A stretch of DNA of 62,098 nt, the filler included, from Stramenopiles sp. TOSAG23-6 (lineage: Eukaryota): the NCBI GenBank assembly GCA_900128565.1. It is 22 parts of 22 records of this genome, joined end to end, with 100 filler letters (N's around TTAATTAATTAA, not from the genome) between each part and the next. Parts side by side here need not be neighbours in the genome. Positions count along the whole stretch, not along the records: positions 2,849 to 5,596 come from LT637844.1; positions 5,697 to 8,441 come from LT637845.1; positions 8,542 to 11,285 come from LT637846.1; positions 11,386 to 14,129 come from LT637847.1; positions 14,230 to 16,962 come from LT637848.1; positions 17,063 to 19,793 come from LT637849.1; positions 19,894 to 22,624 come from LT637850.1; positions 22,725 to 25,454 come from LT637851.1; 14 more parts are not named here. One strand, given 5' to 3'. The notes under the pieces were generated by a model. The model saw only the letters and a list, made by a program, of their open reading frames with translations, ran no database searches and had not been told where the DNA came from. A program made the position numbers and the translations under genes. Of this stretch, positions 1 to 62,098 are shown piece after piece (position 1 is the first letter of the stretch; every line of letters begins with the position of its first letter).

Positions 1-366
1 AACATATGCATTTTCCCAATCGCGCTTATATTGTTCTGTAGCTTGATCACTTCGTGAGGCGTGGTGCTTTGGGGCAACACTTCGTGAAGCTGAAGACTTA
101 CCTTCATTTCGTCTGTAACTTGAGTTAGAAACTCTATATGATCTACGACTCATCACAAAGAATAGAAAGAGCAACAATGCTAAACTCGGAAAATGAAATC
201 TCGCTTGTATTCAAATATTCAAATCTGAACATATGGCTTTCGCGTAACTATTATATGGTAGTTTGTTTTGCTGCATTATTTTTTTTATAAATTTGGGATT
301 GATTCAATTTTCGAATTCGAATTCAAAATTTTGACATTTGGATTCATATAGTATTAGCAAGACATA

Positions 367-1218
367 ATGATTTCCACTAAGATATTCATACTCAATTTAA
401 TTGTTTGGAACACTGTGATGATTCCCGTTCAAACGGCGGAATTGCTGGAACAGCAGAGAGGAGATCGTGACATACAAACAGAAAAAGCGAAACAGTGTCT
501 CATCGAAGAACGTTTCGACGACGCTGTTGCCATATACAAAAACGCTATTGATATTGGTCGTAATCTTAATTCTAAAAGTGATATGGTTGCCCAAGCAAAC
601 ATACATTATTCCTTGGGCCAAATATTTGAAAGAACATCACGAATGAAAGAGGCCTTAAGCTTATACAATCAAGCAATTGACAAAAATGAACACCACATCG
701 ATGCCTTTGTAAACAGAGGTTCTGTATTGTTCGAACTTGGTCGTGAAGTTGAAGCTACGGATAGCTGGGAGAAAGCGGCCTTAATGGATGAAGCTCATAA
801 TGCGAGTGGTTCAAATGAGGAAAATATATATCTAGAGTTTCTTGATGACTTGCGTGACATGAGGCAAAAAGCAATAGACGACGACGTCTCACGAGCTCAA
901 TTCCGAAGCCAACTTATTTCATTTTACCTAATTCATGATAGAACCCAACTTGAAAAACAACATTTAGACAATATAGTTGAGACATTTTATGATAGTCAAC
1001 AACAAATGTGGCAAAATTTAAGTTCAAGATATGGTGGTGTAGTTGCTCCTCTTTCGCAAAAATTTAGTCCTTCTGAAACACGAAAACAATACGAAACTAT
1101 AAATAAAACAACAGGTTTCCGCATTCCTCGAAAAGATGATATTGGACCTCCTAAAAGGCATCCATCCCTGAACAGATATACTCTCAATGAAATCATAGAA
1201 GACCCAATACTTCATTAA
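367..1218 (+). CDS. TPR-repeat protein with possible N-terminal signal peptide
   Basis: TPR-like helices (YSLGQIF..ALSLYNQAI; AFVNRGSVLFELGREVEA), hydrophobic N-terminus, TAA stop. Confidence 0.7.
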   Translation: MISTKIFILNLIVWNTVMIPVQTAELLEQQRGDRDIQTEKAKQCLIEERFDDAVAIYKNAIDIGRNLNSKSDMVAQANIHYSLGQIFERTSRMKEALSLYNQAIDKNEHHIDAFVNRGSVLFELGREVEATDSWEKAALMDEAHNASGSNEENIYLEFLDDLRDMRQKAIDDDVSRAQFRSQLISFYLIHDRTQLEKQHLDNIVETFYDSQQQMWQNLSSRYGGVVAPLSQKFSPSETRKQYETINKTTGFRIPRKDDIGPPKRHPSLNRYTLNEIIEDPILH

Positions 1219-1459
1219 ACTCGTTTTCATCAAGTTTTGCTTTTCTTAAAAAGTAGTCCTTCATTTGTATAATATAAGGTGACATTGACGGAATTTTCAA
1301 ATTTTTTGGAAAAAAATCAACANNNNNNNNNNNNNNNNNNNNNNNNNNNNNNNNNTGTTGATTTTTTTCCAAAAAATTTGAAAATTCCGTCAATGTCACC
1401 TTATATTATACAAATGAAGGACTACTTTTTAAGAAAAGCAAAACTTGATGAAAACGAGT

Positions 1460-2311
1460 TTAATGAAGTATTGGGTCTTCTATGATTTCATTGAGAGTAT
1501 ATCTGTTCAGGGATGGATGCCTTTTAGGAGGTCCAATATCATCTTTTCGAGGAATGCGGAAACCTGTTGTTTTATTTATAGTTTCGTATTGTTTTCGTGT
1601 TTCAGAAGGACTAAATTTTTGCGAAAGAGGAGCAACTACACCACCATATCTTGAACTTAAATTTTGCCACATTTGTTGTTGACTATCATAAAATGTCTCA
1701 ACTATATTGTCTAAATGTTGTTTTTCAAGTTGGGTTCTATCATGAATTAGGTAAAATGAAATAAGTTGGCTTCGGAATTGAGCTCGTGAGACGTCGTCGT
1801 CTATTGCTTTTTGCCTCATGTCACGCAAGTCATCAAGAAACTCTAGATATATATTTTCCTCATTTGAACCACTCGCATTATGAGCTTCATCCATTAAGGC
1901 CGCTTTCTCCCAGCTATCCGTAGCTTCAACTTCACGACCAAGTTCGAACAATACAGAACCTCTGTTTACAAAGGCATCGATGTGGTGTTCATTTTTGTCA
2001 ATTGCTTGATTGTATAAGCTTAAGGCCTCTTTCATTCGTGATGTTCTTTCAAATATTTGGCCCAAGGAATAATGTATGTTTGCTTGGGCAACCATATCAC
2101 TTTTAGAATTAAGATTACGACCAATATCAATAGCGTTTTTGTATATGGCAACAGCGTCGTCGAAACGTTCTTCGATGAGACACTGTTTCGCTTTTTCTGT
2201 TTGTATGTCACGATCTCCTCTCTGCTGTTCCAGCAATTCCGCCGTTTGAACGGGAATCATCACAGTGTTCCAAACAATTAAATTGAGTATGAATATCTTA
2301 GTGGAAATCAT
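1460..2311 (-). CDS. Mirror copy of the TPR ORF (likely artefactual)
   Basis: Identical to 367-1218, inside the fold-back. Confidence 0.5.
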   Translation of the reverse strand: MISTKIFILNLIVWNTVMIPVQTAELLEQQRGDRDIQTEKAKQCLIEERFDDAVAIYKNAIDIGRNLNSKSDMVAQANIHYSLGQIFERTSRMKEALSLYNQAIDKNEHHIDAFVNRGSVLFELGREVEATDSWEKAALMDEAHNASGSNEENIYLEFLDDLRDMRQKAIDDDVSRAQFRSQLISFYLIHDRTQLEKQHLDNIVETFYDSQQQMWQNLSSRYGGVVAPLSQKFSPSETRKQYETINKTTGFRIPRKDDIGPPKRHPSLNRYTLNEIIEDPILH

Positions 2312-2792
2312 TATGTCTTGCTAATACTATATGAATCCAATAAATATTGTCTTCTATTCTTGAACCTCTCTCTCTCTCTTGATGTTTCGCGATTNNNNNN
2401 NNNNNNNNNNAATGTCAAAATTTTGAATTCGAATTCGAAAATTGAATCAATCCCAAATTTATAAAAAAAATAATGCAGCAAAACAAACTACCATATAATA
2501 GTTACGCGAAAGCCATATGTTCAGATTTGAATATTTGAATACAAGCGAGATTTCATTTTCCGAGTTTAGCATTGTTGCTCTTTCTATTCTTTGTGATGAG
2601 TCGTAGATCATATAGAGTTTCTAACTCAAGTTACAGACGAAATGAAGGTAAGTCTTCAGCTTCACGAAGTGTTGCCCCAAAGCACCACGCCTCACGAAGT
2701 GATCAAGCTACAGAACAATATAAGCGCGATTGGGAAAATGCATATGTTNNNNNNNNNNNNNNNNNNNNNNNNNNNNNNNNNNNNNNNNNNNN

Positions 2793-2804
2793 TTAATTAA
2801 TTAA
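2793..2804. other. Artificial scaffold linker TTAATTAATTAA flanked by Ns (first of 21; others start at 5641, 8486, 11330, 14174, 17007, 19838, 22669, 25499, 28329, 31159, 33982, 36804, 39626, 42447, 45267, 48086, 50899, 53712, 56525, 59335)
   Basis: Identical six-frame-stop 12-mer between N runs every ~2.8 kb. Confidence 0.98.
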
Positions 2805-2848
2805 NNNNNNNNNNNNNNNNNNNNNNNNNNNNNNNNNNNNNNNNNNNN

Positions 2849-5596
2849 GAAGACTCCGACGTTTTGGTGGATTTGGTACGATTTTCAATAATCTTCTTAA
2901 CAAATGTAGTTGCCCTTCTAGTTGACGGGATGTTTTTTTATTTTTCGCAATGTACGAGCATAGAAAACCATGGACGGCTGACATTATAGAAAGAAAACCC
3001 GTATATTCTTTACTTTCCTTGTCTCCTTTTTGTAGTTCTATCGTGTTATTCTGTTGATTCATTGCACTGAATTTTGAATTTTCATATTTCTCAATAATCT
3101 TTCGCAGAACAGGTAATTCATAGATATTAAGAATAATCAAATACACTCTTTCATCATATAAAAAGGTTTGAACAGCATTCATACTTTTCAACAGCATCCT
3201 TTGTAGCATCGAGCAGACGAATTATGTTTCCAATATTTGTGGAGGATTTTGCAAGTTTAGCGTTGTTAGCGGAGTCAAGATTGGATACTTTCGATAAGTG
3301 CTCCATAAACCCTATCTTTATCGAGTGGCGTAGCATGATTAAATCAACGCTCATTTGAACAATTACTATATCTTGATGCAAACACATATCGAATAGAAAA
3401 TCATCTACATTGGTATTATCTGTTGTCATTACTTCAAAATCAACTAAAAAACTTTCAATGGTAGATTTGAAGCGCTTAATCAAACCAAATTCGGTATACA
3501 ATTCTGGATTATTTCTACGATACTGCTCGCCAACAATGAACATGTGATACCCCGATGATTTATATAAGAAATCATTAAGATGCTTATCTTTTGAAATTCT
3601 AAAATAGCTGCGCAATAATTTTAAGCACTCTCGTTTGCATAATATATTTGGAATTGTGTCTAAACTGCGAATATTTCTCTTAGAAATAGTAGTAGATTTC
3701 CTTTCGACGGCCATTGGTCTTAGATTAATGAGAAAATCATCTCCGTGTTCTCTACCCTTCATTTGGAACTTTGATAAACCTTTTGTAGCAAGTGAAACAA
3801 TATACTTGAGTAAAATGATGCACCGACATATGCGTAGTGTATTTAATATTATTCGAGCTTGGTGAAGAGTGGATGCCACGTTCTTGTCTGATAGTAACAA
3901 TGTTTTTTTGGAAAAATATTTCAAAAAAAAATCTAAAAAACATTGTTAGGTACAAAATTTCGTACGAAAAAAAATCGAATTTTCAAAAAAATAAAACATA
4001 CATATCATACACCATGCGTCAAGAATAGATGCAAAGACGTCATTATAAGATTGTATGTCATTAAAGTATTCACTTGATCCTCTAATATGAATCTGAGCNN
4101 NNNNNNNNNNNNNNNNNNNNNNNNNNNNNNNNNNNNNNNNATGGAATTGGTCGTTTTTGATATTATTATACTTAAATGAAAACAAAACTCAATGAAAAGA
4201 AATGACAAATAATGTGAACTCCCCAAAATATCATCTTGAAATTGAATGGAATTTCTATTGTGAGAGTTAGCATTTGATGTTTGTTTAATCTCAAGTTCTT
4301 TGTCAGGAGGCACATGTACAGAACTTTCATCTAACCCATCGCATCTTTTGTTGTGGTTTTGAATGATATTACAAAATACGGGAATAATATCTGTGAAATC
4401 TTTTTTGGTGGTATAGTAGCCGAATTCTACCAAATATGTTACAGTACTTAAAACAGTAGCAGTAAAAAGATCTCCATCTTTCGAGGAACCGAATGAGTTA
4501 GATAGTTCTGCCTCAGGATCATTCAGCACATGTATATGCGNNNNNNNNNNNNNNNNNNNNNNNNNNNNNNNNNNNNNNNNNNNNNNNNNNNNNNNNNNNN
4601 NNNNNNNNNNNNNNNNNNNNNNNNNNNNNNNNNNNNNNNNNNNNNNNNNNNNNNNNNNNNNNNNNNNNNNNNNNNNNNNNNNNNNNNNNNNNNNNNNNNN
4701 NNNNNNNNNNNNNNNNNNNNNNNNNNNNNNNNNNNNNNTCTTTTCGCATTCCAACAATAAAAAGCAAATCAAAAGATACAAATGACTTTGCAATCTTTAT
4801 GCCATTGTAGTTACGGTTTTTGCATAAAGCGGTGAAGAGATCCATTTGCGCCACAAAGTACTTTGCAATATTTTGATGATACATTCTTTCTGCAAACGTA
4901 ACTTTTTCAAGTTCAAGTGTTTGAAAGGCTATTGAAAGACTTCTTTTTAATTTCCCATCTTTGGAGTTTGCAGTTATTGAAGAAGATTTCACATCTTTTA
5001 CTTTATGTTCACCATCTTGATCCCCTCTTCTAAGCAATGAAGTTAATAGTATATTTCTATCAGGTTTGTTAAATGTACTTTTCGAAGTCCATGATAATGC
5101 AACCCCAGTATCTGCTTCAGGTTGTAAAAGGGAAGCACCATGAATCGTCGTAGTGTTTGATACAATGTTTTCCATATTTAATCTCATTTTGAGTTTATCT
5201 ATATCCCCACGAATGGAATTATTTGCATTAATGTTAGGAGGTGCTAATCGGGCCTTCAAAAATAGATCTATATTTTCATCTTTTGCCAAAAGTTGACATA
5301 AAAGGTTTTGATTATCTTGCAGAATATCAGTCTTACCAGCGATAAAATTTTTATCTGAGTCACAGTGACACAAAGCAGTAACAACTTCCAAACATTTTGA
5401 GTGCATTCCTACATTTCGAATGTATATGATTATATATTGAATTATTTCATTGGCACAGTTTAGAACTAATTCTTTGTTACTCTCAAAAAGGTGTTGTAAA
5501 CATTCCGCTGCACCTATATCTAAAGATATTTGATTGATTGTAAACTTTAACCACTGTGAAAAATACATTTCACATAGACGATTAGATGAAAATGAC
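2849..5596 (-). CDS. IP3/ryanodine receptor-like Ca2+ channel, internal fragment (gaps, intron 3900-4001, frameshift near 3180)
   Basis: RIH-like motifs NQNLLCQLL, YFVAQMDLFTALCKNRNY, YLVEFGYY. Confidence 0.65.
3900..4001 (-). other. Family intron, GT..CAT
   Basis: Full consensus; removal joins DAWCMI to LLLSDKNVAS in frame. Confidence 0.85.
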
Positions 5597-5751
5597 NNNN
5601 NNNNNNNNNNNNNNNNNNNNNNNNNNNNNNNNNNNNNNNNTTAATTAATTAANNNNNNNNNNNNNNNNNNNNNNNNNNNNNNNNNNNNNNNNNNNNTACC
5701 TAACAAAAAAAATTTAGATTTTTTTTTTTGAAATATTTTTCCAAAATACAT

Positions 5752-6968
5752 TTATTAACTTTATTACCTGATAAAAATCATCTTGAACAAAAAGTAAAAT
5801 ATGAAACATTGGAAGATTTGGAATATGTATGTTTTATTTTTTTTTTTTACAAAAAAATCGATTTTTTTTTTCGTACGCAATTTTGTACCTAACGAATTTT
5901 TTTTTTTTTTTTTTGAAATATTTTTCCAAAATACATTCAGATATAGAAAAAATACATCCAGAATGTATAGAACTAAGATTAGTATTACCAAAACCGATTA
6001 AAGGTGATTGTATACAATGGAATACTACTACTACTACTACTACTACAGACAATAGCCAGAAAAATACAACGCATAATGATTCAACATCTCGCTCACGACG
6101 TGGTAGAGGACTTGTCATTCATGCAGCAATGACTGGGCAAATGAACATTTCAAAACTTTCATCAAAAAATGTGTCTGAAATAAAAGTAAAAAACACAAAA
6201 AACACAAAAAACACAAAAAACACAAAACAAAATTCAAAAGTATTCTCTACAGTACCTCATTTCAACCCAGAGACTGATCTTTGGGCGTATCATAATAGTT
6301 TTGATAGTTTACATGAATCTTTATCAACAAAACATACTATTCCTATCCAAAGTGGAACAAACCTGAAACATATAAAGAGTGCAAGGGAACATGTCACTCA
6401 AGCTTTTGCACCTCATAACAATACAATAGAAGAAATAGAAGAAGATAATAAAGACGTTAGAAAGCCGTCAACAATACATGATCAATCTGTTTATTTTATG
6501 TCACGAAATGGAAATGTACTTTTTCATCATTCATTTCAAATGTATTTATTTTTGGTACGAAATTTTGTACCTCTACTATAATTTTGTTTATGATTTTGTT
6601 TTGTACCTTTCTAATACATTGACATATTTACATTGTTTTTACAATACATGTGGATCCATATAAACGCCCTAAAGGAGTAAAAGAAGTATCAAATGTCACT
6701 TCATTAGTAATGTATGTTTTTGTTTTTTTTCAATTTCGAAACAAAATTTTCATACGAAATTTTGTACCTAACAAATTTTTTGAATTTTTTTTTGAAATAT
6801 TTTTCCAAAATACATTCCCTGTTTTGGAATTGATAATGAAATAAGTAACGAAAAAACGACTACAAATATTCAAAAAACAAAAGTTTTAGGTGTATTACAA
6901 CTTTTATTATGTCCTGGTCGAGAAAGTTTTAGCCCTGAACAGATTTGTGCAGCAAAAATGTATGTTTT

Positions 6969-6999
<31 letters not shown>

Positions 7000-7772
7000 T
7001 TTTTTTCGAAAAAAAATACCAAACAATTTTTTTGTACCTAACAAATTGTACAAAAACAAAATATTCTTCATAGTATATGTGTGCACATTTATTATCTTTT
7101 GCACTCACTGCAAGAAATATAGCAATGAATTTATATAAACATCATGATGGGGATACAACAATGTTTTGCACTGATTTATCCAAGACAACAAGTGTGATGT
7201 TGGAAGCACATGACAAAATTACAAAATTATCAAATGAATATCGCATTCTTCAACAACAACGTGAATTAGATTTGGTACAGTATCAGAAAAATATACAAAA
7301 TATAACAAATAGACATCAACATGACAAAGTACACGTATCTGTTGAATCAAGTAAATTAAGAAGTTTATGTACTCGATGTATCTCAGACAATCATTTTATG
7401 TACGTTTTTTCTATATTTTTGTTTTTCTATATTTTTGTTTTTCTACATGTATTGAAAATTTGGTTTTGTTGTTTTTGGTATTAAACATTCAAAGCCTATA
7501 ATTTGGTTTTGTTGTTTTTGTTGTACTATGATTATATCCAATGATGTTTTTACTAATATATTTATATATGTATCATTATATTCACACAATACATGTCACA
7601 TACATTAAAACAAATCTTAGATAATTGTGATGACAAAAATCTGTTACATCTTTCAGAGGATCACATTGATGAAATACTTAGAATTGTGCATCGTGTTGAA
7701 GGATGGAAAGATCATGAAGATGAAGTTAAAAATATATGTGATTATTTAGAGACTTGGAAAAAAAAGAATTGA
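5752..7772 (+). CDS. GAF-domain/coiled-coil protein, 5'-partial; exons 5752-5826, 5937-6515, 6650-6711, 6816-6959, 7079-7399, 7595-7772
   Basis: All five GT..YAT excisions keep frame and build GAF-like VDP..TSLVIPCFG..VLGVLQLL..FSPEQ. Confidence 0.75.
5827..5936 (+). other. Family intron, GT..CAT
   Basis: Consensus; phase 0, EDLEY|SDIEK. Confidence 0.9.
6516..6649 (+). other. Diverged family intron, GT..CAT
   Basis: GTACTT..GGTACGAAATTTTGTACC..ACAATACAT; phase 0, RNGN|VDPY. Confidence 0.75.
6712..6815 (+). other. Family intron, GT..CAT
   Basis: Consensus; restores SLVIPCFG. Confidence 0.9.
6960..7078 (+). other. Family intron, GT..TAT
   Basis: In frame at TAT; using the AG ending at 7073 gives a frameshift and early TAG. 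Confidence 0.85.
7400..7594 (+). other. Long diverged family-like intron, GT..CAT
   Basis: GTACGT start, TACTAAT branch-like motif, CACAATACAT end; in frame. Confidence 0.75.
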
Positions 7773-7843
7773 TGAAAATATATATGTGATTATTTAGAGA
7801 CTTGGAAAAAAAAGAATTGAAAAGTAACTAGCTAATATGTACT

Positions 7844-8030
7844 ATATACTATGGATATATGTGATATTGTAAAAATAAAATTATATGAAAAACAACACAG
7901 TGTATTTATCAATTTATAAAAACTCATGATTTTTACTATATACTATGGATATATGTGATATTGTAAAAATAAAATTATATGAAAAACAACATAGTGTATT
8001 TATCAATTTATAAAAACTCATGATTTTTAC
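7844..8030. repeat. ~94-bp tandem duplication between convergent 3' ends (a second ~49-bp duplication lies at ~7728-7820)
   Basis: Direct repeat of TATATACTATGGATATATGTGATATTG... Confidence 0.85.
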
Positions 8031-8077
8031 TTACTCAAATATATTATACTTTTAATTATATATATAAAAAGACAAAT

Positions 8078-8387
8078 TCATATCAAAATTACACTTTTAT
8101 CAGAGACAACACGAATTCTACCACGTTTTTTCTTTGTTGTATTTTTATGTAAAACTAAAAATCGTTTTGAAAAACTTTTTTTTTTTGATGTTTTTGATGT
8201 TTTTGATGTTTTTGATGTTTTTGATGTTTTTGATGTTTTTGATTTTTCGTGTAAGGCACAAAGCTGCTGAATACTAAGGATAGGACTCAATGATGGTCGA
8301 CCATGTGCACATTGAAAAGGTTCATTTGTTGAAGCAAGTTGTTTAATTAATATATTTGCAAGATGTTTATCAATTGTATCACCAAAC
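8078..8387 (-). CDS. MLH3: MutL homologue MLH3, last exon (partial family intron ends at 8388)
   Basis: FGD..LIKQL..PFQCAHGRPS motif typical of the MLH3 C-terminus; KTS-repeat tail. Confidence 0.8.
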
Positions 8388-8595
8388 ATGTATTTTGGAA
8401 AAATATTTCAAAAAAAATCTAAAAAAATTGTTAGGTACAAANNNNNNNNNNNNNNNNNNNNNNNNNNNNNNNNNNNNNNNNNNNNTTAATTAATTAANNN
8501 NNNNNNNNNNNNNNNNNNNNNNNNNNNNNNNNNNNNNNNNNTTTGTACCTAACAAATTTAAGTTTTTTTTTTTGAAATATTTTTCCAAAATACAT

Positions 8596-9160
8596 TAAGC
8601 TTCCAGAATACGATCTCGATCATACAACGAATAAAAACAATAATACAAAACAAAAGGATAAAAATGATGGGAAATATTTTGTTGTGAAAGAAAGTCAACA
8701 TATTAGAATTAGGAGTCTTTTAATCTTAAGAGATAAAACACGAAAAACACATCGAAGTAATCAAAATGTTCATTTGGCTACTGAAAATAAATACAAATGT
8801 TCAAGTTCTAGAAGTAGCTGCCATCAAGAGTTTTCTAGGGTAAGACGAAGAAATGAAGGCAATACAAATAATATAAGCCAGAAAAAATCAAATGCTAATA
8901 AGAATGATTCAAATCCAAACGAGAATAATAATGGATATGTAACTGCAAATGTACTATTTGAGTCATGTATCTTTTATTTTTTTCAATTTCGAATTTATTT
9001 TTTTTTCGTAGGAAATTCCGTACCTAACAAATTTTACAAAACATTTTTTTTTCACAATACATGTATGTTAATTATGGTATTTATTATTGTTGTAATTTTT
9101 GCTATAATTCTTGTTATTCTTGGAGATTATACTACTTCATTCATTTCTTTTGGTTCTTAG
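8596..9160 (+). CDS. Unknown protein C-terminus with terminal TM helix (intron 8967-9062)
   Basis: Open frame after partial intron ending 8595; hydrophobic C-terminal segment; TAG stop. Confidence 0.6.
8967..9062 (+). other. Family intron, GT..CAT (96 nt, stop-free)
   Basis: GTATCT..TACCTAAC..CACAATACAT, CAT direct repeat at both junctions. Confidence 0.85.
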
Positions 9161-9386
9161 AATTATTATTGTTATTCTTGGAGATAAATGCAAATCATTT
9201 TACATGATAAAAATATAATAAGGGTCCAAAAAAAGTAAAGTTTTATATAATATCAAGAATTTATTAAATTTAGGATTCCCTAAAAATAATTTAAAATAAG
9301 ACGGTTCTGAACCATTGGTGTTGTTATACACTTCTATATAAAGTTCAAGCTTGCTCATGAGAAATGTTTTCATACAACTTTTACAC

Positions 9387-11230
9387 TTACTCGTGATTGA
9401 GTTGTTCCACAAGCTTATCATGCGCAAATCCAACGACAATTTTCTTTAACGCTAAAGATTTTGGTAAATCGCTTTGAGTGCGCTGAATAGAGCGAATATC
9501 TTCCTCAAATTTGAGCAATGTATTTTCAAGAAATTCTTTATGTTGTTTCCATTCATCATCGCCTATATCTTGATTTCGCATCATTTTTTCCAGTAGACAT
9601 TTGAGCTGTTTTTCACCATCAGACGTTTCCAAGAGTGCTTGCAGTTGTCTATGAGACTCAAAATTATTGGATACATCAAGAACTAGAAAAAATATTTCAA
9701 AAAAAATCTAAAAAAAAATGTTAGGTACAAAATTTCGTACGAAAAATAAATAAATTCGAAATTAAAAAAAATAAAACATACACTTTTTGTACTAATTATT
9801 TCTCCATCGTTTAGATTAGCAGTAGACATTGGTAAAACTCCATCAACACATGAATGCCTATTCGTTCGTTCCAATGTAGACAATGAACGAATATTTGATC
9901 TAGAATCTGCATTATTGCGAAATTTTAATTTTGCACTATACACCGCATCAACATCTGCCAATGCCTGTATTTTCATGGAGCTATCACTTTGATTAGGGTT
10001 AGGGTTAGCATCAACATCTGCCAATGCCTGTATTTTCATAGAGCTATCACTTTGATCATTAGCGTTTAATTTTTTATTTTTTCTTGTTTTTGGTGGCTCA
10101 GATACAACAGTATTACAAATATATGCCCACAATTTGATTGCAGTTGCAGGAAAATATTCTTTGAGCAAAGCAGCTGATTTTGAAAAGATAGCCTTGTCCG
10201 AGGTAGATATTGCGAGGAAATTTACCTCATTAGCAAGATTAGTCTTTTGTGTATCACTGAGCGCTTTAAACATCGATTCATCTGAACGTTCAAATACAGC
10301 TTCCATTGCATCAAGAGCTACAGCACTAACATTGCCGTCAGTAGCTTGTAACAATAACAATAAAGTATCCACGGCGCCTAAACTCAAAAGTCGAGCGAGA
10401 TGTTCACGAGAGCAACCATTACAAGCATTGAGCAAAGCAATCGCTGCTTCTTTTTTCACTTCCCAATCATCTTCATGTGCAACACGTAATAGCTCTTTTG
10501 CGGCATCTGGTTCAGTATGATCTAACAGTGCAGCCACCTGTGCTGGTGTACCCGCAGCAACATTAGACAGAGCCCAACAAACATCTTTTCGAATTCGTTT
10601 TTTGGGATGGCGAAGTAGAGGTAAAAGTGCAGTAAGAACACCCGCATCAAGAACACTCTGTGTCTGTGTGTCAGTCCCTGAAACCAAAGAACCAATGGTA
10701 ACTAAAGCAGGAGTCACAACAGCTGTTGAGGGGTGACATAACAACTTTGCAAGTGGTGCAGCAGCACCGGACTGTAGCACAGCCTCAACCCGATTATTAT
10801 CTCCATCGGAAATGTATGAAAGAGCCCAGCAAGCGTCAGCCAAAACTTCTGGATCATTCATTCGAAGCAACACTGCCAACACGGGAAGAGTCGGTAAAAC
10901 ATCTGACAATGACGTTGATGGTTTTCCACGACAAAACGAAGACAATGCCCACGTAGCATTTTGAAGCATAGATAGTCCTGAAGGCCGACGAATGTTATAC
11001 AGTAATCCTTCCACAGAGCCATCTACACGTAACACTAGATCACGCAAGAGTGGACCATCACCAGCAATATTACCAAGACACCAACAACACTGCTCTCGTA
11101 CATCATCATCTGAAGAACGAAGTAATTGTACAAGCGCGGGTAAAGCTCCGGCATCGACAACTACTTGTGTATGTTCGCTTGATGCAATGTTAGTCAAAGC
11201 CCAAGCTGCTTCAAATTGTAATGTTGGATC
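9387..11230 (-). CDS. KPNA: Importin-alpha (ARM repeats) with a long atypical C-terminal extension, 5'-partial
   Basis: LQFEAAWALTNIAS, WCLGNIAGDG, NATWALSSFCRGKP, DACWALSYISDG. Confidence 0.9.
9675..9781 (-). other. Family intron, GT..GAT (alternative in-frame reading 9683-9783 GT..AG)
   Basis: Consensus 5' end and branch motif; both solutions keep frame. Confidence 0.65.
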
Positions 11231-11385
11231 ATGTATTTTGGAAAAATATTTCAAAAAAAATCGTTAGGTACAAAATTTCGTACGANNNNNNNNNNNNNNN
11301 NNNNNNNNNNNNNNNNNNNNNNNNNNNNNTTAATTAATTAANNNNNNNNNNNNNNNNNNNNNNNNNNNNNNNNNNNNNNNNNNNN

Positions 11386-11957
11386 ACTTTAGCGATGGTG
11401 TACTTGTAGCTGAAATTTGTAAATTTTACTGTCCCAGATTGGTTGAGTTACACCATTATTCCGCAGCAAATTCAAAGAAACAAAAGCTATATAACTGGAA
11501 ACATTTACAGTCAAAAGTATTTAAACCTCTTGATTTCAAAAACGAAAAATCCCTTATTAATGCGGTTGTCAATTGCAAACACGGAGCCATAGAAAATGTT
11601 TTAATCAATCTTAAATCAAAACTTTTAACAAGAGTGAGCAGAAGTACACACCGGTGAGGTAACTTTAATAACTCCCCGCGGAAAGCAAGATCAATTAAGG
11701 ATTATGTGCGAGGTGACGTACCCCCTAGAATCTCTCATAGAATGATAGAAGATGAGTCAAAGAAGCAAAATGCTGTCAGTCGTGTATCTATTTTACAAAA
11801 GGAAATTGACACTGAAATAATTTTGGAAAAAGAACAAATCATTCACGATCTGAGAGAAACTATTCAAATATTAAACCTCAAAGTTAGAAAACTGGGACAG
11901 TTATGCCGTCTTAAAGATACAAAAATTGAGCAATTGATGGCACAACTTCAACAGTAA
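11386..11957 (+). CDS. SPEF1: SPEF1-like calponin-homology flagellar protein, 5'-partial, in-frame TGA at 11655-11657
   Basis: FSDGVLVAEI..PRLVELHHYSAANSKKQKLYNW; C-terminal EKEQIIHDLRETIQILNLKVRKL..KD..I coil in the same frame. Confidence 0.8.
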
Positions 11958-12172
11958 CTATTTATCTTTATTTTTCGAAATAAGAGCCAAAAAATAAATT
12001 TATTTTACGCTGGTTTCAAATTTTTTTTCGTACAATTTTATACCTAAACAATTAACTCTATATTGGTTTTTCCACAACTCCTTGGTCGTTCATTTGAATA
12101 GCTTTTACATCATTATTTTCCACGTCTCTCTCATTGTCTTTCTCAACATCAATTACTTGAATTGGATTAGGC

Positions 12173-14129
12173 TCACTCTCGTTTCACAAGAATATCAATT
12201 CGGAGTAAGCTATCTTCAAAATTTGAAGTAGTCGTTACATCGAATATAGAATTAAAACATCTAGACATGTATGGAAGGTATTCAAATGCAAAAAGTCTAC
12301 AGAATAATTCAAATTGAACTTTTGAACTTTCTTTGTATAATTTTTGTTTCGTTTGGGGAAGTGAGCTATATTCTATCAAAGTATTTACTTGAAATTGCAA
12401 CCACTTTTGAAAACATGAAGCCATAGAATCCCTAAGAAAGTATAAAGTACATAATCGCAGTTCATTAAATGAAGATAACATGTCATTGACAAGTTCTGCT
12501 AGAACACGAAATGTTAAAAATGACGTAGGAGCAGATATATCCACTGATACGATATCATTTTTCATATCAACTTGTTTCAAAATTTTAGCCCAAGAAAGTT
12601 TCGATATTCGTCCAAAAGAATAATTTGACAACATCTTTTGAAGAAGTATTGAAGACACATTTTGTTCAAACTTTTCACTGGCAGTCATCCAATGACTATT
12701 CATAAAATCCATAAATCGATTTTCAAACAAAGGGGACAAAATTCCTTGAAAATTCGCACCCGTTTGTGTCAAAGATGTATTTTGGAAAAATATTTCAAAA
12801 AAAATATTTTGAAAATTTGTTAGGTACAAAATTTACTATAAAAAAATAAATTCAAAATTGAAAAAAATAAAACGTACATGTTGCTAAATACATACTTTGT
12901 TCTATGACATTCGAAAATGCACTACCAGATGTAATTTTAGATAGATAATATTCCAACGTTTTCAAAAAAATATTTACCTGATTCGTCACCCAACGTCTTA
13001 GTTGAAAATCAACAAGTGAATCTGAGGTCTCATTATTAGAGTTAGGGTTTGAAATATTTACAAAAATGGCTTTGTATTGTGTAATAATTTCAAACCAATG
13101 CATTCGAAACTTTTCTATAATATCGAGTAAATATTTCGCAACAGCCTCTGAAGCTTTTGTACGACTCAGGTTGTCGACGTCAGGTACCAATACAGTTTGA
13201 ATAACTCCACGTAAATATTCCTCACGACAATTCAAAAATTCAAAGGATAATGATGACTTGACCATATTTTCTCTTTTTGAAGTAAATGTGTTTCGCGAAT
13301 TTTGCACATTGTTTTGTACTTGTCTATTTTTGTTTTCCTTATCTGTAGATATATTGCTATTTCCAATAATAGTAGAATCGTCAGTAGAATTATTCATTGT
13401 CGAACGGTAAAAATACAAATTAGTGAATTCTGAAAAATTGGATTGTGAAGAACTTTCGTTTTTTTCGTGTTTTTCGTTTTCCTCACGTAAAGGTTTCTTT
13501 TCTTGAGTTAAATTATATAAGGAAGTATTCTTATCGCATTGAGATAATTGATCTAAACGCTTTAAATATCCCACAATTTTGAAACACATGGGTAAATCAA
13601 TTTTGTTACACAAATGCCGTAGTAGTTGTTTTCTCATTAACTCTTTCGATGTATGCACTTCACCTACANNNNNNNNNNNNNNNNNNNNNNNNNNNNNNNN
13701 NNNNNNNNNNNNNNNNNNNNNNNNNNNNNNNNNNNNNATTGAATTGTCTTCATAGTTAGATTTCGATAACACAGGTGAAAGCATTTTATGACGTTTCTCA
13801 AGAATGTTGGCAAAAGAGACCAAATCTATTGCTTCTTTATATAAATTATTCCGAACACAAGTGTCCATAAGTTGAGGGACTTCAAGTAACTCAAGTAATT
13901 GAGTATGTTGCTGTAATGTCTTTTGGTTCTCCTCGTGGCTGCGAACTATTGAAACACCTAACTTTAGAAACGTATCTGCCTCGCTATTAATTTGAGGAAG
14001 TTCCGCTAAAATGTTGCCGAGCTTCTGAATACCAGACTGAGAAGCAACCTTTACGTCCTGCAAACAAGTATGATTTTCTATATAAAGTTTGTAATTTTTC
14101 AACAAGTCTAACAAATATACTTGAACCAA
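12173..14129 (-). CDS. COG8: Conserved oligomeric Golgi complex subunit 8 (Dor1), intron 12775-12877; true end may be the TAG near 12058 via a frameshift error
   Basis: LLELLEVPQLMDTCVRN; spliced junction gives QSMYLATSLTQTGANFQGIL, matching the COG8 QCMYFGLSFSRVGADFRG-type motif. Confidence 0.88.
12775..12877 (-). other. Family intron, GT..CAT
   Basis: 103-nt removal restores the COG8 motif without an indel; no AG after the branch motif; ACAT direct repeat. Confidence 0.93.
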
Positions 14130-14288
14130 NNNNNNNNNNNNNNNNNNNNNNNNNNNNNNNNNNNNNNNNNNNNTTAATTAATTAANNNNNNNNNNNNNNN
14201 NNNNNNNNNNNNNNNNNNNNNNNNNNNNNGTTAGGTACAAAATTTCGTACGAAAAATAAATTCGAAATTGAAAAAAAATAAAACGTAC

Positions 14289-15841
14289 ATCAGTCACCAT
14301 TTTAGTATGTAATGGATATTGATAATAAGATTTCTCTCTCTCGCGATTGGCATGCCACAATTTACATTGTGATTCTCCTTCAGTTTTACACAGTAACCAA
14401 ACACCACCCTGACCATCAGTCACCATTTTTGTATGAGATGGGTATTTGTAATACGACCGTTCATGATCACAATCTGCGTGCCACTATAAAGTAAAGGATA
14501 ACGATACAGCATTGACATATAAGTTACTTTTTACTAAAACATGAATAATAATAAATTATTGTTATAAATCATATTGATGACTTACTAGAGTCCATTGGCC
14601 ACCACCAACTGTGTTACAGAGTAACCAAACACCACCCTGACCGTCAGTAACCATTTTTGTTAAAGACGGGTATTTGTAGTACGACTGCTCGTTAGTACGA
14701 TTAGCGTGCCACTGTAAAGTAGAGGATAACGATACAGCATTGACATATAAGTTACTTTTTACTAAATCATGAATAATAATAAATTATTGTTATAAATCAC
14801 ATTGATGACGTACTAGAGTCCATTGGTCGCCTCCAACTGTGTTACACAGCAACCAAACACCACCCTGGCCATCAGTAACCATTTTTGTATTTCTTGGATA
14901 ATTGTAGTATGACTTTTCATTATTCTCGTTGGCGTGCCACTGTGTTGTAAAAAGTATAANAATGTTTGTATAAGATTTGTTAATTGTTTGTCGAAAAATG
15001 AAAACGATGTTATTTTTTTTGTTTAGGTACGAAATTTCGTACGAAAAACGAAAACAAAAAAATTATAATTGTTAACGAAACGTACAAGTGTCCATTGATC
15101 ATTTTCTCTATTAGAATTACAAAGTAACCAAACACCTCCTTCTCCATCAGTTACCATTTTCGTGTGTTGTGGATATTTGTAATGTGAGCTTTCTTTCTCG
15201 CGAGAAGCATGCCAAAGTGTGCACTGCGCGTCACTTCCAGTCTTACATAATAACCAAGCGTGTGGTGGATTCAATCGGCGTCGTTGACGTCTTGCTTGTG
15301 GTTCTTCACTGCGTTGGGGTGTTCTATGAGTCTGTGATAACACTATATTTGATGAAATAAGTCGACTTGGTGGAGTTGATGGGGTACTCGGCCTACTCGA
15401 GGTACTCGGTCTACTCGAGGTACTCGGTCTACTCGAGGTACTCGGTCTACTCGAGGTACTCGCAGCACGCTGAACTCGAGCTTCTTCTAAATGCGTTTGT
15501 ATACAAGATCTACATCGTCTGTTGTTGTGTGGCCTTGCCCATTGGTTACTACTATACCAAGCTCGGGGGAAAATACCACAGCATGATCGACAAGCTCGCA
15601 AATGAGTATTTGTGTTTGAAATTATATTTGGTTGCTGAACTGGTGAGGTACTATTTTCGGTGGTCGCGGTAATGGAACCAAGTTTTCCACCAAGCTTTGC
15701 AAAGTCTCGTTTACAGAGAACGTGCCCACAGGGTAAAGCAAAAACTGGTTTACATTCTTCCAAGCAAACGGGACAATCAGCCTTGACATATACTAATGTT
15801 CCACTTCGCGAACGCTTGCGACATTGCGGACAAGGAAACAT
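14289..15841 (-). CDS. RING-finger protein with Cys-rich segment and tandem WHAN..YP..TKMVTDG.GGVWLLC repeats, 3'-partial
   Basis: CPVCLEE..LPCGHVLC; repeats rejoined across introns 14940-15085, 14712-14813, 14484-14585. Confidence 0.75.
14484..14585 (-). other. Conventional GT-AG intron, not family
   Basis: GTAAGT..TTTATAG; QWTL|WHA in frame. Confidence 0.85.
14712..14813 (-). other. Conventional GT-AG intron, paralogue of 14484-14585
   Basis: GTACGT..TTTACAG; duplicated with the 228-bp repeat unit. Confidence 0.85.
14940..15085 (-). other. Family intron ending in CAG
   Basis: Has TTTCGTACGAAATTTCGTACCTAA core, ends TTTTACAACACAG; QWTL|WHAN. Confidence 0.8.
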
Positions 15842-15895
15842 TGTATATGCTATTGTCTGATAAGTGATAAGTATCAATGAAATAATGAAACGATA

Positions 15896-15968
15896 CAAAT
15901 CTTTTTGACCGCAAAAAAGAAATCTTTTTGACCGCAAAAAAGAAATCTTTTTGACCGCAAAAAAGAAA
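15896..15968. repeat. Three tandem ~23-bp repeats (AAATCTTTTTGACCGCAAAAAAG) between divergent genes
   Basis: Direct inspection. Confidence 0.85.
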
Positions 15969-16132
15969 CGGAAAACGAAAACGAGAATTGAATTGATAAT
16001 TGAATTAATTCGAAAGTTTTTCGTGTTTTCGTTTTTGAAACTTGTTTGATATCTGTTTTGACTAGCGTCCAAACATATTTACTAACGAGAGAGATAATAT
16101 ACCTTGATTTCATTTTTTGTTCAAAAAAAGAG

Positions 16133-16887
16133 ATGAAACCCATGGCAAATTTGTTGCTTTTTTGGACTATTTTTACATTATTTACCACTGTCAGATCAAT
16201 TGATTCGTGTATAAGTAAAATATCAAGCCGCTGGAAGGAAACTTTGGAAAAAACACCCACGAATTTCTGTACGTCAAAACACTTTCCAGATTATTATTCA
16301 AACAACGTTGATACGAAGCGCTTTATTCTTGGAGAAGACAATCAAACTTCAAAAGTTCAACACCGTAAGTTACTTGTTGTTGGAATTGCATCAGCCCGAA
16401 ATCATTTTCAGCAACGTATGGCCTTAAGAAAGGCGTGGAAGACTATAAAGGGAACTCGGTGGGAATCTCTGATTACGTTTCAATTTCTCATTGGTGCACA
16501 AAATAGCTTCTCGGATAAAGATAAAAGTGTTGAAGCAATGCTATTAAAGGAGAGTCAAACTCAAAGTGACATTTTATTTCTTCCTGTGTTTGATACATAC
16601 AAAAATGTAATTTTGAAAACGCTTCATTTTGCTGATAATACACTTTCAAATTTTGACTTTGATTTTTTTTTGAAAATGGATGACGATACTCTCCTTGATA
16701 TCCTCACACTTGCCCAAGAACTTGAGCAGCGTCTCTTAATATCTGTAGGACAAAACATATCGCGGGTATATCGTGGATTAACTTGGACGGGAAAACCAGT
16801 GCGCTCTAAGAAGCATAAGAATAGCCTCTCTTTACGAAGCTATCCCTTGGACGTTTTCATTCCTTACGCACACGGCGCTGCTTACAT
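16133..16887 (+). CDS. GT31 beta-1,3-galactosyltransferase-like, 3'-partial (family intron starts 16888)
   Basis: N-terminal TM, R.ALRKAW, DILFLPVFDTY.N..LKT, FFLKMDDD, YP...PYAHGAAY. Confidence 0.85.
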
Positions 16888-17344
16888 GTATGTTTTATTT
16901 TTTTTTCAATTTTGAATTTATTTTTCGTACGAAATTTTGTACCTAACAAATTTTAGTTTTTTNNNNNNNNNNNNNNNNNNNNNNNNNNNNNNNNNNNNNN
17001 NNNNNNTTAATTAATTAANNNNNNNNNNNNNNNNNNNNNNNNNNNNNNNNNNNNNNNNNNNNTGCTTGGCTGTGGGGTTAGGTACAAAATTATCTACGAA
17101 AAAAAAAAAAAAAACGGACAATTTCGCCGACGCCCAAAAATGCCACTTTCGCCTAAATGGTACGGGCTTATAGGAGCGATAAAAAAAAAAAACAATTTGG
17201 CCTACGAGTTTCACGGATCGGCGACGATCGGACTATTATTCCCTTGATCGGACGACTACGATATATATACGATCATTTATTAGTTGAGTTTTTTTAGGAA
17301 AATCCTTGTTCAGGACGTTCTCATATCCCTCATATAACAAGAAC

Positions 17345-18463
17345 ATGGAGGAAAAACAGGATCTAATAAAAATTAAAGCTGAGTCAGACTCGCTTAAATC
17401 TCGATTTCATGAAAGTGGGTATACATCATTGAATGAACTTAATATGGCTAAGCTTTTAATTCAACTAGGAATGCTCTATTGGGACACTGTTACCTGCTAC
17501 GAACAAGCAGAAAAAGAGGTGGAGTTTGAAGATATGATCACCGAAGTGGATTTACTTCCCCTGTTGTTGTCGTACCTTCAACACAACGCAGTAGATATAA
17601 CCTCTAAGGACGAACTATGGAAGCCTTTGAAGGAATTTGCAGCAATGAAGGAAGTACAGTATTGCAAACTCATAGAGTTATCATGGTTACTATGTGCTCG
17701 AAAATATGTAAAAGATGTCTTTGAGGGTACAAGTGCTAAAACAGATATAGATTTGCTGAATTCACTCACCAATATTGATACTGATTTGATAAAGAGTACG
17801 GCAATTCCCGATAAACGTAGTTNTGTTGATNGCATGAGTACGGCAATTCCAGATAAACGTACTTCGGTTGNTCCCATGGAAATAATTCCTACGTCTAAAT
17901 TTAAAGTACANCTTAATATGTCGGGTACATACCAGCCAATTGAAAGGGAATGTTGGGGTTGCATTGAGGACGTTTTTGGTTTTGNGNTTAGGTGGCCATT
18001 ATCATTATTTTATGATAAGATTTTTAAATGTGATTTTAAAATAACTCATGTTCCTGGTGAATCATTTTTCTGTCAATCACGNATNCCCTNGTGTGATGTA
18101 TCTTTATCAGATGTTCCATCAAAAAAATATGTTATATGTCCACCTTTTATTTTCGAAAATATATCAGTTGAGACAGTTGAATCTTGTGAGCCTACTGAAC
18201 CTTATGGAATTATCAAAGTAATTGCTTGCCTTTTATCAATGAAAGAAGTGGATGAACTCGTGAAACAGGGGTTGATTCCACGTCCAGGTTTGCATCACGT
18301 GATGCAGAGGAACTTGATAATNGGTACACTAGAAAATACAAAAATTTGTTTTCGTTGGCACGCGGATGAACTCGGGCGTGTGCACTTTCAAGCTGAACAT
18401 GTTCGTCCTGATGGGTATCTGAGTGTACAGCGTAAGATGTGTGTAGTGATGAAGAAAGTTTGA
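17345..18463 (+). CDS. Intronless ORF with a degenerate Ty3/gypsy-type RNase H-like segment
   Basis: YQPIERECW and RWPLSL..DFKITHVPG..D.SLS resemble YSxxERE and RWxLxLxxYDFxIxHxPG..AD.LS; many single ambiguous bases suggest collapsed copies. Confidence 0.4.
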   Translation: MEEKQDLIKIKAESDSLKSRFHESGYTSLNELNMAKLLIQLGMLYWDTVTCYEQAEKEVEFEDMITEVDLLPLLLSYLQHNAVDITSKDELWKPLKEFAAMKEVQYCKLIELSWLLCARKYVKDVFEGTSAKTDIDLLNSLTNIDTDLIKSTAIPDKRSXVDXMSTAIPDKRTSVXPMEIIPTSKFKVXLNMSGTYQPIERECWGCIEDVFGFXXRWPLSLFYDKIFKCDFKITHVPGESFFCQSXXPXCDVSLSDVPSKKYVICPPFIFENISVETVESCEPTEPYGIIKVIACLLSMKEVDELVKQGLIPRPGLHHVMQRNLIXGTLENTKICFRWHADELGRVHFQAEHVRPDGYLSVQRKMCVVMKKV

Positions 18464-19016
18464 GAGATTTTTTTTATCACAGATCACCTGAGGAATTATA
18501 GCACATGTGGTAAGATAGCCGCCGGGGAGTTAGTAGACGCAATTATTGACCAATAATTCGAATAGATTTCTTTTTATACTGTTATGATCAAAAAATATAT
18601 GTTTAAATTCTGAAATTTGGATATGAGGATCTTTTTCTCATATAGCTATTTTTAATGTTTTTCAAACTAAAACGTCAAGAACATATCTCAAGAGATTTAA
18701 TGAATTTATTAGTTTTGTTCAAATTATATTAAGAAGTTTGAATAAATCATCCAGTTTTCTTTGATTTATTGAAATTCACGAATTAATGTTTAATTCGTTT
18801 CTTTTTCAAAACGACAGTACCTAATTATGCTCATGTGAATCTGATATCCTTGTTCACTATATTTTTATTTTTTTTTATTATTTTATAAATTCATAAAGGA
18901 CTCTTTCAATCATCATCAAGTGTATTGTCATCGAATAATTCATGTTTTACTGAAGGAGAAGCAATCGGAAGATATAGGCTGTCGACGTAGGATTAGTCAT
19001 TTCTTTAGGGTTAGGG

Positions 19017-19740
19017 TTAAACTTCATGTTTTACTGAAGGAGAAGCAATTGGAAGATACACTGTCGACGTAGGATTAGTCATTTCTGTAATTGGTTTAGT
19101 TTTATCCATGCCTTCAAAGTCATTTTTAGGAGTATTCCGAGACAAATTCCATCGTTTTGGAGTATTTTCAAACTCTACGTCTTTATTCCAAAACGAAAAT
19201 TTCTCTCGAATGAGATCCATTATAAAATTACAGTTATTTTTGTACACACCATAAATCATATGTTGTGAAAAAATATTTGAAATTGTTGTTTTGTTAGGTA
19301 CAAAATTTTCGAAATTCGATTTTGAATACGTAAATTCGAAATTCGATTTTGAATACGTAAATTCGAAATTCGATTTTGAATACGTACATGAATAAAGCGA
19401 AGCCTTGACCCACAAGAACAGTCTGAAGAATCACAGGTAACAAAATTGGTACTCCCCCCTTCATAACTTCACCACAGCCACATTTGCCATCTTGCCCTTC
19501 TATCCCAGGAGTAAGAACATGTGCTGGAATAAATATTTTTTTTGTAAAATTTGTTAGGTACGGAATTTCGTACGAAAAAAATCGAAATTGAAAAAAAATA
19601 AAACATACAGCATCACAACTATTGGCAGGCCATTTTGGATCTGGCTTTGAGCTTGTCTGACTTACTTCCGTTAAGTGAGTTTTCCAATTTGTCAAAAGGC
19701 AAGTGACCCAGTTAACTGCATCTTGTGTATAGTCATCTTC
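19017..19740 (-). CDS. Membrane protein C-terminal part; exons 19740-19609, 19518-19388, 19257-19017
   Basis: In-frame joins SCDA|VLTPG and ALF-M-IYGV; hydrophobic helix. Confidence 0.65.
19258..19387 (-). other. Family intron, GT..TAT, with internal 27-bp triplication
   Basis: GTACGT..(GTATTCAAAATCGAATTTCGAATTTAC)x~3..TACCTAAC..CACAACATAT. Confidence 0.8.
19519..19608 (-). other. Family intron, GT..CAT
   Basis: Upstream exon ends CT; the CAG 5 nt before the end gives frameshift and TAG. Confidence 0.85.
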
Positions 19741-19893
19741 ATGTATTTTGGAAAAATATTTGAAAAAAAAATCGTTAGGTACAAAATTTCGTANNNNNNN
19801 NNNNNNNNNNNNNNNNNNNNNNNNNNNNNNNNNNNNNTTAATTAATTAANNNNNNNNNNNNNNNNNNNNNNNNNNNNNNNNNNNNNNNNNNNN

Positions 19894-22624
19894 CATGTAT
19901 TTTGGAAAAATATTTCAAAATTTTTTTTTTTTAGTTTCAAAAAAAAAAAAAAGTTTGTTAGGTACAAAATTTCGTATGAAAAATAAATTTAAAAAAAAAA
20001 AATAAAACATACATTAATTCGGATAGAAGATTTCGCTGTGTTAGTGCTGAAGGATAAAATATGTCGAACCCGGCACAAAGCGTAGCAATCGCTTCTCGCT
20101 GCATGCATTGTGTAGAATGAATACTTGATGTATCCCATTGACATGTATTTTGTAAAAATATTTCAATTTTTTTTTTTGGTTTGTTTGGTTTTTTGGTTAG
20201 TAAAAAAAAATTCTTTTCGTTTTCTATGAAAATTTACTATGAAAAAAAAAAAAAAATTGAAATAAAAAAAAAATAAAACATACATGCATTGTCAACAAAC
20301 AAATTTGAAGGAGTGTCTATATATTTTCCTTCTATGCTCATTGGAGAAGCAACAAGACGTCGTAATAGCTTATGTAGCGCGGGCAAAATATATTCTGAAT
20401 CTTTATTTTTTTTGATATCTTCAGAAAATGTTGATTTTTTTGCCGCATGCTTTAAATTGACACGCAAAAGTCTCATGCAAGACATGTATTTTGGAAAAAT
20501 ATTTCAAAAAAAAAAAAAAAAAATCTTTTAGTTTAGGAACAAAATTTCGTATGAAAAAAAAAAAAAATTTATAAAAAAAAAAAAAATTTTTAGGTAAAAA
20601 ATTTTTAAAAAAAAAAAAAAAAAATATTTACTAAAAAAAAAAAAAAAAACATACATTCTTCCAAAGGAAAACATCCTACATCGTTCTTAGATGAGACGTT
20701 TTTAGGGTTTTTAGAGTTTTTAGAGTTTTTAGGGGTTTTAGAGTTTCCTATATGTGTCGGTATGTTTTTCTTAGGTTCATTTGTCATTAAATTTTCAGAT
20801 GGAACATTTGATAAATTTGATGAATTTTCATAACATCCAAACTTAGATTCTTTCCAAAGGGAAACGACATGACGTTGAAGTGACCCTAACAATACTTCAT
20901 ACGGAAACGGAAACGATATACTACTTTTGTGCTCATCTCTACTCAATTTCTTCTTTTTAAAAGATTGTTTTTCATCAGATAATTTTTCAGAGTCATATTT
21001 GAAAGAATTGATTCTACGCAAATCTCGAGGCAAATCTAGCAATTTATTTTGAGCAGATAAAACTCTTTCTAGTAATTCTCTGAATAATGCTTTCAATGCA
21101 GTTGGATCAAAATCTGTTGTTTTATCCTTCATATCGCCCATAGTATGATTAAGCAAAGAACAAACTACGTAGTTTTGTGATAATTTATGTAACAAGGCAT
21201 GGAGTAGAGCAGAGTTTGGAGAAGCAGCTCGCATGTATTTTGGAAAAATATTTCAAAATTTTTTTTTTTTAGTTTCAAAAAAAAAAAAAAGTTTGTTAGG
21301 TACAAAATTTCGTATGAAAAATAAATTTAAAAAAAAAAAATAAAACATACATTAATTCGGATAGAAGATTTCGCTGTGTTAGTGCTGAAGGATAAAATAT
21401 GTCGAACCCGGCACAAAGCGTAGCAATCGCTTCTCGCTGCATGCATTGTGTAGAATGAATACTTGATGTATCCCATTGACATGTATTTTGTAAAAATATT
21501 TCAATTTTTTTTTTTGGTTTGTTTGGTTTTTTGGTTAGTAAAAAAAAATTCTTTTCGTTTTCTATGAAAATTTACTATGAAAAAAAAAAAAAAATTGAAA
21601 TAAAAAAAAAATAAAACATACATGCATTGTCAACAAACAAATTTGAAGGAGTGTCTATATATTTTCCTTCTATGCTCATTGGAGAAGCAACAAGACGTCG
21701 TAATAGCTTATGTAGCGCGGGCAAAATATATTCTGAATCTTTATTTTTTTTGATATCTTCAGAAAATGTTGATTTTTTTGCCGCATGCTTTAAATTGACA
21801 CGCAAAAGTCTCATGCAAGACATGTATTTTGGAAAAATATTTCAAAAAAAAAAAAAAAAAATCTTTTAGTTTAGGAACAAAATTTCGTATGAAAAAAAAA
21901 AAAAATTTATAAAAAAAAAAAAAATTTTTAGGTAAAAAATTTTTAAAAAAAAAAAAAAAAAATATTTACTAAAAAAAAAAAAAAAAACATACATTCTTCC
22001 AAAGGAAAACATCCTACATCGTTCTTAGATGAGACGTTTTTAGGGTTTTTAGAGTTTTTAGAGTTTTTAGGGGTTTTAGAGTTTCCTATATGTGTCGGTA
22101 TGTTTTTCTTAGGTTCATTTGTCATTAAATTTTCAGATGGAACATTTGATAAATTTGATGAATTTTCATAACATCCAAACTTAGATTCTTTCCAAAGGGA
22201 AACGACATGACGTTGAAGTGACCCTAACAATACTTCATACGGAAACGGAAACGATATACTACTTTTGTGCTCATCTCTACTCAATTTCTTCTTTTTAAAA
22301 GATTGTTTTTCATCAGATAATTTTTCAGAGTCATATTTGAAAGAATTGATTCTACGCAAATCTCGAGGCAAATCTAGCAATTTATTTTGAGCAGATAAAA
22401 CTCTTTCTAGTAATTCTCTGAATAATGCTTTCAATGCAGTTGGATCAAAATCTGTTGTTTTATCCTTCATATCGCCCATAGTATGATTAAGCAAAGAACA
22501 AACTACGTAGTTTTGTGATAATTTATGTAACAAGGCATGGAGTAGAGCAGAGTTTGGAGAAGCAGCTCGCATGTATTTTGGAAAAATATTTCAAAATTTT
22601 TTTTTTTTAGTTTCAAAAAAAAAA
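19894..22624. repeat. Exact 1338-bp tandem duplication, probable assembly loop through family introns
   Basis: 19894-21231 equals 21232-22569; junction intron 20484-20654 has two branch-like motifs and breaks frame. Confidence 0.85.
20655..21821 (-). CDS. Fragment of a large protein, possibly HERC/HECT-type E3 ligase; exons 21821-21622, 21480-21351, 21232-20655
   Basis: GT..CAT introns 21481-21621 and 21233-21350 join in frame; QREAIATLCAGFDIFYPS..RNLLSEL resembles giant E3 ligases. Confidence 0.4.
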
Positions 22625-22779
22625 NNNNNNNNNNNNNNNNNNNNNNNNNNNNNNNNNNNNNNNNNNNNTTAATTAATTAANNNNNNNNNNNNNNNNNNNN
22701 NNNNNNNNNNNNNNNNNNNNNNNNCGTACGAAATTTTGTACCTAACGAATTTTTTTTCAAATATTTTTCCAAAATACAT

Positions 22780-23151
22780 TTGCACTTGCGTCTATGCAAA
22801 TTCGAAGCTGAGCTAAATGCACTAAAAGCAGGTAAAGTCTATAATCCTGACAAGCAGAAAAAAACTACATCTCAAACAAGTAACAAACGAAAATCCTCTT
22901 CAAACTCTAAACAAAAATTGACTCAAAAGGCACAGAATAAGAAAGTAGTAAAGAGTAAAGTGGCTAAAAAAGCGAGAACAAAGAAAAAAAAAAGAGAACC
23001 AAAAGTTGAAACAGATGCTGAATTAGCTTTACGACTACACAAGGAAGAGCTTGCGTCAGCCGGATGGGAAGACGAAGATGCATTTGAGGATGAGCCAAAG
23101 AGTAAACCAAAACGTCGAAGAAAGTCAAAAGCAGCTACAAAGAAAAAATAA
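22780..23151 (+). CDS. Last exon of a Lys-rich unknown protein
   Basis: Follows partial intron ending AAAATACAT at 22779; open to TAA. Confidence 0.65.
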   Translation: MHLRLCKFEAELNALKAGKVYNPDKQKKTTSQTSNKRKSSSNSKQKLTQKAQNKKVVKSKVAKKARTKKKKREPKVETDAELALRLHKEELASAGWEDEDAFEDEPKSKPKRRRKSKAATKKK

Positions 23152-23486
23152 AAAGGATAAAAAAAATGTCTGTGAACATTGTGTCTCACTTCATTACATT
23201 TACACAGTGCAATTATTTGCAACTTCCTTTATTACATTCATAAAAGCTGAAAAATAAAAATATTATTTTGATGACTTTGAGTATATTTATTTGTTTATTA
23301 CATTCATAAAAGCGGAGAGACATTAAAAACAAAGTCAGGGGTGGGAAGAGTGAGTAGGGAGCGAAGGCANTATAATTATTTCTAGTGTGATTTATGTACT
23401 GATATTACAGTTTTTTGAATTTGTATTCTATTTATATAAAAAGTAATAAGGGAAGAGCAATATACCAAGAACACCAGTCTCTTGCA

Positions 23487-23915
23487 TTATTTTTTACTCT
23501 TTTGTTTCAAAGCAGATAGTTCAGCAGTTAGAACTTTAATGCGTGCGTCGAGCTTGTGTTCTGATTCTCCTGAAAGTTCAACTAGACGACGCTTCATATG
23601 ATCATCATTCTTTGAAGGTGAAGATAAACCAAGAAATTGTAGTCGCTCCTCCAGTCGTTCTTTAGATAATTCAGGTGCAATTACAAAAACTTCTTGTACA
23701 GTATGACCACGTCTTCCAAGGCATTTCCAACCAGCACCATGAGGAAGAGGTGTCTTCACTCGAATCGTGGTGTTGCTTGCACGACCATGGCGAGTCTGAG
23801 AAATTCGAGCTGGAACGATTGTTTTGATCAACGTCTCCGAAGCGCACAGTTTATGAAGCTTGCTAATAAGCTTCGGTAAATTCGATGAATGATTGAGAAC
23901 AATCCGATATCCCAT
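23487..23915 (-). CDS. DUF2103-like protein
   Basis: RIVLNHS..L..L..IKTIVP..GWKCLGRRGHTVQEVFV resembles DUF2103. Confidence 0.65.
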   Translation of the reverse strand: MGYRIVLNHSSNLPKLISKLHKLCASETLIKTIVPARISQTRHGRASNTTIRVKTPLPHGAGWKCLGRRGHTVQEVFVIAPELSKERLEERLQFLGLSSPSKNDDHMKRRLVELSGESEHKLDARIKVLTAELSALKQKSKK

Positions 23916-24470
23916 ATTTCAAAACAGCAATTGCGACATGATTATTTATTCAAGTTCCANCATCTACTCTTGATACTAAAAATATAGGCTAAATATAGGA
24001 AGGAACACATGAGAGCTTGGCTTGCAGAACGATTTGATGTCCTGACAGAAATCGAGTATTGACCGACTTTTCGACCTTTTCGGCTTTCCCACGTTGACTT
24101 GACACAGAAAAACATAATTAAGGTACTTTTCTGTATCCTTTTACTATAAATTGCATGTATTTATTGCTCAAGATGAATAAAATCTTGGCTAAAATAACAA
24201 AGTCGATAATTCAACATTTTCATAAAGTTTTCTTCTATAGATAACCCTAACCCTTATTATACTAGTATATACCATGGCTAAATTTTTCACAGCTGACAGT
24301 GTGACACGTCATTTTTCTGAACACGTGTGTTGTTGGTACCGTGCTTGCTGTTAGATAAGCCCAAGTTGTTTGTATTGTAAACACGCGTGTCTTGAAGCGA
24401 GTTCATTGATTATAAGCAAGTGTTTATCAAAATTNGTTTACAACTGGAAATTACTTACAACTGAAAGCAC

Positions 24471-25389
24471 ATGCTAAATAAATGGAAAGACCCTTATGAT
24501 TTTGTTTGTAAAACTGCTTCCTCAACTTTTTCAAGCGATACTTTTTCACCCTCATTATTCAGTGTTTTCTTAGGGACGTTTGTAATCAATGCGGAATTGT
24601 TCGTTTACGAAAGACGACACTGGTTCAAACACTTGAAAGTCGTTTACGTACTATTTCGGTTATGTATTTTCCCTGCATTATTTGGAATCCTCTCATTTTT
24701 ACTATGGTTGCCCTTTGAAGGGCTTAGCTTTCGCGACACAATTAAAAGGNCAGACGGGAAATCCAAAATCTGTGTGTGTGACACAATTAAATCNACAGTG
24801 GAGAACAAACTAAAACTCAAAGAATGTGTCCGTTTTGCAAGCTTCAATATATCGTCATGCATAGGTACGGATGGTAAAGAAAATGTCATTCGAACCGCCA
24901 ACGCCATCAAGAAACTAAATTGTGAAGTCATAGCGTTACAAGGCGTGGAAATGAACAAAAAAATTGATCAAGTGGCTTTATTGAGCCAACTTGCTGGTTA
25001 TCAGTATACTGCTTTTCTTTCGACTCTGAATCCATCAAAGTCTGGTGGATACGGTGATGCCATATTATCAAAACTCAAGATTGTGGAGCAACGCGATATG
25101 TACATTTTCATCATGATTGTTTTTGTGTTTAAAAAAAAAAAATTCATTGAAAATTTCATACTTAATCAAATTTTTTTTTCCACAATATTTTTTCACAATA
25201 TATTCGTTTTGAGACGTGGAAACGGAGATCTCAAAGAGGCTGTGTCTTTGTGAAAATTAAGACAAAATCAAAATTCATGTGGTTAGGTTCATCTCATTTA
25301 CAAAACGATATTACTGGGTACGAAAATATTGCACAATTGAAAGTTATTTCGAAGACACTCCAAAATTTACCACTTTGTGTGGTTGGCAT
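24471..25389 (+). CDS. Endonuclease/exonuclease/phosphatase-family protein with N-terminal TM (intron 25100-25203; next intron from 25390)
   Basis: FASFNI, EVIALQGV, DQVALLS, YGDAILSK, then spliced RGCVFVKI..SHL. Confidence 0.75.
25100..25203 (+). other. Family intron, GT..TAT
   Basis: GTACAT..CACAATATAT; links the two EEP ORFs in frame. Confidence 0.8.
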
Positions 25390-25559
25390 GTATGTTTTAT
25401 TTTTTTTTTTACAAAAAAATCGAATTTTTTTTTTATAAAAATTTTGTACCTAACNNNNNNNNNNNNNNNNNNNNNNNNNNNNNNNNNNNNNNNNNNNNTT
25501 AATTAATTAANNNNNNNNNNNNNNNNNNNNNNNNNNNNNNNNNNNNNNNNNNNNTTTTT

Positions 25560-26509
25560 ATGCAAGGAGACAAACATCACCAGAAAATGGAAGCGCTACG
25601 TGATGAGTATTTACAAACCCAAAGTAAAAGCGAGGAAAAATTCATATCAATTCATTCAGAAAGCGAGAAGGCGAGAGCATTACACATGTTAGAAGCAGTG
25701 ATAGGACGTATGAAGCACAAAACACTCAGTCGCGGGCTTGTTACATGGCTTAAATTTGTTCACAAAGATACATTCTTTATGCAGAGCGATGATCATTTCA
25801 AACAAGTTCAAAATCTCCGTACGCAGTTTATTCGTACAATGATATTAAGAGAAGATGGTCGTCGGAAGCGACGGGGATTATTCACATGGCAGAAAAAGTG
25901 TCATATGTTTCATGTTGTTGCAGCGGATAATCTCCAAAATATTCTCGACGAAGAATTGGAATCAAAATCTAGAACAGAACTATCTGTATTAGAACAAAAT
26001 AGGAAACACCATATTCGTAAATTTTATTTATACTTATGCAACAGAGTTTTATACAATTATCATATTGCATTTAATAAGTTGGTACAAAATGTTGCAAGTA
26101 GTAAGCATATCTCATTGGCGAAACTAAAATCTCAACATGAATCAATGCACCCGAAAAAAGGTACAAAAAATACCGAGATTTTGAGAATAGTAAACCCCCA
26201 AAGATTCCAACGGGTAATACAGAAACGACCATAAAAAAAAAGACATCTGCTACACCAAATGCAAAGATGCGTTGGAAACCAAAACTTTCGGAAGAAGAAG
26301 GTCCAACAAATTACGGACACGATCCGATGTCGCTTAGAAAATCTTCTGTTGAAACAAAGCAAACATTGATTAATTTGAAGCGCTTTGGAAGTAGTGGAAT
26401 CCCCAATCCTTCGGCCCTCAATTTAGGGGTACCTTTTGCTTTACGCGATATTCATGCAGAATCTACATCTGCAAACACGACAGAAAAACCATTTAATTTT
26501 GTAGAGTAA
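25560..26509 (+). CDS. Sfi1-like Trp-repeat coiled protein, C-terminal fragment with frameshift
   Basis: LSRGLVTW, RRGLFTW repeats. Confidence 0.5.
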
Positions 26510-28282
26510 TTTATCCAAAGTTTTAATCATGACTGTTACAGCATGATGTTTATGTTGTTGTATCATTTGTTGCTCGGCATCTTCGACCATTCCCACATGG
26601 GCCTCATGGCGCATAGTGTGAACAAAATTATTCCACCCACCCCAACCCCTTGCGGTGGCGCGATGTGTAGATTTCTTAACAAAGCGTTCTACATTATGAA
26701 GAGCCGCACGTCTGCGCATATCGCGTTGTATAAGATCTGAAATAATTTCTTTCCATTTGGCGAGGGATCGCGACAGTTGTTTATGAAGCATATGATCCAC
26801 CATTTTATTAAGCAACTCAAGTCCATGCAACTGCCTTGTATACAAAAACATATCTACGCCTTCTTTTTCACGGTGTAAATGTACATGTCCATTCCATTTA
26901 TTCCATGCCTTGGCACACTTTGCTTGAAGTACGCGACGTAAAACGCGAAATATCATATCTATAGCTCGCCTCTGTTGTTCAAATAAAGCATGATACATAC
27001 CTACTTTGTGCTCCCATACATAGAATTTATCGCCAATGTTTCTCTTTTCCCAGCGAAGAACAACTTTGTGCAAAGTATGGATTGCTTGTGCTTTCTTATG
27101 ATCGTCATGACTATCGATAAGATCGTCCACGTGTGCCGAAAACGCCCGCCGTGCTGATTCTTCGTTTTGTGCAATCATTACAGCTTTCCATTTATTGATC
27201 GCTTGAGCTAATGCTTGTAGCATCAAATATCGTAATGCGTTCATCATTCGAACTAAAATATGATCTTGGTGTCGCTGAATTGTTAGTAAATCGTTTATCA
27301 TAACTTTCCATTTATTCATCGCTCGGGCTAAACCTTTATGTATTAACTTTTCCAATGCTTTGTTCAGTATGATCAATGCATTGTGCTTCTCGTGGTTAAA
27401 TAACTGTTTCTCCATATCTGCCAAACACTCCAAATGGAATTTTGAAATTTTTGACTGCTTACCGATACTAAGTTGTAGAATAAGTTTATTCATTGCTCTG
27501 CCAAGAACCTTTTTCTCCATCCGCATTAAACATCGCATCATCATTTGTGCCGCGGTCATTTTTTTATGTTTACAGTGTGTTGAATCAATTAATTTATGTT
27601 TATCCGCTGCAATTGCATTATGCCATTGCATCCACGCTCTAGCCACAGCCTTATGCAACACATGAGCAATGATTCGCACCATTGCATATAATTGACGAAC
27701 TTGTTCCCTATCAGAGTCAAGTAAATCCTGGATGACTGTCTTCCACGTATTCAAACCACGGGATAATTGCTTATGCATTAATCGACCCAACACGTTTGTT
27801 AAAACAAGCAAAGCGTGGTGCTTCCTCTGACTTTCTATTTTCTGATTAAATTCATTCTCGATCATTTCCCATTCTTGTACTTCAACATCTCTTCGGATAG
27901 TCGATTCATGTTTTTGCAAATCATTATACCACCCCTTCCAAGAATACCAGCCCTTACTGAGTCTATTTTCGAGAGAATGAAGTATGATATGCTCAATCCG
28001 ATGAAGTGCATGCTGACGTTCTCGATCAAGAATAAGTAAGTCGTGTATCATTTCCTTCCACTTTGTTACAGAACGTGCAATTTGCTTATGTATTATTTTC
28101 TGAATTCTGTTTGTGAGAAGTGATAGCCCGTGATGCTTTTGTCTCTGACGAATAATAACCGTTAAATTACTACTATGTATCCATGCAGCATGACCAGTCC
28201 ACTTATTCCACACTTTAGCGTAAACAATCAAAACAATACGACGCATCGTCCGATCGAGCATGTCTAAGGCTCCAGCTTTCAT
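26441..28282 (-). CDS. Sfi1-like centrin-binding repeat protein fragment
   Basis: Many L(A/S)R(A/G)xxxWK repeats with regular Trp spacing. Confidence 0.6.
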   Translation of the reverse strand: MKAGALDMLDRTMRRIVLIVYAKVWNKWTGHAAWIHSSNLTVIIRQRQKHHGLSLLTNRIQKIIHKQIARSVTKWKEMIHDLLILDRERQHALHRIEHIILHSLENRLSKGWYSWKGWYNDLQKHESTIRRDVEVQEWEMIENEFNQKIESQRKHHALLVLTNVLGRLMHKQLSRGLNTWKTVIQDLLDSDREQVRQLYAMVRIIAHVLHKAVARAWMQWHNAIAADKHKLIDSTHCKHKKMTAAQMMMRCLMRMEKKVLGRAMNKLILQLSIGKQSKISKFHLECLADMEKQLFNHEKHNALIILNKALEKLIHKGLARAMNKWKVMINDLLTIQRHQDHILVRMMNALRYLMLQALAQAINKWKAVMIAQNEESARRAFSAHVDDLIDSHDDHKKAQAIHTLHKVVLRWEKRNIGDKFYVWEHKVGMYHALFEQQRRAIDMIFRVLRRVLQAKCAKAWNKWNGHVHLHREKEGVDMFLYTRQLHGLELLNKMVDHMLHKQLSRSLAKWKEIISDLIQRDMRRRAALHNVERFVKKSTHRATARGWGGWNNFVHTMRHEAHVGMVEDAEQQMIQQHKHHAVTVMIKTLDKLLYKIKWFFCRVCRCRFCMNIA

Positions 28283-28384
28283 ACNNNNNNNNNNNNNNNN
28301 NNNNNNNNNNNNNNNNNNNNNNNNNNNNTTAATTAATTAANNNNNNNNNNNNNNNNNNNNNNNNNNNNNNNNNNNNNNNNNNNN

Positions 28385-31114
28385 GAAAACCAAAATGGTA
28401 TCCGCGAGTGTAAAAAATGTGACAGTGCGTCGAAGGGTTGGAAAGGGTGTAGTCCTGGGACTATCCTTGCTCCCTGTACCAGAAGTAGTAATGATAGTTG
28501 TCAAAAATGCCCCGTGAAACATTTCACAGCCACTATTGAACAAGCTAATGATAAAGGACGAAAAGCGTGTATTCCTTGTAAAGAAGCAGGAGATTTTGGA
28601 GATGCTGGGAAACTATATTGTAAACCAGGTACGAAATTTGTATCATGTGTCGATCGAAATCAGGTTGTGGAAGTTTCCAATGGCATTGGACATAGTTTCG
28701 ATTCAAACTGTGAAATTTGTGGAGATGGAAAATTTACGGCGTTACCCAACCAAAAGCAATGTAATATTTGTTCAGAAAACAGAACATGTAACAAGGGTTA
28801 TGGCTTTCGTGAATGTCAGTCGGATACAGATTCATATTGTGAATTGTGTGTACCCGGGTCAACATTTTCCGATAAGAAAGATCAGTCGGGATGCAAAAAT
28901 TGCAATAAGGACATCAAGTGCAAACCTGGGCAACGATTGAAGCCATGCTCTCCAGAAAGCGATGCAATCTGTATTGACTGTGAAGAAGGTACATTTTCTC
29001 CAAATGGAATTTCGTGTACCCAATGTAACAAAACTCATGAATGCGGTTTAGGCCAACAACAAAAACAATGCACTGCCATTAAGGATACGTCTTGTAAGCC
29101 TTGCGGGGAGAACACGTATTCTTCTACAATTAGTGCATTAGCTTGCCAGCCTTGTGATAGTAAGACATGTCCTCATACGTTTAGAAAGATACCTTGTAGT
29201 TTGACAAGTAATGCCACATGTGAAAAAATTAAATGTGGAGCAAATGAAACATACAATGACGCTAATGATAAGTGTGTAACTTGTAGTACAAAGGAGTGCG
29301 TAGGTTTGAAAACTATCAAATGTAGCACCTTCCAAGATACAACTTGTGAATCGTGCAAAGATGACAAAGATCCTAGTGCAAAATTTTATGTGCCTAAAGG
29401 TTCAGATAAGTGTATAAAATGCACAAAACCTAAAAGTTGTGATGAAGGCGAAGAATCAGTGGAATGTGGCCCATTTGCAGATTCATCGTGTAGGAAATGT
29501 GATCCTGGAAAAACTTATTCAACCGATGGTAAAACATGCAAGCAGTGTTTTAGTGAAGATAAAGTTAGACGGTCAGAAAAAGATAGTTGCTGGAATGGAA
29601 TAATAATTCCCTGTACTATCTACTCTCAAGCATATTGTTCACCATGTAAGGTAGAGGGTGCCAAACCCCAAAAATATTATTCTAAAGAAACCAACAAATG
29701 TGAAATTTGCACCGTAATTAATAGCTGTCCAAAGGGTAAAAGAATTGTTCCATGTTCCGACATTGAAGATTCACATTGTGCAGAATGCGAGGAAATAAGC
29801 TGTCCCAAAGGGTATGAAATAGATCTATGTCATGACGATAAACCAACATCTTGCAAAAAATGTCCTGAAAATACTGTATCATATAATGGAAAGATATGTA
29901 AACCGTGCAGAAAACTGAGAAAGTCGTGTTCGCAAGGGTTCAAGTATGCCGAATGTACGACAACAAACCAACCGAGATGTGAAAAGTGTACCTATAAAGA
30001 GGATCATCCCCAATGTAATCGAAATCAATTTGGTGTAAAGTGGTGTGAAAACCTCGATGATAGAGGATATTGTCAACAAGGTGGCAAGGTCTGTAATGAA
30101 AGACCAATAAATTCAACTTGTTCACGATGTACATATAAACAATTGTACTATCAAGAAGGTGATTGGTGTTATCCGTGTGCTGGTTTTTCTAAGTGTCCTA
30201 TAGGTAAGGAACTTTCCCCGTGTTCGGAATTCGAAAATGCAAGTTGCAAAACATGCCCAAAAGGAAAATTTAGTAATAAAAAAAGTAACAAACCATGCAA
30301 GCCTTGGACTGTCACGTCGTGTGCAGAACTACAATATTTGAAAACAAGTATCTATGAGGATAGCCGTTGTCACCATATCTATTGTCGCAAAAATCATACA
30401 TTTAAGAGAGATCAAGGACTTTTCGGAAAATGTGTACCGTGTTTAGAAATATCATGTCNNNNNNGAGGGTTACAAATACGTACCATGTACATGGACGAAA
30501 GATACAGAGTGTGTCAAATGTAAATCCGATGAATATGTACCAATTAATAGTACTGAGTGTAGAAGGTGTACTACTATAACATCATGTAAATCAAAAAGCT
30601 CTGCACCTACAAAATGTACATTGACAGCTGACGCAAAGTGTGAACCTTGTCCAGAGGGTTACTATTCATATGAAGGTAAAAAATGTAAACGTTGCCTTAC
30701 TGAAAATAAACCATAAAATAATGAAANNNNNNNNNNNNNNNNNNNNNNNNNNNNNNNNNNNNNNNNNNNNNNNNNNNNNNNNNNNNNNNNNNNNNNNNNN
30801 NNNNNNNNNNNNNNNNNNNNNNNNNNNNNNNNNNNNNNNNNNNNNNNNNNNNNNNNNNNNNNNNNNNNNNNNNNNNNNNNNNNNNNNTAAAATGTTCCGA
30901 TGATGTAGATGCTCATTGCAAAACATGCGAAATTGAATCTTGCCCAAAAGGTCATAGAAGTGAGCTTTGCAAAGATAATATCGGATCACACTGTATCAAA
31001 TGTAATCAAGGTAATTTTTCCATCGATGGTAAAAAATGTCAGACGTGTTCTTTGAAACCATCATGCCCACAAGGCCATAAAACCAAGGATTGTACGCTCA
31101 CTAAGGATACTATG
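28385..31114 (+). CDS. Cys-rich repeat surface protein (TNFR/ephrin-receptor-like repeats), partial
   Basis: Repeated C..C..GT(F/Y)S...C..C...C..G....C....D..C units. Confidence 0.85.
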
Positions 31115-31253
31115 NNNNNNNNNNNNNNNNNNNNNNNNNNNNNNNNNNNNNNNNNNNNTTAATTAATTAANNNNNNNNNNNNNNNNNNNNNNNNNNNNNN
31201 NNNNNNNNNNNNNNACGAAAATAAATTCAAATTTGAAAAAAAATAAAACATAC

Positions 31254-32733
31254 ATGCACTTAGTTGTTGTATCGGAACGCCCACAAGACTTCTGATTACC
31301 TTCGGACGCAAGACATCCAACTTATCACCATGTATCATGGACAAATATTTGAAGTGTTTTTTGTTAGGTACAGAATTTGGTACAAAAACAATTAACTTGA
31401 AATTAAAATGATGAAAACATATATGACCACATTTTCCATACTCCCCATGTGTTTTGGAAGAATATTTCAAAAAAAAAATCGTTAGGTACAAAATTTCGTA
31501 CGAAAAATAAATACCCCAGGAGTATACATGACCAGATTCAGTGACTGCAAGGCTATGATATCTTCCTGCTAAGATATGGCGTATCCCACGAACATCTTCA
31601 ATTAGTTTTGGTAGCATTTCGTCAGATCTTCTGCCATGTCCTAATTGTCCGTAGTTACCATAGCCACAGGAATAGATTCTCCTAGATTCAGTGAGAAAAA
31701 GAGAATGGCTACCCCCTGCACTGATTTCCATGACTCTTTTCCTTTCTAAACATTCGACCAATTTAGGCTTCATTTGATGCGTTTGATCACCATGTCCGCT
31801 TTTCCCATATGAACCTGAACCCCAAGACCAAACCTTGCCATCGCGTGTTAAGGCGAGTGAGTGATGATCTCCTGCCGTGATGGACATAACACCTTTTTGT
31901 TCTAATGTTTTAATAACCATTGGTTTCTGTTGGTGGCTTTCATTTCCGTGTCCAAGTCTTCCTGAATCCCCACAACCAAACGAATATACAGAACCATTAG
32001 AAGCTAGAGCTAAACTATGAACGGCACCAGCAGAAACACTTACAATATTTACAAGTCCTTTCAAAGATTTAATTTCTTTTCCTTCATTCTCTCCAAGCTC
32101 CGAACCGTGACCTAAACGACCAAATCGACCAACACCAAAGGAACAGATTGACATTGAGTCCATCACAATGAGTACAAAATGGTCTACACCACTACCGCAC
32201 GCAAGTCTATTTTGTACAGAGGTCATCATTAAACGTGAAGTTAACTCCATATTACTCAGCCATTCACTCCAACTTCTTCGGGGTGTTTCTTGACGTCGCG
32301 CAGAAAGTTCCATATTTGCACGACCCTTTATTTTCCTGATATTTGAAACCTTTTTAATGGCATAAGCAGCCCTAAGCATACATGTTCGCTGTGTCAAACC
32401 AACTATCCGAGGAATCGCAACTGGGTGAAAGAAAGGTGATACAACGTCAACTGAAGAAAGATCCTTAGCACTTAAAAAAGACAAAGTCACAACAATTACG
32501 GAGTCTGGAATATCTAACAATGATAATTGTCGACGTTTTACCGATAATTTTGCAAATACAGAAGTATTACATACTTGGTCGAGACTACGTGAAAAATCTC
32601 GCCACACCTTGAAAAGACCAGAGAATGAGGGCAAGTTTTGTGGACTACTGTTCTCTTTGGGAAGACAGGAATTTAGTTGCACGAGGGCTTTACTTGCTGT
32701 ATCAATAGCTTCCAGTAATTTATTCCCATCCAT
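31254..32733 (-). CDS. F-box plus RCC1-repeat protein, 3'-partial
   Basis: F-box-like LLDIPDSVIVVTLSFL; RCC1 repeats SAGAVHSLAL..VYSFGCGDSGRLGHG. Confidence 0.85.
31330..31422 (-). other. Family intron, AT..CAT variant (93 nt, stop-free)
   Basis: Removal gives GKCGH|GD exactly as in the neighbouring RCC1 repeats; CAT direct repeat. Confidence 0.85.
31447..31512 (-). other. 5'-truncated family element inside an RCC1 repeat (66 nt, in frame)
   Basis: Palindrome, branch motif and 3' end present; GTATGT 5' segment missing. Confidence 0.7.
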
Positions 32734-33039
32734 TTACTCAGTGTATGTTAACGAATCATTAAAAGTACTCGTATGCACCTAATTGCAAGAAATAAAGTTA
32801 AACTGATGTGAACAACTGAAACACAACAAACTGACAAGAGATCAAGCTGTCATAACAGTTAAAAAGAACTTTCACCATTNNNNNNNNNNNNNNNNNNNNN
32901 NNNNNNNNNNNNNNNNNNNNNNNNNNNNNNNNNNNNNNNNNNNNNNNNNNNNNNNNNNNNNNNNNNNNNNNNNNNNNNNNNNNNNNNNNNNNNNNNNNNN
33001 NNNNNNNNNNNNNNNNNNNNNNNNNNNNNNNNNNNTGAT

Positions 33040-33618
33040 TTGTTCAGAAACTTTCGACAAAACGCGGTGTGTAATATCCTTCTTCTGGGTGTGTTTGCCT
33101 TACACTTTGCTTCGCTGTGTGATGGAACACTGGGCAATGCGAAGTATAAGAATCATACTTTTCGTGTGACTTGGAACAAAGTTCAGGAAAATTCTCATGA
33201 TTATGGAGGTACTTATTTAGCTTATACGCTTGTGTCATTTTTCATTCTCATTCTAACCTTGACACTACTCTTTTGCTTACCAGATGGAAAATTTTGCTTT
33301 GAATATTTCCTTTATTGGAGATTGACCTTATTCAGCAGTTCAGTATTTTGTGTATTGGCTTTCTCAAACTGGTTTGATAAGGTACCTTCTGTTGAATCTG
33401 AATACAAAAAATTATCAATTACGCCTGGTTCTGGAATGATCATGCTTATTTTCGTTGCATTAATTGAAGTTGGAGTTCTACTTCTCGATTTGTTTTACCT
33501 TTCTAAAGGAAAGCAAGAAAAACCCATTGGAAAAACGAAAAAAGAAAGAATGGAACAACCTCTAGCGCACGCAGAAGCTGTTGCTGTAACCCAGAGTAAT
33601 GACGATGATCCTTGGTAA
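33040..33618 (+). CDS. Multi-pass membrane protein (claudin/amastin-like topology), 5'-partial
   Basis: Three to four hydrophobic helices, TAA stop. Confidence 0.55.
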   Translation: MFRNFRQNAVCNILLLGVFALHFASLCDGTLGNAKYKNHTFRVTWNKVQENSHDYGGTYLAYTLVSFFILILTLTLLFCLPDGKFCFEYFLYWRLTLFSSSVFCVLAFSNWFDKVPSVESEYKKLSITPGSGMIMLIFVALIEVGVLLLDLFYLSKGKQEKPIGKTKKERMEQPLAHAEAVAVTQSNDDDPW

Positions 33619-33728
33619 TTTTATATAGTATAAAGACAAGTTTTATATTGTATAAAGACAACATATATTTTCTCAAATTTTATTCCAAAATTTTTCTTCA
33701 GTGAAAATCTCATATACGATTTCAATGT

Positions 33729-33872
33729 TTATTTCGCACTACTTTTCCCTTCATATGTCATACCATCAAGACCATAAAAATTCCAAACACAAATAGAGCA
33801 ATTATCTGCAACCGAAACAATTTGTTTTTCGTCAGGGCTCCACTGAATTCCTTTTATACAAGAAAAATGTCC
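33729..33872 (-). CDS. Last exon of a WD40 protein
   Basis: GHFSCIKGIQWSPDEKQIVSVADNCSICVWNF begins exactly after partial intron end AAAATATAT (33873). Confidence 0.8.
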   Translation of the reverse strand, partial: GHFSCIKGIQWSPDEKQIVSVADNCSICVWNFYGLDGMTYEGKSSAK

Positions 33873-34092
33873 ATATATTTTGGAAAAATATTTCAAAAAA
33901 AAATTTAAAAAAAATTGTTAGGTACAAAATTTCGTACNNNNNNNNNNNNNNNNNNNNNNNNNNNNNNNNNNNNNNNNNNNNTTAATTAATTAANNNNNNN
34001 NNNNNNNNNNNNNNNNNNNNNNNNNNNNNNNNNNNNNTACGAAATTTCGTACCTAACAAATTTTACAAAAAAAATATTTTTTCACAATACAT

Positions 34093-34611
34093 ATAAGAGA
34101 AAATAGTATACAGTCGGTTGCTAATGCTTTATCCAAAGTTGCATCCTTATCCATTACATCCCCAAATATTTTAGTGTTATTTACGAATGAAATCATTAAC
34201 TTGATTCTATATTGTAGTGAAAAAAAATTATTGTCAAAGAAAATGTACAATCTAGTCGCAGCGGCAATATTATTGGCAATTCAAAGTTTATATCAGCATC
34301 CTGCAAACTTACAACTCATACAAAAATATACTGATATGTATTGCAAATGTATCCTTTCTCCAAATACTGACCTCCGTAAACTTGCCTGTAAATATACTGT
34401 TACTTTCTCTATGCATGTGTGTCATGGTAATAATGCTGTAGATTTTACGATGGCATTATTTAACGCAGCGGTGAAAGAAAATAGTAAAAAGAAAAGAGGC
34501 AAGCGAAATATAAATAGTCATTTAAAACAGAGTCAAAAGAAAAGGAAAATGTGTAAAGAAAAGAGTAACTCAGAATCTTGCTTGAATTTGTTACAGCAAA
34601 TTATAACGTAA
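34093..34611 (+). CDS. Last exon of a helical (HEAT-like) protein
   Basis: Open frame from intron end at 34092 to TAA. Confidence 0.6.
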   Translation: MRENSIQSVANALSKVASLSITSPNILVLFTNEIINLILYCSEKKLLSKKMYNLVAAAILLAIQSLYQHPANLQLIQKYTDMYCKCILSPNTDLRKLACKYTVTFSMHVCHGNNAVDFTMALFNAAVKENSKKKRGKRNINSHLKQSQKKRKMCKEKSNSESCLNLLQQIIT

Positions 34612-34648
34612 CCATGACATTTTAATTTAATGTTTATTGTATAAAAAA

Positions 34649-36759
34649 CTAATGTTCTATTTTAATATTTAAACATCTTCTTTCTAAAGCACGAATAGAA
34701 ACTTCTGTCACATTGCTTAAATCTTTAATATTAATTTTTTGTAGTTCATTGCATGAGGAAGCAATTGCTCGAATTGAAACATCCGTTATTTGATTACATC
34801 CTTGGAGATTAAGGATCAAAAGCTTTGGACAACATCTAGCAATATTAATCACTCCTACGTCTGTGACCGACATACAACCTGATAAATTGATTTCTTTTAT
34901 CTTCATATTACTGCGAAGAAGTAACATTTTCAAACCAACATCTGTCAAGCTATGCCCGAAACGTAAATCAAGTGACGAAGTTATAGGAACTATCGAAGAT
35001 TTACAACGTTTGACTCTTCTTCGTCGGCGTTGAATTGATTTGACTGAAATGATTTTGGGTGTACTTTTCTTCATATGTAATTTTTCATTTAATGGAGACT
35101 TTTTTGGATTTTGACTGTTTTCTTCAAGATTTCGTCTATTTTCGTTAACATTGGGCAAAATATCACCTTCCGTCGAAATGCTTAGTATATTTTTTTTGTT
35201 TTTTTTGTTTTTTTTGTTTTTTTTGTTTTTCGCGCCTTTTATGTTTTTTCTGTTTTTAACATTTGACTTTTTATTGGCATTTCCATGTTTTAATGATTGT
35301 TTTATACTTGCATCCATGACGTCGTCTGATTGAGGTGCTTGTAACAGAGACATTGTGTGCTTATGCTCCTCATCGCGCTGTATTCTACGTAATGTAATAT
35401 CCCTCTTCGTATCACGCAAATTTTTGTTTAATTTCTTATTTTGCTTTTTCACTCTTAAAAGTTCAGCCTCTAGGCGTTTTTCTAACTCTCTCGCAGACTT
35501 CTTACGTTCTGCCATTCTTTTTTCTATTCGTTGCTTTTCCATCAATCGTTTTCTATCAAATCTTGATAATTCGTTTTTTGTTTTGTCTACTGCACCGGGT
35601 TCATTAACTTTACTCTTTTTACCTACAATGTGTCCAAGAGTTTCGTTTTGGTGTTTTTGCATACGAATTTGTTCTTCTAACAAAGATTGTCTTAAATCGC
35701 GTTCGTGTGCTGCATCTTCTTCTCTTTGTTTTTTCTGTTCGTTTTGAACTGCAAATTCTAATCTTTGTAACAATATTTCACGCTGTTCATCATCACTTCT
35801 ACCGCCGCTGACACACATCCTAACAGAGTCGACTGGTGTTTTACCCCACAAATCGTGCTCTAGTGCCAAGCTATTACCTCCTCGATCAAGTAACAATCTT
35901 GCAACTGTTGTGTGGCCGTAAAATGAAGCCAAGTGTAGAGGTGTTTGACCATCTGGAGTCCTCACCTTTAAATTCAGTTTACCTTTACCTAGCTTTTCCA
36001 TTTTTATGGCAGTATCTAGAAGAATTTTCATTGCATTTACACTGCCTTCAAGAGCGGCACAGTGTAAAGCTGTCCAGCCTGCAGAAGACTTCATATTAAT
36101 ATTTGCTCCATGATTTATTAATACAGTAAGAGCATCGGCGTGGTCACCACTTGCGGCTATATGAACTGCAGAGTTTCCAGAATTATCTCTGTACTGAATG
36201 TTATCCGGTGTTTGAACAGAATATTTTTTCCCAATTTGTTTTGGTTTTATCTTGCAATTTTCAATTGTTTGATGACTTGTTGGGAGAACACTGTTTGATT
36301 CTTTCTGAACAGGTAATCCATCCATCAAAATGTCATTCGTAATTTGTTGTTCAACTCTCTCCTCATGAAATGTTTTTTTTTCAGTTTGCTCATTTTCGGA
36401 TTCTTCATTCAATTCGTCAATATTTGGTTCTTTTATAACCGTCTCCTCCCACTCATATTTACCACTTAATAGTTTTTCTAATTCATCAGCAGCACCTGTC
36501 CGTGAGAAAGCAATAAGTAAATCGAATTCATTAGGAATTTTGTTTTCATTAATACTAAAACCGCGTAAAGCACTTGATATATTCATTTTTACTGGCACCT
36601 GACCAAGGTTGTCATTTTCATTCTGTATCTTTGCCAACGCTGCTGATTTTGCCTTTTCGGCTTTATCAGCTTTTATAGCTCGATCCAAACGTAGTGCACT
36701 ATCTGCAGCAATTTTTGCAGTCTTACATTCCATATGTGCTGCATCTGAAGCTAAACACG
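34649..36759 (-). CDS. Ankyrin-repeat, coiled-coil and C-terminal LRR protein, 5'-partial
   Basis: GWTALHCAA, GQTPLHLASFYGH; LSGCMSVTDVGV, LNLQGCNQITD. Confidence 0.85.
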
Positions 36760-36938
36760 NNNNNNNNNNNNNNNNNNNNNNNNNNNNNNNNNNNNNNNNN
36801 NNNTTAATTAATTAANNNNNNNNNNNNNNNNNNNNNNNNNNNNNNNNNNNNNNNNNNNNAAAAAATCAAAAATTTGTTTAGGTACAAAATTTCGTACCAA
36901 AAAAATAATAAATTAATAAATTCATGAAGAAAACGTAC

Positions 36939-38609
36939 ATTCTTTAACAACGCTTCAACTCGTGCATGAATTCCCATTTCCATTAAAAAATTTCCCTGGT
37001 CTGCTGGGCCATATGATCTAAATTTACCTTTATATTCAGAGAATTCATTCGTAGATTCTTTTGTATTTTGTCCCTTTTCTTCCTTAGGGTTAGGCTTTGG
37101 GTTATTTTTCACTGGTTGACCAAATTCATCTATTATTTCATTATTATTAATCACATTTTGATTTTCATGAATGACTCCAGGTTTTGAAAAGTCATCATCC
37201 TTATTTAGAATGAAGTCTAATGTATTTGCTCTATCAACAGCTGATCTTAATTGTGAAAAGTCAACATCAGCACTAAGATCGACTAACCCTGGCTTCTGGA
37301 GGATACTACAAAATTTATGTTTATAAATTCCACGTACTGAATCTTTACAATTTCCATCTTTTCCATAATCAGTAAATAAAGCAGCGCCTCCATCCCTTTG
37401 CAACCGCCGGGTTACATCAAAAGCAAGCGTCTGACCAGCTGGACATATTTCAATTGACTCGCCAATGTCAACTTTATCTTGTTTGTTCACACCATTTACA
37501 CCGACAATGCCACCAACACGATTACCTAGTAATAACGTACTTGCAGGAGTGGGTATAGGTGACAATACAAGTCTAAAATTGAATGGCGAATCAGAAGAAT
37601 TGTCTACATCTATAAGACGTTCACACCATCCTCTTTCAGTCATTTGAAATTGATGTACAGGAAGAGCATCAAAGAGTTCTTGGGCAACCATTAAAAGTGG
37701 CATACCTGATGGAACTTCGTCAAACTTTTCATACCATTCAACTGGAGCTATTGAATTCATTTCATTTTGCTCATATGATTCAGAATTTTCTTTACTTCTA
37801 TCTTGAGTTATATTAAGGTTACGATTATCTTGGGTGTTATCTACTAGAGATGTCCTAAAACCACCATCCATTAACGACTTTTGCTGTATTGCTTTTAAAC
37901 CTGAACTAACTTCAACTAAATGTGGACGCACAGCAGACGAAAAATCAGGAAAACGCGAGACAGTGCGTAAAATATCTTTCATAAGTGTTCCTCTACCAGG
38001 ACCCATTTCCAGTAATTGAACTTCCTTTGGAGATCCCATTCTCTGCCATTCAAGTACAAACCATAAAGCAATCAATTCACCAAATACCTGGCTAATCTCT
38101 GGAGCAGTAGTGAAATCACCTTGGGTCCCGAAGACATCGCCAGACATGTAAAAACCTGCGCTTGGATGAAGAAGCGTTTGTTTCATGTATTCTGCAACAC
38201 TAATTGGACCAGTTGCTTCTATCATTTGACGAAGCTCATTTGCTAATTCAGTTGGCTCTTCTTTTTCATATTTTGTTGACTGAGTACTATCGGAACTCTT
38301 AGTCGCATTACTTTCACCCATTAAACCTGAGCGATCTATGGAAATAACTTGTTCATGAGACTCACTAGCGACAGCAACTTTACTACCAGAGTCACCTTTC
38401 GTCTTCGAAGGTGCCTTATCTTTGCCATATGTAGCCATGCTTTCTTCTGATTTACGTTGTAAACGCTTTGAATTATCCTTTTTCCATCTTTGTTCTAAAT
38501 CAGCCGACGACCCTGGAAAGTTTTTTTTCGAGAAAAAGCGACTTCCACGAAAACCAACAACACGTCTGCCAATAACGGAAGCACGGCATGCAAGAATATT
38601 GAGTGACAT
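36939..38609 (-). CDS. NDUFAF7: NDUFAF7/MidA mitochondrial arginine methyltransferase, 3'-partial (family intron starts 36938)
   Basis: GDFTTAPEISQVFGELI, EMGPGRGTLM, QELFDALP, PGLVDLSADVDF; Arg/Ser-rich presequence. Confidence 0.92.
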
Positions 38610-38915
38610 ACTGTATGAATTTTTATCTCTAGTTGTGTTATGTATACGATGAAAAGAAATACTCAAATTCTTATGGTTTCTTGGCGTAGTACTTCTATAC
38701 TGACTGACTGGTACGAGAATTGGAAGCGGAAGTCGAAGTCGATGTGTTGACACCAAAAATACGAATTGACAGACGTCATAACACCATCAGACGCGCGAAG
38801 ACTCGGTACCGCGAAGAAGTACAAAGAAGTGCAAGATCTAAAATAAAAGACACAATAATCAATCACGGTGGCAACTTCAGGTTATAGTGTAAAATATCAT
38901 AATATTATCAAAATA

Positions 38916-39528
38916 ATGGGCTCTGAATTACGAGAATATAATCGCAATAATGCATTAAAGGCTATTGAATTAGAAAAAAAGCGTGCTGCAGACTCACATC
39001 GCATGGATTCGCTTCTTCGTCGAGCAGTTCTTGTAGAAGGTGCAGATGATGATAAAGATGACGACCTAGGTGCGAACGATTTGTCAACAGAGTGTGCAGA
39101 AGATATTGCCGAGAATATAGTAAATATACAAAAGATATCTATTGCTGACCAGCGATCAATTAAATCAAAGTTTGCAAGAAATATGGCCGCAACTGCATCA
39201 GGAGTTGCAAGGCTCGATTCTTTTGTATCCCGTAATATGCTCGCTGCTCGCAAAGAGCTTGAAATAGCTCTTATTAATCAAAAATCAACCTCAAAGGCTG
39301 ATATCAGTAACATTTTACCTAAACGTATTAAAGATTTACAAAGATATCTTGCAGCACATGGTCAAAATGTATATTACTTCAGTTTTTTTTTTTATTTTTT
39401 TACCATGAAAATTTTTCCTAGAAAATTTTGTACCTAACAAATTTTGAATTTGNCATATTTTTTCACGATACATGATGACGGAGAAGCAGTTGATTTTGAG
39501 TCTTGGGTTGTAGAGCGTTCGGACATAT
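38916..39528 (+). CDS. Unknown protein, first two exons (intron 39369-39473; next from 39529)
   Basis: In-frame join HGQN|DDGE. Confidence 0.6.
39369..39473 (+). other. Family intron, GT..CAT
   Basis: GTATAT..TACCTAAC..CACGATACAT; phase 0. Confidence 0.85.
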
Positions 39529-39681
39529 GTATGTTTTCAGGATCAATTTTAAATTCATTTTTTTTTCGTACGAAATTTTGTNNNNNNNNNNNNNNNNNNN
39601 NNNNNNNNNNNNNNNNNNNNNNNNNTTAATTAATTAANNNNNNNNNNNNNNNNNNNNNNNNNNNNNNNNNNNNNNNNNNNN

Positions 39682-42402
39682 TGCTTACGTCTAGCTAATG
39701 CCGTTGCCATTGGCGAAGATGTACTTTTATTATCCAATACTGGAATTGATGGAGCGGGTGCCTTTGGTGTATTGAAACTACGCTTACGTCTAGCTAATGC
39801 CGTTGCCATTGGCGAAGATGTACTTTTATTATTCATCAACACTGCAGTTACCGATGGGGGTGCTGGTGGAGGTGCATCTGGTGTCTTAAAGCTACGCTTG
39901 CGTATAGCTAATGCCGTTGCCATTGGCGAGGATGTACTTTTATTATCCGCCAATACTGAAATTGATGGAATTGATGGAGCTGGTGCATCTGGTGTGTTGA
40001 AACTACGCTTACGTCTAGCTAATGACGTTGCCATTGGGGATGATATATGATGCGGCCCTGGATCTCTCGGAGGACTGTCAAATATATTTAGTTGGTGTGG
40101 TGGTGGTGATGGTGCTTCAGCTTTATCTGTACGAAAATTCGATTTGCGCTTTATTAGTGCAGTTGCTAATGGTGATGATGCTACAAGTCTGTGACCATCT
40201 AGCATCCGACGAAACGTTTTTTCGGATTTTGGTTTCAGCGAATTTAGTGCATCATCGAATGGTGATGAAATATGTCTATTTTCTAAGCTAGAACTATCTG
40301 TAGAGTTATCACTATTTGCACTGTCAAGCCTAAACAATTTTGTTCTATTACTCCGAGGTGATAATGGATTAACCATGAGGGGTGGTGATTGATGTTTAGG
40401 ATAGAAAGTTTTAGATGGAACTGAAGCACTCTTTGTTCCACTATGTCCGATATCATTCTGTGTCCCGGGACGTTTGGGGAAATTATTTTCATTGTCTTTA
40501 TTTTCAACGTTTGCACGACCTGATTCTACTGTTCTCTGAAATTGGTTAAAGTCGAGACTTTTATTTGGATTGAATTTGTTCGCAATATCCAGCACTTTAC
40601 GATCATTCTGAGTTATGCCAAGTTCAATTTCTAATTCAGGTGAATCACAGAGCTTATTAATAGGCATTGCAGGTACTGCTTCCAATCTACCTCCTTCAAT
40701 ATCAAATATATTATTGTTTTTCACGGTTTGTTTCATTATTTCCAGGTTATGCCTAATATTTCGAGAAATCTGAGATTGAGATTCCATATTAAGTAGTATT
40801 TGATTTTCAGCAATAATATTTTCCATTTCATTTATTTGAGACAATTCATCTTTCTCTTCTGGTAATTGTTCCTTCCTACTGTTTTCCATTTTATATATTT
40901 GAGATGATTCATTTTCTTCATTTGAAAGGTTTTCTTTTGTTTCATATCGTATGTGGTTTACGGCAATAATATCTTCGATTTCACCTACTGGAAGTAATTT
41001 ATCTTCCTCTTCTGGCATTTTTTCTTTTACATCATATATTATTTGTCTTGTATCATTATTGTTCTTCATTTTATCTTCTTGGGACAATTGATTTTTCTCT
41101 TTCAAAAATTGTGCTTTAATTTTATGAAGTCTTTGTTTTTCAGTATTGACATCTTGCATTTCATCTACTGGAGGCAATTTATCATCATCTTTTGACAATT
41201 TCTCTTTTATATCATGTAGTAGTTCTTCTTCATCATCACTGTATTCTATTTTATCTACTTGGGACAATTGATTTTTCTCTTTCAACAACTGTGCTTTAAT
41301 GGAATGAAGTCTTTGTTTTTCAGTATTAATGTCTTGCATTTTTGCTATCAGAGATAATTCTTCTTCATCTATTGACAATTGTTCTTTAACTTTTGCCAAT
41401 TTTGCATTCGCTTCTGCTCTTTTGACTTGTTGATACTGCCTTTTTTCAAGGTTATTAACTGTAAATTCAAAATCAGTTTCGTTTGTTTCATTTATAAATC
41501 TTTCATATTTTCGCGTGTCTTCTTTATCAATTTGTGTATTTTTCCTTGTAAAGTATTTGGCAATCTGTTTTTCGATTTCTTGGATTTCTTGAATTTGTTT
41601 GTCCATAATGATAAGTTTTTTTTTATTTTCTTTTAGCTTTTCATGCGCAGCAGTTGAATCATAAAAATCTATTTTATCAACTTTCTTTAATATTTTAGAT
41701 GTATTAGTTACAGTAGTTACATTTTGACGGACCAAATCAAGAGCGTTTTGTAGTTCCAAACTGTCACTTTCGTATGCATCTTTTAATTGTTTGATTAGTT
41801 TGTCTTCTTGATTTTTCCGAGGCAACATTTTTTCCGACATAGAACGCACACCTTTTATATAGGACTCTAAATGTTCGGACGTATCTTCAGTAGCTTGGGC
41901 ACTATGTAAAACTTTAGCTTCTAAGAGATTCATGGCATCTAAAAGCTTCTTATTTTGTATTTCAACTAATTCTGCCGTTCGCTTTTTCCCTTCTGACAAA
42001 TACCATGCTGCAAGGGGAGCATCAACAGAAAGTTTCTTTAAGCTAATCATTTCATCTCGAATTGAAAGTTTTCTAGCTAAAATGCGATCATTATTATTAG
42101 CTTGAAGATATTTTGAATGATATAAGTTATCCACAGATCTTTTGTTGAAAGGTTTCAGATAATCTCGAACAAAATTGAGATTCACTTTGGATTGTACTAC
42201 AAAATTGTTATCTATATCATCATAAATTCGCTTCCATCTTTGTACTCCTTCTTTTTCTACATTCATATCAGCTTTAACAGATTCCATCAAGTGTAATAGA
42301 CGAAGTTCTCTTGGAGCTGTCCGACCTAAACGTTCTAACGGTTTACGATACACGTAACTTCTGTGATGATTTGTCGCTGGTGACAATCGAGTTGGTGTAG
42401 GA
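39682..42402 (-). CDS. Large coiled-coil/low-complexity protein with ~40-aa SSPMATALARRKRSF repeats, partial
   Basis: >900-codon open frame with internal repeats. Confidence 0.75.
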
Positions 42403-42501
42403 NNNNNNNNNNNNNNNNNNNNNNNNNNNNNNNNNNNNNNNNNNNNTTAATTAATTAANNNNNNNNNNNNNNNNNNNNNNNNNNNNNNNNNNNNNNNNNN
42501 N

Positions 42502-43805
42502 NTCCGACGTCTCGCTCATAAATCCCGAGATGGATTTCATGAGTCTGTCCACATTTTGCTCGACGCCGGTGCGCAGCAGTGTGGTGATGGCAATGGTGGC
42601 GACATTGCGATTCGGGTCCGATATGAGATGTTCCAAATCAACGTTGCACGGCGCGACGGCGGTGGGGGACCTCAGAACGACACGGCTCAGCGTACGCACA
42701 GCTGCGTATCTCTGCACTGGCGAGTGGGAGCCCAGAAAATCCTGAAGAGTCCCAACCGCGGCAGCGATTTCTCGTGGCTGNNNNNNNNNNNNNNGGCGGC
42801 CTCGTACGCGACTGTGAAGTTTGAGCTTGAGAGTTGGTTGTGAAGGAAGCTGGACAAAAGTCGATCTGGTGTCTCCTGTCGACGAATGACCCGATCAACG
42901 CATCGGATGAGAAGACACTGAGCAAGAGGACCCTTCGGGGGCGACCGTGCAAGCTGTGCTGCGAGTTTTTTGATGGCCATTTGGTCGTATTGTTTGATTT
43001 TGAAGAGTAGCAGCAAGGCATGGAGCTGCACGGTCGGAGAAGGGTTGGTCAAGGCGACCTGTACCTCTTTGGTCCAGCGACGGATGGAGTCGGCGCCTTG
43101 GTCAAACAGGTAATTTCCAGCCAAAAGGGCGGCCGATACGACACTTGGGTCACGGTCGACTATAGCCTGCTTCATCAGGCGGTCAAACCCAGCCACCATG
43201 GAAGGGTCGAGGATCTTGGCCAAAACCCGAAGGGAATTGGCGCGGTAGCTGTCGACTTTCCCTGTCATGTCCTTAGCGAGGCTGTTGACCACCATCATGG
43301 CCTCTTCCGGCTTGGCGGGAAGGTCCTTCAGGGCCAGGTACACCATGCGACGAAGCTGCACGTCGCGCGAGTTGAAGAGCTTCGTGACGCTGAAAAAGAG
43401 ATTCGACACTTCGCGGTCGGTGAAAGATTCTCCCTGCATCATCAGGTGCTCGATCTTCGTGAGAACGTCGTAGCACTGACGCGAGTCGACGATTTTGTCG
43501 TTGAAGCACTTGGCCTCATGCACCACCGCATTCTTGGTCAAGTTCTCGAACGGCGAGGGCTCGAACTCTGGTGGGAGCGGCGCAAAGGTTGGTCAGAAAT
43601 AGGTCCTCGAGCGGTGCAAGAGCGTGACAGTATGCCCAGCACTTCGCGGTGCCGCCGCGACGCGCAACTCACCCTCCCCTNNNNNNNNNNNNNNNNNNNN
43701 NNNNNNNNNNNNNNNNNNNNNNNNNNNNNNNNNNNNNNNNNNNNNNNNNAACTCACCCTCCCCATCCTCTCCTTTGTATTTCCCCGTGTCCATCCGCCCA
43801 TCCAT
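42502..43805 (-). CDS. COPG: Coatomer gamma subunit, N-terminal part (canonical intron 43568-43672), GC-rich scaffold
   Basis: [66 protein letters not shown] intron. Confidence 0.92.
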
Positions 43806-44041
43806 GATGTCACCGCCGCAGCGCGGGATCGCCAGTGCCCGGGCCGCTTACAGAGCTCTTTTGCCTTCTCCAGAGCGAAGAAATTTATTTTTTCGGTCGT
43901 AGCGCTAAAAATTGGCCAATTGGCCAAGGGCCAAGGGAGAGGTCAAAAGCCCTTTCAGCTGTGGTGTGGCGCACGCGTGCTGACGTGTTCCCGGGCCCTG
44001 GTCGGTCACACGCGGGAGCGGGGCCGGATTTTGGCGTCAAT

Positions 44042-44714
44042 ATGATGGAGCAGGTGGAGCAGTTGCTCAAAGAGATCCCTCCCATTACTCGAACGTACAT
44101 GATCGCGGCGTTTGCGACGACGACGGCGTGCTCATTGGAGCTCGTGTCTCCGTACCGCCTGTATTACAGCAGCACACTCATCTTTCAGAAGCTGGAGCTG
44201 TGGCGGCTAGCTACAAACTTTTGTTTCTTTGGCCAGAACTTCCCGTTGGACTTTCTGTTCCACATGTTCTTTCTCGTCCGCTATAGCCGCGCGCTCGAGG
44301 AGAACTCCTCTGTTTAGCCTTCAGTTCCTTGGGTCGTCTCTCACGTTCATGATGGTATATCTATGGGGCCGCCGAAACCCAGCAGCGCAGATGAATTTCC
44401 TCGGCATCTGGCCTTTTACGGGACCTTACCTGCCATGGTTACTCTTCTCATTTTCGCTGGTCCTAGGAGGTGTCTTCAAGGTCGACTTCCTTGGGATTAT
44501 TGTGGGTCATTTGTATTATTTTCTTGAAGACGTTTACCCACGTCTGATTCACTCGCGGTACCGGCTCTTGGAAACGCCTGCGCTAATAGAGAGGATGTTT
44601 GCATCGGACGATAGGGGTGATTTTTTGCTCGAGGATGAAGATGAGGATGAGAATGCGGCGGATGGCGAAGATGGACTAGATGCAGATGCTCCAGGGGGCT
44701 TTCGGGTTGAGTAG
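44042..44714 (+). CDS. DERL: Derlin (Der1-like), with internal deletion/frameshift near 44310
   Basis: IPPITRTY, ELWRL.TNF.FFG, RYSRALEE, LGSSLTFMMVY.WGRRNP, GHLYYFLEDVYP. Confidence 0.88.
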
Positions 44715-45322
44715 CACTTCACTTTAATCACTTCAGTTTAATCACTTCAGTTTAATCACTTCAGTTAATTCTAGAAAAAAAATGCGATGTTGTACATTGA
44801 CAATATTGTATTGACAAATTGTTGCGGAATCTTAGCTTGACACAGCTTATCGCAGCTACGAGCGCTTCGCAGCACAAGATGCCGATGTGTTGTGTTACTT
44901 GTGCTGTTCCTTGTGATGATGATCGTAGTGTTGCTCGTGGTGATGTTGTATCTTGTACTGTCATTGTCGTTTCTGCTACACTGCACATGATAAATGCACG
45001 TATGACATGCACCACGCGCATGACATTTACTATATGTATCACACACGACACAGACTCGTCGTAAGTTGAAACCGAATGTTGAAACCGAATGTAATGTAGT
45101 ACAGTATATTCAAAGGACATTAGCGTACTGCTTCCAAAATTCGACTGATTTTTCATACCGTTTTCTGTCAATGGGTTTCCCAGAACCACCTTCCCCCAGA
45201 GGCAGTGCGTTGCGCATTATTGNNNNNNNNNNNNNNNNNNNNNNNNNNNNNNNNNNNNNNNNNNNNTTAATTAATTAANNNNNNNNNNNNNNNNNNNNNN
45301 NNNNNNNNNNNNNNNNNNNNNN

Positions 45323-46572
45323 CTATCAACATCGACTACACNANTGAATTCGATTTGATCAACTTCACCTATAGCCCTTTCAAAATTATTGATATTATCG
45401 ATATTAAGTAATGGTTCAAGATGTTTTATCAATGGACTTTCCCATGAGTTTATCTGATATGGCTCAGCTGTTGCTTTTTCTGAAAATAATTTCAGGATTA
45501 ATTTTTTGGAAACTTCGCGAAACGCACTTGTATTGGAGTGTTGTAACTCATTACATATGCGAAACAATTGTTTCGAGTCCAATTGCCATACAAGAAAGTT
45601 AAATAAGTCGCCAGTTTCAAAAGAATGCGCAAGCTCAATAATTATTGCCTGTTCCGAAAAAGGAAACTCTGAGAACTCACGTTTTCTTCTATCGAATAGC
45701 TGTTGTGTGGTAAGTTCAGGTTGAGGTTCAGGTTGAAGTTGAAGTTGAAGTTCAGGTTCAGGTTGAGGTTCAGGTTGAGGTTGAAGTTCAGGTTGAAGTT
45801 CAGTATCACACTTCTTATTGTTTGGGTATAATTCAAACTGCAATGATAGTGCATAAGCAAGTCTTGTTTTTTCGATAATACGCTTTGCATGTTCTTTTTT
45901 TTCGTTTTCATCCATTGAGACTTCGACATGTTGTTGCTGTAAGATTGCAGTAAGTAGCTTCAGAAAATTCTCAACTTTTGTATCATCATCTGGCGAGTTC
46001 AATAGTTCTCTCTTGTAGCAGTCATTTCCGTCGGTGGAAAACATTTTACGAATTAAAAGGAGATCAATTTTGTAGAAATCACCATCATATTTAGTACACA
46101 TATCAAATAGCTTTTCAACACTAGGATCAATATCTACGATAACTTCAACAATGTNGGCAAGAACCTCATGTAATGCAAGATAGTTAGCAGCTTCGAGAAG
46201 TTGTGGCAGCGTGTTTTCTTCGTTCCTAATTATGTCCTTAATTGTCTCGTGAGCGTCATCTTTGTTTTCATCGTTTAGTTTCTTCTGAATGTCAAATAGG
46301 GTTTCAAGGTGCTCCGCGGATACCACTGGTAAAGGAATAGGCTTATCATCTTCAGTGTCATCGAGCATTTCGGATATCGTTTGACTCTTTAGAGCTACTG
46401 TTTCAAGGACTTTGATTTCTTCGTTGTCACTTGATTGAACTGTAACACATGACTCGCCATTTGCAGTTCTTAAATTGTGTTTACCCTTTACTCCGTCGCG
46501 TGCAGTGTCTGCACCCATTCCTCCTATTCCTTGTGAAAGAAGTAGGATACTCAGTACAATAATATTAATCAT
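45323..46572 (-). CDS. Skp1/BTB-like domain protein with N-terminal signal peptide, 3'-partial
   Basis: VTVQSSDNEEI.V..VA.KSQTI.EML..PIPLP.V; LLEAANYL; hydrophobic leader. Confidence 0.75.
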
Positions 46573-46856
46573 GTTGAAGGATTAGAATTGTTAGTTTTTG
46601 TAAAGCAAATCAGATTATATCAATGTAATCGTAGTATGCGATAAATTAAAGTTACTGGCTGTTTGGTGCTGTTCATTTTTTTTCATGATTTCGTGTCGAC
46701 TTAAGGCATGATACCCGGTAACTCACGAAATTGAAACTGTCTATTATCAAGGATCTTTCTTCGGAAAAGGACGACGGAGAGGGACGGTTTTTTGTTGTTG
46801 TAATTAGTATATTCAAACATCACATGGAAGAAAAATAAATAGTATTGCAAAATAGA

Positions 46857-47877
46857 ATGAGTACATTACCGAAAGATTGTCAGACTAGGGACACACGTGG
46901 TACAGTGTTTCATACAGTTGATACGTCATCTCTTCAAAAAAGACCAAATACGAACTATTATGGCTCGACAGCGAACGCAACAACAACAACTAATTTGACT
47001 GAACTTCAACAATTATGCCCCATCGTAAGTCAACAAGAGGTTGTAATTAAAAAGCAAGTCATTGAAATCACCAAACGTCTTGAAAAACAACTTTTGTATA
47101 TGAAGAAATGGTCTAGTGTATTCCGCGTACATATCTTAGAACATTCAAATACCGTCAAACTTCGAGATGCTCTACTAGAGTGTGAGTTGGTAGCACATAA
47201 TCATGGAAAGTTACAAGCAAAGGCGACACACCTTCAACTAGAAGTTGATAAATTACATACTTCTGTTTGGGATACAAATACATCAAACTCAGGTACGTCT
47301 TTAGTAAAACCAATTGTACAATCTAATTCTTTAATACAACAGAAAAGAAATCATATTGATATCACTTTGAAAACAGATGTTGGAGACATCGACAATTCTA
47401 AAGATTTTGAGAACAAAACTGTTACACTACAAGAGATAAAATTAAGTCAACTTCAGAAAAAAATATCTGAACTGCGTAGTCTTCAATCTGGATCACTCTT
47501 AGAGGCTTCTTATTGTATAAGAAAAAATAATCAAAATATTGAGTCTATATTAGCAAACATTCAAAATGCATTTTCAGAAATTGTAGAAAAAACAAAAACA
47601 TCAAACAAATCAAAAACGTCAAAAACGTCACAAATTTCAAAGAAAGAAGAAAACATTGCTGCAATGACTATTGGAGCTTTACTTGTCTTGTTTACAACAG
47701 AACAGAAAATATCTGATATAATTTACAAATCTCGTAATAACCCTAACCCTAACGCAAAACAGTATTCATCAAATTTGTGTGTATTATCATCAATGAAAAA
47801 ATTTCAAGATAAATTAAGAAATTGGATTGTCACATTTAGTGTTCAATGTATAGAAAAAGCACCAGACCTAAATTTAT
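46857..47877 (+). CDS. Coiled-coil unknown protein, 3'-partial (family intron from 47878)
   Basis: Long ORF running into GTATGT. Confidence 0.65.
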
Positions 47878-48231
47878 GTATGTTTTTTTTTTCAATTTCG
47901 AATTTATTTTTTTTCCGTAGTTTATTTTATACCAAACAAATTTTTGATTTTTGATTTTTTTTTTTTTTTTTTTTTAAATTTTTTTTTTAAATATTTCGTA
48001 CGAAATTTTTTACCTAAAAAAAAAAAATTCAAAATATTTTTNNNNNNNNNNNNNNNNNNNNNNNNNNNNNNNNNNNNNNNNNNNNTTAATTAATTAANNN
48101 NNNNNNNNNNNNNNNNNNNNNNNNNNNNNNNNNNNNNNNNNAAAAATTTTCAAAAAAAAAATCGGTAGGTAAAAAATTTCGTATGAAAAAAAAATTCGAT
48201 TTTTTTGTAAAAAAAAAAAAATAAAACATAC

Positions 48232-49961
48232 ATGCAGCTTCTCTTGAATTGTCTAGTAACTCTTTATTTTGTACTTCTGCTTTGTGTAAAGCATCTGCAG
48301 CTATTGATGCATCAATTTTACCCTGCATTGTAACATTTTCTAATAATTCATCGATTTCATTTTTTGACTCCGCTAAAGCCGCAGCAGCTGTTGATGTATT
48401 GTAAAAAGAAAAGTTTAGTTAAAAAAATCGTTAGGTACGAAACTTCGTATGAAAAAATAAATTAGAAATTCATATCAAACGTACATGCATCTTTGAAATT
48501 TTGATTGGCAACTTTTAATTCCTGTTCTAATTGTACGATTTGAGCAGCAGCGATTGTATCTTTCTGAAAATGAATTTGTCTTTCTTCTTCAATCTCCTTT
48601 TTAATAGAGTTTGCGTTATTTTCTACGGAACTCATCGCGTCTTTTAAATCATTTATAGTTTTGTTTATCAATTTCATTTCTTCTAGATGTTGCTCTTCTT
48701 TACTCTCATATTGAGATATACGTTTATTCTGATTTTTTTCCATTAATTTGGTCATTTCCATTTTGGAATGCATTTCATTTTCTGAAGATAATAATTTTGT
48801 CTTTGTTGTTTCAAGACATGGATTATGAAAAAATATTAAAAAAAAAATTTAAAAAAAATTGTTAGGTACAAAATTTCGTACGAAAAAAAAATTTAGATAA
48901 AAAATTGAAATGAAAACGTACATTTTTCTGAAGCAGAAAGTTTTGTTTGAAATTCTACAATTTCCATTTCAAATGTAGAGGCCATTTTTTTTTCACTTTC
49001 CATTTGATGTTGAATTATTTCTTCAGTCAATATTTTATTCTTTTTTTCAATATCTATGCGTTGTTGGATTATTTCTTCAGTCAATATTTTATTCTTCTCC
49101 TCAAGAGTTTGAATCATTTTCCCAGTGTCTACATTTTTTGAATTTTTTGAAGTAATAAAAGTTGAAATATTTTGTTGATTTTTCAGAATTTCAGTAAATG
49201 GTTTCCGGGTATCATGTTTACTTGGCGAAAGCCATACAGTTTCATGAATATTTCTATTTGTCAGTTCATCAGATAATCGAATAATTTGTTCTTTTTGTTG
49301 TTTACGTATTGTGAAAAAATATTTCAAAAACAAATTCGTTAGGTACGAAAATTTCGTATAAAAAAAAACTTAAATTAGAAATTCATATAAAACATACACA
49401 TAACACATGTAAATCTTCCGCGTTTTCACTAATGGTAGTCGGAGAATCGTCAGTCTGTTGGTTAATTTTGTCAGTGCTTGCTTCAGGGTTACTCAAACTT
49501 TGATTACTTAATTCTTTTATTTTTTCCCGAAGTTTTTGTTCAGTTACAAGAGCATCTTTTAGCATTGTACTTCTAAGTTTAAGTTTTACAATATTCGCAT
49601 TATTTTCATAAACTAATGACGTCGTTTTCTTCTTCCAAGATGATAGATCATTCTGCAGTGAGGCAATTTCAGAAACGTCGTATGGTTTATGTTCCTCGCA
49701 GGAAACCTCGCAGTTTTCACCTAGTGCAACTTTTAAGCGTTGCATTTCTAATTGCTTTTCAGCAAAAAAGGCTTGATATTTGCGCAATACCTCAACTTGT
49801 TGTAGCTGTAAATCTGCAGCCAACTCTTTATATGCCTGAGCCTCTGCACTTTTGTCTAGCTCTTCTTCATTAGTTGAATCGAGAAAGGCAAAACGGAAAT
49901 TACTTACTACATTTTGTATGCCACCAAGCTTGTCTAACCAAGTAGTAGATTTCAACGACAT
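48232..49961 (-). CDS. Long coiled-coil protein; exons 49961-49398, 49303-48922, 48817-48485, 48393-48232
   Basis: Three family introns join four ORFs in frame. Confidence 0.75.
48394..48484 (-). other. Family intron, GT..CAT
   Basis: Phase 1, KDA-S-TAAA. Confidence 0.88.
48818..48921 (-). other. Family intron, GT..CAT
   Basis: Phase 1, SEK-C-LETTK. Confidence 0.88.
49304..49397 (-). other. Family intron, GT..CGT variant
   Basis: Exon ends TGT, intron ends ATACGT; phase 0, in frame. Confidence 0.8.
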
Positions 49962-50439
49962 TTATGACCCACTACAAATGAGCTAATATGATAATGTTGT
50001 GTTCAAAGATTTTGCATAGATGATTTTTAATTCCGATGCATGCACTGGTAATATGAAGTAGTCACAAAAGACTTTCTACAATTATAAAGTGTTTGTTTTA
50101 CTTTTAGAATAAAAAGACAGAAAAAGTGATGGCCATCCATCACAACATTGATTGATTTGCGCGCGCCCCGTCCCCGGGCCGTTAATTATAAAAAATATAT
50201 TAACGGCTAAATTTTCCATACCAACGAATATGGATACGAATACACACGGTACGGATACGAATAATTCAGAATTCTTGCCACACTGCCACCACAGACCCTG
50301 GAGACAAGCATCTGGCGTATTCTGACCATACAGTGTCATACTGTAGTACTTACGTTGTACGTATTTGTAGTCTAATAGCAATAAATTATACCTACTGCTA
50401 CTAAATTGGTATACAAAAGCCGCAAATCGAGGCTACATC

Positions 50440-50854
50440 ATGGAGTTTATTCTTGGTATATATAATGAAGCTGCTGTTGAATGTTATACAAAAGCTGCAA
50501 ATCAAGGCGACATGGTTGCACAGACTAATCTTGGTAGATGCTATGAGAGTGGTAGAGGTGTGACTAAATGTTATAAAACTGCTGTTGAATGGTATACAAA
50601 AGCTGCAAAACAAGACAATATGAACGCACAGTATAATCTTGGTATATTTTACAAGAATGGTCAAGGTGTAACTAAATGTTATAAAACTGCTGCTAAATGG
50701 TATACAAAAGCTGCAAATCAAGGCGAAATGAATGCACAGTACAGTCTTGGTGTATTTTATTTGGAGGGTCTGGGTGTCACTAAATGTTATAAAACAGGAG
50801 CAAAGTTGATCAAGAAAGCAAAAAAGCAGATAACAGATACAACAGATGAGAAAC
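50440..50854 (+). CDS. SEL1-repeat protein, partial
   Basis: AQ.NLG..Y..G.GV.K....A..WY.KAA.Q repeats. Confidence 0.85.
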
Positions 50855-51049
50855 NNNNNNNNNNNNNNNNNNNNNNNNNNNNNNNNNNNNNNNNNNNNTT
50901 AATTAATTAANNNNNNNNNNNNNNNNNNNNNNNNNNNNNNNNNNNNNNNNNNNNTTTGGAAAAATATTTCAAAAAAAAAATCTAAAAAAAATTGTTAGGT
51001 ACAAAATTTCGTATGAAAAACAAATTTCGAAATTGAAATGAAAACGTAC

Positions 51050-53046
51050 ATATAATTGTAAATTTGATATTGAGCCACCCATCCAACATTCAATGAGATG
51101 AAATCCTAGACTACAAATTGAATGGGCGATGGCAGCATCCTTGGGTGTATTAGTAGTATCATTAGTATTATTAATATTATCAATAGTATTATTAGTATTA
51201 GTAGTATTAGTATTAGTATTATTAGTATTAGTATTATTAGTATTATTAGTATTATTAGTATTAGTAGTATTATTAGTATTATTAGTATTAGTATTAGTAT
51301 TATCAATAGTATTAGTAGTATTAGTAGTATTACTATCATTAGTATTACTATCAATAGTATTATTAGTATTATTACTATCAATAGTATTATTAGTATTACT
51401 ATCAATAGTATTAGTATTATCAATAGTATTATTACTATCATTAGTATTATCATCAAGTGTAAAAAAAGATGTAAACACTTCATTTTTAAATTTCATTGCA
51501 CATTTCTCTAATGATATGAATGCAGAATCTTCGCCTAACTCTGAAGCTCTACATCGAATAGTTTTCATCAATTTCTGGAATATTTGCCATCCATGCATGT
51601 ATTTTGGAACAATATTTCAAAAAAAATCTAAAAAAATTTGTTAGGTACAAAATTTCGTATGAAAAATAAATTCAAATTCGAAAAAATCGACCGTAAAAAA
51701 TATGGCATCGAAACCGCATCCAAGACAAACATAGCTATATTCAAGTCACAAAGTGTTGTAACTTTGTCATCATTATCTTTGCGTATCATATTAGGGTTAG
51801 GGTTATCAGATGTATTCATTTCTTGAGGAACTTCTTCGACGTTTTTAGGATTTTTGTTGTTTTCATCACTTATTTTTGCTAATTTTGTTTTGCCAGGATT
51901 AATTTTGTTGCTCGAGAAAAAAACTTTGCGTGGAATGTGTGTAACAACTGCAACAGCATCCCCACAGTAACACAACACAAAATCTGTTAAAGGTTCATCA
52001 GTATTAATGTATTGTGAAAAAAAAAAAATCCAAAAAAAAATCGTTAGGTACAAAATTTCGTACGAAACAAAAATCGAATTTCAAATTCAAATAAAAACGT
52101 ACATATTCACAGGACTTTTAAATATTGTTGCAGTTGATGCAGGTTGAAGAAAAGCATGTTTAGCCATTTCTGCAGTCAATAAATTATTACAAGTACCTTC
52201 ATGTGTTTCTCTATGGTAAAATTTTTTCTGTGGAATAAATATATTTTTTGTGTCAATGAGATCAGGTAACTTTTCAATTTCAGATTTAATTCCTACATGT
52301 ATTTTGGAAAAATATTTAAAAAAACAATTGTTAGGTACGAAATTTCGTACGAAAAAAAATCGAATTTGAAAAAAAAAACATACATCGTCCCAGGAGAAAG
52401 TTTGATGAACACGATAGCGTGGAACAGCTCCACGAGTAGAGCATACAATATGTAAGAATCCGTCGTCATCGATGTGAGCTTTGACTGAATTTCCTATTAT
52501 ATGTGTTGATATACGTTGAATAAGTACTCTTGGGTGTACGAAAATACCAACTATTTGTTCGATAAATCGGAGAGGAAAAAGTAACCACCATGCTGTATAT
52601 TGAGGGATACCACAAGCAGTAACTGATCCCACTGTGTCTTGTTTCAAGAGATCTGTGTACAATTTTTGCTCACTTATTATGAATACATAAGTTAGGAGTA
52701 AATATATCACGAACATGAAGAAAATGACAAATAATACTTTACGAACTAATCTTTTTCTAAGCCGACATAGAAAAATGAAAAACCCTGCACACAAACATAC
52801 ACCTATCATACATAAAAGGATGACAAGATAGAGAGTTTCAGTAAGCCCCGTTTTACCTTCTCAGTGACCATTCAATACGGATTGTAGTAAGCTCATTTGG
52901 AATATTTGATCGACTAGGAAGATGCATAAAACCAAAAATACAACATTCTTTACTTTCAAACGCTTTGGAAATACTGCGAAGGATTCTTTTTTTTGAGGAA
53001 TGACTTTTGCCAAAGCACAGATCACTGAATCAGACATAGTTTTCAT
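51050..53046 (-). CDS. Membrane-anchored protein, weakly DUF229/sulfatase-like; introns 52297-52383, 52007-52102, 51597-51703; in-frame TGA at 52861-52863; Asn/Thr-rich tract
   Basis: In-frame joins WDD|VGI, VN-I-NTD, VSM-P-HGW; IAMFVLDAVS motif. Confidence 0.5.
51597..51703 (-). other. Family intron, AT..CAT variant
   Basis: Starts ATATTT; this length keeps frame. Confidence 0.65.
52007..52102 (-). other. Family intron, GT..CAT
   Basis: Consensus, phase 2, in frame. Confidence 0.88.
52297..52383 (-). other. Family intron, GT..CAT (87 nt, stop-free)
   Basis: Consensus, phase 0. Confidence 0.88.
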
Positions 53047-53270
53047 CACTACAGCAGTATCAACTAAAACGATATTTTCGACTTTTTGATAATACCCTTA
53101 AACTACAACGAACTACAACTTACTGTAGAGTATTGTCTAATCTACCCGGTAAAAAAATTTGGTAGCAAAAAAAATTGAACATTCTGACTGACTTGCATGA
53201 TGAATTGTATTTTATTTATGAGATTTCGTGTTTTAAAATTGAATTGATTTTGATAAAAAAAAATAATACC

Positions 53271-53581
53271 CTATGTAAGATTGTTACTAGCCTCCATACA
53301 AGCATGTTGAGCAAATACATCATTCATCATCAATTCCCAATTTTGTTTAATTGTATTAAAATAGTTTTGTTCAATTCCAGCATGCAAATGATAACTATAA
53401 ATAAAATTCGACTTATTGTGAAAAAATATTTTTTAAAATATCGTTAGACACGAAATCTTTCAATTTTCTAGGAAAAAAAACAAAAATAAAATGATGAAAA
53501 CGTATAAAGTTCGACTTGAGGTAAATCTTTCCAGTATTTCCAATTTCTTATCCAAGATTGATTCTCACTCAAAAGTAAAAC
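53271..53581 (-). CDS. Last two exons of an unknown gene, split by a diverged family intron at ~53411-53505
   Basis: In-frame join QVEL-S-NFIY; intron starts ATACGT and ends AAG(T). Confidence 0.5.
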
Positions 53582-53833
53582 ATGTATTGTGAAAAAATAT
53601 TTTACATTGTTTTTCGTTAGGTACAAAATTTCGTACGAAAAAAAAATCGAATTTGAAAAAAAATAAANNNNNNNNNNNNNNNNNNNNNNNNNNNNNNNNN
53701 NNNNNNNNNNNTTAATTAATTAANNNNNNNNNNNNNNNNNNNNNNNNNNNNNNNNNNNNNNNNNNNNTACGAAATTTTGTACCTAACAAATTTTTTCAAA
53801 TTTTTTTTTTTGAAATATTTTTTCATAATCCAT

Positions 53834-54947
53834 TAAGCGTATCCCAAAAGCGAGTAGAGGTCCAGTGGCTATGAGAAATAAAATGAATCACCGAAGTACA
53901 CTCACAGATATCGGTCTTGGTGGTGAAAGTCTTGCACGACATGCTTATCGACATTCTGCGGGTGCGTTCAAACCGCCACCACAGAGCAAAGTTGATGTAT
54001 GTTTTATTTTTTTTTAAATTTTTTTTTATAGGAAATTTTGTACCTAATTTTTTTTTTTTTTTTAAATTTTAAAAATTTTTTTTTTTATAGGAAGCAGGAA
54101 TAAAATTATCTGGCTCAAGTTTGATTATGTATGTTTTGTTTTTCATTCACCCTAACCCTAACCCTAACCCTAACCCTAACTCTTTTTTTTTTTTGGTTTT
54201 TTCGTACGAAATTTTGTACCTAACAAAAAAAATTCTGAAATTTTTTTATAGTATATGTATCCTACTGGCTATTGTGTTCCTGGAAAAAACTCATTCCGAA
54301 CGAAAGGAGTACATGTACGTGTTTATTATGAATTTTTTATCTAATTTTTTTTTCATACGAAATTTTGTACCTAACGATTTTTTTTTCCAACCAAAAAAAA
54401 AAAAATATTTTTTCACAGTATAGGAAGAACATATGGCAAAGTGTGGTGAAGATCACATAAAGTTTATAGAAACAGGTCTCGGTAGTGATATTGACGCTTT
54501 TGAAGGTCAATTTCGAGGGCGTAATCCGTATGTTTTTAATAGAAATTTTTATTAGAAATTTTTATTAGAAATTTTTTTTTGAAATTTTGAAAATTTTTTT
54601 TTTTCACAACTAACAAAAAAAAAAAAAAAAAAAAAAAAAAAGAAAATTTTTCAAAAAATACATGGATGCAATACAGTCACCTGCAGCAAAATGTTCATTA
54701 CCATTCCCTGATGTCTCAACACAAGCCAAATTACACGAAAATCCTTATGTTAGACAGAAAGGAAAATCTCGATCTCAATTAGCTGAAAAAATGTTAAAGT
54801 CTAAAATAAAATTTGGCGACAAAGGCGAAAATAATGAAGACTGCGAACGAAAATTATTTACTCATTGTAAAGGGGCTAGAGAAAAAGGAGCAGCGCATCA
54901 AAGTCAGATAACAAAGTGTTACATGTACGTTTTTAATTTTTTTAGGA

Positions 54948-54978
<31 letters not shown>

Positions 54979-56405
54979 ATTTTTTTTTTTTTTTTTTTTG
55001 GGGTGTTGAATTTTAAAAAAGTGAAAAAATTAAAAAAAAAATTTTGTACTTATAAAAAAAAAAGAAAGTTCAAAATATTTCCAAACATTACATGGGCGGT
55101 CATATTACTTCTAGAGAAGCTAAAGTTCTCGCAGCACAGAGAAATCGAAGTATTAATAATCATATTGTAGCTACAAAGGCAAATAGCGGTGATCAAATCA
55201 TTTTTGATGTATGTTTTATTTTTTTTTTTTTTTTACCAAAAAAAAAAAAAANNNNNNNNNNNNNNNNNNNNNNNNNNNNNNNNNNNNNNNNNNNNNNNNN
55301 NNNNNNNNNNNNNNNNNNNNNNNNNNNNNNNNNNNNNNNAAAAAATAAAAAAAAATATTTTTTCACAATACACGCAAAAGAAGAGAGTCCGATGAACATT
55401 GCCAAGAGTGGTTTACGTATAACAGGTAAACAAGCAAGAAGTCAAATATCAGAATCAATGTTTGGTGGTGAAGTTTTTCCCCATGAATATGTATGTTTTA
55501 TTTTTTTTTTACAAAAAAATCGAAATTTTTTTTTTTTGGTAAAAAAATTTTGTACCTAACAATTTTATTTCTTTTTTTTTTGAAATATTTTTCTACAATA
55601 TATAAAACATTTGCACACGAATTTGAAAATAAAATTACCAAGGGAATGAAACAAGCACCAGCAGATCATTATGCAATCAAACATAATGTTGTGTTTGGAG
55701 ATGATGGAGCACGTGAATCAGAAGGTTTTCGGTGGCGGAAAAAACATGTATGTTTTTTTTTTTTTTTTTTTTTTTTGGCTTAAAATTTTTGGCCAAAAAG
55801 TTTTTTTTTTTTTTTTTTTAATTTTTTTTTTTTTTTTTTTTTCAAAACATTTAGTATACCAAGGCTAATAATCAAAAAAAGACAAACTATTTTTCACAAT
55901 ACATGCTTCTCATGATAAATCTGTTGCTTTTGAGGATAAGTTACAAGAAAGAGGCTTAAAAACAGGAGCTGGTATGGGTTTAGTTGATCACATTCGATTC
56001 GGCACGGCATGTACGTTTCCATTTCATTTTTTTTTTTTTTTTTATTTTTTTTTTTTTCGAAATTTTNNNNNNNNNNNNNNNNNNNNNNNNNNNNNNNNNN
56101 NNNNNNNNNNNNNNNNNNNNNNNNAAAAAAAAAAAATATGTTTTCACAATACATGGGGTCTAAATGCGGAAGAGTTGAAAGATATTGCACAAAGAAGTGG
56201 AAAACGAAGATTTGTACAAGATAATTTGGGAAAAAAAGTGATTGCACAACCTGATGTAATTAGAGTTAAAGTGACAGTGCCACCTGGACCATTAGGTGTG
56301 ACCTTTGCTCCAGCTACTGATTTAGGCGATGGCGCAGTTATAAAAGAGTTTAGTCATGTGAATGATATTATGGGACCATTGCAATCACATCCAAGAATGA
56401 CAAGT
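53834..56405 (+). CDS. Intron-dense gene fragment (10 exons) ending in a PDZ-like domain
   Basis: Introns 53997-54090, 54129-54256, 54315-54423, 54528-54663, 54925-55093, 55209-55373, 55491-55603, 55748-55904, 56011-56154 give one open frame; VTVPPGPLGVTF. Confidence 0.75.
54149..54180. repeat. Interstitial telomeric repeat (CCCTAA)5 inside a family intron
   Basis: Direct inspection. Confidence 0.9.
54315..54423 (+). other. Family intron, GT..TAG at the consensus position
   Basis: TTTCACAGTATAG aligns with TTTCACAATACAT; first CAG (54418) gives a stop. Confidence 0.85.
54528..54663 (+). other. Family intron, GT..CAT, register-fixing copy
   Basis: Exon ends CC, so no AT-AC reading is possible; in frame RN-P-DAIQ. 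Confidence 0.8.
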
Positions 56406-56580
56406 GTATGTTTTATTTTATTTTTTTTTTTTTAACCGAAAAAAAAAAAAAAATCGAATTTATTTTTTTCAAAAAATTTTNNNNNNNNNNNNNNNNNNNN
56501 NNNNNNNNNNNNNNNNNNNNNNNNTTAATTAATTAANNNNNNNNNNNNNNNNNNNNNNNNNNNNNNNNNNNNNNNNNNNN

Positions 56581-57861
56581 ATATGTATCACAAGGCTCAT
56601 CATTACGATTTGCGTCTGGAAATGGCCCTATTGAAAAAATTTACAGTATTTTTCGAAAATATGACACTATTTCAGAAACATCAAATTTTGATGATTTTGT
56701 AATGAAAGAGGAAACCTCGAATGCGGAGACCGATGATATTTCTACGTTTTTAACTTTATCGGGTTTCCTTCATTGGTACACAGATGTTGNNNNNNNNNNN
56801 NNNNNNNNNNNNNNNNNNNNNNNNNNNNNNNNNNNNNNNNNNNNNNNNNNNNNNNNNNNNCCTACCAAAGCCCCCCCACCACAGGTAGGAGACTCTACGC
56901 GTAAATATAATTCTGATACGGATATTTCATGTCCGCCTCTAAGTAAACTTTCTCTTTCTATGAACTCAAATGAATTCTACAGAACTGCAATTGCGACAGA
57001 TCCAGCAGCTGCTACTGGATTATTGGTACGTTTATGCAAATCTTGTTCTAAGAGGCAAGAAGAATCAATTGCTGTGGTTCAATTATTGATGGGTAGTTTA
57101 TTTGCAGTTTCACCAGGATGGCGTGGGAAAGCGACAGCAGCACCTCTTGTTGCAGCATTGCGGGCGGTACTTGCAATTGAAGACGATACACAGATTGATC
57201 GAATAAAGGAAGCATTTGTTGGTGAAGACGCTTTATTTGAAGTATCACGAAGTAGATCTTTAGAGTGTGAGCGTTGCTATTAATGCAAGTGCATGCAGTT
57301 GATGCTTGGCTTCGACAACCATCAGTATTATCTCAATGGAGTTGGATGGCAGAATGGTTGAGAATTTCTTCGTTAGAAGCAGCATTAGGTGGAAGCCGTC
57401 ATTCACTATACCGTAGAGAATCTAAAATGAAAATGTTGAAAATGTTGTGGGAAATTCATGGCACATCAGCAGATGGTTTACAATGCAAAGTCGAAGGTGC
57501 TGGTGTTGAAGATGTGAATGGTTTATACGTCGGTGATGGTTTCTTTGACACTGTACCTAAATATACTCGGAAATCTTCGGAAACAAACACTTTATATACA
57601 TTATTTAGATTAAAACCAGGAACTGACAAGGATATAGACTATTATGCACTCTGTTCTAATTCGGAAACACCACCTGAGAATGGTTGGAATCCGACTACAC
57701 GACCACCCAGTGGAATGGGAAAGCATCCGCCTCCTATTATTAAACATTTACCCAGAATTAGTTCCAATGATACAACCAATGATACCACTAATGATGCAAC
57801 CAAAGATGTCAATAGCAGACCTGAAGATGGGAATTTACCAATAAATACTAAATGGATTTGA
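56581..57861 (+). CDS. C-terminal part of a large protein with a GAG..VNG.Y..PP..GW domain; frameshift near 57280
   Basis: Consecutive ORFs; CKVEGAGVEDVNGLY..TPPENGW. Confidence 0.5.
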
Positions 57862-58142
57862 TAGTGATGTAATTGATCTATTTAATTTGATATAATTTGA
57901 AATCGAAATATAACTTTTTCAGACTACTATTTTCTTTGTATTAGGGTTAGGGTTTTGAAAATTTAAAACTCTCAAATTTTCAAATTTTTTTATTTTCTGT
58001 TGTAAAATTTGAATAAATCAAAATCTTCTCTTTCAAAGAAAAAACTTCTGAAAAAAAACATTTTTTTTCTGATTGCACTGTAGTTCAACATTGATAATCT
58101 AGCCTGCAAATTATATAGCTCTATTCATCTGTTTTCTTTGTA

Positions 58143-58994
58143 ATGGATCAAAGACCATGTAATCAGTTGAACCATATGGAAAATTTTGATGACAACACCG
58201 GAATTACCACACCTAGATGTACTAGAGCTTTTAGCACTAGTGAAGAAGCGAGTTGGATTGGTTTTAGGAGTGATACAGGAGAGAGCTGTGATTCTAAGGC
58301 AACTTCAATTGAGCCAACTAAAACTTGTGAATCATTTGGCTGTAAGCAGAAATTTTCAATTGACACTGGTGAGACGATTCGAACTCAGAAAAACGATAGA
58401 TCTTGTTTGGGTAACTTTACAACACAGCGTCAACTTTTTCCCCAAAACAACAGCCTTGATATAAAAGACACGATATCACATACCTTGATCAAGCATGATA
58501 TTCAAGAAGCAAAATATATTACTAAAGAACGTCCTAAAGCTTCCGAAGTCAATGTACCACATTTTCAATTTTACCTCGACATGAATAGCTTACCTCCAAA
58601 TCCTCTAGAAAATGTTAATTTTCAAAATATTCCAAGTCAAATCAAATGTGATGCATCAGACTGTATCGTAGATACAATGGAAATTTCTTCAAGTGATGTA
58701 AACAGCTTTTGTTCACAAGATCGAAATAAGTTCGATTGGACTCAGAAACATCTTGAAAAAAAAAAATTAAAAACAAAAAAGTCGAAAAATAAGCAGAGAA
58801 CAAAAAAGTCGAAAACGAATCAGAGAATGTCTAATAAATGTAGAAAGAGAGCAAATAATAGTATCAACCATAATTCTAAAACGGGGGAAACGCCCATAAA
58901 TGTAGCAAGAGAACGATCTGTGGCATTCGTAGTTGCACAAAAAGCTCTTTTTGATATCATGCAACAAAATATGAAATCTAATTGTGTGCGTTAA
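58143..58994 (+). CDS. Hypothetical protein with basic patch
   Basis: 283-codon ATG-TAA ORF, no recognisable domain. Confidence 0.55.
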   Translation: MDQRPCNQLNHMENFDDNTGITTPRCTRAFSTSEEASWIGFRSDTGESCDSKATSIEPTKTCESFGCKQKFSIDTGETIRTQKNDRSCLGNFTTQRQLFPQNNSLDIKDTISHTLIKHDIQEAKYITKERPKASEVNVPHFQFYLDMNSLPPNPLENVNFQNIPSQIKCDASDCIVDTMEISSSDVNSFCSQDRNKFDWTQKHLEKKKLKTKKSKNKQRTKKSKTNQRMSNKCRKRANNSINHNSKTGETPINVARERSVAFVVAQKALFDIMQQNMKSNCVR

Positions 58995-59080
58995 AAAATA
59001 AAAATAAGAATAATATAAAAACTTCGTGTAATAACATTTTATAATAAATGTGCACGAAATGTTCATAGTCATACACTGAT

Positions 59081-59290
59081 TCAAGCTGCTGCAAGAGCAT
59101 TTTGTAAGGAGCAATCATGTTGAGTAAAACCAGCAAAACAAGAACAAAGTCCAGTAGTATTATCACAAATTCCACGATTACTGCAAACGACATGTATTGT
59201 GAAAAAATATTAAAAAAAAAATCGTTAGGTACATAATTTCGTACGAAAAAAAAATCGAAATTGAAAAAAAAAATAAAACATACATTCTTT
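59081..59290 (-). CDS. C-terminus of an EGF-like protein resembling stramenopile mastigoneme proteins (Ocm/Sig family); last exon 59191-59081
   Basis: VVCSNRGICDNTTGLCSCFAGFTQHDCSLQNALAAA*. Confidence 0.65.
59192..59283 (-). other. Family intron, GT..CAT
   Basis: Full consensus, AT direct repeat. Confidence 0.88.
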
Positions 59291-59502
59291 NNNNNNNNNN
59301 NNNNNNNNNNNNNNNNNNNNNNNNNNNNNNNNNNTTAATTAATTAANNNNNNNNNNNNNNNNNNNNNNNNNNNNNNNNNNNNNNNNNNNNTGTGGTTAAG
59401 TTGACGATACATTTTTACAATATCAACTGGTATTACGCGGTGTACAAACTACATTGATTTCAAACGAGATACACAAAACCTCAAATCTCTTTACAAACGA
59501 AA

Positions 59503-61245
59503 ATGTACCAATATTCTTTAATCAAAGTGTGTATCCTTGTAACACTTGTTGCGAAGGAAATGACTACCATTGACGCGACCACTGATGCGAAAACGTTGGT
59601 CGTGGAAGAGCAGAAGTTTGATAATAAAACCCTCTTAGGAGAAATTCAAACTGCGCGCCAAACAAGAAACAATAAAATACTCAATAATGATAACCCTAAT
59701 TCTAAACATGAGAGAAATGTAAGTTCAATAGAAGAGAATATTCGAAAGCTAAAGTCAAAAAGGAACCAACTACTTCATCATTCAAATCATTCAAGTGAGA
59801 AGATAAGAGATATAGCAAAAACATTGACGGCACAAGCAATTGAGAAAGCACCTACATATACCCCCAATGTTAATTTTGTGCAGACGGATCCGGAGTTGGG
59901 GGAAACTGCCCATACACTGGTAAAAGAGACGGCAAAAGGCTTAATTGAGGAATCTGGGGGGATATCTCAAGCGGTTGATAAAGCACAGAGCTTGTATGAT
60001 GACCAACAAGACGTCGAGCAAAAGCTAGAACAGTCACATGCACAATTAATTTCAGCAAGGCGGGCGCTTGACGCGAAAATGGAGATCCACAACGCCGTGC
60101 GTAGTGAAGAGAATGCAAGAAAAGAAAAAGAAGCAGCGACTAGAATTCAAGCTCATCTGTCAAAATTAGAAACAGAAGCGGATCTTGCAAAACAACAACA
60201 TCAACATGAGGATTTAGAAATATTGGGTTTGAAACCGGGATATACTTCTGAGGAGTTGCGTAAAGCTTATAAGCTTCGAGCTAGGCAAACTCATCCTGAC
60301 AAAGGAGGCGATACAGCAGAGTTCCAACGCGTGAATGACGCTCATCAAAAGTTATCGCGAGAAGCATCTGAAAACAGACCTCAACATGAAAATTCTGCAG
60401 AAAAAGCAGAAAGAAAAACACAAGAAGCATATGCAGTAAAAGAAGAAACAAAAGAAACAAAAGAGAGAATAAACGATGAGCGTTTAATAGAGAACGGGCG
60501 GAGTGATAACCTCATATGGCCTAGGGAAACTTATTCCTGGAACGTAGCTAGTCAGTACTCATTGCCAGAAGTAGCTAGTCAATACTTGTTTCCAGAAGTA
60601 TCTGGAAACAGATATCAACATGAAAATTCTGCAGAATTATTACGAATTGAAGACAAACAACCTACAGCAGCAGCAGAAGCAAAAGCAATAGCAGATAGAG
60701 AAACAACAGAAGCAGCAGCAGAAACAGAAAGACAACAAAGAGCAGCAGAAGTAGCAGCAGAAGCAAAAAGACAACAAAGAGAAGCAAGTTCAATTCAAGC
60801 TGATGTTCGTGCGAGAAACCGAATAACACAAGAAGCAGAAGCAAAAAAAGAAGAAGCAAATGCAAAAACAGAAACAGAAACAACAAAAGCAGCAAACGTT
60901 GCACGACTAGCAATTAAAATCCGGATGTTTAGAGACCAGTTTTTACAGCAAGAGAATGCAAGAAAAGAAAGAGAAAACGCAGCACCTGGTCTTGATGAAA
61001 ACGGTATTAGTAGTATACATTTGGGTAGTACTGGCGATATTGGTGATGGATCGGCCGACCGCAGAATAATCTCCAATGAAGAAGTTAGTAATACACGAAC
61101 GGCTTTGATTACGGCATTAGCCGTGCGACCTGGTGCTGTAAAAGAAGCACCAAAAAAGGCAAGTATAATTCAAGCTCGCTATCGAGGAAACAAAGGAAGA
61201 CAATTGGGAAAATCGATAAAAGCAGAAAAAGAGAAAATTCAGTAG
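59503..61245 (+). CDS. J-domain protein with coiled coils, IQ-like motifs and hydrophobic leader
   Basis: ILGL..ELRKAYK..THPDKGGD..FQRVNDA; AATRIQA, IIQARYRG. Confidence 0.8.
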   Translation: MYQYSLIKVCILVTLVAKEMTTIDATTDAKTLVVEEQKFDNKTLLGEIQTARQTRNNKILNNDNPNSKHERNVSSIEENIRKLKSKRNQLLHHSNHSSEKIRDIAKTLTAQAIEKAPTYTPNVNFVQTDPELGETAHTLVKETAKGLIEESGGISQAVDKAQSLYDDQQDVEQKLEQSHAQLISARRALDAKMEIHNAVRSEENARKEKEAATRIQAHLSKLETEADLAKQQHQHEDLEILGLKPGYTSEELRKAYKLRARQTHPDKGGDTAEFQRVNDAHQKLSREASENRPQHENSAEKAERKTQEAYAVKEETKETKERINDERLIENGRSDNLIWPRETYSWNVASQYSLPEVASQYLFPEVSGNRYQHENSAELLRIEDKQPTAAAEAKAIADRETTEAAAETERQQRAAEVAAEAKRQQREASSIQADVRARNRITQEAEAKKEEANAKTETETTKAANVARLAIKIRMFRDQFLQQENARKERENAAPGLDENGISSIHLGSTGDIGDGSADRRIISNEEVSNTRTALITALAVRPGAVKEAPKKASIIQARYRGNKGRQLGKSIKAEKEKIQ

Positions 61246-61607
61246 AAGCAAGCAGCAGCGAAAATGAATAATTTAAGACAGAGCATTGACGAAATAAAAA
61301 AAAAAAAAAAAATATCAACAAACGAAAAAGAACAACAAACCTACGTTGGTCCGACTGGGGGCCCTGCTGTTCAATCNGATANGTAAAAANCACTGTACAA
61401 AAAAAAGAAATGCTTTTTTTTGTTTGAAAAATCATTACCAAAATTCCGTACTTGGAAAAAACACTGCAAACCGTACTTTTCATCTGAGTCGTCCTAAAAT
61501 CGCATAATAAACCCAAATGTGTACTACATTTTAATCAAACTATTGATATTAAAAGCATTAAAATCTCTATTAATTTTTTTTTATATTCTAAATTATTATT
61601 GTTTAAA

Positions 61608-62098
61608 CTACATTTGTAAAACTTTTTTCTTTGTTCTTACAATTTTCTTTTTTTTCATTCTCACAATCTTTTTCGTTTTATTCTTCATTTTCTTTGTATT
61701 TTCGAAACTTTCTTCATCAATTTTGTTTTTATTTGATTCAAAATGATCTTTCCCAATCATTTGTTCAATTGATTCATGCATCTTTGTAAAAAATTCATTT
61801 CTATAAATAGGTTTAATATTTGTTACAAAGTTATTGTCATGATCATTTTCCATCGATATTTTGTTTTTCTTCTCAATAGCTAAATGTTTAATTTTTTGCT
61901 TTGCTTTATCATGATGTGTTTTTGAAAAGTATATAGGTTTTTGAGGTCCTAGAAGAATCGATGCTGTTTTGGGACCTAATCCAGAAAGAAGCATTTTTTT
62001 ATGAATATTTGTTTGAGTATTTTCTGATATATTTACTTTCCTTTTTTGTAATTTTTCCATATTTTTCATATTTTTCATATTTATTTGGTCTTGTTGAA
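61608..62098 (-). CDS. Lys-rich C-terminal fragment, unknown
   Basis: Open frame from window edge to TAG. Confidence 0.5.
   Translation of the reverse strand, partial: QQDQINMKNMKNMEKLQKRKVNISENTQTNIHKKMLLSGLGPKTASILLGPQKPIYFSKTHHDKAKQKIKHLAIEKKNKISMENDHDNNFVTNIKPIYRNEFFTKMHESIEQMIGKDHFESNKNKIDEESFENTKKMKNKTKKIVRMKKKKIVRTKKKVLQM

Follow-up and report, generated by a model that had tools for sequence, protein, structure and literature searches.

AG is the almost universal end of introns, and GTAYGT with G at +5 is the U2-type consensus. Other ends are on record. In the available sections of the published accounts, GT-AT ends appear as rarities in mammals and in the U12-type introns of Physarum, where GT-AT and AT-AT are the common non-canonical ends and thousands of U12-type introns were proposed to stem from a transposon-like element flanked by a 2-bp repeat. 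AT-AC ends are known to function in both spliceosomes. U2-dependent AT-AC introns have been recorded (PMC1557818), and the review PMC11282704 offers an earlier case in which a target-site duplication provides a splice site.

The window, which is the whole stretch of 62,098 nucleotides analysed from Stramenopiles sp. TOSAG23-6, consisted of 22 small contigs joined by linkers. With at most one mismatch, TTTCGTACGAAA was matched 28 times in the window against 0.31 expected, and 0/100 shuffles reached 28. A profile made from 12 full copies gave 43 matches (E<=1e-3) to an element of about 100 nt on 17/22 contigs. Diverged copies were present beyond these, and 29 introns with both ends fixed could be frame-tested, with one more at a contig end (59192-59283, minus strand, GT..AT after exonic AT). 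The element was arranged as GTAYGT, T-tract, TTTCGTACGAAA, TTTTGTACCTAAC and then ..ATATTTTT(CCAA/TCAC)AATACAT, and its terminal inverted repeat was 4-6 nt only. It interrupted unrelated genes, namely COG8/Dor1, RCC1, galactosyltransferase, Methyltransf_28, ankyrin-LRR and importin alpha. The longest flanking ORF within the contig lay on the same strand for 40 of the 43 matches, the other three having short flanks, and no copy was clearly antisense. A sequence-only reading had proposed one element of this layout in unrelated genes, always in sense orientation, and this observation was confirmed, the layout being as there described. The copies were less alike than the "near-identical" of that reading, with a mean pairwise identity of 0.76 (0.58-0.92) among the 12 full copies, and its 35 complete and 20 partial copies differ from the present count of 43 profile matches plus diverged copies, 29 of them both-ended. 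Neither a transposase nor an empty insertion site was seen.

Copies running GT..AT after an exonic AT (strand given as + or -) were located at 3900-4001 (-, in frame, 32/247 codons), 5827-5936 (+), 6712-6815 (+), 48394-48484 (-), 52007-52102 (-) and 52297-52383 (-), and with the variant 5' sites GTATCT and GTATAT at 8967-9062 (+) and 39369-39473 (+). Two more copies of this type were the one at 19258-19387 (-), which had a tripled internal unit, and the diverged one at 6960-7078 (+), which ended in AGTATAT, the frame bypassing an AG 5 nt upstream. One contig was a perfect 1338-nt direct duplication, so that the copy at 19895-20012 (-) was repeated at 21233-21350 (-, GT..AT after AT), the diverged copy at 20143-20283 (-, GT..AT after AT), which carried TACTAAC, at 21481-21621, and a long copy at 20484-20654 (-, GT..AT after AT) at 21822-21992.

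Contigs broke inside the element. Its 3' part was found at contig starts (5697-5751, +, ending ATACAT; 8542-8595, +; 22725-22779, +; 34038-34092, +) and contig ends (8388-8441, -; 11231-11285, -, in the importin-alpha gene; 19741-19793, -; 33873-33937, -, ending ATATAT; 53582-53667, -). The 5' part was found at contig starts (14230-14288, -; 31215-31253, -, in the RCC1 gene, GTATGT after AT; 48142-48231, -), at contig ends (25390-25454, +; 39529-39581, +), in the galactosyltransferase gene (16888-16962, +, GTATGT after AT), in the Methyltransf_28 gene (36860-36938, -) and as a diverged copy with GTACGT after TT (15023-15085, -). A long variant with GTATGT after AT ran to a contig end (47878-48041, +), and the 3' end of another copy was cut by a contig start (50955-51049, -).

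In 25/29 introns, excision brought the longest frame on the upstream side together with that on the downstream side (binomial 6e-9), while acceptors shifted by +1, +2, -1 and -2 joined them in 0, 4, 4 and 0 of 29. For the COG8 (Dor1) intron (12775-12877, -, GT..AT after AT), 84 of 85 homologues aligned over the junction and were ungapped to within 5 residues of it. Removal of the RCC1 intron (31330-31422, -) restored G-H-G-D, as the sequence-only reading had claimed, but this copy begins with AT instead of GT and is AT..AT after exonic AT or, in a register moved left by two bases, AT..AC. The frame was lost under GT..AT in the long copy 20484-20654 and its duplicate, and no GT..AT cut with an open frame could be reasoned from the sequence of a 5'-truncated RCC1 copy (31447-31512, -). 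A GAF domain had been placed across several introns; none was found in the exons submitted one at a time to domain search. The ten exons of 53834-56405, as proposed, could be joined into an open frame of 470 codons free of stops; the two remaining frames contained 49 and 27 stops.

The introns of this gene (C1 to C11, all +) were also followed in other data. Contigs of poly(A) metatranscriptomes omitted introns at the predicted places, and an independent DNA metagenome retained them unchanged. The RNA evidence consists of assembled contigs, from a population 92-99% similar and mainly from one study (P3). C1 (53768-53833, 3' part, ending ATCCAT) was the place where RNA contig X9 record 22 joined an upstream exon, and X6 record 9 began 27 nt inside it. 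C2 (53997-54090, diverged, GT..AG after AT), C3 (54129-54256, GT..AT after AT, with (CCCTAA)5 inside) and C4 (54315-54423, GT..AG, ending GTATAG where others have ATACAT) lay in a region where X6 record 9 and X9 record 22 had 92 letters between 53997 and 54424 against 95 predicted by the splice model, and RNA pieces started at 54424. C5 (54528-54663, diverged, GT..AT after CC), in which an AG 21 nt upstream was bypassed, was skipped exactly in X6 and X9 RNA contigs: X6 record 9 spanned 54424-54527 and resumed at 54664. The depth of this record, 35.6, reproduced the bin values 12.5 (32/91 places) and 5.48 (14/91), and therefore none of the record lay on 54528-54663; for X9 the value was 1.50 = 9.77 x 14/91. 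X7 record 20 extended 4 nt into C5.

X9 record 23 covered, in succession, 54664-54918, 55088-55203, 5 letters, 55374-55486 and 55600-55736. Thus C6 (54925-55093, diverged, GT..AT after AT) was removed with a joint 54918/55088 in a 6-nt repeat TTACAT, C7 (55209-55373, GT..AC, ending ATACAC) was removed with 5 junction letters unseen, and C8 (55491-55603, GT..AT after AT, ending ATATAT) was removed with a joint 55486/55600 in a 4-nt repeat. For C9 (55748-55904, diverged, GT..AT after AT) an RNA piece preceded by 17 letters began at 55901, within a 4-nt repeat, and for C10 (56011-56154, GT..AT after AT) the joint 56007/56152, in a 3-nt repeat, occurred in both X9 record 24 and X6 record 12. C11 (56406-56480, 5' part, GTATGT after GT) ran off the contig. 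Six or more consecutive introns were skipped at frame-preserving places in RNA contigs of two samples. Records 3, 6 and 7 of the DNA metagenome X4 crossed the intron-exon borders at 53833, 55373 and 55904 with no base differences listed there. The AT ends were thereby also seen in independent DNA. The data support real introns, missing from poly(A) RNA contigs where excision had been predicted.

Among the 29 introns with both ends fixed, 23 were GT..AT, two AT..AT, two GT..AG, one GT..AC and one GT..GT, and 40 distinct 3' ends comprised 34 AT, four AG, one AC and one GT, so AT endings predominate as the sequence-only reading had claimed. The base at -3 of these 40 was C in 31 and T in seven, a pyrimidine in 38/40 as in YAG. 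The U2-type signals claimed in that reading were also seen: the 5' site was GTATGT in 17 and GTACGT in eight introns (GTAYGT 25/29), and YTAAY stood 34-64 nt before the end in 25/29. Its statement that U12 motifs are absent agrees with ATCC at +3..+6 or TCCTTAAC in 0/29. The further statement that no usable AG follows the branch motif held for 16 of 25 introns, but AG was present in the other nine. Two copies had A as first base, the RCC1 intron and 51597-51703 (-, 5' ATATTT, AT..AT after CC in a single register, in frame, 125/208 codons).

We consider it probable that these are true spliceosomal introns of U2 type, about 90-170 nt long, derived from an introner-like mobile element with an AT target-site-like repeat. 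Each copy brings its own strong U2-type 5' site (GTAYGT), a T-rich tract, a conserved 3' motif (..TTTTYCAMAATAC) and, 34-64 nt before its end, a presumed branch site, TACCTAAC or CTAAC. The element adjoins the host exonic AT upstream and a second AT downstream, resembling a 2-bp target-site duplication. The cell removes the element with the downstream AT as GT...YAT, the host frame being restored exactly, and therefore the 3' cut lies after YAT, not YAG; occasionally YAC, YGT or YAG occupies this position, and nearby AGs are bypassed. The flanking AT may well be a target-site duplication, and the element may spread as DNA. In the copy at 49304-49397 (-), which reads GT..GT or, in a register moved left by two bases, GT..AC, GT stood on both sides, the two flanking repeats having changed together; the repeat was missing in 7/29 copies. 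The motifs suggest cutting by the major (U2) spliceosome, with a branch presumably at CTAAC. Against this reading, the 16 of 29 introns that are register-ambiguous do not choose between GT..AT and AT..AC, and the two A-initial copies fit AT-AC/U12-type rules more easily than a G1-dependent U2 5' site. Also counting against it are the out-of-frame long copy with its duplicate, the 5'-truncated RCC1 copy, the 92 letters where 95 were predicted, the unseen junction letters of C7, the records reaching into C1 and C5, the short terminal inverted repeat, the copies lacking the flanking repeat, the missing transposase and empty site, and the origin of the RNA evidence in assembled contigs of a similar population.

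It is also conceivable, though unlikely, that most of the family is cut as AT..AC, in a register shifted left by two bases (/ATGTAYGT...ATAC/AT, slashes marking the cuts), and only a few diverged copies as GT..AT. Exonic AT preceded 24/29 both-ended introns (and 11 of 13 copies with a 5' end only), and therefore cutting at AT..AC would leave the mRNA unchanged in 16/29, namely 15 of the 23 GT..AT introns and the RCC1 copy, which with its mutated GT (ATATGT) would still be AT..AC in the shifted register. U2-dependent AT-AC introns, as noted above, have been recorded (PMC1557818, available part). The GT-AT label of the sequence-only reading, in which this ambiguity went unnoticed, thus rests on the unambiguous minority. 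The AT..AC register is impossible in C5, whose junction was in RNA, in 19519-19608 (-, GT..AT after CT, in frame, 61/74 codons, with an AG 5 nt upstream out of frame), in the importin-alpha intron 9675-9781 (-, GT..AT after GT by frame, with an alternative in-frame AG at 9708) and in 51597-51703. Since 54528-54663, 19519-19608 and 51597-51703 exclude AT..AC, GT..AT ends are real, and the unambiguous copies do support the label. In addition, the shifted register would give AT..AT in four further copies and AT..CC in one (48818-48921, -, GT..AT after AT, ending ATCCAT), its final C is T in 7/40 ends, and C4 has AG exactly where other copies have AT. The right RNA piece of C7 began at 55374 and not at 55372, although at four other RNA junctions the aligner assigned all ambiguous letters to the right-hand piece; with the 5 junction letters of C7 unseen, this argues only weakly against the AT..AC register.

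It is quite improbable that the family is spliced by a minor (U12-type) spliceosome transformed in the manner of Physarum. The ends GT..AT, AT..AT, GT..AC and GT..AG match the U12 tolerance (AT-AN, GT-AT) given in the available part of PMC1557818. The 5' site GTATGTTTT is one base off the RTATCTTT of Physarum, and the 3' motif is conserved at a fixed distance from the cut, with A's at -6 to -9. However, the U12 motifs ATCC and TCCTTAAC were those missing from all 29 introns, GTAYGT with G at +5 is of U2 type, a T-rich tract was present and one copy had TACTAAC. CTAAC-like motifs were kept even in diverged copies, and their spacing of 34-64 nt from the end greatly exceeds the short branch distance of U12 introns.

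A very doubtful alternative is excision guided by structure and independent of splice-site sequence, in which paired ends define the cuts, as in euglenid nonconventional introns. The ends are complementary (exon AT + GTAT pairs with ATAC + AT) and, in about half of the 21 copies folded, were paired in the structure of minimum energy; the summed pair probabilities were 2-7 in most. The final two bases vary (AT, AC, GT, AG) at a constant cut position. But the helix is only 4-6 bp, C5 has GTAT/ATAC alone, and GTACGT copies lack a compensating 3' change. The folds of this AT-rich RNA are weak (-6 to -35 kcal/mol), and the GTAYGT and CTAAC signals, strong and conserved as they are, would be left without a function.

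Artefact, either assembly or amplification chimeras or presence/absence polymorphism in DNA taken for splicing, is largely refuted and scarcely credible: the assembly is poor, with 2.7-kb contigs breaking inside the repeat, one of them palindromic and one perfectly duplicated, and RNA libraries may contain DNA, but the same intron-exon borders in X4, the frame-preserving skipping of at least six successive introns in RNA contigs of two samples, the frame test (25/29 against 0-4/29 in controls) and the COG8 junction (84/85 homologues) speak against it.

The spliceosomal introns from an introner-like element favoured here are best read as a variant of transposon-derived non-canonical introns with AT ends. 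No description of such a family was found in the available sections of the literature searched, in keeping with the sequence-only reading, which knew of none; GT-AT ends themselves are known rarities. The host is probably a stramenopile, as had been supposed: among the named homologues of the importin-alpha exon, the best came from stramenopiles. In the genes of this uncultured marine protist one apparently mobile intron recurs dozens of times, ending in AT instead of AG, and since AT-ended introns are removed from its RNA, the organism must locate intron ends in an unusual way.

The window consisted of 22 contigs of about 2.7 kb each, sorted by size and not derived from a single locus, with 21 linkers of the form N..TTAATTAATTAA..N between them and a G+C content of about 33%. 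Copies of the element, a mobile intron family, were interrupted by the start or end of many contigs, which indicates that this repeat was what broke the assembly. Window sequence was contained in three small DNA runs of one organism, in seawater metagenomes and in metatranscriptomes. For the importin-alpha exon (9782-11230, minus strand), the best named relatives were stramenopiles with 44-50% identity (a bicosoecid, a eukprot record tagged INCI, a pelagophyte, brown algae and diatoms), and environmental proteins reached up to 62% identity. A probable stramenopile origin, as proposed in the sequence-only reading, was therefore reasonable on the basis of this single protein.

Several contigs had peculiarities of their own. 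Contig 1-2748 was a palindrome centred on the gap 1323-1355, with arms identical over at least 985 nt and one 286-codon TPR-like ORF present on both strands (358-1218, plus; 1460-2320, minus), and it looks like a chimera of amplification or assembly. In contig 19894-22624 the sequence was perfectly duplicated in direct orientation (period 1338 nt), so its three intron copies appeared twice and should not be counted twice. Contig 42503-45222, with 53% G+C against 33% elsewhere, held no element copy, and its ORFs resembled adaptin/coatomer and Derlin; another organism may be its source. The Derlin-like ORF had a frame break at about 44310, which was too short for an unrelated intron, and this candidate was ruled out. 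Two ORFs of one gene overlapped in different frames at the local repeat GATGCTGTTGAAAAGTAT / GAATGCTGTTCAAACC (3154-3221, minus strand), where an intron was also rejected, since the site looks like a small local duplication or a sequencing or assembly error.

The core TTTCGTACGAAA, with at most one mismatch, was matched 28 times in the window against 0.31 expected, and a profile made from 12 full copies gave 43 matches. The consensus of the element could be written as GTAYGTTTT, a T-rich part, (CAATTTCGAA), TTTCGTACGAAA, TTTTGTACCTAAC, another T-rich part, then GAAATATTTTT-CCAAAATACAT or GAAATATTTTT-TCACAATACAT. The copies had been described as near-identical, which was too strong: pairwise identity had a mean of 0.76 and a range of 0.58-0.92, as in a family only, and the more diverged members retained just GTAYGT, a CTAAC-like motif and the ..AYAYAT end. 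A donor scan of all GTAYGT sites was too noisy and useful just as a pointer to extra diverged copies. As proposed, unrelated genes were interrupted, including COG8 (Dor1), RCC1, a galactosyltransferase, Methyltransf_28 and an ankyrin-LRR protein, all recognized by Pfam on exons, and importin alpha, recognized by the relatives of its exon. The claim that the orientation is always sense stood for 40 of the 43 matches, in which the longest ORF flanking the element within its contig was on the element strand, while the remaining three had short flanks. A GAF domain thought to extend across several introns was not found by Pfam on individual exons from the ten-exon gene and the 19-kb gene, where no family was detected. 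Rfam at gathering scores gave no match anywhere in the window, minor snRNAs included. Metagenome contigs were scanned with a 25-nt core and a gapped pattern running from branch to 3' end, and each scan gave 0 loci. Two copies carried internal repeats. Five telomere-like CCCTAA units (54150-54179) lay within the intron 54129-54256, downstream of the 5' splice site and ahead of the palindrome, and in copy 19258-19387 (minus strand) a unit of about 31 nt, GTATTCAAAATCGAATTTCGAATTTAC, was repeated three times in tandem from the 5' splice site, giving three GTA-type donor-like sites.

Both ends could be fixed for 29 introns of 87-171 nt, duplicated contig parts being left out. The longest upstream frame was joined to the longest downstream frame, with shifted acceptors as controls; this best-frame test was used instead of a loose criterion of at least 12 in-frame codons per side, which also accepts wrongly placed borders. 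When the cut was made before [G/A]TAYGT and after ..AYAYAN, the best frames were joined in 25 of 29 introns (binomial P for at least 25 of 29, 6e-9), and with the acceptor shifted by +1, +2, -1 and -2 they were joined in 0, 4, 4 and 0 of 29. Two of the four failures concerned short exons within the ten-exon gene (53834-56405), whose joined model, already proposed from the sequence, was open over 470 codons with 0 stops, the other frames having 49 and 27. In a third failure, copy 8967-9062, two fairly long downstream frames competed (31 vs 47 codons); its 3' end directly abutted GTATGTTAAT, a second donor-like site (9057-9075). The fourth, intron 20484-20654, together with its duplicate, was truly out of frame, and 170 or 173 nt would have to be removed instead of 171.

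The COG8 junction was compared with 85 homologues of at least 480 residues. The joined protein (..EQSMYLAT-S-LTQTGANF..) aligned across the junction to 84 of them, with no gap within five residues, in agreement with the exact restoration that had been claimed. The RCC1 gene also contained a 5'-truncated copy (31447-31512, minus strand) directly after the VYSWG codons, for which no in-frame GT..AT cut existed; the cuts retaining W-G-x-G-E-Y-G would be TA..AT, TT..AC, AT..CA or TA..AC.

Removal in transcripts was followed for one contig, 53768-56480, through poly(A) metatranscriptome contig sets (X6, X7 and X9, each record being one contig) and an independent DNA metagenome (X4). Junctions were taken from the coordinates of aligned pieces and from depth arithmetic, the joint listing being dominated by cross-matches among repeat copies. 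RNA contigs at 92-99% likeness to the contig joined the exons and skipped six introns, C5 to C10 (54528-54663, 54925-55093, 55209-55373, 55491-55603, 55748-55904 and 56011-56154). X9 record 23 ran unbroken through 54664-54918, 55088-55203, five unplaced letters, 55374-55486 and 55600-55736, X9 record 24 and X6 record 12 joined 56007 to 56152, and X9 record 22 had 27 letters of an upstream exon ahead of 53832. Further RNA pieces began at 54424 and 55901. The ambiguous letters at four junctions (6, 4, 3 and 4 nt: TTACAT, ATAT, CAT and ACAT) were assigned to the right-hand piece, and when this is allowed for, the RNA joints equal the predicted model. In X6 record 9 (depth 35.6), the depth was 12.5 over 54496-54586 (32 of 91 places) and 5.48 over 54587-54677 (14 of 91), which is exact, and the record ended 27 letters past 54718, as its length demands; the X9 depth at C5 was 1.50, equal to 9.77 x 14/91. 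Thus both contigs skip the intron 54528-54663 exactly. X4 contigs spanned the intron-exon borders at 53833, 55373 and 55904 with no base difference listed there, so the AT and AC ends were not assembly errors. The proposed removal in transcripts was in this way borne out by assembled RNA contigs that skip introns at the places predicted from the frame, and the copies were found both to be spliced out (C5-C10) and to restore the frame (frame test and COG8).

A few details of this comparison differed from the model or were incomplete. Between 53997 and 54424, 92 letters were present in RNA where 95 were expected; at C7 the five RNA letters were not displayed; and X7 record 20 extended 4 nt into C5. 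X6 record 9 started 27 nt within the first copy of the contig (53768-53833) and could represent unspliced precursor or DNA. Among the matches listed for X7, there was no complete exon-exon joint. At 54523-54670, the exon ends flanking C5 were complementary (ATCC before, GGAT after), so that the spliced junction is the palindrome ATCCGGAT, and a predicted fold paired both exon ends. The repeat parts of the contig matched 3383 DNA contigs in X4 and 588-719 RNA contigs in X6 and X7, and their summed depth was in the thousands against about 3-35 on exons, a depth which does not equal copy number. Loose ends had a low agreement of 0.4-0.6, which suggests many different flanks.

The register of the cut needed separate consideration. 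An exonic AT stood before 24 of the 29 introns and before 11 of 13 additional 5' ends, a point overlooked in the sequence-only reading, and with AT also at the intron end, GT..AT and AT..AC cuts take out different bases yet yield the same mRNA. Such an mRNA-identical AT..AC alternative existed for 15 of the 23 GT..AT introns and for the RCC1 copy; in the shifted register, four copies would become AT..AT and one AT..CC. Some copies were unambiguous. C5 was preceded by CC, with RNA support for GT..AT; 19519-19608 was preceded by CT and had a CAT end in frame (61/74 codons), with an AG five bases upstream out of frame; and 51597-51703 was preceded by CC, AT..AT being its single possible register. 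Position -3 was a pyrimidine in 38 of 40 ends, like the base ahead of a normal AG. The intron 54315-54423 (C4) ended in GTATAG, with AG at the exact place of AT in other copies, and RNA pieces began directly after it. For C7, which ended in ATACAC, the right-hand RNA piece began at 55374 and not at 55372, which speaks weakly against an exonic AC. These last three points favour the GT..AT register, and together with the unambiguous copies they leave one rule, a cut before RTAYGT and after YAN, that fits all 29 introns, while AT..AC fits at most 16. By this rule the ends were GT..AT in 23 introns, AT..AT in two, GT..AG in two, GT..AC in one and GT..GT in one. The claim that most introns of the family end in AT agreed with 34 of 40 distinct 3' ends; AG, the U2-type ending, formed the last two bases in 2 of the 29 introns and 4 of the 40 ends.

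The remaining signals resembled those of the major spliceosome, as had been suggested, when judged by motif. GT was present at the 5' end in 27 of 29 introns, as GTATGT in 17 and GTACGT in 8, which are the classic U2-type 5' consensus. YTAAY was matched in 25 of 29 introns, 34-64 nt from the intron end, and TACCTAAC in 21 of 29; the branch-like motif was kept in diverged copies, with TACTAAC in one, and was followed by a T tract, the sequence being T-rich at -12 to -16. Splicing by a transformed U12-type (minor) system was considered unlikely. The two A-initial copies and the tolerated AT, AC and GT ends recall the flexibility of the U12 system, and an A-rich stretch at -6 to -9 is compatible with a transformed version of it, but the U12 5' motif RTATCCTT was lacking (ATCC at +3..+6 in 0 of 29), as was the U12 branch motif (TCCTTAAC in 0 of 29), in line with the absence already reported. 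U12-type branch sites lie about 10-20 nt from the 3' end and lack a pyrimidine tract, and a T tract was present here.

The statement that no usable AG follows the branch motif applied to 16 of 25 introns, and the rest did contain an AG. At C5 and C9 an AG 21-23 nt upstream of the cut was bypassed, according to RNA. The TAT inside GAAATAT was passed over and the distance from branch to end varied, so neither the first YAT nor a constant distance determined the cut; its position is probably given by the conserved ..TTTTYCAMAATAC motif. Pairing of the intron ends (ATGTAT with ATACAT) is possible, and a helix of 4-6 bp was predicted in about half of 21 copies. As a functional structure this pairing was rejected, because no compensating changes were found between the GTACGT copies and their 3' ends, and it was read as a relic of the ends of the element. 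A hairpin of the palindrome with TTTTGTAC beside the branch motif had no clear covariation by eye. A bolder reading, held tentatively and somewhat short of an even chance, is that in this marine protist lineage the 3' rule of the major spliceosome changed from YAG to YAT, with the cut placed by an internal motif or distance and not by the last dinucleotide. This rule would have co-evolved with a mobile intron that duplicates a 2-bp AT target and uses the duplicate as its 3' splice site. Most introns of a whole genome would in that case be GT-AT, a main class which the searches did not turn up for any organism.

For the spread of the family, we infer, in agreement with the introner model, that one splice site would come from the element and the other from the duplicated target, here the bases AT. 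The exonic AT belonged to the host: in RCC1 it falls in the GHGD His codon and in COG8 in Thr-Ser, so the element either targets AT or duplicates it. A 2-nt flanking repeat was present in 22 of 29 introns (AT/AT in 21, GT/GT in 1), which is compatible with AT preference or with duplication. Copy 49304-49397 had GT on both sides instead of AT, exactly what a 2-bp target-site duplication predicts. The inverted repeat was just GTAT/ATAC, or ATGTAT/ATACAT with the flank, and the consensus ends diverged beyond it. Neither clear inverted repeats nor a transposase was seen in the window, nor were there empty sites or copies in antisense or intergenic position.

Comparison with known systems was based on passages, listings and abstracts of the literature. 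Introners as described there carry one of their splice sites, while the second arises at the duplicated target, so that the mRNA is restored (PMC11282704; PMC7789003). Like the MITE-like introners of Micromonas pusilla and Aureococcus anophagefferens, the element occurs as many similar short, co-oriented copies in unrelated genes with a short direct repeat (PMC11282704; PMC7789003). Those introners are reported with canonical GT/GC-AG ends, clear terminal inverted repeats and a duplication of at least 3 nt, whereas the element, which may also be a DNA transposon, had AT in 34 of 40 ends, a 2-nt repeat and a 4-6-nt inverted repeat. The MITE-derived introns of Fritillaria borealis likewise have non-AG 3' ends (AG-AC, AG-AT) that are spliced, the 3' site lying beside a duplicated exon motif (PMC11282704; PMC13326754). 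There the 5' end (AG) is described as non-canonical too, and changes of U1 and U2AF are invoked; in the element the 5' site is a textbook GTAYGT, the 3' dinucleotide alone departs, and the host is a protist, probably a stramenopile. The introners and non-canonical introns of Amoebophrya (Syndiniales), described as repeated introns with direct repeats overlapping the borders (3-5 nt there), inverted repeats at the ends and ambiguous borders, resemble the element in layout, but the accounts consulted give no dominant dinucleotide pair, inverted repeats of 8-20 nt and no recognisable U1, while the element has GT..AT as its dominant pair and retains 5' and branch motifs of U2 type.

The expanded U12-type introns of Physarum polycephalum share a proposed transposon origin, a 2-bp flanking repeat (TA there) and GT-AT and AT-AT ends, and their extended 5' motif RTATCTTT is one base from GTATGTTT. 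Their 5' motifs are described as U12-type and their branch motif as lying 9-12 nt before the intron end, in contrast to 0 of 29 with U12 motifs and a branch-like motif at 34-64 nt here. Rare GT-AT introns of animals (U2-type DGCR2 and seven U12-type human/mouse cases) have the same terminal dinucleotides and are spliced, as shown or inferred (PMC1557818), yet each is an isolated, conserved exception in sets of hundreds of thousands of introns, whereas in the window GT..AT makes up the main class, as part of one mobile family. Euglenid nonconventional introns also have variable non-canonical borders, short border repeats and pairable ends; they are defined by a stable stem (+4..+6 with -8..-6) and lack GT..AG-type 5' and branch signals, while the element had strong GTAYGT and CTAAC signals and end pairing without covariation. 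In the literature searched, no family or genome region with GT..AT as the main class and intact U2-type 5' and branch signals was described, as the earlier reader had supposed. Transposon-derived non-canonical introns are already known from Fritillaria, Amoebophrya, euglenids and the U12-type introns of Physarum.

The terminal AG of introns is among the most constant signals of eukaryotic genes, being read early by U2AF and at the second step by the catalytic core. Natural introns with perfect 5' and branch sites which end in AT, sometimes AC or GT, and in which nearby AGs are passed, separate the choice of the 3' end from the other signals, and point to needed changes in U2AF35, Prp8, Slu7, Prp18 or snRNAs. 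Gene finders and spliced aligners limited to GT-AG would mis-annotate this organism and its relatives, and introner surveys which drop unfamiliar splice sites without RNA support would, as such surveys are described, miss the family (PMC12130899). The depth of the element in seawater DNA and RNA runs was very high, although depth does not equal copy number. The family also extends the introner model of genome-scale intron creation by a transposon: here the last two bases seem to come from the duplicated target and not from the element, and the splicing machinery must then tolerate whatever the transposon duplicates.

What the first reader, a model, noticed from the sequence alone, without database searches (positions are those of the whole stretch)
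12771..12881. Transposon hallmarks: terminal inverted repeats and short direct repeats (introner-like)
Seen: the element core runs GTATGTTTT...AAAATAC, an imperfect inverted repeat. Most upstream exons end in AT and the intron also ends in AT, often extending to CAT, ACAT (this copy) or ATAT (55491-55603), so the ends could also pair as ATGTAT/ATACAT in RNA. Established: Micromonas and Aureococcus introners are MITE-like DNA transposons that take a splice site from the target-site duplication. Inference: insertion at AT with a 2-4 bp duplication supplies the 3' dinucleotide and lets splicing restore the exon perfectly. No transposase is visible in this window.
Basis: partly seen in the sequence, partly recalled or inferred. 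Interest (0 to 1): 0.8.

Follow-up and report, generated by a model that had tools for sequence, protein, structure and literature searches.

The report
Repeated introns ending in AT
This short stretch is one copy of a very abundant family of look-alike introns that start like normal introns but end in AT instead of AG, each bounded by a two-letter AT repeat, as expected if a small mobile element made them.

Summary
The stretch is a 103-nt intron (12877->12775, minus strand) in a COG8/Dor1 gene. Removing it gives an ungapped alignment with 14 COG8 homologues, and no AG lies at or just after its 3' end.

It belongs to a dense family: 48 profile hits in 59 kb. The element part recruits over 10^4 times the depth of its flanks in a seawater metagenome. 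The family consensus reads AT|GTAYGTTTT ... CGTACGAAATTTTGTACCTAAC ... TTTYCAMAATACAT|.

Of 26 introns with both ends readable, 23 follow an exon ending in AT and 23 end in AT. The repeat is only 2 nt; longer matches such as ACAT are at chance level. A nine-intron gene model using these ends (6 AT, 2 AG, 1 AC) is open in one frame.

Whole-length similarity and discrete end variants argue for a mobile, introner-like origin. The transposon mechanism itself is not shown. The inverted repeat is about 6-10 nt and does not covary. Only one non-AT copy has matching ends (GT/GT). No transposase, empty site or RNA junction was found.

Closest known cases are Micromonas introners and Fritillaria 3'-AT introns. 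I rate it a new variant of a known kind.

The parts
12775..12877 (-). The intron itself (103 nt), read as GT...AT. Because ACAT is repeated, the same mRNA results if both cuts are shifted 1-4 nt upstream (TG..CA, AT..AC, CA..TA, AC..AT).
   Evidence: Sequence. The model spliced at these ends aligns without a gap to 14 COG8 homologues. The profile hit covers model positions 1-102. The element end is in frame.
12872..12877 (-). 5' splice-site hexamer GTACGT. The family consensus is GTAYGTTTT.
12878..12879 (-). Last two bases of exon 1 (AT): the first copy of the 2-nt direct repeat. In this copy the match extends to ACAT, 12878-12881.
   Evidence: direct repeat length 4 here; 2 nt is the family rule.
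12775..12787 (-). Conserved 3' terminal motif TTCCAAAATACAT. Its last two bases (AT, 12775-12776) are the second copy of the direct repeat and the non-AG 3' end.
   Evidence: 16 exact matches in the window against 0.02 expected. The sister variant TTCACAATACAT has 7 matches against 0.02 expected.
12818..12829 (-). Core motif TTGTACCTAACA, holding a CTAAC branch-site-like sequence about 45 nt upstream of the 3' end.
   Evidence: 46 matches with up to 2 mismatches against 6.6 expected. It is invariant in the family alignment. Its role as a branch site is inferred.
12878..14177 (-). Upstream coding part of the COG8/Dor1 gene (open frame, interrupted by an N mask at 13669-13737).
   Evidence: Pfam Dor1, E 9.2e-39; COG8 homologues.
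12173..12774 (-). Downstream exon of the COG8 gene, running to the stop codon.
55491..55603 (+).
   Evidence: It is one of the nine introns in the gene model that is open in one frame only.

Best explanation
The stretch is a spliceosomal-type intron of the COG8 gene and one copy of a very abundant introner-like family of about 90-170 nt.

Each copy carries its own splicing signals:
- a 5' splice site, GTAYGTTTT;
- an internal core, CGTACGAAATTTTGTACCTAAC, containing a CTAAC branch-site-like sequence;
- a T-rich tract;
- a conserved 3' terminus, TTTYCAMAATAC, followed by AT.

The most likely origin is a small non-autonomous DNA element (core GTAY...ATAC) that inserted at AT dinucleotides with a 2-bp target duplication. 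The 5' cut then falls right after the first AT and the 3' cut right after the second AT. The element and one AT copy leave the transcript and the coding sequence is restored exactly.

For this to work, the organism's spliceosome must accept A-T as the last two intron bases, and at the same aligned position also A-G, A-C and G-T.

Shown: the family, its copy density, the boundaries (modulo the repeat), the AT/AT rule and the absence of AG.
Inferred: splicing at the RNA level, the branch site, the duplication, and the class of transposon.

My odds:
- an intron removed at these boundaries: about 0.9;
- a family spread by a mobile element: about 0.8;
- a DNA element with a 2-bp AT duplication specifically: about 0.45-0.5.
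The confidence value given is for the statement as a whole.
For: Boundaries:
- Removing 12877->12775 gives an ungapped alignment with 14 of 14 COG8 homologues through the conserved block around RVGADFRG.
- In an automatic frame test of 17 family copies, the aligned element end was in frame in 14.
- A ten-exon model using nine such introns (6 ending AT, 2 AG, 1 AC) has 0 stops in one frame, against 49 and 27 in the other two.
- In the RCC1-like gene, the motif repeated in four earlier blades fixes one further junction at the aligned ...ATACAT end.

Family:
- 48 nhmmer hits in 59.2 kb of non-N sequence.
- Mean pairwise identity is 0.65 over whole copies, counting gaps as mismatches.
- There are discrete linked variants of the 3' end, 16 and 7 exact copies, each with 0.02 expected.
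- Summed depth in DNA run X3 is 55073 over the element, against 4.2-4.8 in the adjoining bins.
- One further copy, with the same ends, lies in an unrelated metagenome contig, L006.

Direct repeat:
- Exon end AT in 23 of 26 introns and intron end AT in 23 of 26, against a background of 0.096.
- The one intron with both ends non-AT has GT at both (49397).

Orientation: 41 of 48 hits lie on the strand with more open frame in the flanks.

Precedents read in the literature:
- M. pusilla IE1: the introner brings the 5' site and the TSD gives the 3' site (PMC11282704, passages).
- ISL2EU transposons make 2-bp TSDs, typically AT (PMC4122938 and PMC4482050, passages).
- 3' AT is the commonest intron end in two Fritillaria genomes (PMC13326754, section 21).
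Against: - No RNA evidence. The RNA runs laid did not cover the COG8 exons at the junction and no skipping joint was reported.
- Three protein searches found no near-identical transcript-derived protein; best identities were 49%, 40% and 68%.
- Four of the five introns with a non-AT end do not have matching ends: CT/AT, CC/AT, AT/AG, AT/AC. So the 3' AT does not depend on the exon end today.
- The ends stay conserved in copies whose interior has decayed. That points to selection on splice signals and does not by itself indicate transposon termini.
- The terminal inverted repeat is short (6 nt including the AT, about 10 nt with one bulge), overlaps the 5' splice site, and shows no covariation.
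- There is no stable RNA structure (z -0.41; -0.42 kcal/mol).
- No transposase was found in 30 ORFs, no empty site was seen, and the intron is also present in the 2024 metagenome (X3 contig 12425-12799).
- Three of the 17 automatic frame tests failed. One (9781) has a truncated 3' end whose cut I could not fix. The other two were resolved only by the gene model.
- Two neighbouring introns in the RCC1-like gene lack an in-frame GT at the 5' end. The rule therefore has exceptions, or the assembly has errors.
Confidence: 0.55

Rival explanations
1. A mobile element, but with no target duplication. On this reading the element is TGTAY...ATACA and inserts exactly between A and T of a host AT, in the way Spy elements insert into AAA|TTT or Helitrons into A|T. 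The apparent AT...AT repeat is then half host and half element.
For: This register gives a cleaner inverted repeat, TGTAT/ATACA, and restores the exon equally well (my reading). Spy transposons insert between A and T without a TSD (PMC4122938, abstract and passages).
Against: The GT/GT intron (49397) needs two independent changes on this model, but only one event on the duplication model. Spy termini (GGANNNNG) and its AAATTT target do not fit: A precedes the AT in 6 of 23 exon ends and T follows the intron in 4 of 26. Helitron ends (TC...CTRR, recalled) do not fit either.
Confidence: 0.12
2. Spread through RNA. Excised introns reverse-splice into other transcripts at sites resembling AT|G, are copied back into DNA and recombine into the genome. 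The 3' AT would then belong to the intron, and the exon AT would be a site preference of the spliceosome.
For: All copies lie in the sense orientation as far as can be judged (41 of 48). The preferred context is AT| before the intron and G after it (18 of 26). The ends look like selected splice signals, and no transposase was seen.
Against: Sense orientation is also what selection would leave behind after DNA insertion. The GT/GT copy is not explained. The discrete internal palindromes and the short terminal inverted repeat are more typical of DNA elements. No reverse transcriptase was seen in the window, although the window is small.
Confidence: 0.1
3. Not mobile at all: old introns whose likeness reflects unusually long splice signals at the 5' end, the branch site and the 3' end in this organism.
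For: The ends and the branch core are the best-conserved parts and persist in introns with unrelated interiors. One intron with the core has ordinary GT...CAG ends (15085).
Against: Similarity extends through stretches with no known signal role, and it falls into sub-variants with linked changes. Density is 0.8 per kb in a compact genome. The only relative available lacks the intron at the one site compared.
Confidence: 0.08
4. The same family, but cut two bases further upstream, as AT...AC introns. These would be handled by a U2-type spliceosome that tolerates A/C termini, or by a minor-type spliceosome.
For: The repeat makes this register give the same mRNA in 16 of 26 introns (AT/AT introns ending ACAT; my count). 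A first-A/last-C pair is a known compatible combination (recalled).
Against: The register fails or gives other ends in 10 of 26 introns. GTAYGT fits the U1/U6-type site in register 0. The U12-type 5' consensus RTATCCTT (recalled) is absent, and the CTAAC motif lies about 35-65 nt from the 3' end (my reading), too far for U12-type introns (recalled).
Confidence: 0.05
5. Removal at the DNA level, as with internal eliminated sequences of ciliates, between the two AT repeats.
For: Excision is precise, between short direct repeats, with inverted ends.
Against: The copies have GTAYGT plus CTAAC signals. Genes are open under the standard code. Element sequence is present in RNA libraries joined to other sequence (table 8, X10 record 4), although DNA carry-over is not excluded.
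Confidence: 0.02

Closest known systems
Introner elements of Micromonas pusilla (IE1) and Aureococcus (MITE-like introners)
   Same: There are thousands of short, similar introns. The element brings one splice site and the target duplication provides the other, and short inverted ends are present (PMC11282704, passages).
   Different: Those introners end in canonical AG with a 3-nt TSD. Here the end is AT with a 2-nt repeat, and the 5' site, branch core and 3' terminus all lie in the element.
Non-canonical introns of Fritillaria borealis and F. pellucida (larvacean tunicates)
   Same: 3' AT is the commonest intron end (34% and 44%). A YAY triplet precedes the 5' site and forms the last three intron bases, and a U-rich tract is kept (PMC13326754, section 21). 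A MITE origin has been proposed (PMC11282704). In the window, the intron ends YAT in 23 of 26 cases and the exon ends YAT in 15 of 26.
   Different: The main Fritillaria classes start with AG, whereas here 25 of 26 start with GT in a GTAYGT context. The organism is not a tunicate: the best named importin-alpha relatives are stramenopiles, a haptophyte and plants, with no animal among the 120 listed.
Introner elements of Amoebophrya (Syndiniales)
   Same: These are repeated non-canonical introns with direct repeats across the junctions and inverted repeats at the ends, and no internal transposase (PMC7789003, passages).
   Different: Amoebophrya has 3-5-nt repeats, 8-20-nt inverted repeats forming hairpins, and many different terminal dinucleotides. 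Here there is one uniform GT...AT type, a 2-nt repeat and no stable fold.
ISL2EU transposons (PHIS superfamily)
   Same: They make a 2-bp target duplication, typically AT (PMC4122938 and PMC4482050).
   Different: ISL2EU inverted repeats usually start with GG, the target is A|AT|T, and the group is known only from animals. Here the element starts GT, and the context is N|AT|G. The transposase could not be tested.
Nonconventional and intermediate introns of euglenids
   Same: They have non-AG ends, TSD-like repeats at the junctions and a proposed MITE origin (PMC6221363 and PMC11282704, passages).
   Different: Those introns lack a U1-type 5' site and rely on a stable end-joining structure. Here the 5' site is GTAYGT and no such structure is supported.

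Membership tests
Introner (intron-generating repeat family) | Many sequence-similar introns at unrelated positions in one genome | tested here: met
   48 profile hits in 59.2 kb; whole-length alignment; hosts include COG8, importin-alpha-like, RCC1-like and galactosyltransferase genes.
Introner (intron-generating repeat family) | Copies are removed as introns | tested here: inconclusive
   Coding continuity is shown: ungapped COG8 alignment, 14 of 17 automatic frame tests, and a nine-intron model open in one frame. No RNA junction was obtained.
Introner (intron-generating repeat family) | Target-site duplication at the junctions | tested here: inconclusive
   AT/AT in 21 of 26 introns, and the repeat is 2 nt only. 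Among the 5 introns with a non-AT end, 1 has matching ends (GT/GT) and 4 do not.
Introner (intron-generating repeat family) | Terminal inverted repeats | tested here: inconclusive
   ATGTAT/ATACAT pair in 138 of 156 cells, but permuted partners give the same figure. The repeat is short and overlaps the 5' splice site.
Introner (intron-generating repeat family) | Recent gain: positions not shared with relatives, or polymorphic | tested here: inconclusive
   At one site, a 68%-identical relative reads through the position. No empty allele was seen in DNA run X3 at 4-5x depth. No whole genome is held.
ISL2EU / PHIS DNA transposon (non-autonomous derivative) | 2-bp TSD, typically AT | tested here: met
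   family definition.
ISL2EU / PHIS DNA transposon (non-autonomous derivative) | Inverted repeats starting with GG; target A|AT|T | tested here: not met
   The element starts GTAY. A precedes the AT in 6 of 23 exon ends, and T follows the intron in 4 of 26.
ISL2EU / PHIS DNA transposon (non-autonomous derivative) | Cognate DDE transposase with the same termini | not testable with these tools
   None in 30 ORFs of the window; no genome is held.
U12-type (minor) intron | 5' RTATCCTT and a TCCTTAAC branch site within about 10-26 nt of the 3' end (consensus recalled) | tested here: not met
   The 5' end is GTAYGTTTT (or ATGTAYGT in the shifted register). The CTAAC motif lies about 35-65 nt from the end.
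Fritillaria-type non-canonical intron | YAY before the 5' site and as the last three intron bases; 3' AT or AC | tested here: met
   The intron ends YAT in 23 of 26 and the exon ends YAT in 15 of 26.
Fritillaria-type non-canonical intron | 5' end AG (main classes); larvacean host | tested here: not met
   25 of 26 introns start with GT. No animal is among the 120 best importin-alpha relatives listed.
Euglenid nonconventional intron | No U1-type 5' site; a stable structure joining the ends | tested here: not met
   GTAYGT at the 5' end; fold z -0.41 and consensus energy -0.42 kcal/mol.

The most novel reading that the evidence does not exclude
An uncultured marine protist, probably a stramenopile, has had almost its whole intron complement written by one introner family whose copies are spliced as GT...AT. 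The second copy of a 2-bp AT target duplication would serve as the 3' splice site. This would be an independent invention of the 3'-AT splicing so far documented in Fritillaria, but with a fully canonical 5' site and branch site. It would give a clean natural system for asking how a spliceosome picks a 3' end without AG.
Probability: 0.4. Interest if true: 0.8.

Novelty: new variant of a known kind. Interest (0 to 1): 0.6.

Why it matters
How new introns arise, and how far the spliceosome can drift from GT...AG, are both open questions. Known mass intron gains either keep canonical ends (Micromonas, Aureococcus) or come with very diverse ends (Fritillaria, Amoebophrya, euglenids).

This family is uniform. 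It has a yeast-like 5' site and branch motif, but an A-T end in 23 of 26 introns, with A-G, A-C and G-T tolerated at the same aligned position. If RNA data confirm the junctions, it isolates one variable, the 3' terminal dinucleotide. It would then allow a direct test of whether the 3' site comes from a target duplication.

There is also a practical consequence. Gene callers that require AG will mis-annotate most genes of such genomes, because 0.8 such introns per kb would be read through or break the gene models.

Tried and rejected
- Whole genome: none is held, so no genome-wide table, empty-site search or snRNA/U2AF inventory was possible.
I then laid 11386-14129. The RNA runs had no cover on the COG8 exons next to the intron and no joint across it, so this neither confirms nor denies splicing. 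DNA run X3 showed only 'goes back' joints inside the repeat.
- Transcript-derived proteins: three searches (RCC1-like, COG8, importin-alpha-like) found nothing above 49%, 40% and 68% identity.
- Public contigs: the 22-nt core gave 0 matches in viral and in metagenome contigs. A degenerate 19-mer gave 7 loci, of which 6 are chance matches and one (L006) is a true copy. That is too few for a covariation table.
- Rfam at gathering thresholds: 0 matches in the window.
- RNA structure bringing the ends together: not supported.
- Larvacean origin, suggested by the Fritillaria 3'-AT introns, a weak TNFR hit and animal COG8 hits: rejected on the importin-alpha result.
- Diplonemid origin: not supported. 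The hemistasiid splice sites described are C/G-rich and lack conserved ends (PMC12621601, sections 3 and 5). Gawryluk et al. 2016 is not held.
- Literature searches for this motif or for introners in MAST-type stramenopiles found no description of this family. Supplements were not opened and subscription papers are not searched, so it may be in print elsewhere.
Full report
WHAT IS THERE. The window is AT-rich eukaryotic DNA, with GC mostly 0.25-0.37. Regular N masks interrupt it. The finding lies in a gene on the minus strand whose product matches the Dor1/COG8 family (E 9.2e-39). Read on that strand, exon 1 ends ...ACAT at 12878. It is followed by GTACGTTTT, a T-rich stretch, the motif TTGTACCTAACA (12829-12818), more T-rich sequence and TTCCAAAATACAT, which ends at 12775. 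The coding frame resumes at 12774.

ARE THE BOUNDARIES RIGHT? I joined the two exons by coordinates in a script and aligned the product with 14 COG8 proteins. All 14 align without a gap through the most conserved block of the region, the one around RVGADFRG, and the split codon falls inside it. A cut three bases to either side would create an indel there. No AG lies at or just after the 3' end; the first AG is some 40 nt into exon 2. So this intron cannot be GT...AG. Because ACAT occurs at both junctions, the same mRNA results from five registers: GT..AT, TG..CA, AT..AC, CA..TA and AC..AT.

THE FAMILY.
- GTATGTTTT occurs 31 times in the window against 1.45 expected.
- TTGTACCTAACA, allowing up to 2 mismatches, occurs 46 times against 6.6 expected.
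- A profile built from 14 complete copies finds 48 hits in 59.2 kb of non-N sequence. Two pairs of hits lie in a 100%-identical duplication (family D16), so 46 are independent.
- The copies are alike along their whole length, with mean pairwise identity 0.65 counting gaps as mismatches. They share stretches with no known signal role, including small palindromes around TTCGAA and CGTACG.
- They fall into discrete variants. TTCCAAAATACAT occurs 16 times and TTCACAATACAT 7 times, each with 0.02 expected. There are also recognisable variants in the 5' half.
- In a 2024 seawater DNA run, the element part of the stretch recruits a summed depth of 55073, against 4.2-4.8 in the bins beside it. The tool warns that this is not a copy number. 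It does show that the element's words are more than 10^4 times commoner than the single-copy flanks.
- One more copy with the same ends sits in an otherwise unrelated 3.2-kb metagenome contig, L006.
- 41 of 48 hits lie on the strand with more open reading frame in their flanks. Five of the seven exceptions abut N masks.

THE ENDS. I tabulated 26 introns whose two ends are readable, counting duplicates once. The table includes introns with the family ends but a diverged interior, found.
- The exon before the intron ends in AT in 23; the others are GT, CT and CC.
- The intron ends in AT in 23; the others are GT, AG and AC.
- Both are AT in 21. AT makes up 0.096 of dinucleotides in the window.
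- The last three intron bases are CAT in 19 and TAT in 4.
- The first exon-2 base is G in 18.
- Among the 21 AT/AT introns the third base agrees in 8, exactly the chance expectation. The repeat is therefore two bases, and the ACAT of this copy is coincidence.

In an automatic test, the aligned element end was in frame in 14 of 17 family copies. One miss (9781) has a truncated 3' end (...TTCTAG) whose cut I could not settle. The other two misses (54129, 54315) follow very short exons that misled the script. A ten-exon model of that gene, built with nine introns ending AG, AT, AG, AT, AT, AC, AT, AT, AT, has no stop in one frame and 49 and 27 stops in the others. So A-T, A-G and A-C all serve at the same aligned position.

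In an RCC1-like gene, the blade motif repeated four times upstream fixes a further junction at ...ATACAT. That intron begins ATATGT rather than GTATGT. Its neighbour is a 5'-truncated copy for which I found no in-frame GT start. These two may be real exceptions or errors in the assembly.

THE INVERTED REPEAT. ATGTAT (two exon bases plus GTAT) is complementary to the terminal ATACAT, and 138 of 156 cells pair across the 26 introns. Dealing the 3' ends out at random among the introns gives 138.2. The complementarity therefore belongs to the consensus, with no sign of compensating changes. Nine introns have C at position 4, and eight of these keep a non-pairing base (A or T) opposite it. The RNA of this copy folds no better than shuffles (z -0.41). 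The 13-copy consensus fold is essentially nil at -0.42 kcal/mol.

DUPLICATION OR SIGNAL? With both ends nearly always AT, only the exceptions can tell the two apart. Five introns have a non-AT end.
- One (49397) has GT at both ends. That is what a duplication at a GT target predicts, and it would be unlikely as two independent departures.
- Four do not match: CT/AT, CC/AT, AT/AG and AT/AC.

Later mutation of old copies can explain the mismatches, but so can a fixed 3' signal. Introns with decayed interiors still keep GTAYGTTT and ...CAMAATACAT. This means the ends are under selection now, presumably for splicing, whatever their origin. I therefore hold the mobile-family reading firmly and the 2-bp duplication more loosely.

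WHO IS THE HOST? This is a lead only. The stretch is held by small 2015 DNA runs of one coded organism, and in part by seawater metagenomes and metatranscriptomes. The best named relatives of an importin-alpha-like ORF are stramenopiles (a bicosoecid, diatoms, pelagophytes, brown algae, oomycetes), a haptophyte and plants. No animal is among the 120 listed. This rules out my passing idea of a larvacean host.

One relative (P0272) is 68% identical and comes from a 28.6-kb contig, which I take to be genomic on the strength of its length. Its ORF reads some 55 residues through the exact point where the window has a family intron at 11231-11287. That one comparison speaks against shared ancestral positions.

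WHAT IT WORKS LIKE. The anatomy matches the published model for Micromonas IE1, in which the element brings the 5' site and the duplication supplies the 3' site (PMC11282704, passages). The difference is that the duplicated dinucleotide here is AT.
- 3'-AT introns with a pyrimidine-A-pyrimidine triplet at both junctions and a U-rich tract are documented in Fritillaria. There they are linked to divergent U2AF paralogues (PMC13326754, abstract and section 21). Those introns mostly begin with AG, and the host is an animal.
- Amoebophrya introners have longer repeats, hairpins and many kinds of ends (PMC7789003).
- Among DNA transposons, ISL2EU makes 2-bp AT duplications. However, its ends start with GG, its target is A|AT|T, and it is known only from animals. 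I do not file the family there.
- A no-duplication insertion between A and T, as in Spy elements, remains a live alternative.

LIMITS. There is no RNA junction, no whole genome, no empty site and no transposase, and the sample is 26 introns from one 62-kb window. Supplementary tables of the introner surveys (PMC12130899 and its predecessor) were not opened and could list this organism. The searches I ran found no description of a GT...AT introner family.

VERDICT. It is a new variant of a known kind, of moderate to high interest, pending RNA evidence.

Noticed in passing
window 31331-31511 (minus strand): Two neighbouring family introns in an RCC1-like gene lack a usable GT start. One begins ATATGTTTT, with its junction fixed by the repeated blade motif. 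The other is a 5'-truncated copy beginning within ...GGTATTTATTTTTCGTACG, for which no in-frame GT...AT cut exists. These are either real AT-start introns or assembly errors.
   Followed up: partly
window 54150-54181: Five CCCTAA telomere-type repeats lie inside the family intron 54129-54256.
   Followed up: no
window 42000-46000: A GC-richer island (0.41-0.47, against about 0.30 elsewhere) with no family introns. It holds a Der1-like gene split over two overlapping frames, with about 25 profile positions missing. Possible explanations are an assembly chimera, a pseudogene or foreign DNA.
   Followed up: partly
window 19894-20193 and 21232-21531: A 100%-identical direct duplication with 1338-nt spacing. 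It carries two family introns, so these copies were counted once (family D16).
   Followed up: partly
window 358-1218 (+) and 1460-2320 (-): The start of the window is an inverted duplication: identical 286-aa TPR-type ORFs on opposite strands. This pattern is typical of amplification chimeras in single-cell assemblies.
   Followed up: no
window, every ~2.83 kb (e.g. 14130-14229): Regular masks of 44 N, then TTAATTAATTAA, then 44 N, cut through exons and introns alike. They hid one end of about 20 family copies.
   Followed up: no
window 15085 (minus strand, 146-nt intron): This intron has the family core (CGTACGAAATTTCGTACCTAAA) but an unrelated 3' half and ordinary GT...CAG ends. Its exon ends in TT.
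   Followed up: partly
window 9686-9781 (minus strand): A family copy whose 3' end is truncated to ...TTTTTTCTAG, with the exon ending in GT. Neither GTATGT...CTAG nor ...CTAGT is in frame. A start two bases upstream (GTGTATGT...CTAG), or an end further downstream at ...TTGAT, would be in frame.
   Followed up: partly
window 3904-4001, 8388-8441, 9686-9781, 50955-51049, 51597-51685: A subset of copies carries TTTTTTTAG, a canonical-looking acceptor, about 20 nt after the CTAAC motif. In copy 4001 this internal AG is also in frame and would add 11 residues. It may be an alternative acceptor.
   Followed up: no
window 24465-25253: A weak, below-threshold match to the endonuclease/exonuclease/phosphatase family (E 7.4e-5). 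It was the only hint of a mobile-element-type enzyme and was not pursued.
   Followed up: no
L006:2460-2600 (metagenome contig, 3.2 kb, GC 0.35): The only family copy found outside the window. It has the same AT|GTATGT...CACAATACAT| ends, and CCCTAA-like repeats lie nearby. It shares nothing else with the window.
   Followed up: partly

Follow-up and report, generated by a model that had tools for sequence, protein, structure and literature searches.

Introner-like elements with a GTAYGT donor and a mostly non-AG 3' end in a marine, stramenopile-like protist

The locus and its repeated introns

Positions 54129-54423 hold two successive introns of one gene, separated by a short exon, and both belong to a family of repeated introns with copies across the whole stretch of DNA that was analysed (hereafter the window; 62,098 nt, filler included). 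Copies of the family lie in importin-alpha, RCC1-like, galactosyltransferase and methyltransferase genes as well as in others, and every copy examined is in the sense orientation within an open reading frame. The main features are collected in Table 1. The telomere-like repeat within the first of the two introns (54150-54180) may be the cause of several weak run hits (share 0.07, many organisms).

Table 1. Features of the gene at 54129-54423 and of selected family introns elsewhere in the window, with positions counted from the first letter of the window
Feature	Position	Strand	Basis
Intron 2 of the gene, a family member with GTATGT donor and 3' end ...TATAGTATAT (GT..AT), 128 nt	54129..54256	+	Sequence, alignment, frame, RNA piece
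Telomere-like (CCCTAA)5 insert inside intron 2	54150..54180	+	Insertion relative to other copies
Conserved core of intron 2 with CTAAC branch-like box, A 34 nt from 3' end	54208..54224	+	Core match
Bypassed AG after T tract (TTTTTTTATAG), 5 nt before the junction	54250..54251	+	Use gives stops in the next exon
Exon between introns 2 and 3, 58 nt	54257..54314	+	RNA and frame
Intron 3 of the gene, a family member with GTACGT donor and 3' end CACAGTATAG (GT..AG at the family end position), 109 nt	54315..54423	+	RNA join, frame
Conserved core of intron 3 with CTAAC box, A 50 nt from 3' end	54359..54375	+	Core match
Bypassed AG (TTTTTTCACAG), 5 nt upstream of the AG used	54417..54418	+	Sequence, RNA, frame
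Family-ended intron with CC 5' flank	54528..54663	+	X1 record 1 and X6 record 22 pieces reach 54527/54528
Family intron, no AG near its end (…CAATATAT)	55491..55603	+	RNA joint and sequence
Family intron, bypassed AG ends at 7073 (CATAGTATAT)	6960..7078	+	Frame: score 54 at consensus versus 20 at shift -5
Family intron, bypassed AG ends at 19524 (CCAGCACAT), 5' flank CT, not AT	19519..19608	-	Frame: 61 versus 17
Family intron, 5' flank and last two bases both GT	49304..49397	-	Frame class 0: 138 codons versus 15 and 31

The window consists of 22 contig pieces of ~2.7 kb each, arranged in order of falling length and chained by 21 linkers (N44-TTAATTAATTAA-N44), so that adjoining pieces are not neighbours in the genome. 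The assembly is fragmented, and its host is a marine, stramenopile-like protist. Searches with the importin-alpha exon retrieved stramenopile relatives (bicosoecid, Incisomonas, pelagophyte, brown algae and diatoms) at 41-49% identity, with a best hit of 62%, and the RNA runs containing the stretch are seawater metatranscriptomes only. GC content is ~25-37% across the window, except for one piece (42503-45222) at 41-47%, which carries an adaptin-N (coatomer-gamma-like) gene and may represent either foreign DNA or simply an outlier in composition. Exact duplications occur within single pieces, both inverted (338-1338 versus 1340-2340 and 1-338 versus 2411-2748, in piece 1-2748) and tandem (period 1338, in 19894-22624); these look like amplification or assembly chimeras rather than biology, and suggest a low-quality amplified assembly.

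The 16-nt core of the family, which was taken from the region of the finding (54129-54423), has 44 matches with at most 2 mismatches in the 62 kb, compared with 0.27 expected, and none of 100 shuffles reached 44. At least 17 of these 44 matches lie within ~100 nt of a linker, a crowding at contig ends which indicates that the repeat breaks the assembly. Family members are ~87-196 nt long, and an alignment of 18 complete copies (MAFFT) resolves three blocks: ATGTAYGTTTT at the left end, a central block that closes with GTACCTAAC, and a right block that closes with AATACAT. The central block carries the CTAAC box, in columns that are invariant in 18 of 18 copies, and is the best-conserved block of the element. 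An Rfam search of the window gave 0 hits, no transposase or longer partner element was found among the 10 ORFs scanned against protein families, and a 20-mer of the core had 0 hits in metagenome collections. The 16-mer core had 118 metagenome and 28 viral single matches, and all 146 loci were chance matches, none with the family's flanking motifs. A search for a longer protein match with exon 1 of the spliced transcript found none.

The 5' end of the family is strict. Positions +1 to +6 of the donor read GTAYGT (G in 37/38, T in 38/38, A in 38/38, Y in 38/38, G in 37/38 and T in 38/38 copies), with the GTACGT form in 12 of the 38, and the two bases before the donor are A in 34/38 and T in 37/38. 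One copy (31422-31330) has ATATGT in place of GTATGT, and its frame and the RCC1 repeat pattern are kept nonetheless. Canonical U2-type features are thus present at the 5' end (a GT donor with an extended consensus) and also upstream of the acceptor, in the form of a branch-like box and a pyrimidine tract: a CTAA[CA] box occurs in 28 of the 30 ends examined, with a median distance of 37 nt between its A and the 3' end (for the A of CTAAC, 34-50 nt in all but one of 28 copies), and a T tract follows the box.

The canonical resemblance ends at the 3' terminus, where the AG of a U2-type GT-AG intron is lacking. In an ungapped tally of 35 ends, A occupies position -9 in 34, -7 in 34, -4 in 33 and -2 in 34, and position -3 is a pyrimidine throughout (C in 29, T in 6). 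Position -1 is T in 33 of 35 (G and C once each), so that most copies are without any AG acceptor; among 28 copies the last two bases are AT in 27 and AG in one. The first exon base is G in 24 of 35. The ends of the element form terminal inverted repeats (85.7% of cells complementary over 9 end pairs), and of the 27 introns with both ends, 21 by a count made by eye repeat their 5' flank dinucleotide as their last two bases (AT/AT in 20, GT/GT in one). The AT flanking repeat could alternatively be read as part of the inverted repeat. The sole non-AT matched flank pair is that of the minus-strand copy at 49304-49397, where the acceptor set by frame is ...ACGT, with no A at -2. This anatomy looks like that of an introner or MITE-derived intron, a non-autonomous DNA transposon working as an intron, and the simplest reading is that the element is removed from the RNA together with one copy of a 2-nt target duplication.

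Reading frames and RNA contigs at the family end

A reading of the sequence alone had reported that in four copies an AG ends exactly 5 nt before the consensus end and that its use leads to a frameshift and a stop, while the downstream end keeps the frame. Both observations hold. The upstream AGs end at 7073, 19524 (minus strand), 54251 and 54418, compared with family ends at 7078, 19519, 54256 and 54423, and position -6 is G in exactly these four of the 35 copies, so that the window has no fifth case. With exons joined by coordinates, the consensus end leaves the frame open in all four copies, and the upstream AG brings stops within 8 to 34 codons of the junction in all four. Each upstream AG consists of a T tract and YAG, like the canonical acceptors ending at 54090, 14712 and 14940. 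Three of the four copies have the derived ending AGTATA(T/G) in common and probably represent one sub-lineage, which would mean that the four AGs are not independent oddities.

Across 22 introns, a test of shift classes found the consensus register best in 16 and tied in two, and another class best in four, one of these exceptions being the RNA-proven intron 54315-54423. The shift-class test replaced a longest-ORF phase test, which was misleading because the T-rich introns are often open and the exons are short. In a second set of frames, 49397-49304 and 55748-55904 clearly fell into class 0, 54528-54663 and 14813-14712 gave ties or near ties, and the introns at 7400 and 54925 fit. A TTCAG lying 4 nt downstream of 5936 is ignored as well; it falls into the wrong frame class. 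Two copies are off frame with consensus ends, namely 20654-20484 (with a copy at 21822-21992), which needs a shift of -1 or +2, and the 5'-truncated copy 31514-31447 in an RCC1-like repeat, which needs -2 or +1; an error in the assembly, exonisation or splicing out of register may lie behind these misfits, and at 31447-31514 the RNA could also be read straight through, as 66 nt are open there.

Canonical GT-AG introns are present in the same genes (14813-14712, 15085-14940 and 53997-54090), and where the right block of the element has been lost a nearby AG is used (53997-54090, 15085-14940 and 9783-9683). Since introns with AG are spliced in this organism, AG is readable, and the non-AG end is a property of the element; the skipping of the upstream AGs is then a consequence of the family's non-AG, element-defined acceptor. 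In the importin-alpha gene, the minus-strand copy at 9683-9783 is without its right block, and its frame calls for an AG acceptor and for a donor (GTGTAT) 2 nt upstream of the usual G. The minus-strand region 14560-15090 encodes tandem protein repeats (…QWTL|WHAN…), each with an intron at the same position, of which 15085-14940 holds the family core and the others are unrelated GT-AG introns (14813-14712, and one with a GTAAGT donor near 14576).

The RNA evidence comes from Logan contigs of four metatranscriptome runs, 90-99% identical to the window (min_likeness 90) and some of them at a depth of 2-4, which were placed on one contig piece only and cover two of the four copies with an upstream AG (54129-54256 and 54315-54423). 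Such contigs hide minor isoforms and may derive from relatives without the insertion. At 54315-54423, X6 record 22 joins 54314 directly to 54424 (letters 107/106), so that the TAG ending at 54423 is used and the AG at 54418 is passed, and a piece of X1 record 1 begins exactly at 54424. The evidence at 54129-54256 is indirect: the left piece of X6 record 22 begins at 54254, with a further 38 letters in the record, which fits a joint 54128|54257 and does not fit 54128|54252, the start at 54254 being explained by the recurrence of the exon-end TAT at 54254-54256. This joint and the one at 54527|54664 were derived from piece ends and letter counts, as the joint listing is dominated by false joints between family copies. 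In X1 record 1, 92 letters lie between 53997 and 54424 where 95 are expected, an unexplained in-frame deficit of 3 nt in exon 2 plus exon 3.

Family ends without a competing AG were also joined in RNA. The joint 55486>55600 skips the 113 nt of 55491-55603 in X1, X3 and X6 with an ambiguity of 4 nt and no AG nearby, and X1 record 4 joins 56007 directly to 56152, across 56011-56154, with an ambiguity of 3 nt. At 54528-54663, X1 record 1 has 81 letters left, which by their number and by a 'from_end 27' entry at 54718 match 54664-54744, and an AG between the CTAAC box and the intron end is ignored in this RNA-supported splicing. At 55209-55373, which ends ...ACAC, X1 and X3 each have five letters that found no place, an observation that, like the deficit in X1 record 1, speaks against the present reading of the joints. 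X2 record 11 (54660-54909) starts at 54660 (ACAT) with 13 unplaced letters, as would be expected if exon 3 ran straight into exon 5 or if an intron end were retained. The summed depth of family-core RNA at 53768-53858, 54314-54404 and 55497-55587 is 2,000-17,000 in X1 and X2 versus 0-108 in X3 and X6, while exon depths are similar across these runs and X2 and X6 represent one sample; unspliced RNA, stable excised introns or DNA carry-over are possible sources of the excess.

The frames of all four copies and the RNA at two of them bear out the sequence-only reading in that the upstream AGs are passed over and the acceptor lies at a fixed place, the aligned 3' end of the family. Choice of the first AG after the branch point is itself a simplified rule, since AGs that lie close together are known to compete. 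It is conceivable that a considerable fraction of transcripts is cut at the upstream AG and that their frameshifted products are degraded, so that contigs show the productive form only. All four upstream AGs look like good acceptors (T tract and YAG), contigs drop rare variants, and the coverage extends to two of the four copies. The contigs seen, however, fit the downstream site only, and G at -6 (4/35) is no rarer than other variable sites (e.g., T at -3, 6/35), which gives no sign of selection against it. We regard substantial use of the upstream AG as rather improbable.

The register of the cut raises a separate alternative, in which the chemical ends are AT...AC, two bases to the left, form the classical A...C terminal pair and are handled by a minor-type or an AT-AC-tolerant major spliceosome, to which the internal AG would be irrelevant. 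This accords with the AT flank in 34 of 38 copies, with the mostly AC bases at -4/-3 (A in 33/35, C in 29/35), with the ATATGT copy that keeps its frame, and with the GT/GT copy 49304-49397, which would end ...AC like the rest. Because the flanks are identical in most copies, the mRNA there is the same in either register (hence the ambiguities of 3-4 nt), and RNA cannot tell GT..AT from AT..AC. Two copies with unequal flanks, on the other hand, both show the right-hand register in RNA. The exon keeps its CC at 54528-54663, a copy whose flank permits GT..AT (or TA..TG) and excludes AT..AC, and at 54315-54423 the exon keeps its AT and the intron ends in AG. An AT...AC reading would also place the conserved GTAYGT 2 nt off the cut and turn five copies into AT-AT and two into AT-CC introns, and we give it little credence. 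We consider it probable instead that 54129-54423 holds two adjacent members of a high-copy, transposon-derived intron family which are spliced at the end of the element, with the upstream AG bypassed.

Candidate modes of 3' site recognition

Under the preferred reading, an element with the left end GTAYGTTTT and the right end AATAC plus two bases would leave the transcript with one copy of the flanking dinucleotide, and the intron would then read GT...AT, or more rarely end in ...AC, ...GT or ...AG. Such excision would restore the reading frame as it was before insertion, and only copies spliced in this way would be expected to persist in coding exons. An A-to-G change at -6 would have created the T tract and YAG 5 nt upstream in four copies, a site that would go unused. 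As regards the type of spliceosome, the branch adenosine and the manner in which the 3' site is read, we infer that the major (U2-type) spliceosome is the likely agent, that the yeast-like GTAYGT donor would fix the 5' cut, and that branching would occur at the CTAAC box, at its median of 37 nt upstream of the 3' end and ahead of the T tract. The second step would then take the 3' site by the terminal block (A at -9, -7, -4 and -2, and Y at -3) rather than by the first AG, and any base at -1 would be tolerated.

A U12-type intron was considered and rejected. The donor does not match RTATCCTT (+5 is G in 37/38 and +6 is T in 38/38), and no TTCCTTRAC-type box lies 10-26 nt from the 3' end, the CTAAC box being 34-50 nt away and a T tract being present. 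RTATCCTT is not enriched in the window either (8 matches versus 3.8 expected, with 6 of 100 shuffles reaching 8).

Two explanations for the fixed position of the acceptor had been proposed from the sequence, the first being measurement from the AAATATTT motif. A ruler of this kind proves unneeded, as 8 of 35 copies do without the motif and still end at the position common to the family; among the copies without it, 52102-52007 and 48484-48394 are frame-consistent and 54528-54663 and 56011-56154 are RNA-supported. Among the 35 copies, the distance between the start of the AATATT hexamer and the junction is 20 nt in 24, 19 nt in two and 21 nt in one, the hexamer being absent in 8; such constancy is what common descent without indels would be expected to produce. 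The variable distance from CTAAC to the end likewise means that no fixed ruler runs from the CTAAC box. The constant feature is the terminal block, with its A at -9 directly behind the T tract. The transposon anatomy, which the sequence-only reading did not name, with its inverted-repeat ends and 2-nt flanking repeat, itself requires that the junction lie exactly at the end of the element.

The second proposal, that pairing of the two ends fixes the acceptor, stood as to the complementarity of the ends and failed as to support from covariation or energy. In its full form, AUGUAU at one end of the intron would pair with AUACAU at the other, joining the sites, setting the 3' cut and masking the upstream AG. 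Sliding the partner lowers the proportion of paired cells given above to 23-57%, 5 of 8 copies have the helix in their minimum-energy fold, and in 19608-19519 a different helix, of 5 bp and formed with the 5' junction, covers the AG (z = -3.69). The covariation score of the end pairing is nevertheless 0.099 against a shuffled mean of 0.108, with 359 of 500 shuffles as high, RNAalifold predicts 0 pairs on the family, and the single folds of 6 of 8 copies are no better than shuffles (z near 0). Donors of the GTACGT form (12/38) have no matching change at the 3' end, the CC-flank copy 54528-54663 loses two outer pairs and still fits splicing at the family end, and the helix would also hide the 5' site from U1. 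Pairing of the ends is, in our estimation, a very unlikely determinant of the 3' site.

Another explanation would take the near-invariant A at -9 as the branch point, with the 3' site at a fixed short distance from it, as in minor or Trichomonas/Giardia introns, so that an AG at -6 would be only 3 nt away and unreachable. Besides the A itself (34/35), C at -10 (28/35) and T at -12 (30/35) would suit such a branch, which would follow directly on a T tract ending 9-12 nt from the junction in 28 of 35 copies. It would account both for the bypass of the AG and for the tolerance of any last base, and the variable distance from CTAAC to the end (34-50 nt in 27/28 copies) is in keeping with it. Shared descent, however, gives a constant distance in any case, and CTAAC is the best-conserved block of the element (18/18) and stands at a normal distance before the T tract. 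A branch at -9, although the chief competing mechanism, seems unlikely.

More speculatively, the spliceosome of this marine, stramenopile-like lineage may pick the 3' site without reading the terminal dinucleotide at all, either through a short ruler from the A at -9 or through recognition of the terminal block. GT..AT, GT..AC and GT..GT introns would then be set by the transposon end and the target duplication, and a T tract with YAG 5 nt upstream or 4 nt downstream would be ignored, while GT-AG introns would still be spliced in the same genes. We put this forward tentatively, as a possibility that is on the whole doubtful.

Relation to known transposon-derived and non-canonical introns

Transposon-derived introns are described in several eukaryotes. 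The introners of Micromonas pusilla and Aureococcus anophagefferens are presented in passages of two papers as DNA-transposon introns with many near-identical short copies, inverted-repeat ends and a target-site duplication (PMC11282704, PMC7789003). The present family is like them in that the element brings one splice site with it while the second arises at the duplication (PMC11282704, PMC7789003), and unlike them, as they appear in those passages with canonical GT-AG ends, in that its 3' site is AT, with T at -1 in 33 of 35 copies, and a nearby AG is ignored. The MITE-derived introns of the tunicate Fritillaria borealis, according to the parts of the sources that treat them, have inverted repeats, a target-site duplication and non-AG 3' ends (AC, AT), and are spliced by an adapted major spliceosome (PMC11282704, PMC13326754, 10.1101/2025.08.15.670264). 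The combination of transposon origin, inverted repeats, target-site duplication and a non-AG 3' end is common to both; the 5' end in F. borealis is also described there as non-canonical (AG-AC, AG-AT, with GT-AG rare), whereas the present family keeps a strict GTAYGT donor and is non-canonical at the acceptor alone.

In the parasitic dinoflagellate Amoebophrya (strains A25 and A120), another marine protist with repeated non-canonical introns, the relevant passages describe introners with inverted repeats of 8-20 nt and direct repeats of 3-5 nt overlapping the borders, and a hairpin is proposed to join the exon ends (PMC7789003). Those introns are reported to have no dominant dinucleotide and a splice position that varies relative to the hairpin, whereas the borders here are uniform, the repeat is of 2 nt and a hairpin is unsupported. 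Euglenid non-conventional introns, in the excerpts that concern them, have non-GT-AG borders and ends brought together by RNA structure (PMC3935182, PMC12501133); in contrast, the 5' border here is conventional and the structure is without covariation or energy support. The structure-defined type of euglenids and Amoebophrya has variability at both borders, and the uniform 5' border sets the present family apart from it.

The U12-type introns of Physarum polycephalum, as portrayed in part of the corresponding preprint, are thought to have been gained en masse through a transposon with a TA target, and some are GT-AT (10.1101/2020.10.12.336362). A short, fixed stretch separates their 3' site from the branch (10.1101/2020.10.12.336362), as it would here if the A at -9 were the branch point. 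In that same account, however, the donors are RTATCYTT and a TTTGA branch lies 10-12 nt from the end, neither of which is present in this family.

Transposon-derived non-canonical introns are thus already known. Searches of the main texts of the literature brought up neither GT-AT introners in stramenopiles nor a strict GTAYGT donor combined with an AT acceptor that bypasses a canonical AG, and the passages retrieved from PMC5778133 and PMC9903769 make no mention of non-canonical introns.

Gene prediction that insists on an AG acceptor will go wrong for most genes of this organism, an expectation that agrees with the absence of a near-identical protein for the importin-alpha exon among the hits cited above. 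Bursts of intron gain are foremost explained by introns born from transposons, and a strict donor together with a non-AG acceptor at the end of the element would show an invader imposing a 3' splice site of its own on a spliceosome that elsewhere relies on AG. Those four copies in which a good AG stands 5 nt upstream amount to natural competition experiments on 3' site choice, with the potential to show whether scanning, distance or sequence governs the second step in a non-model eukaryote.
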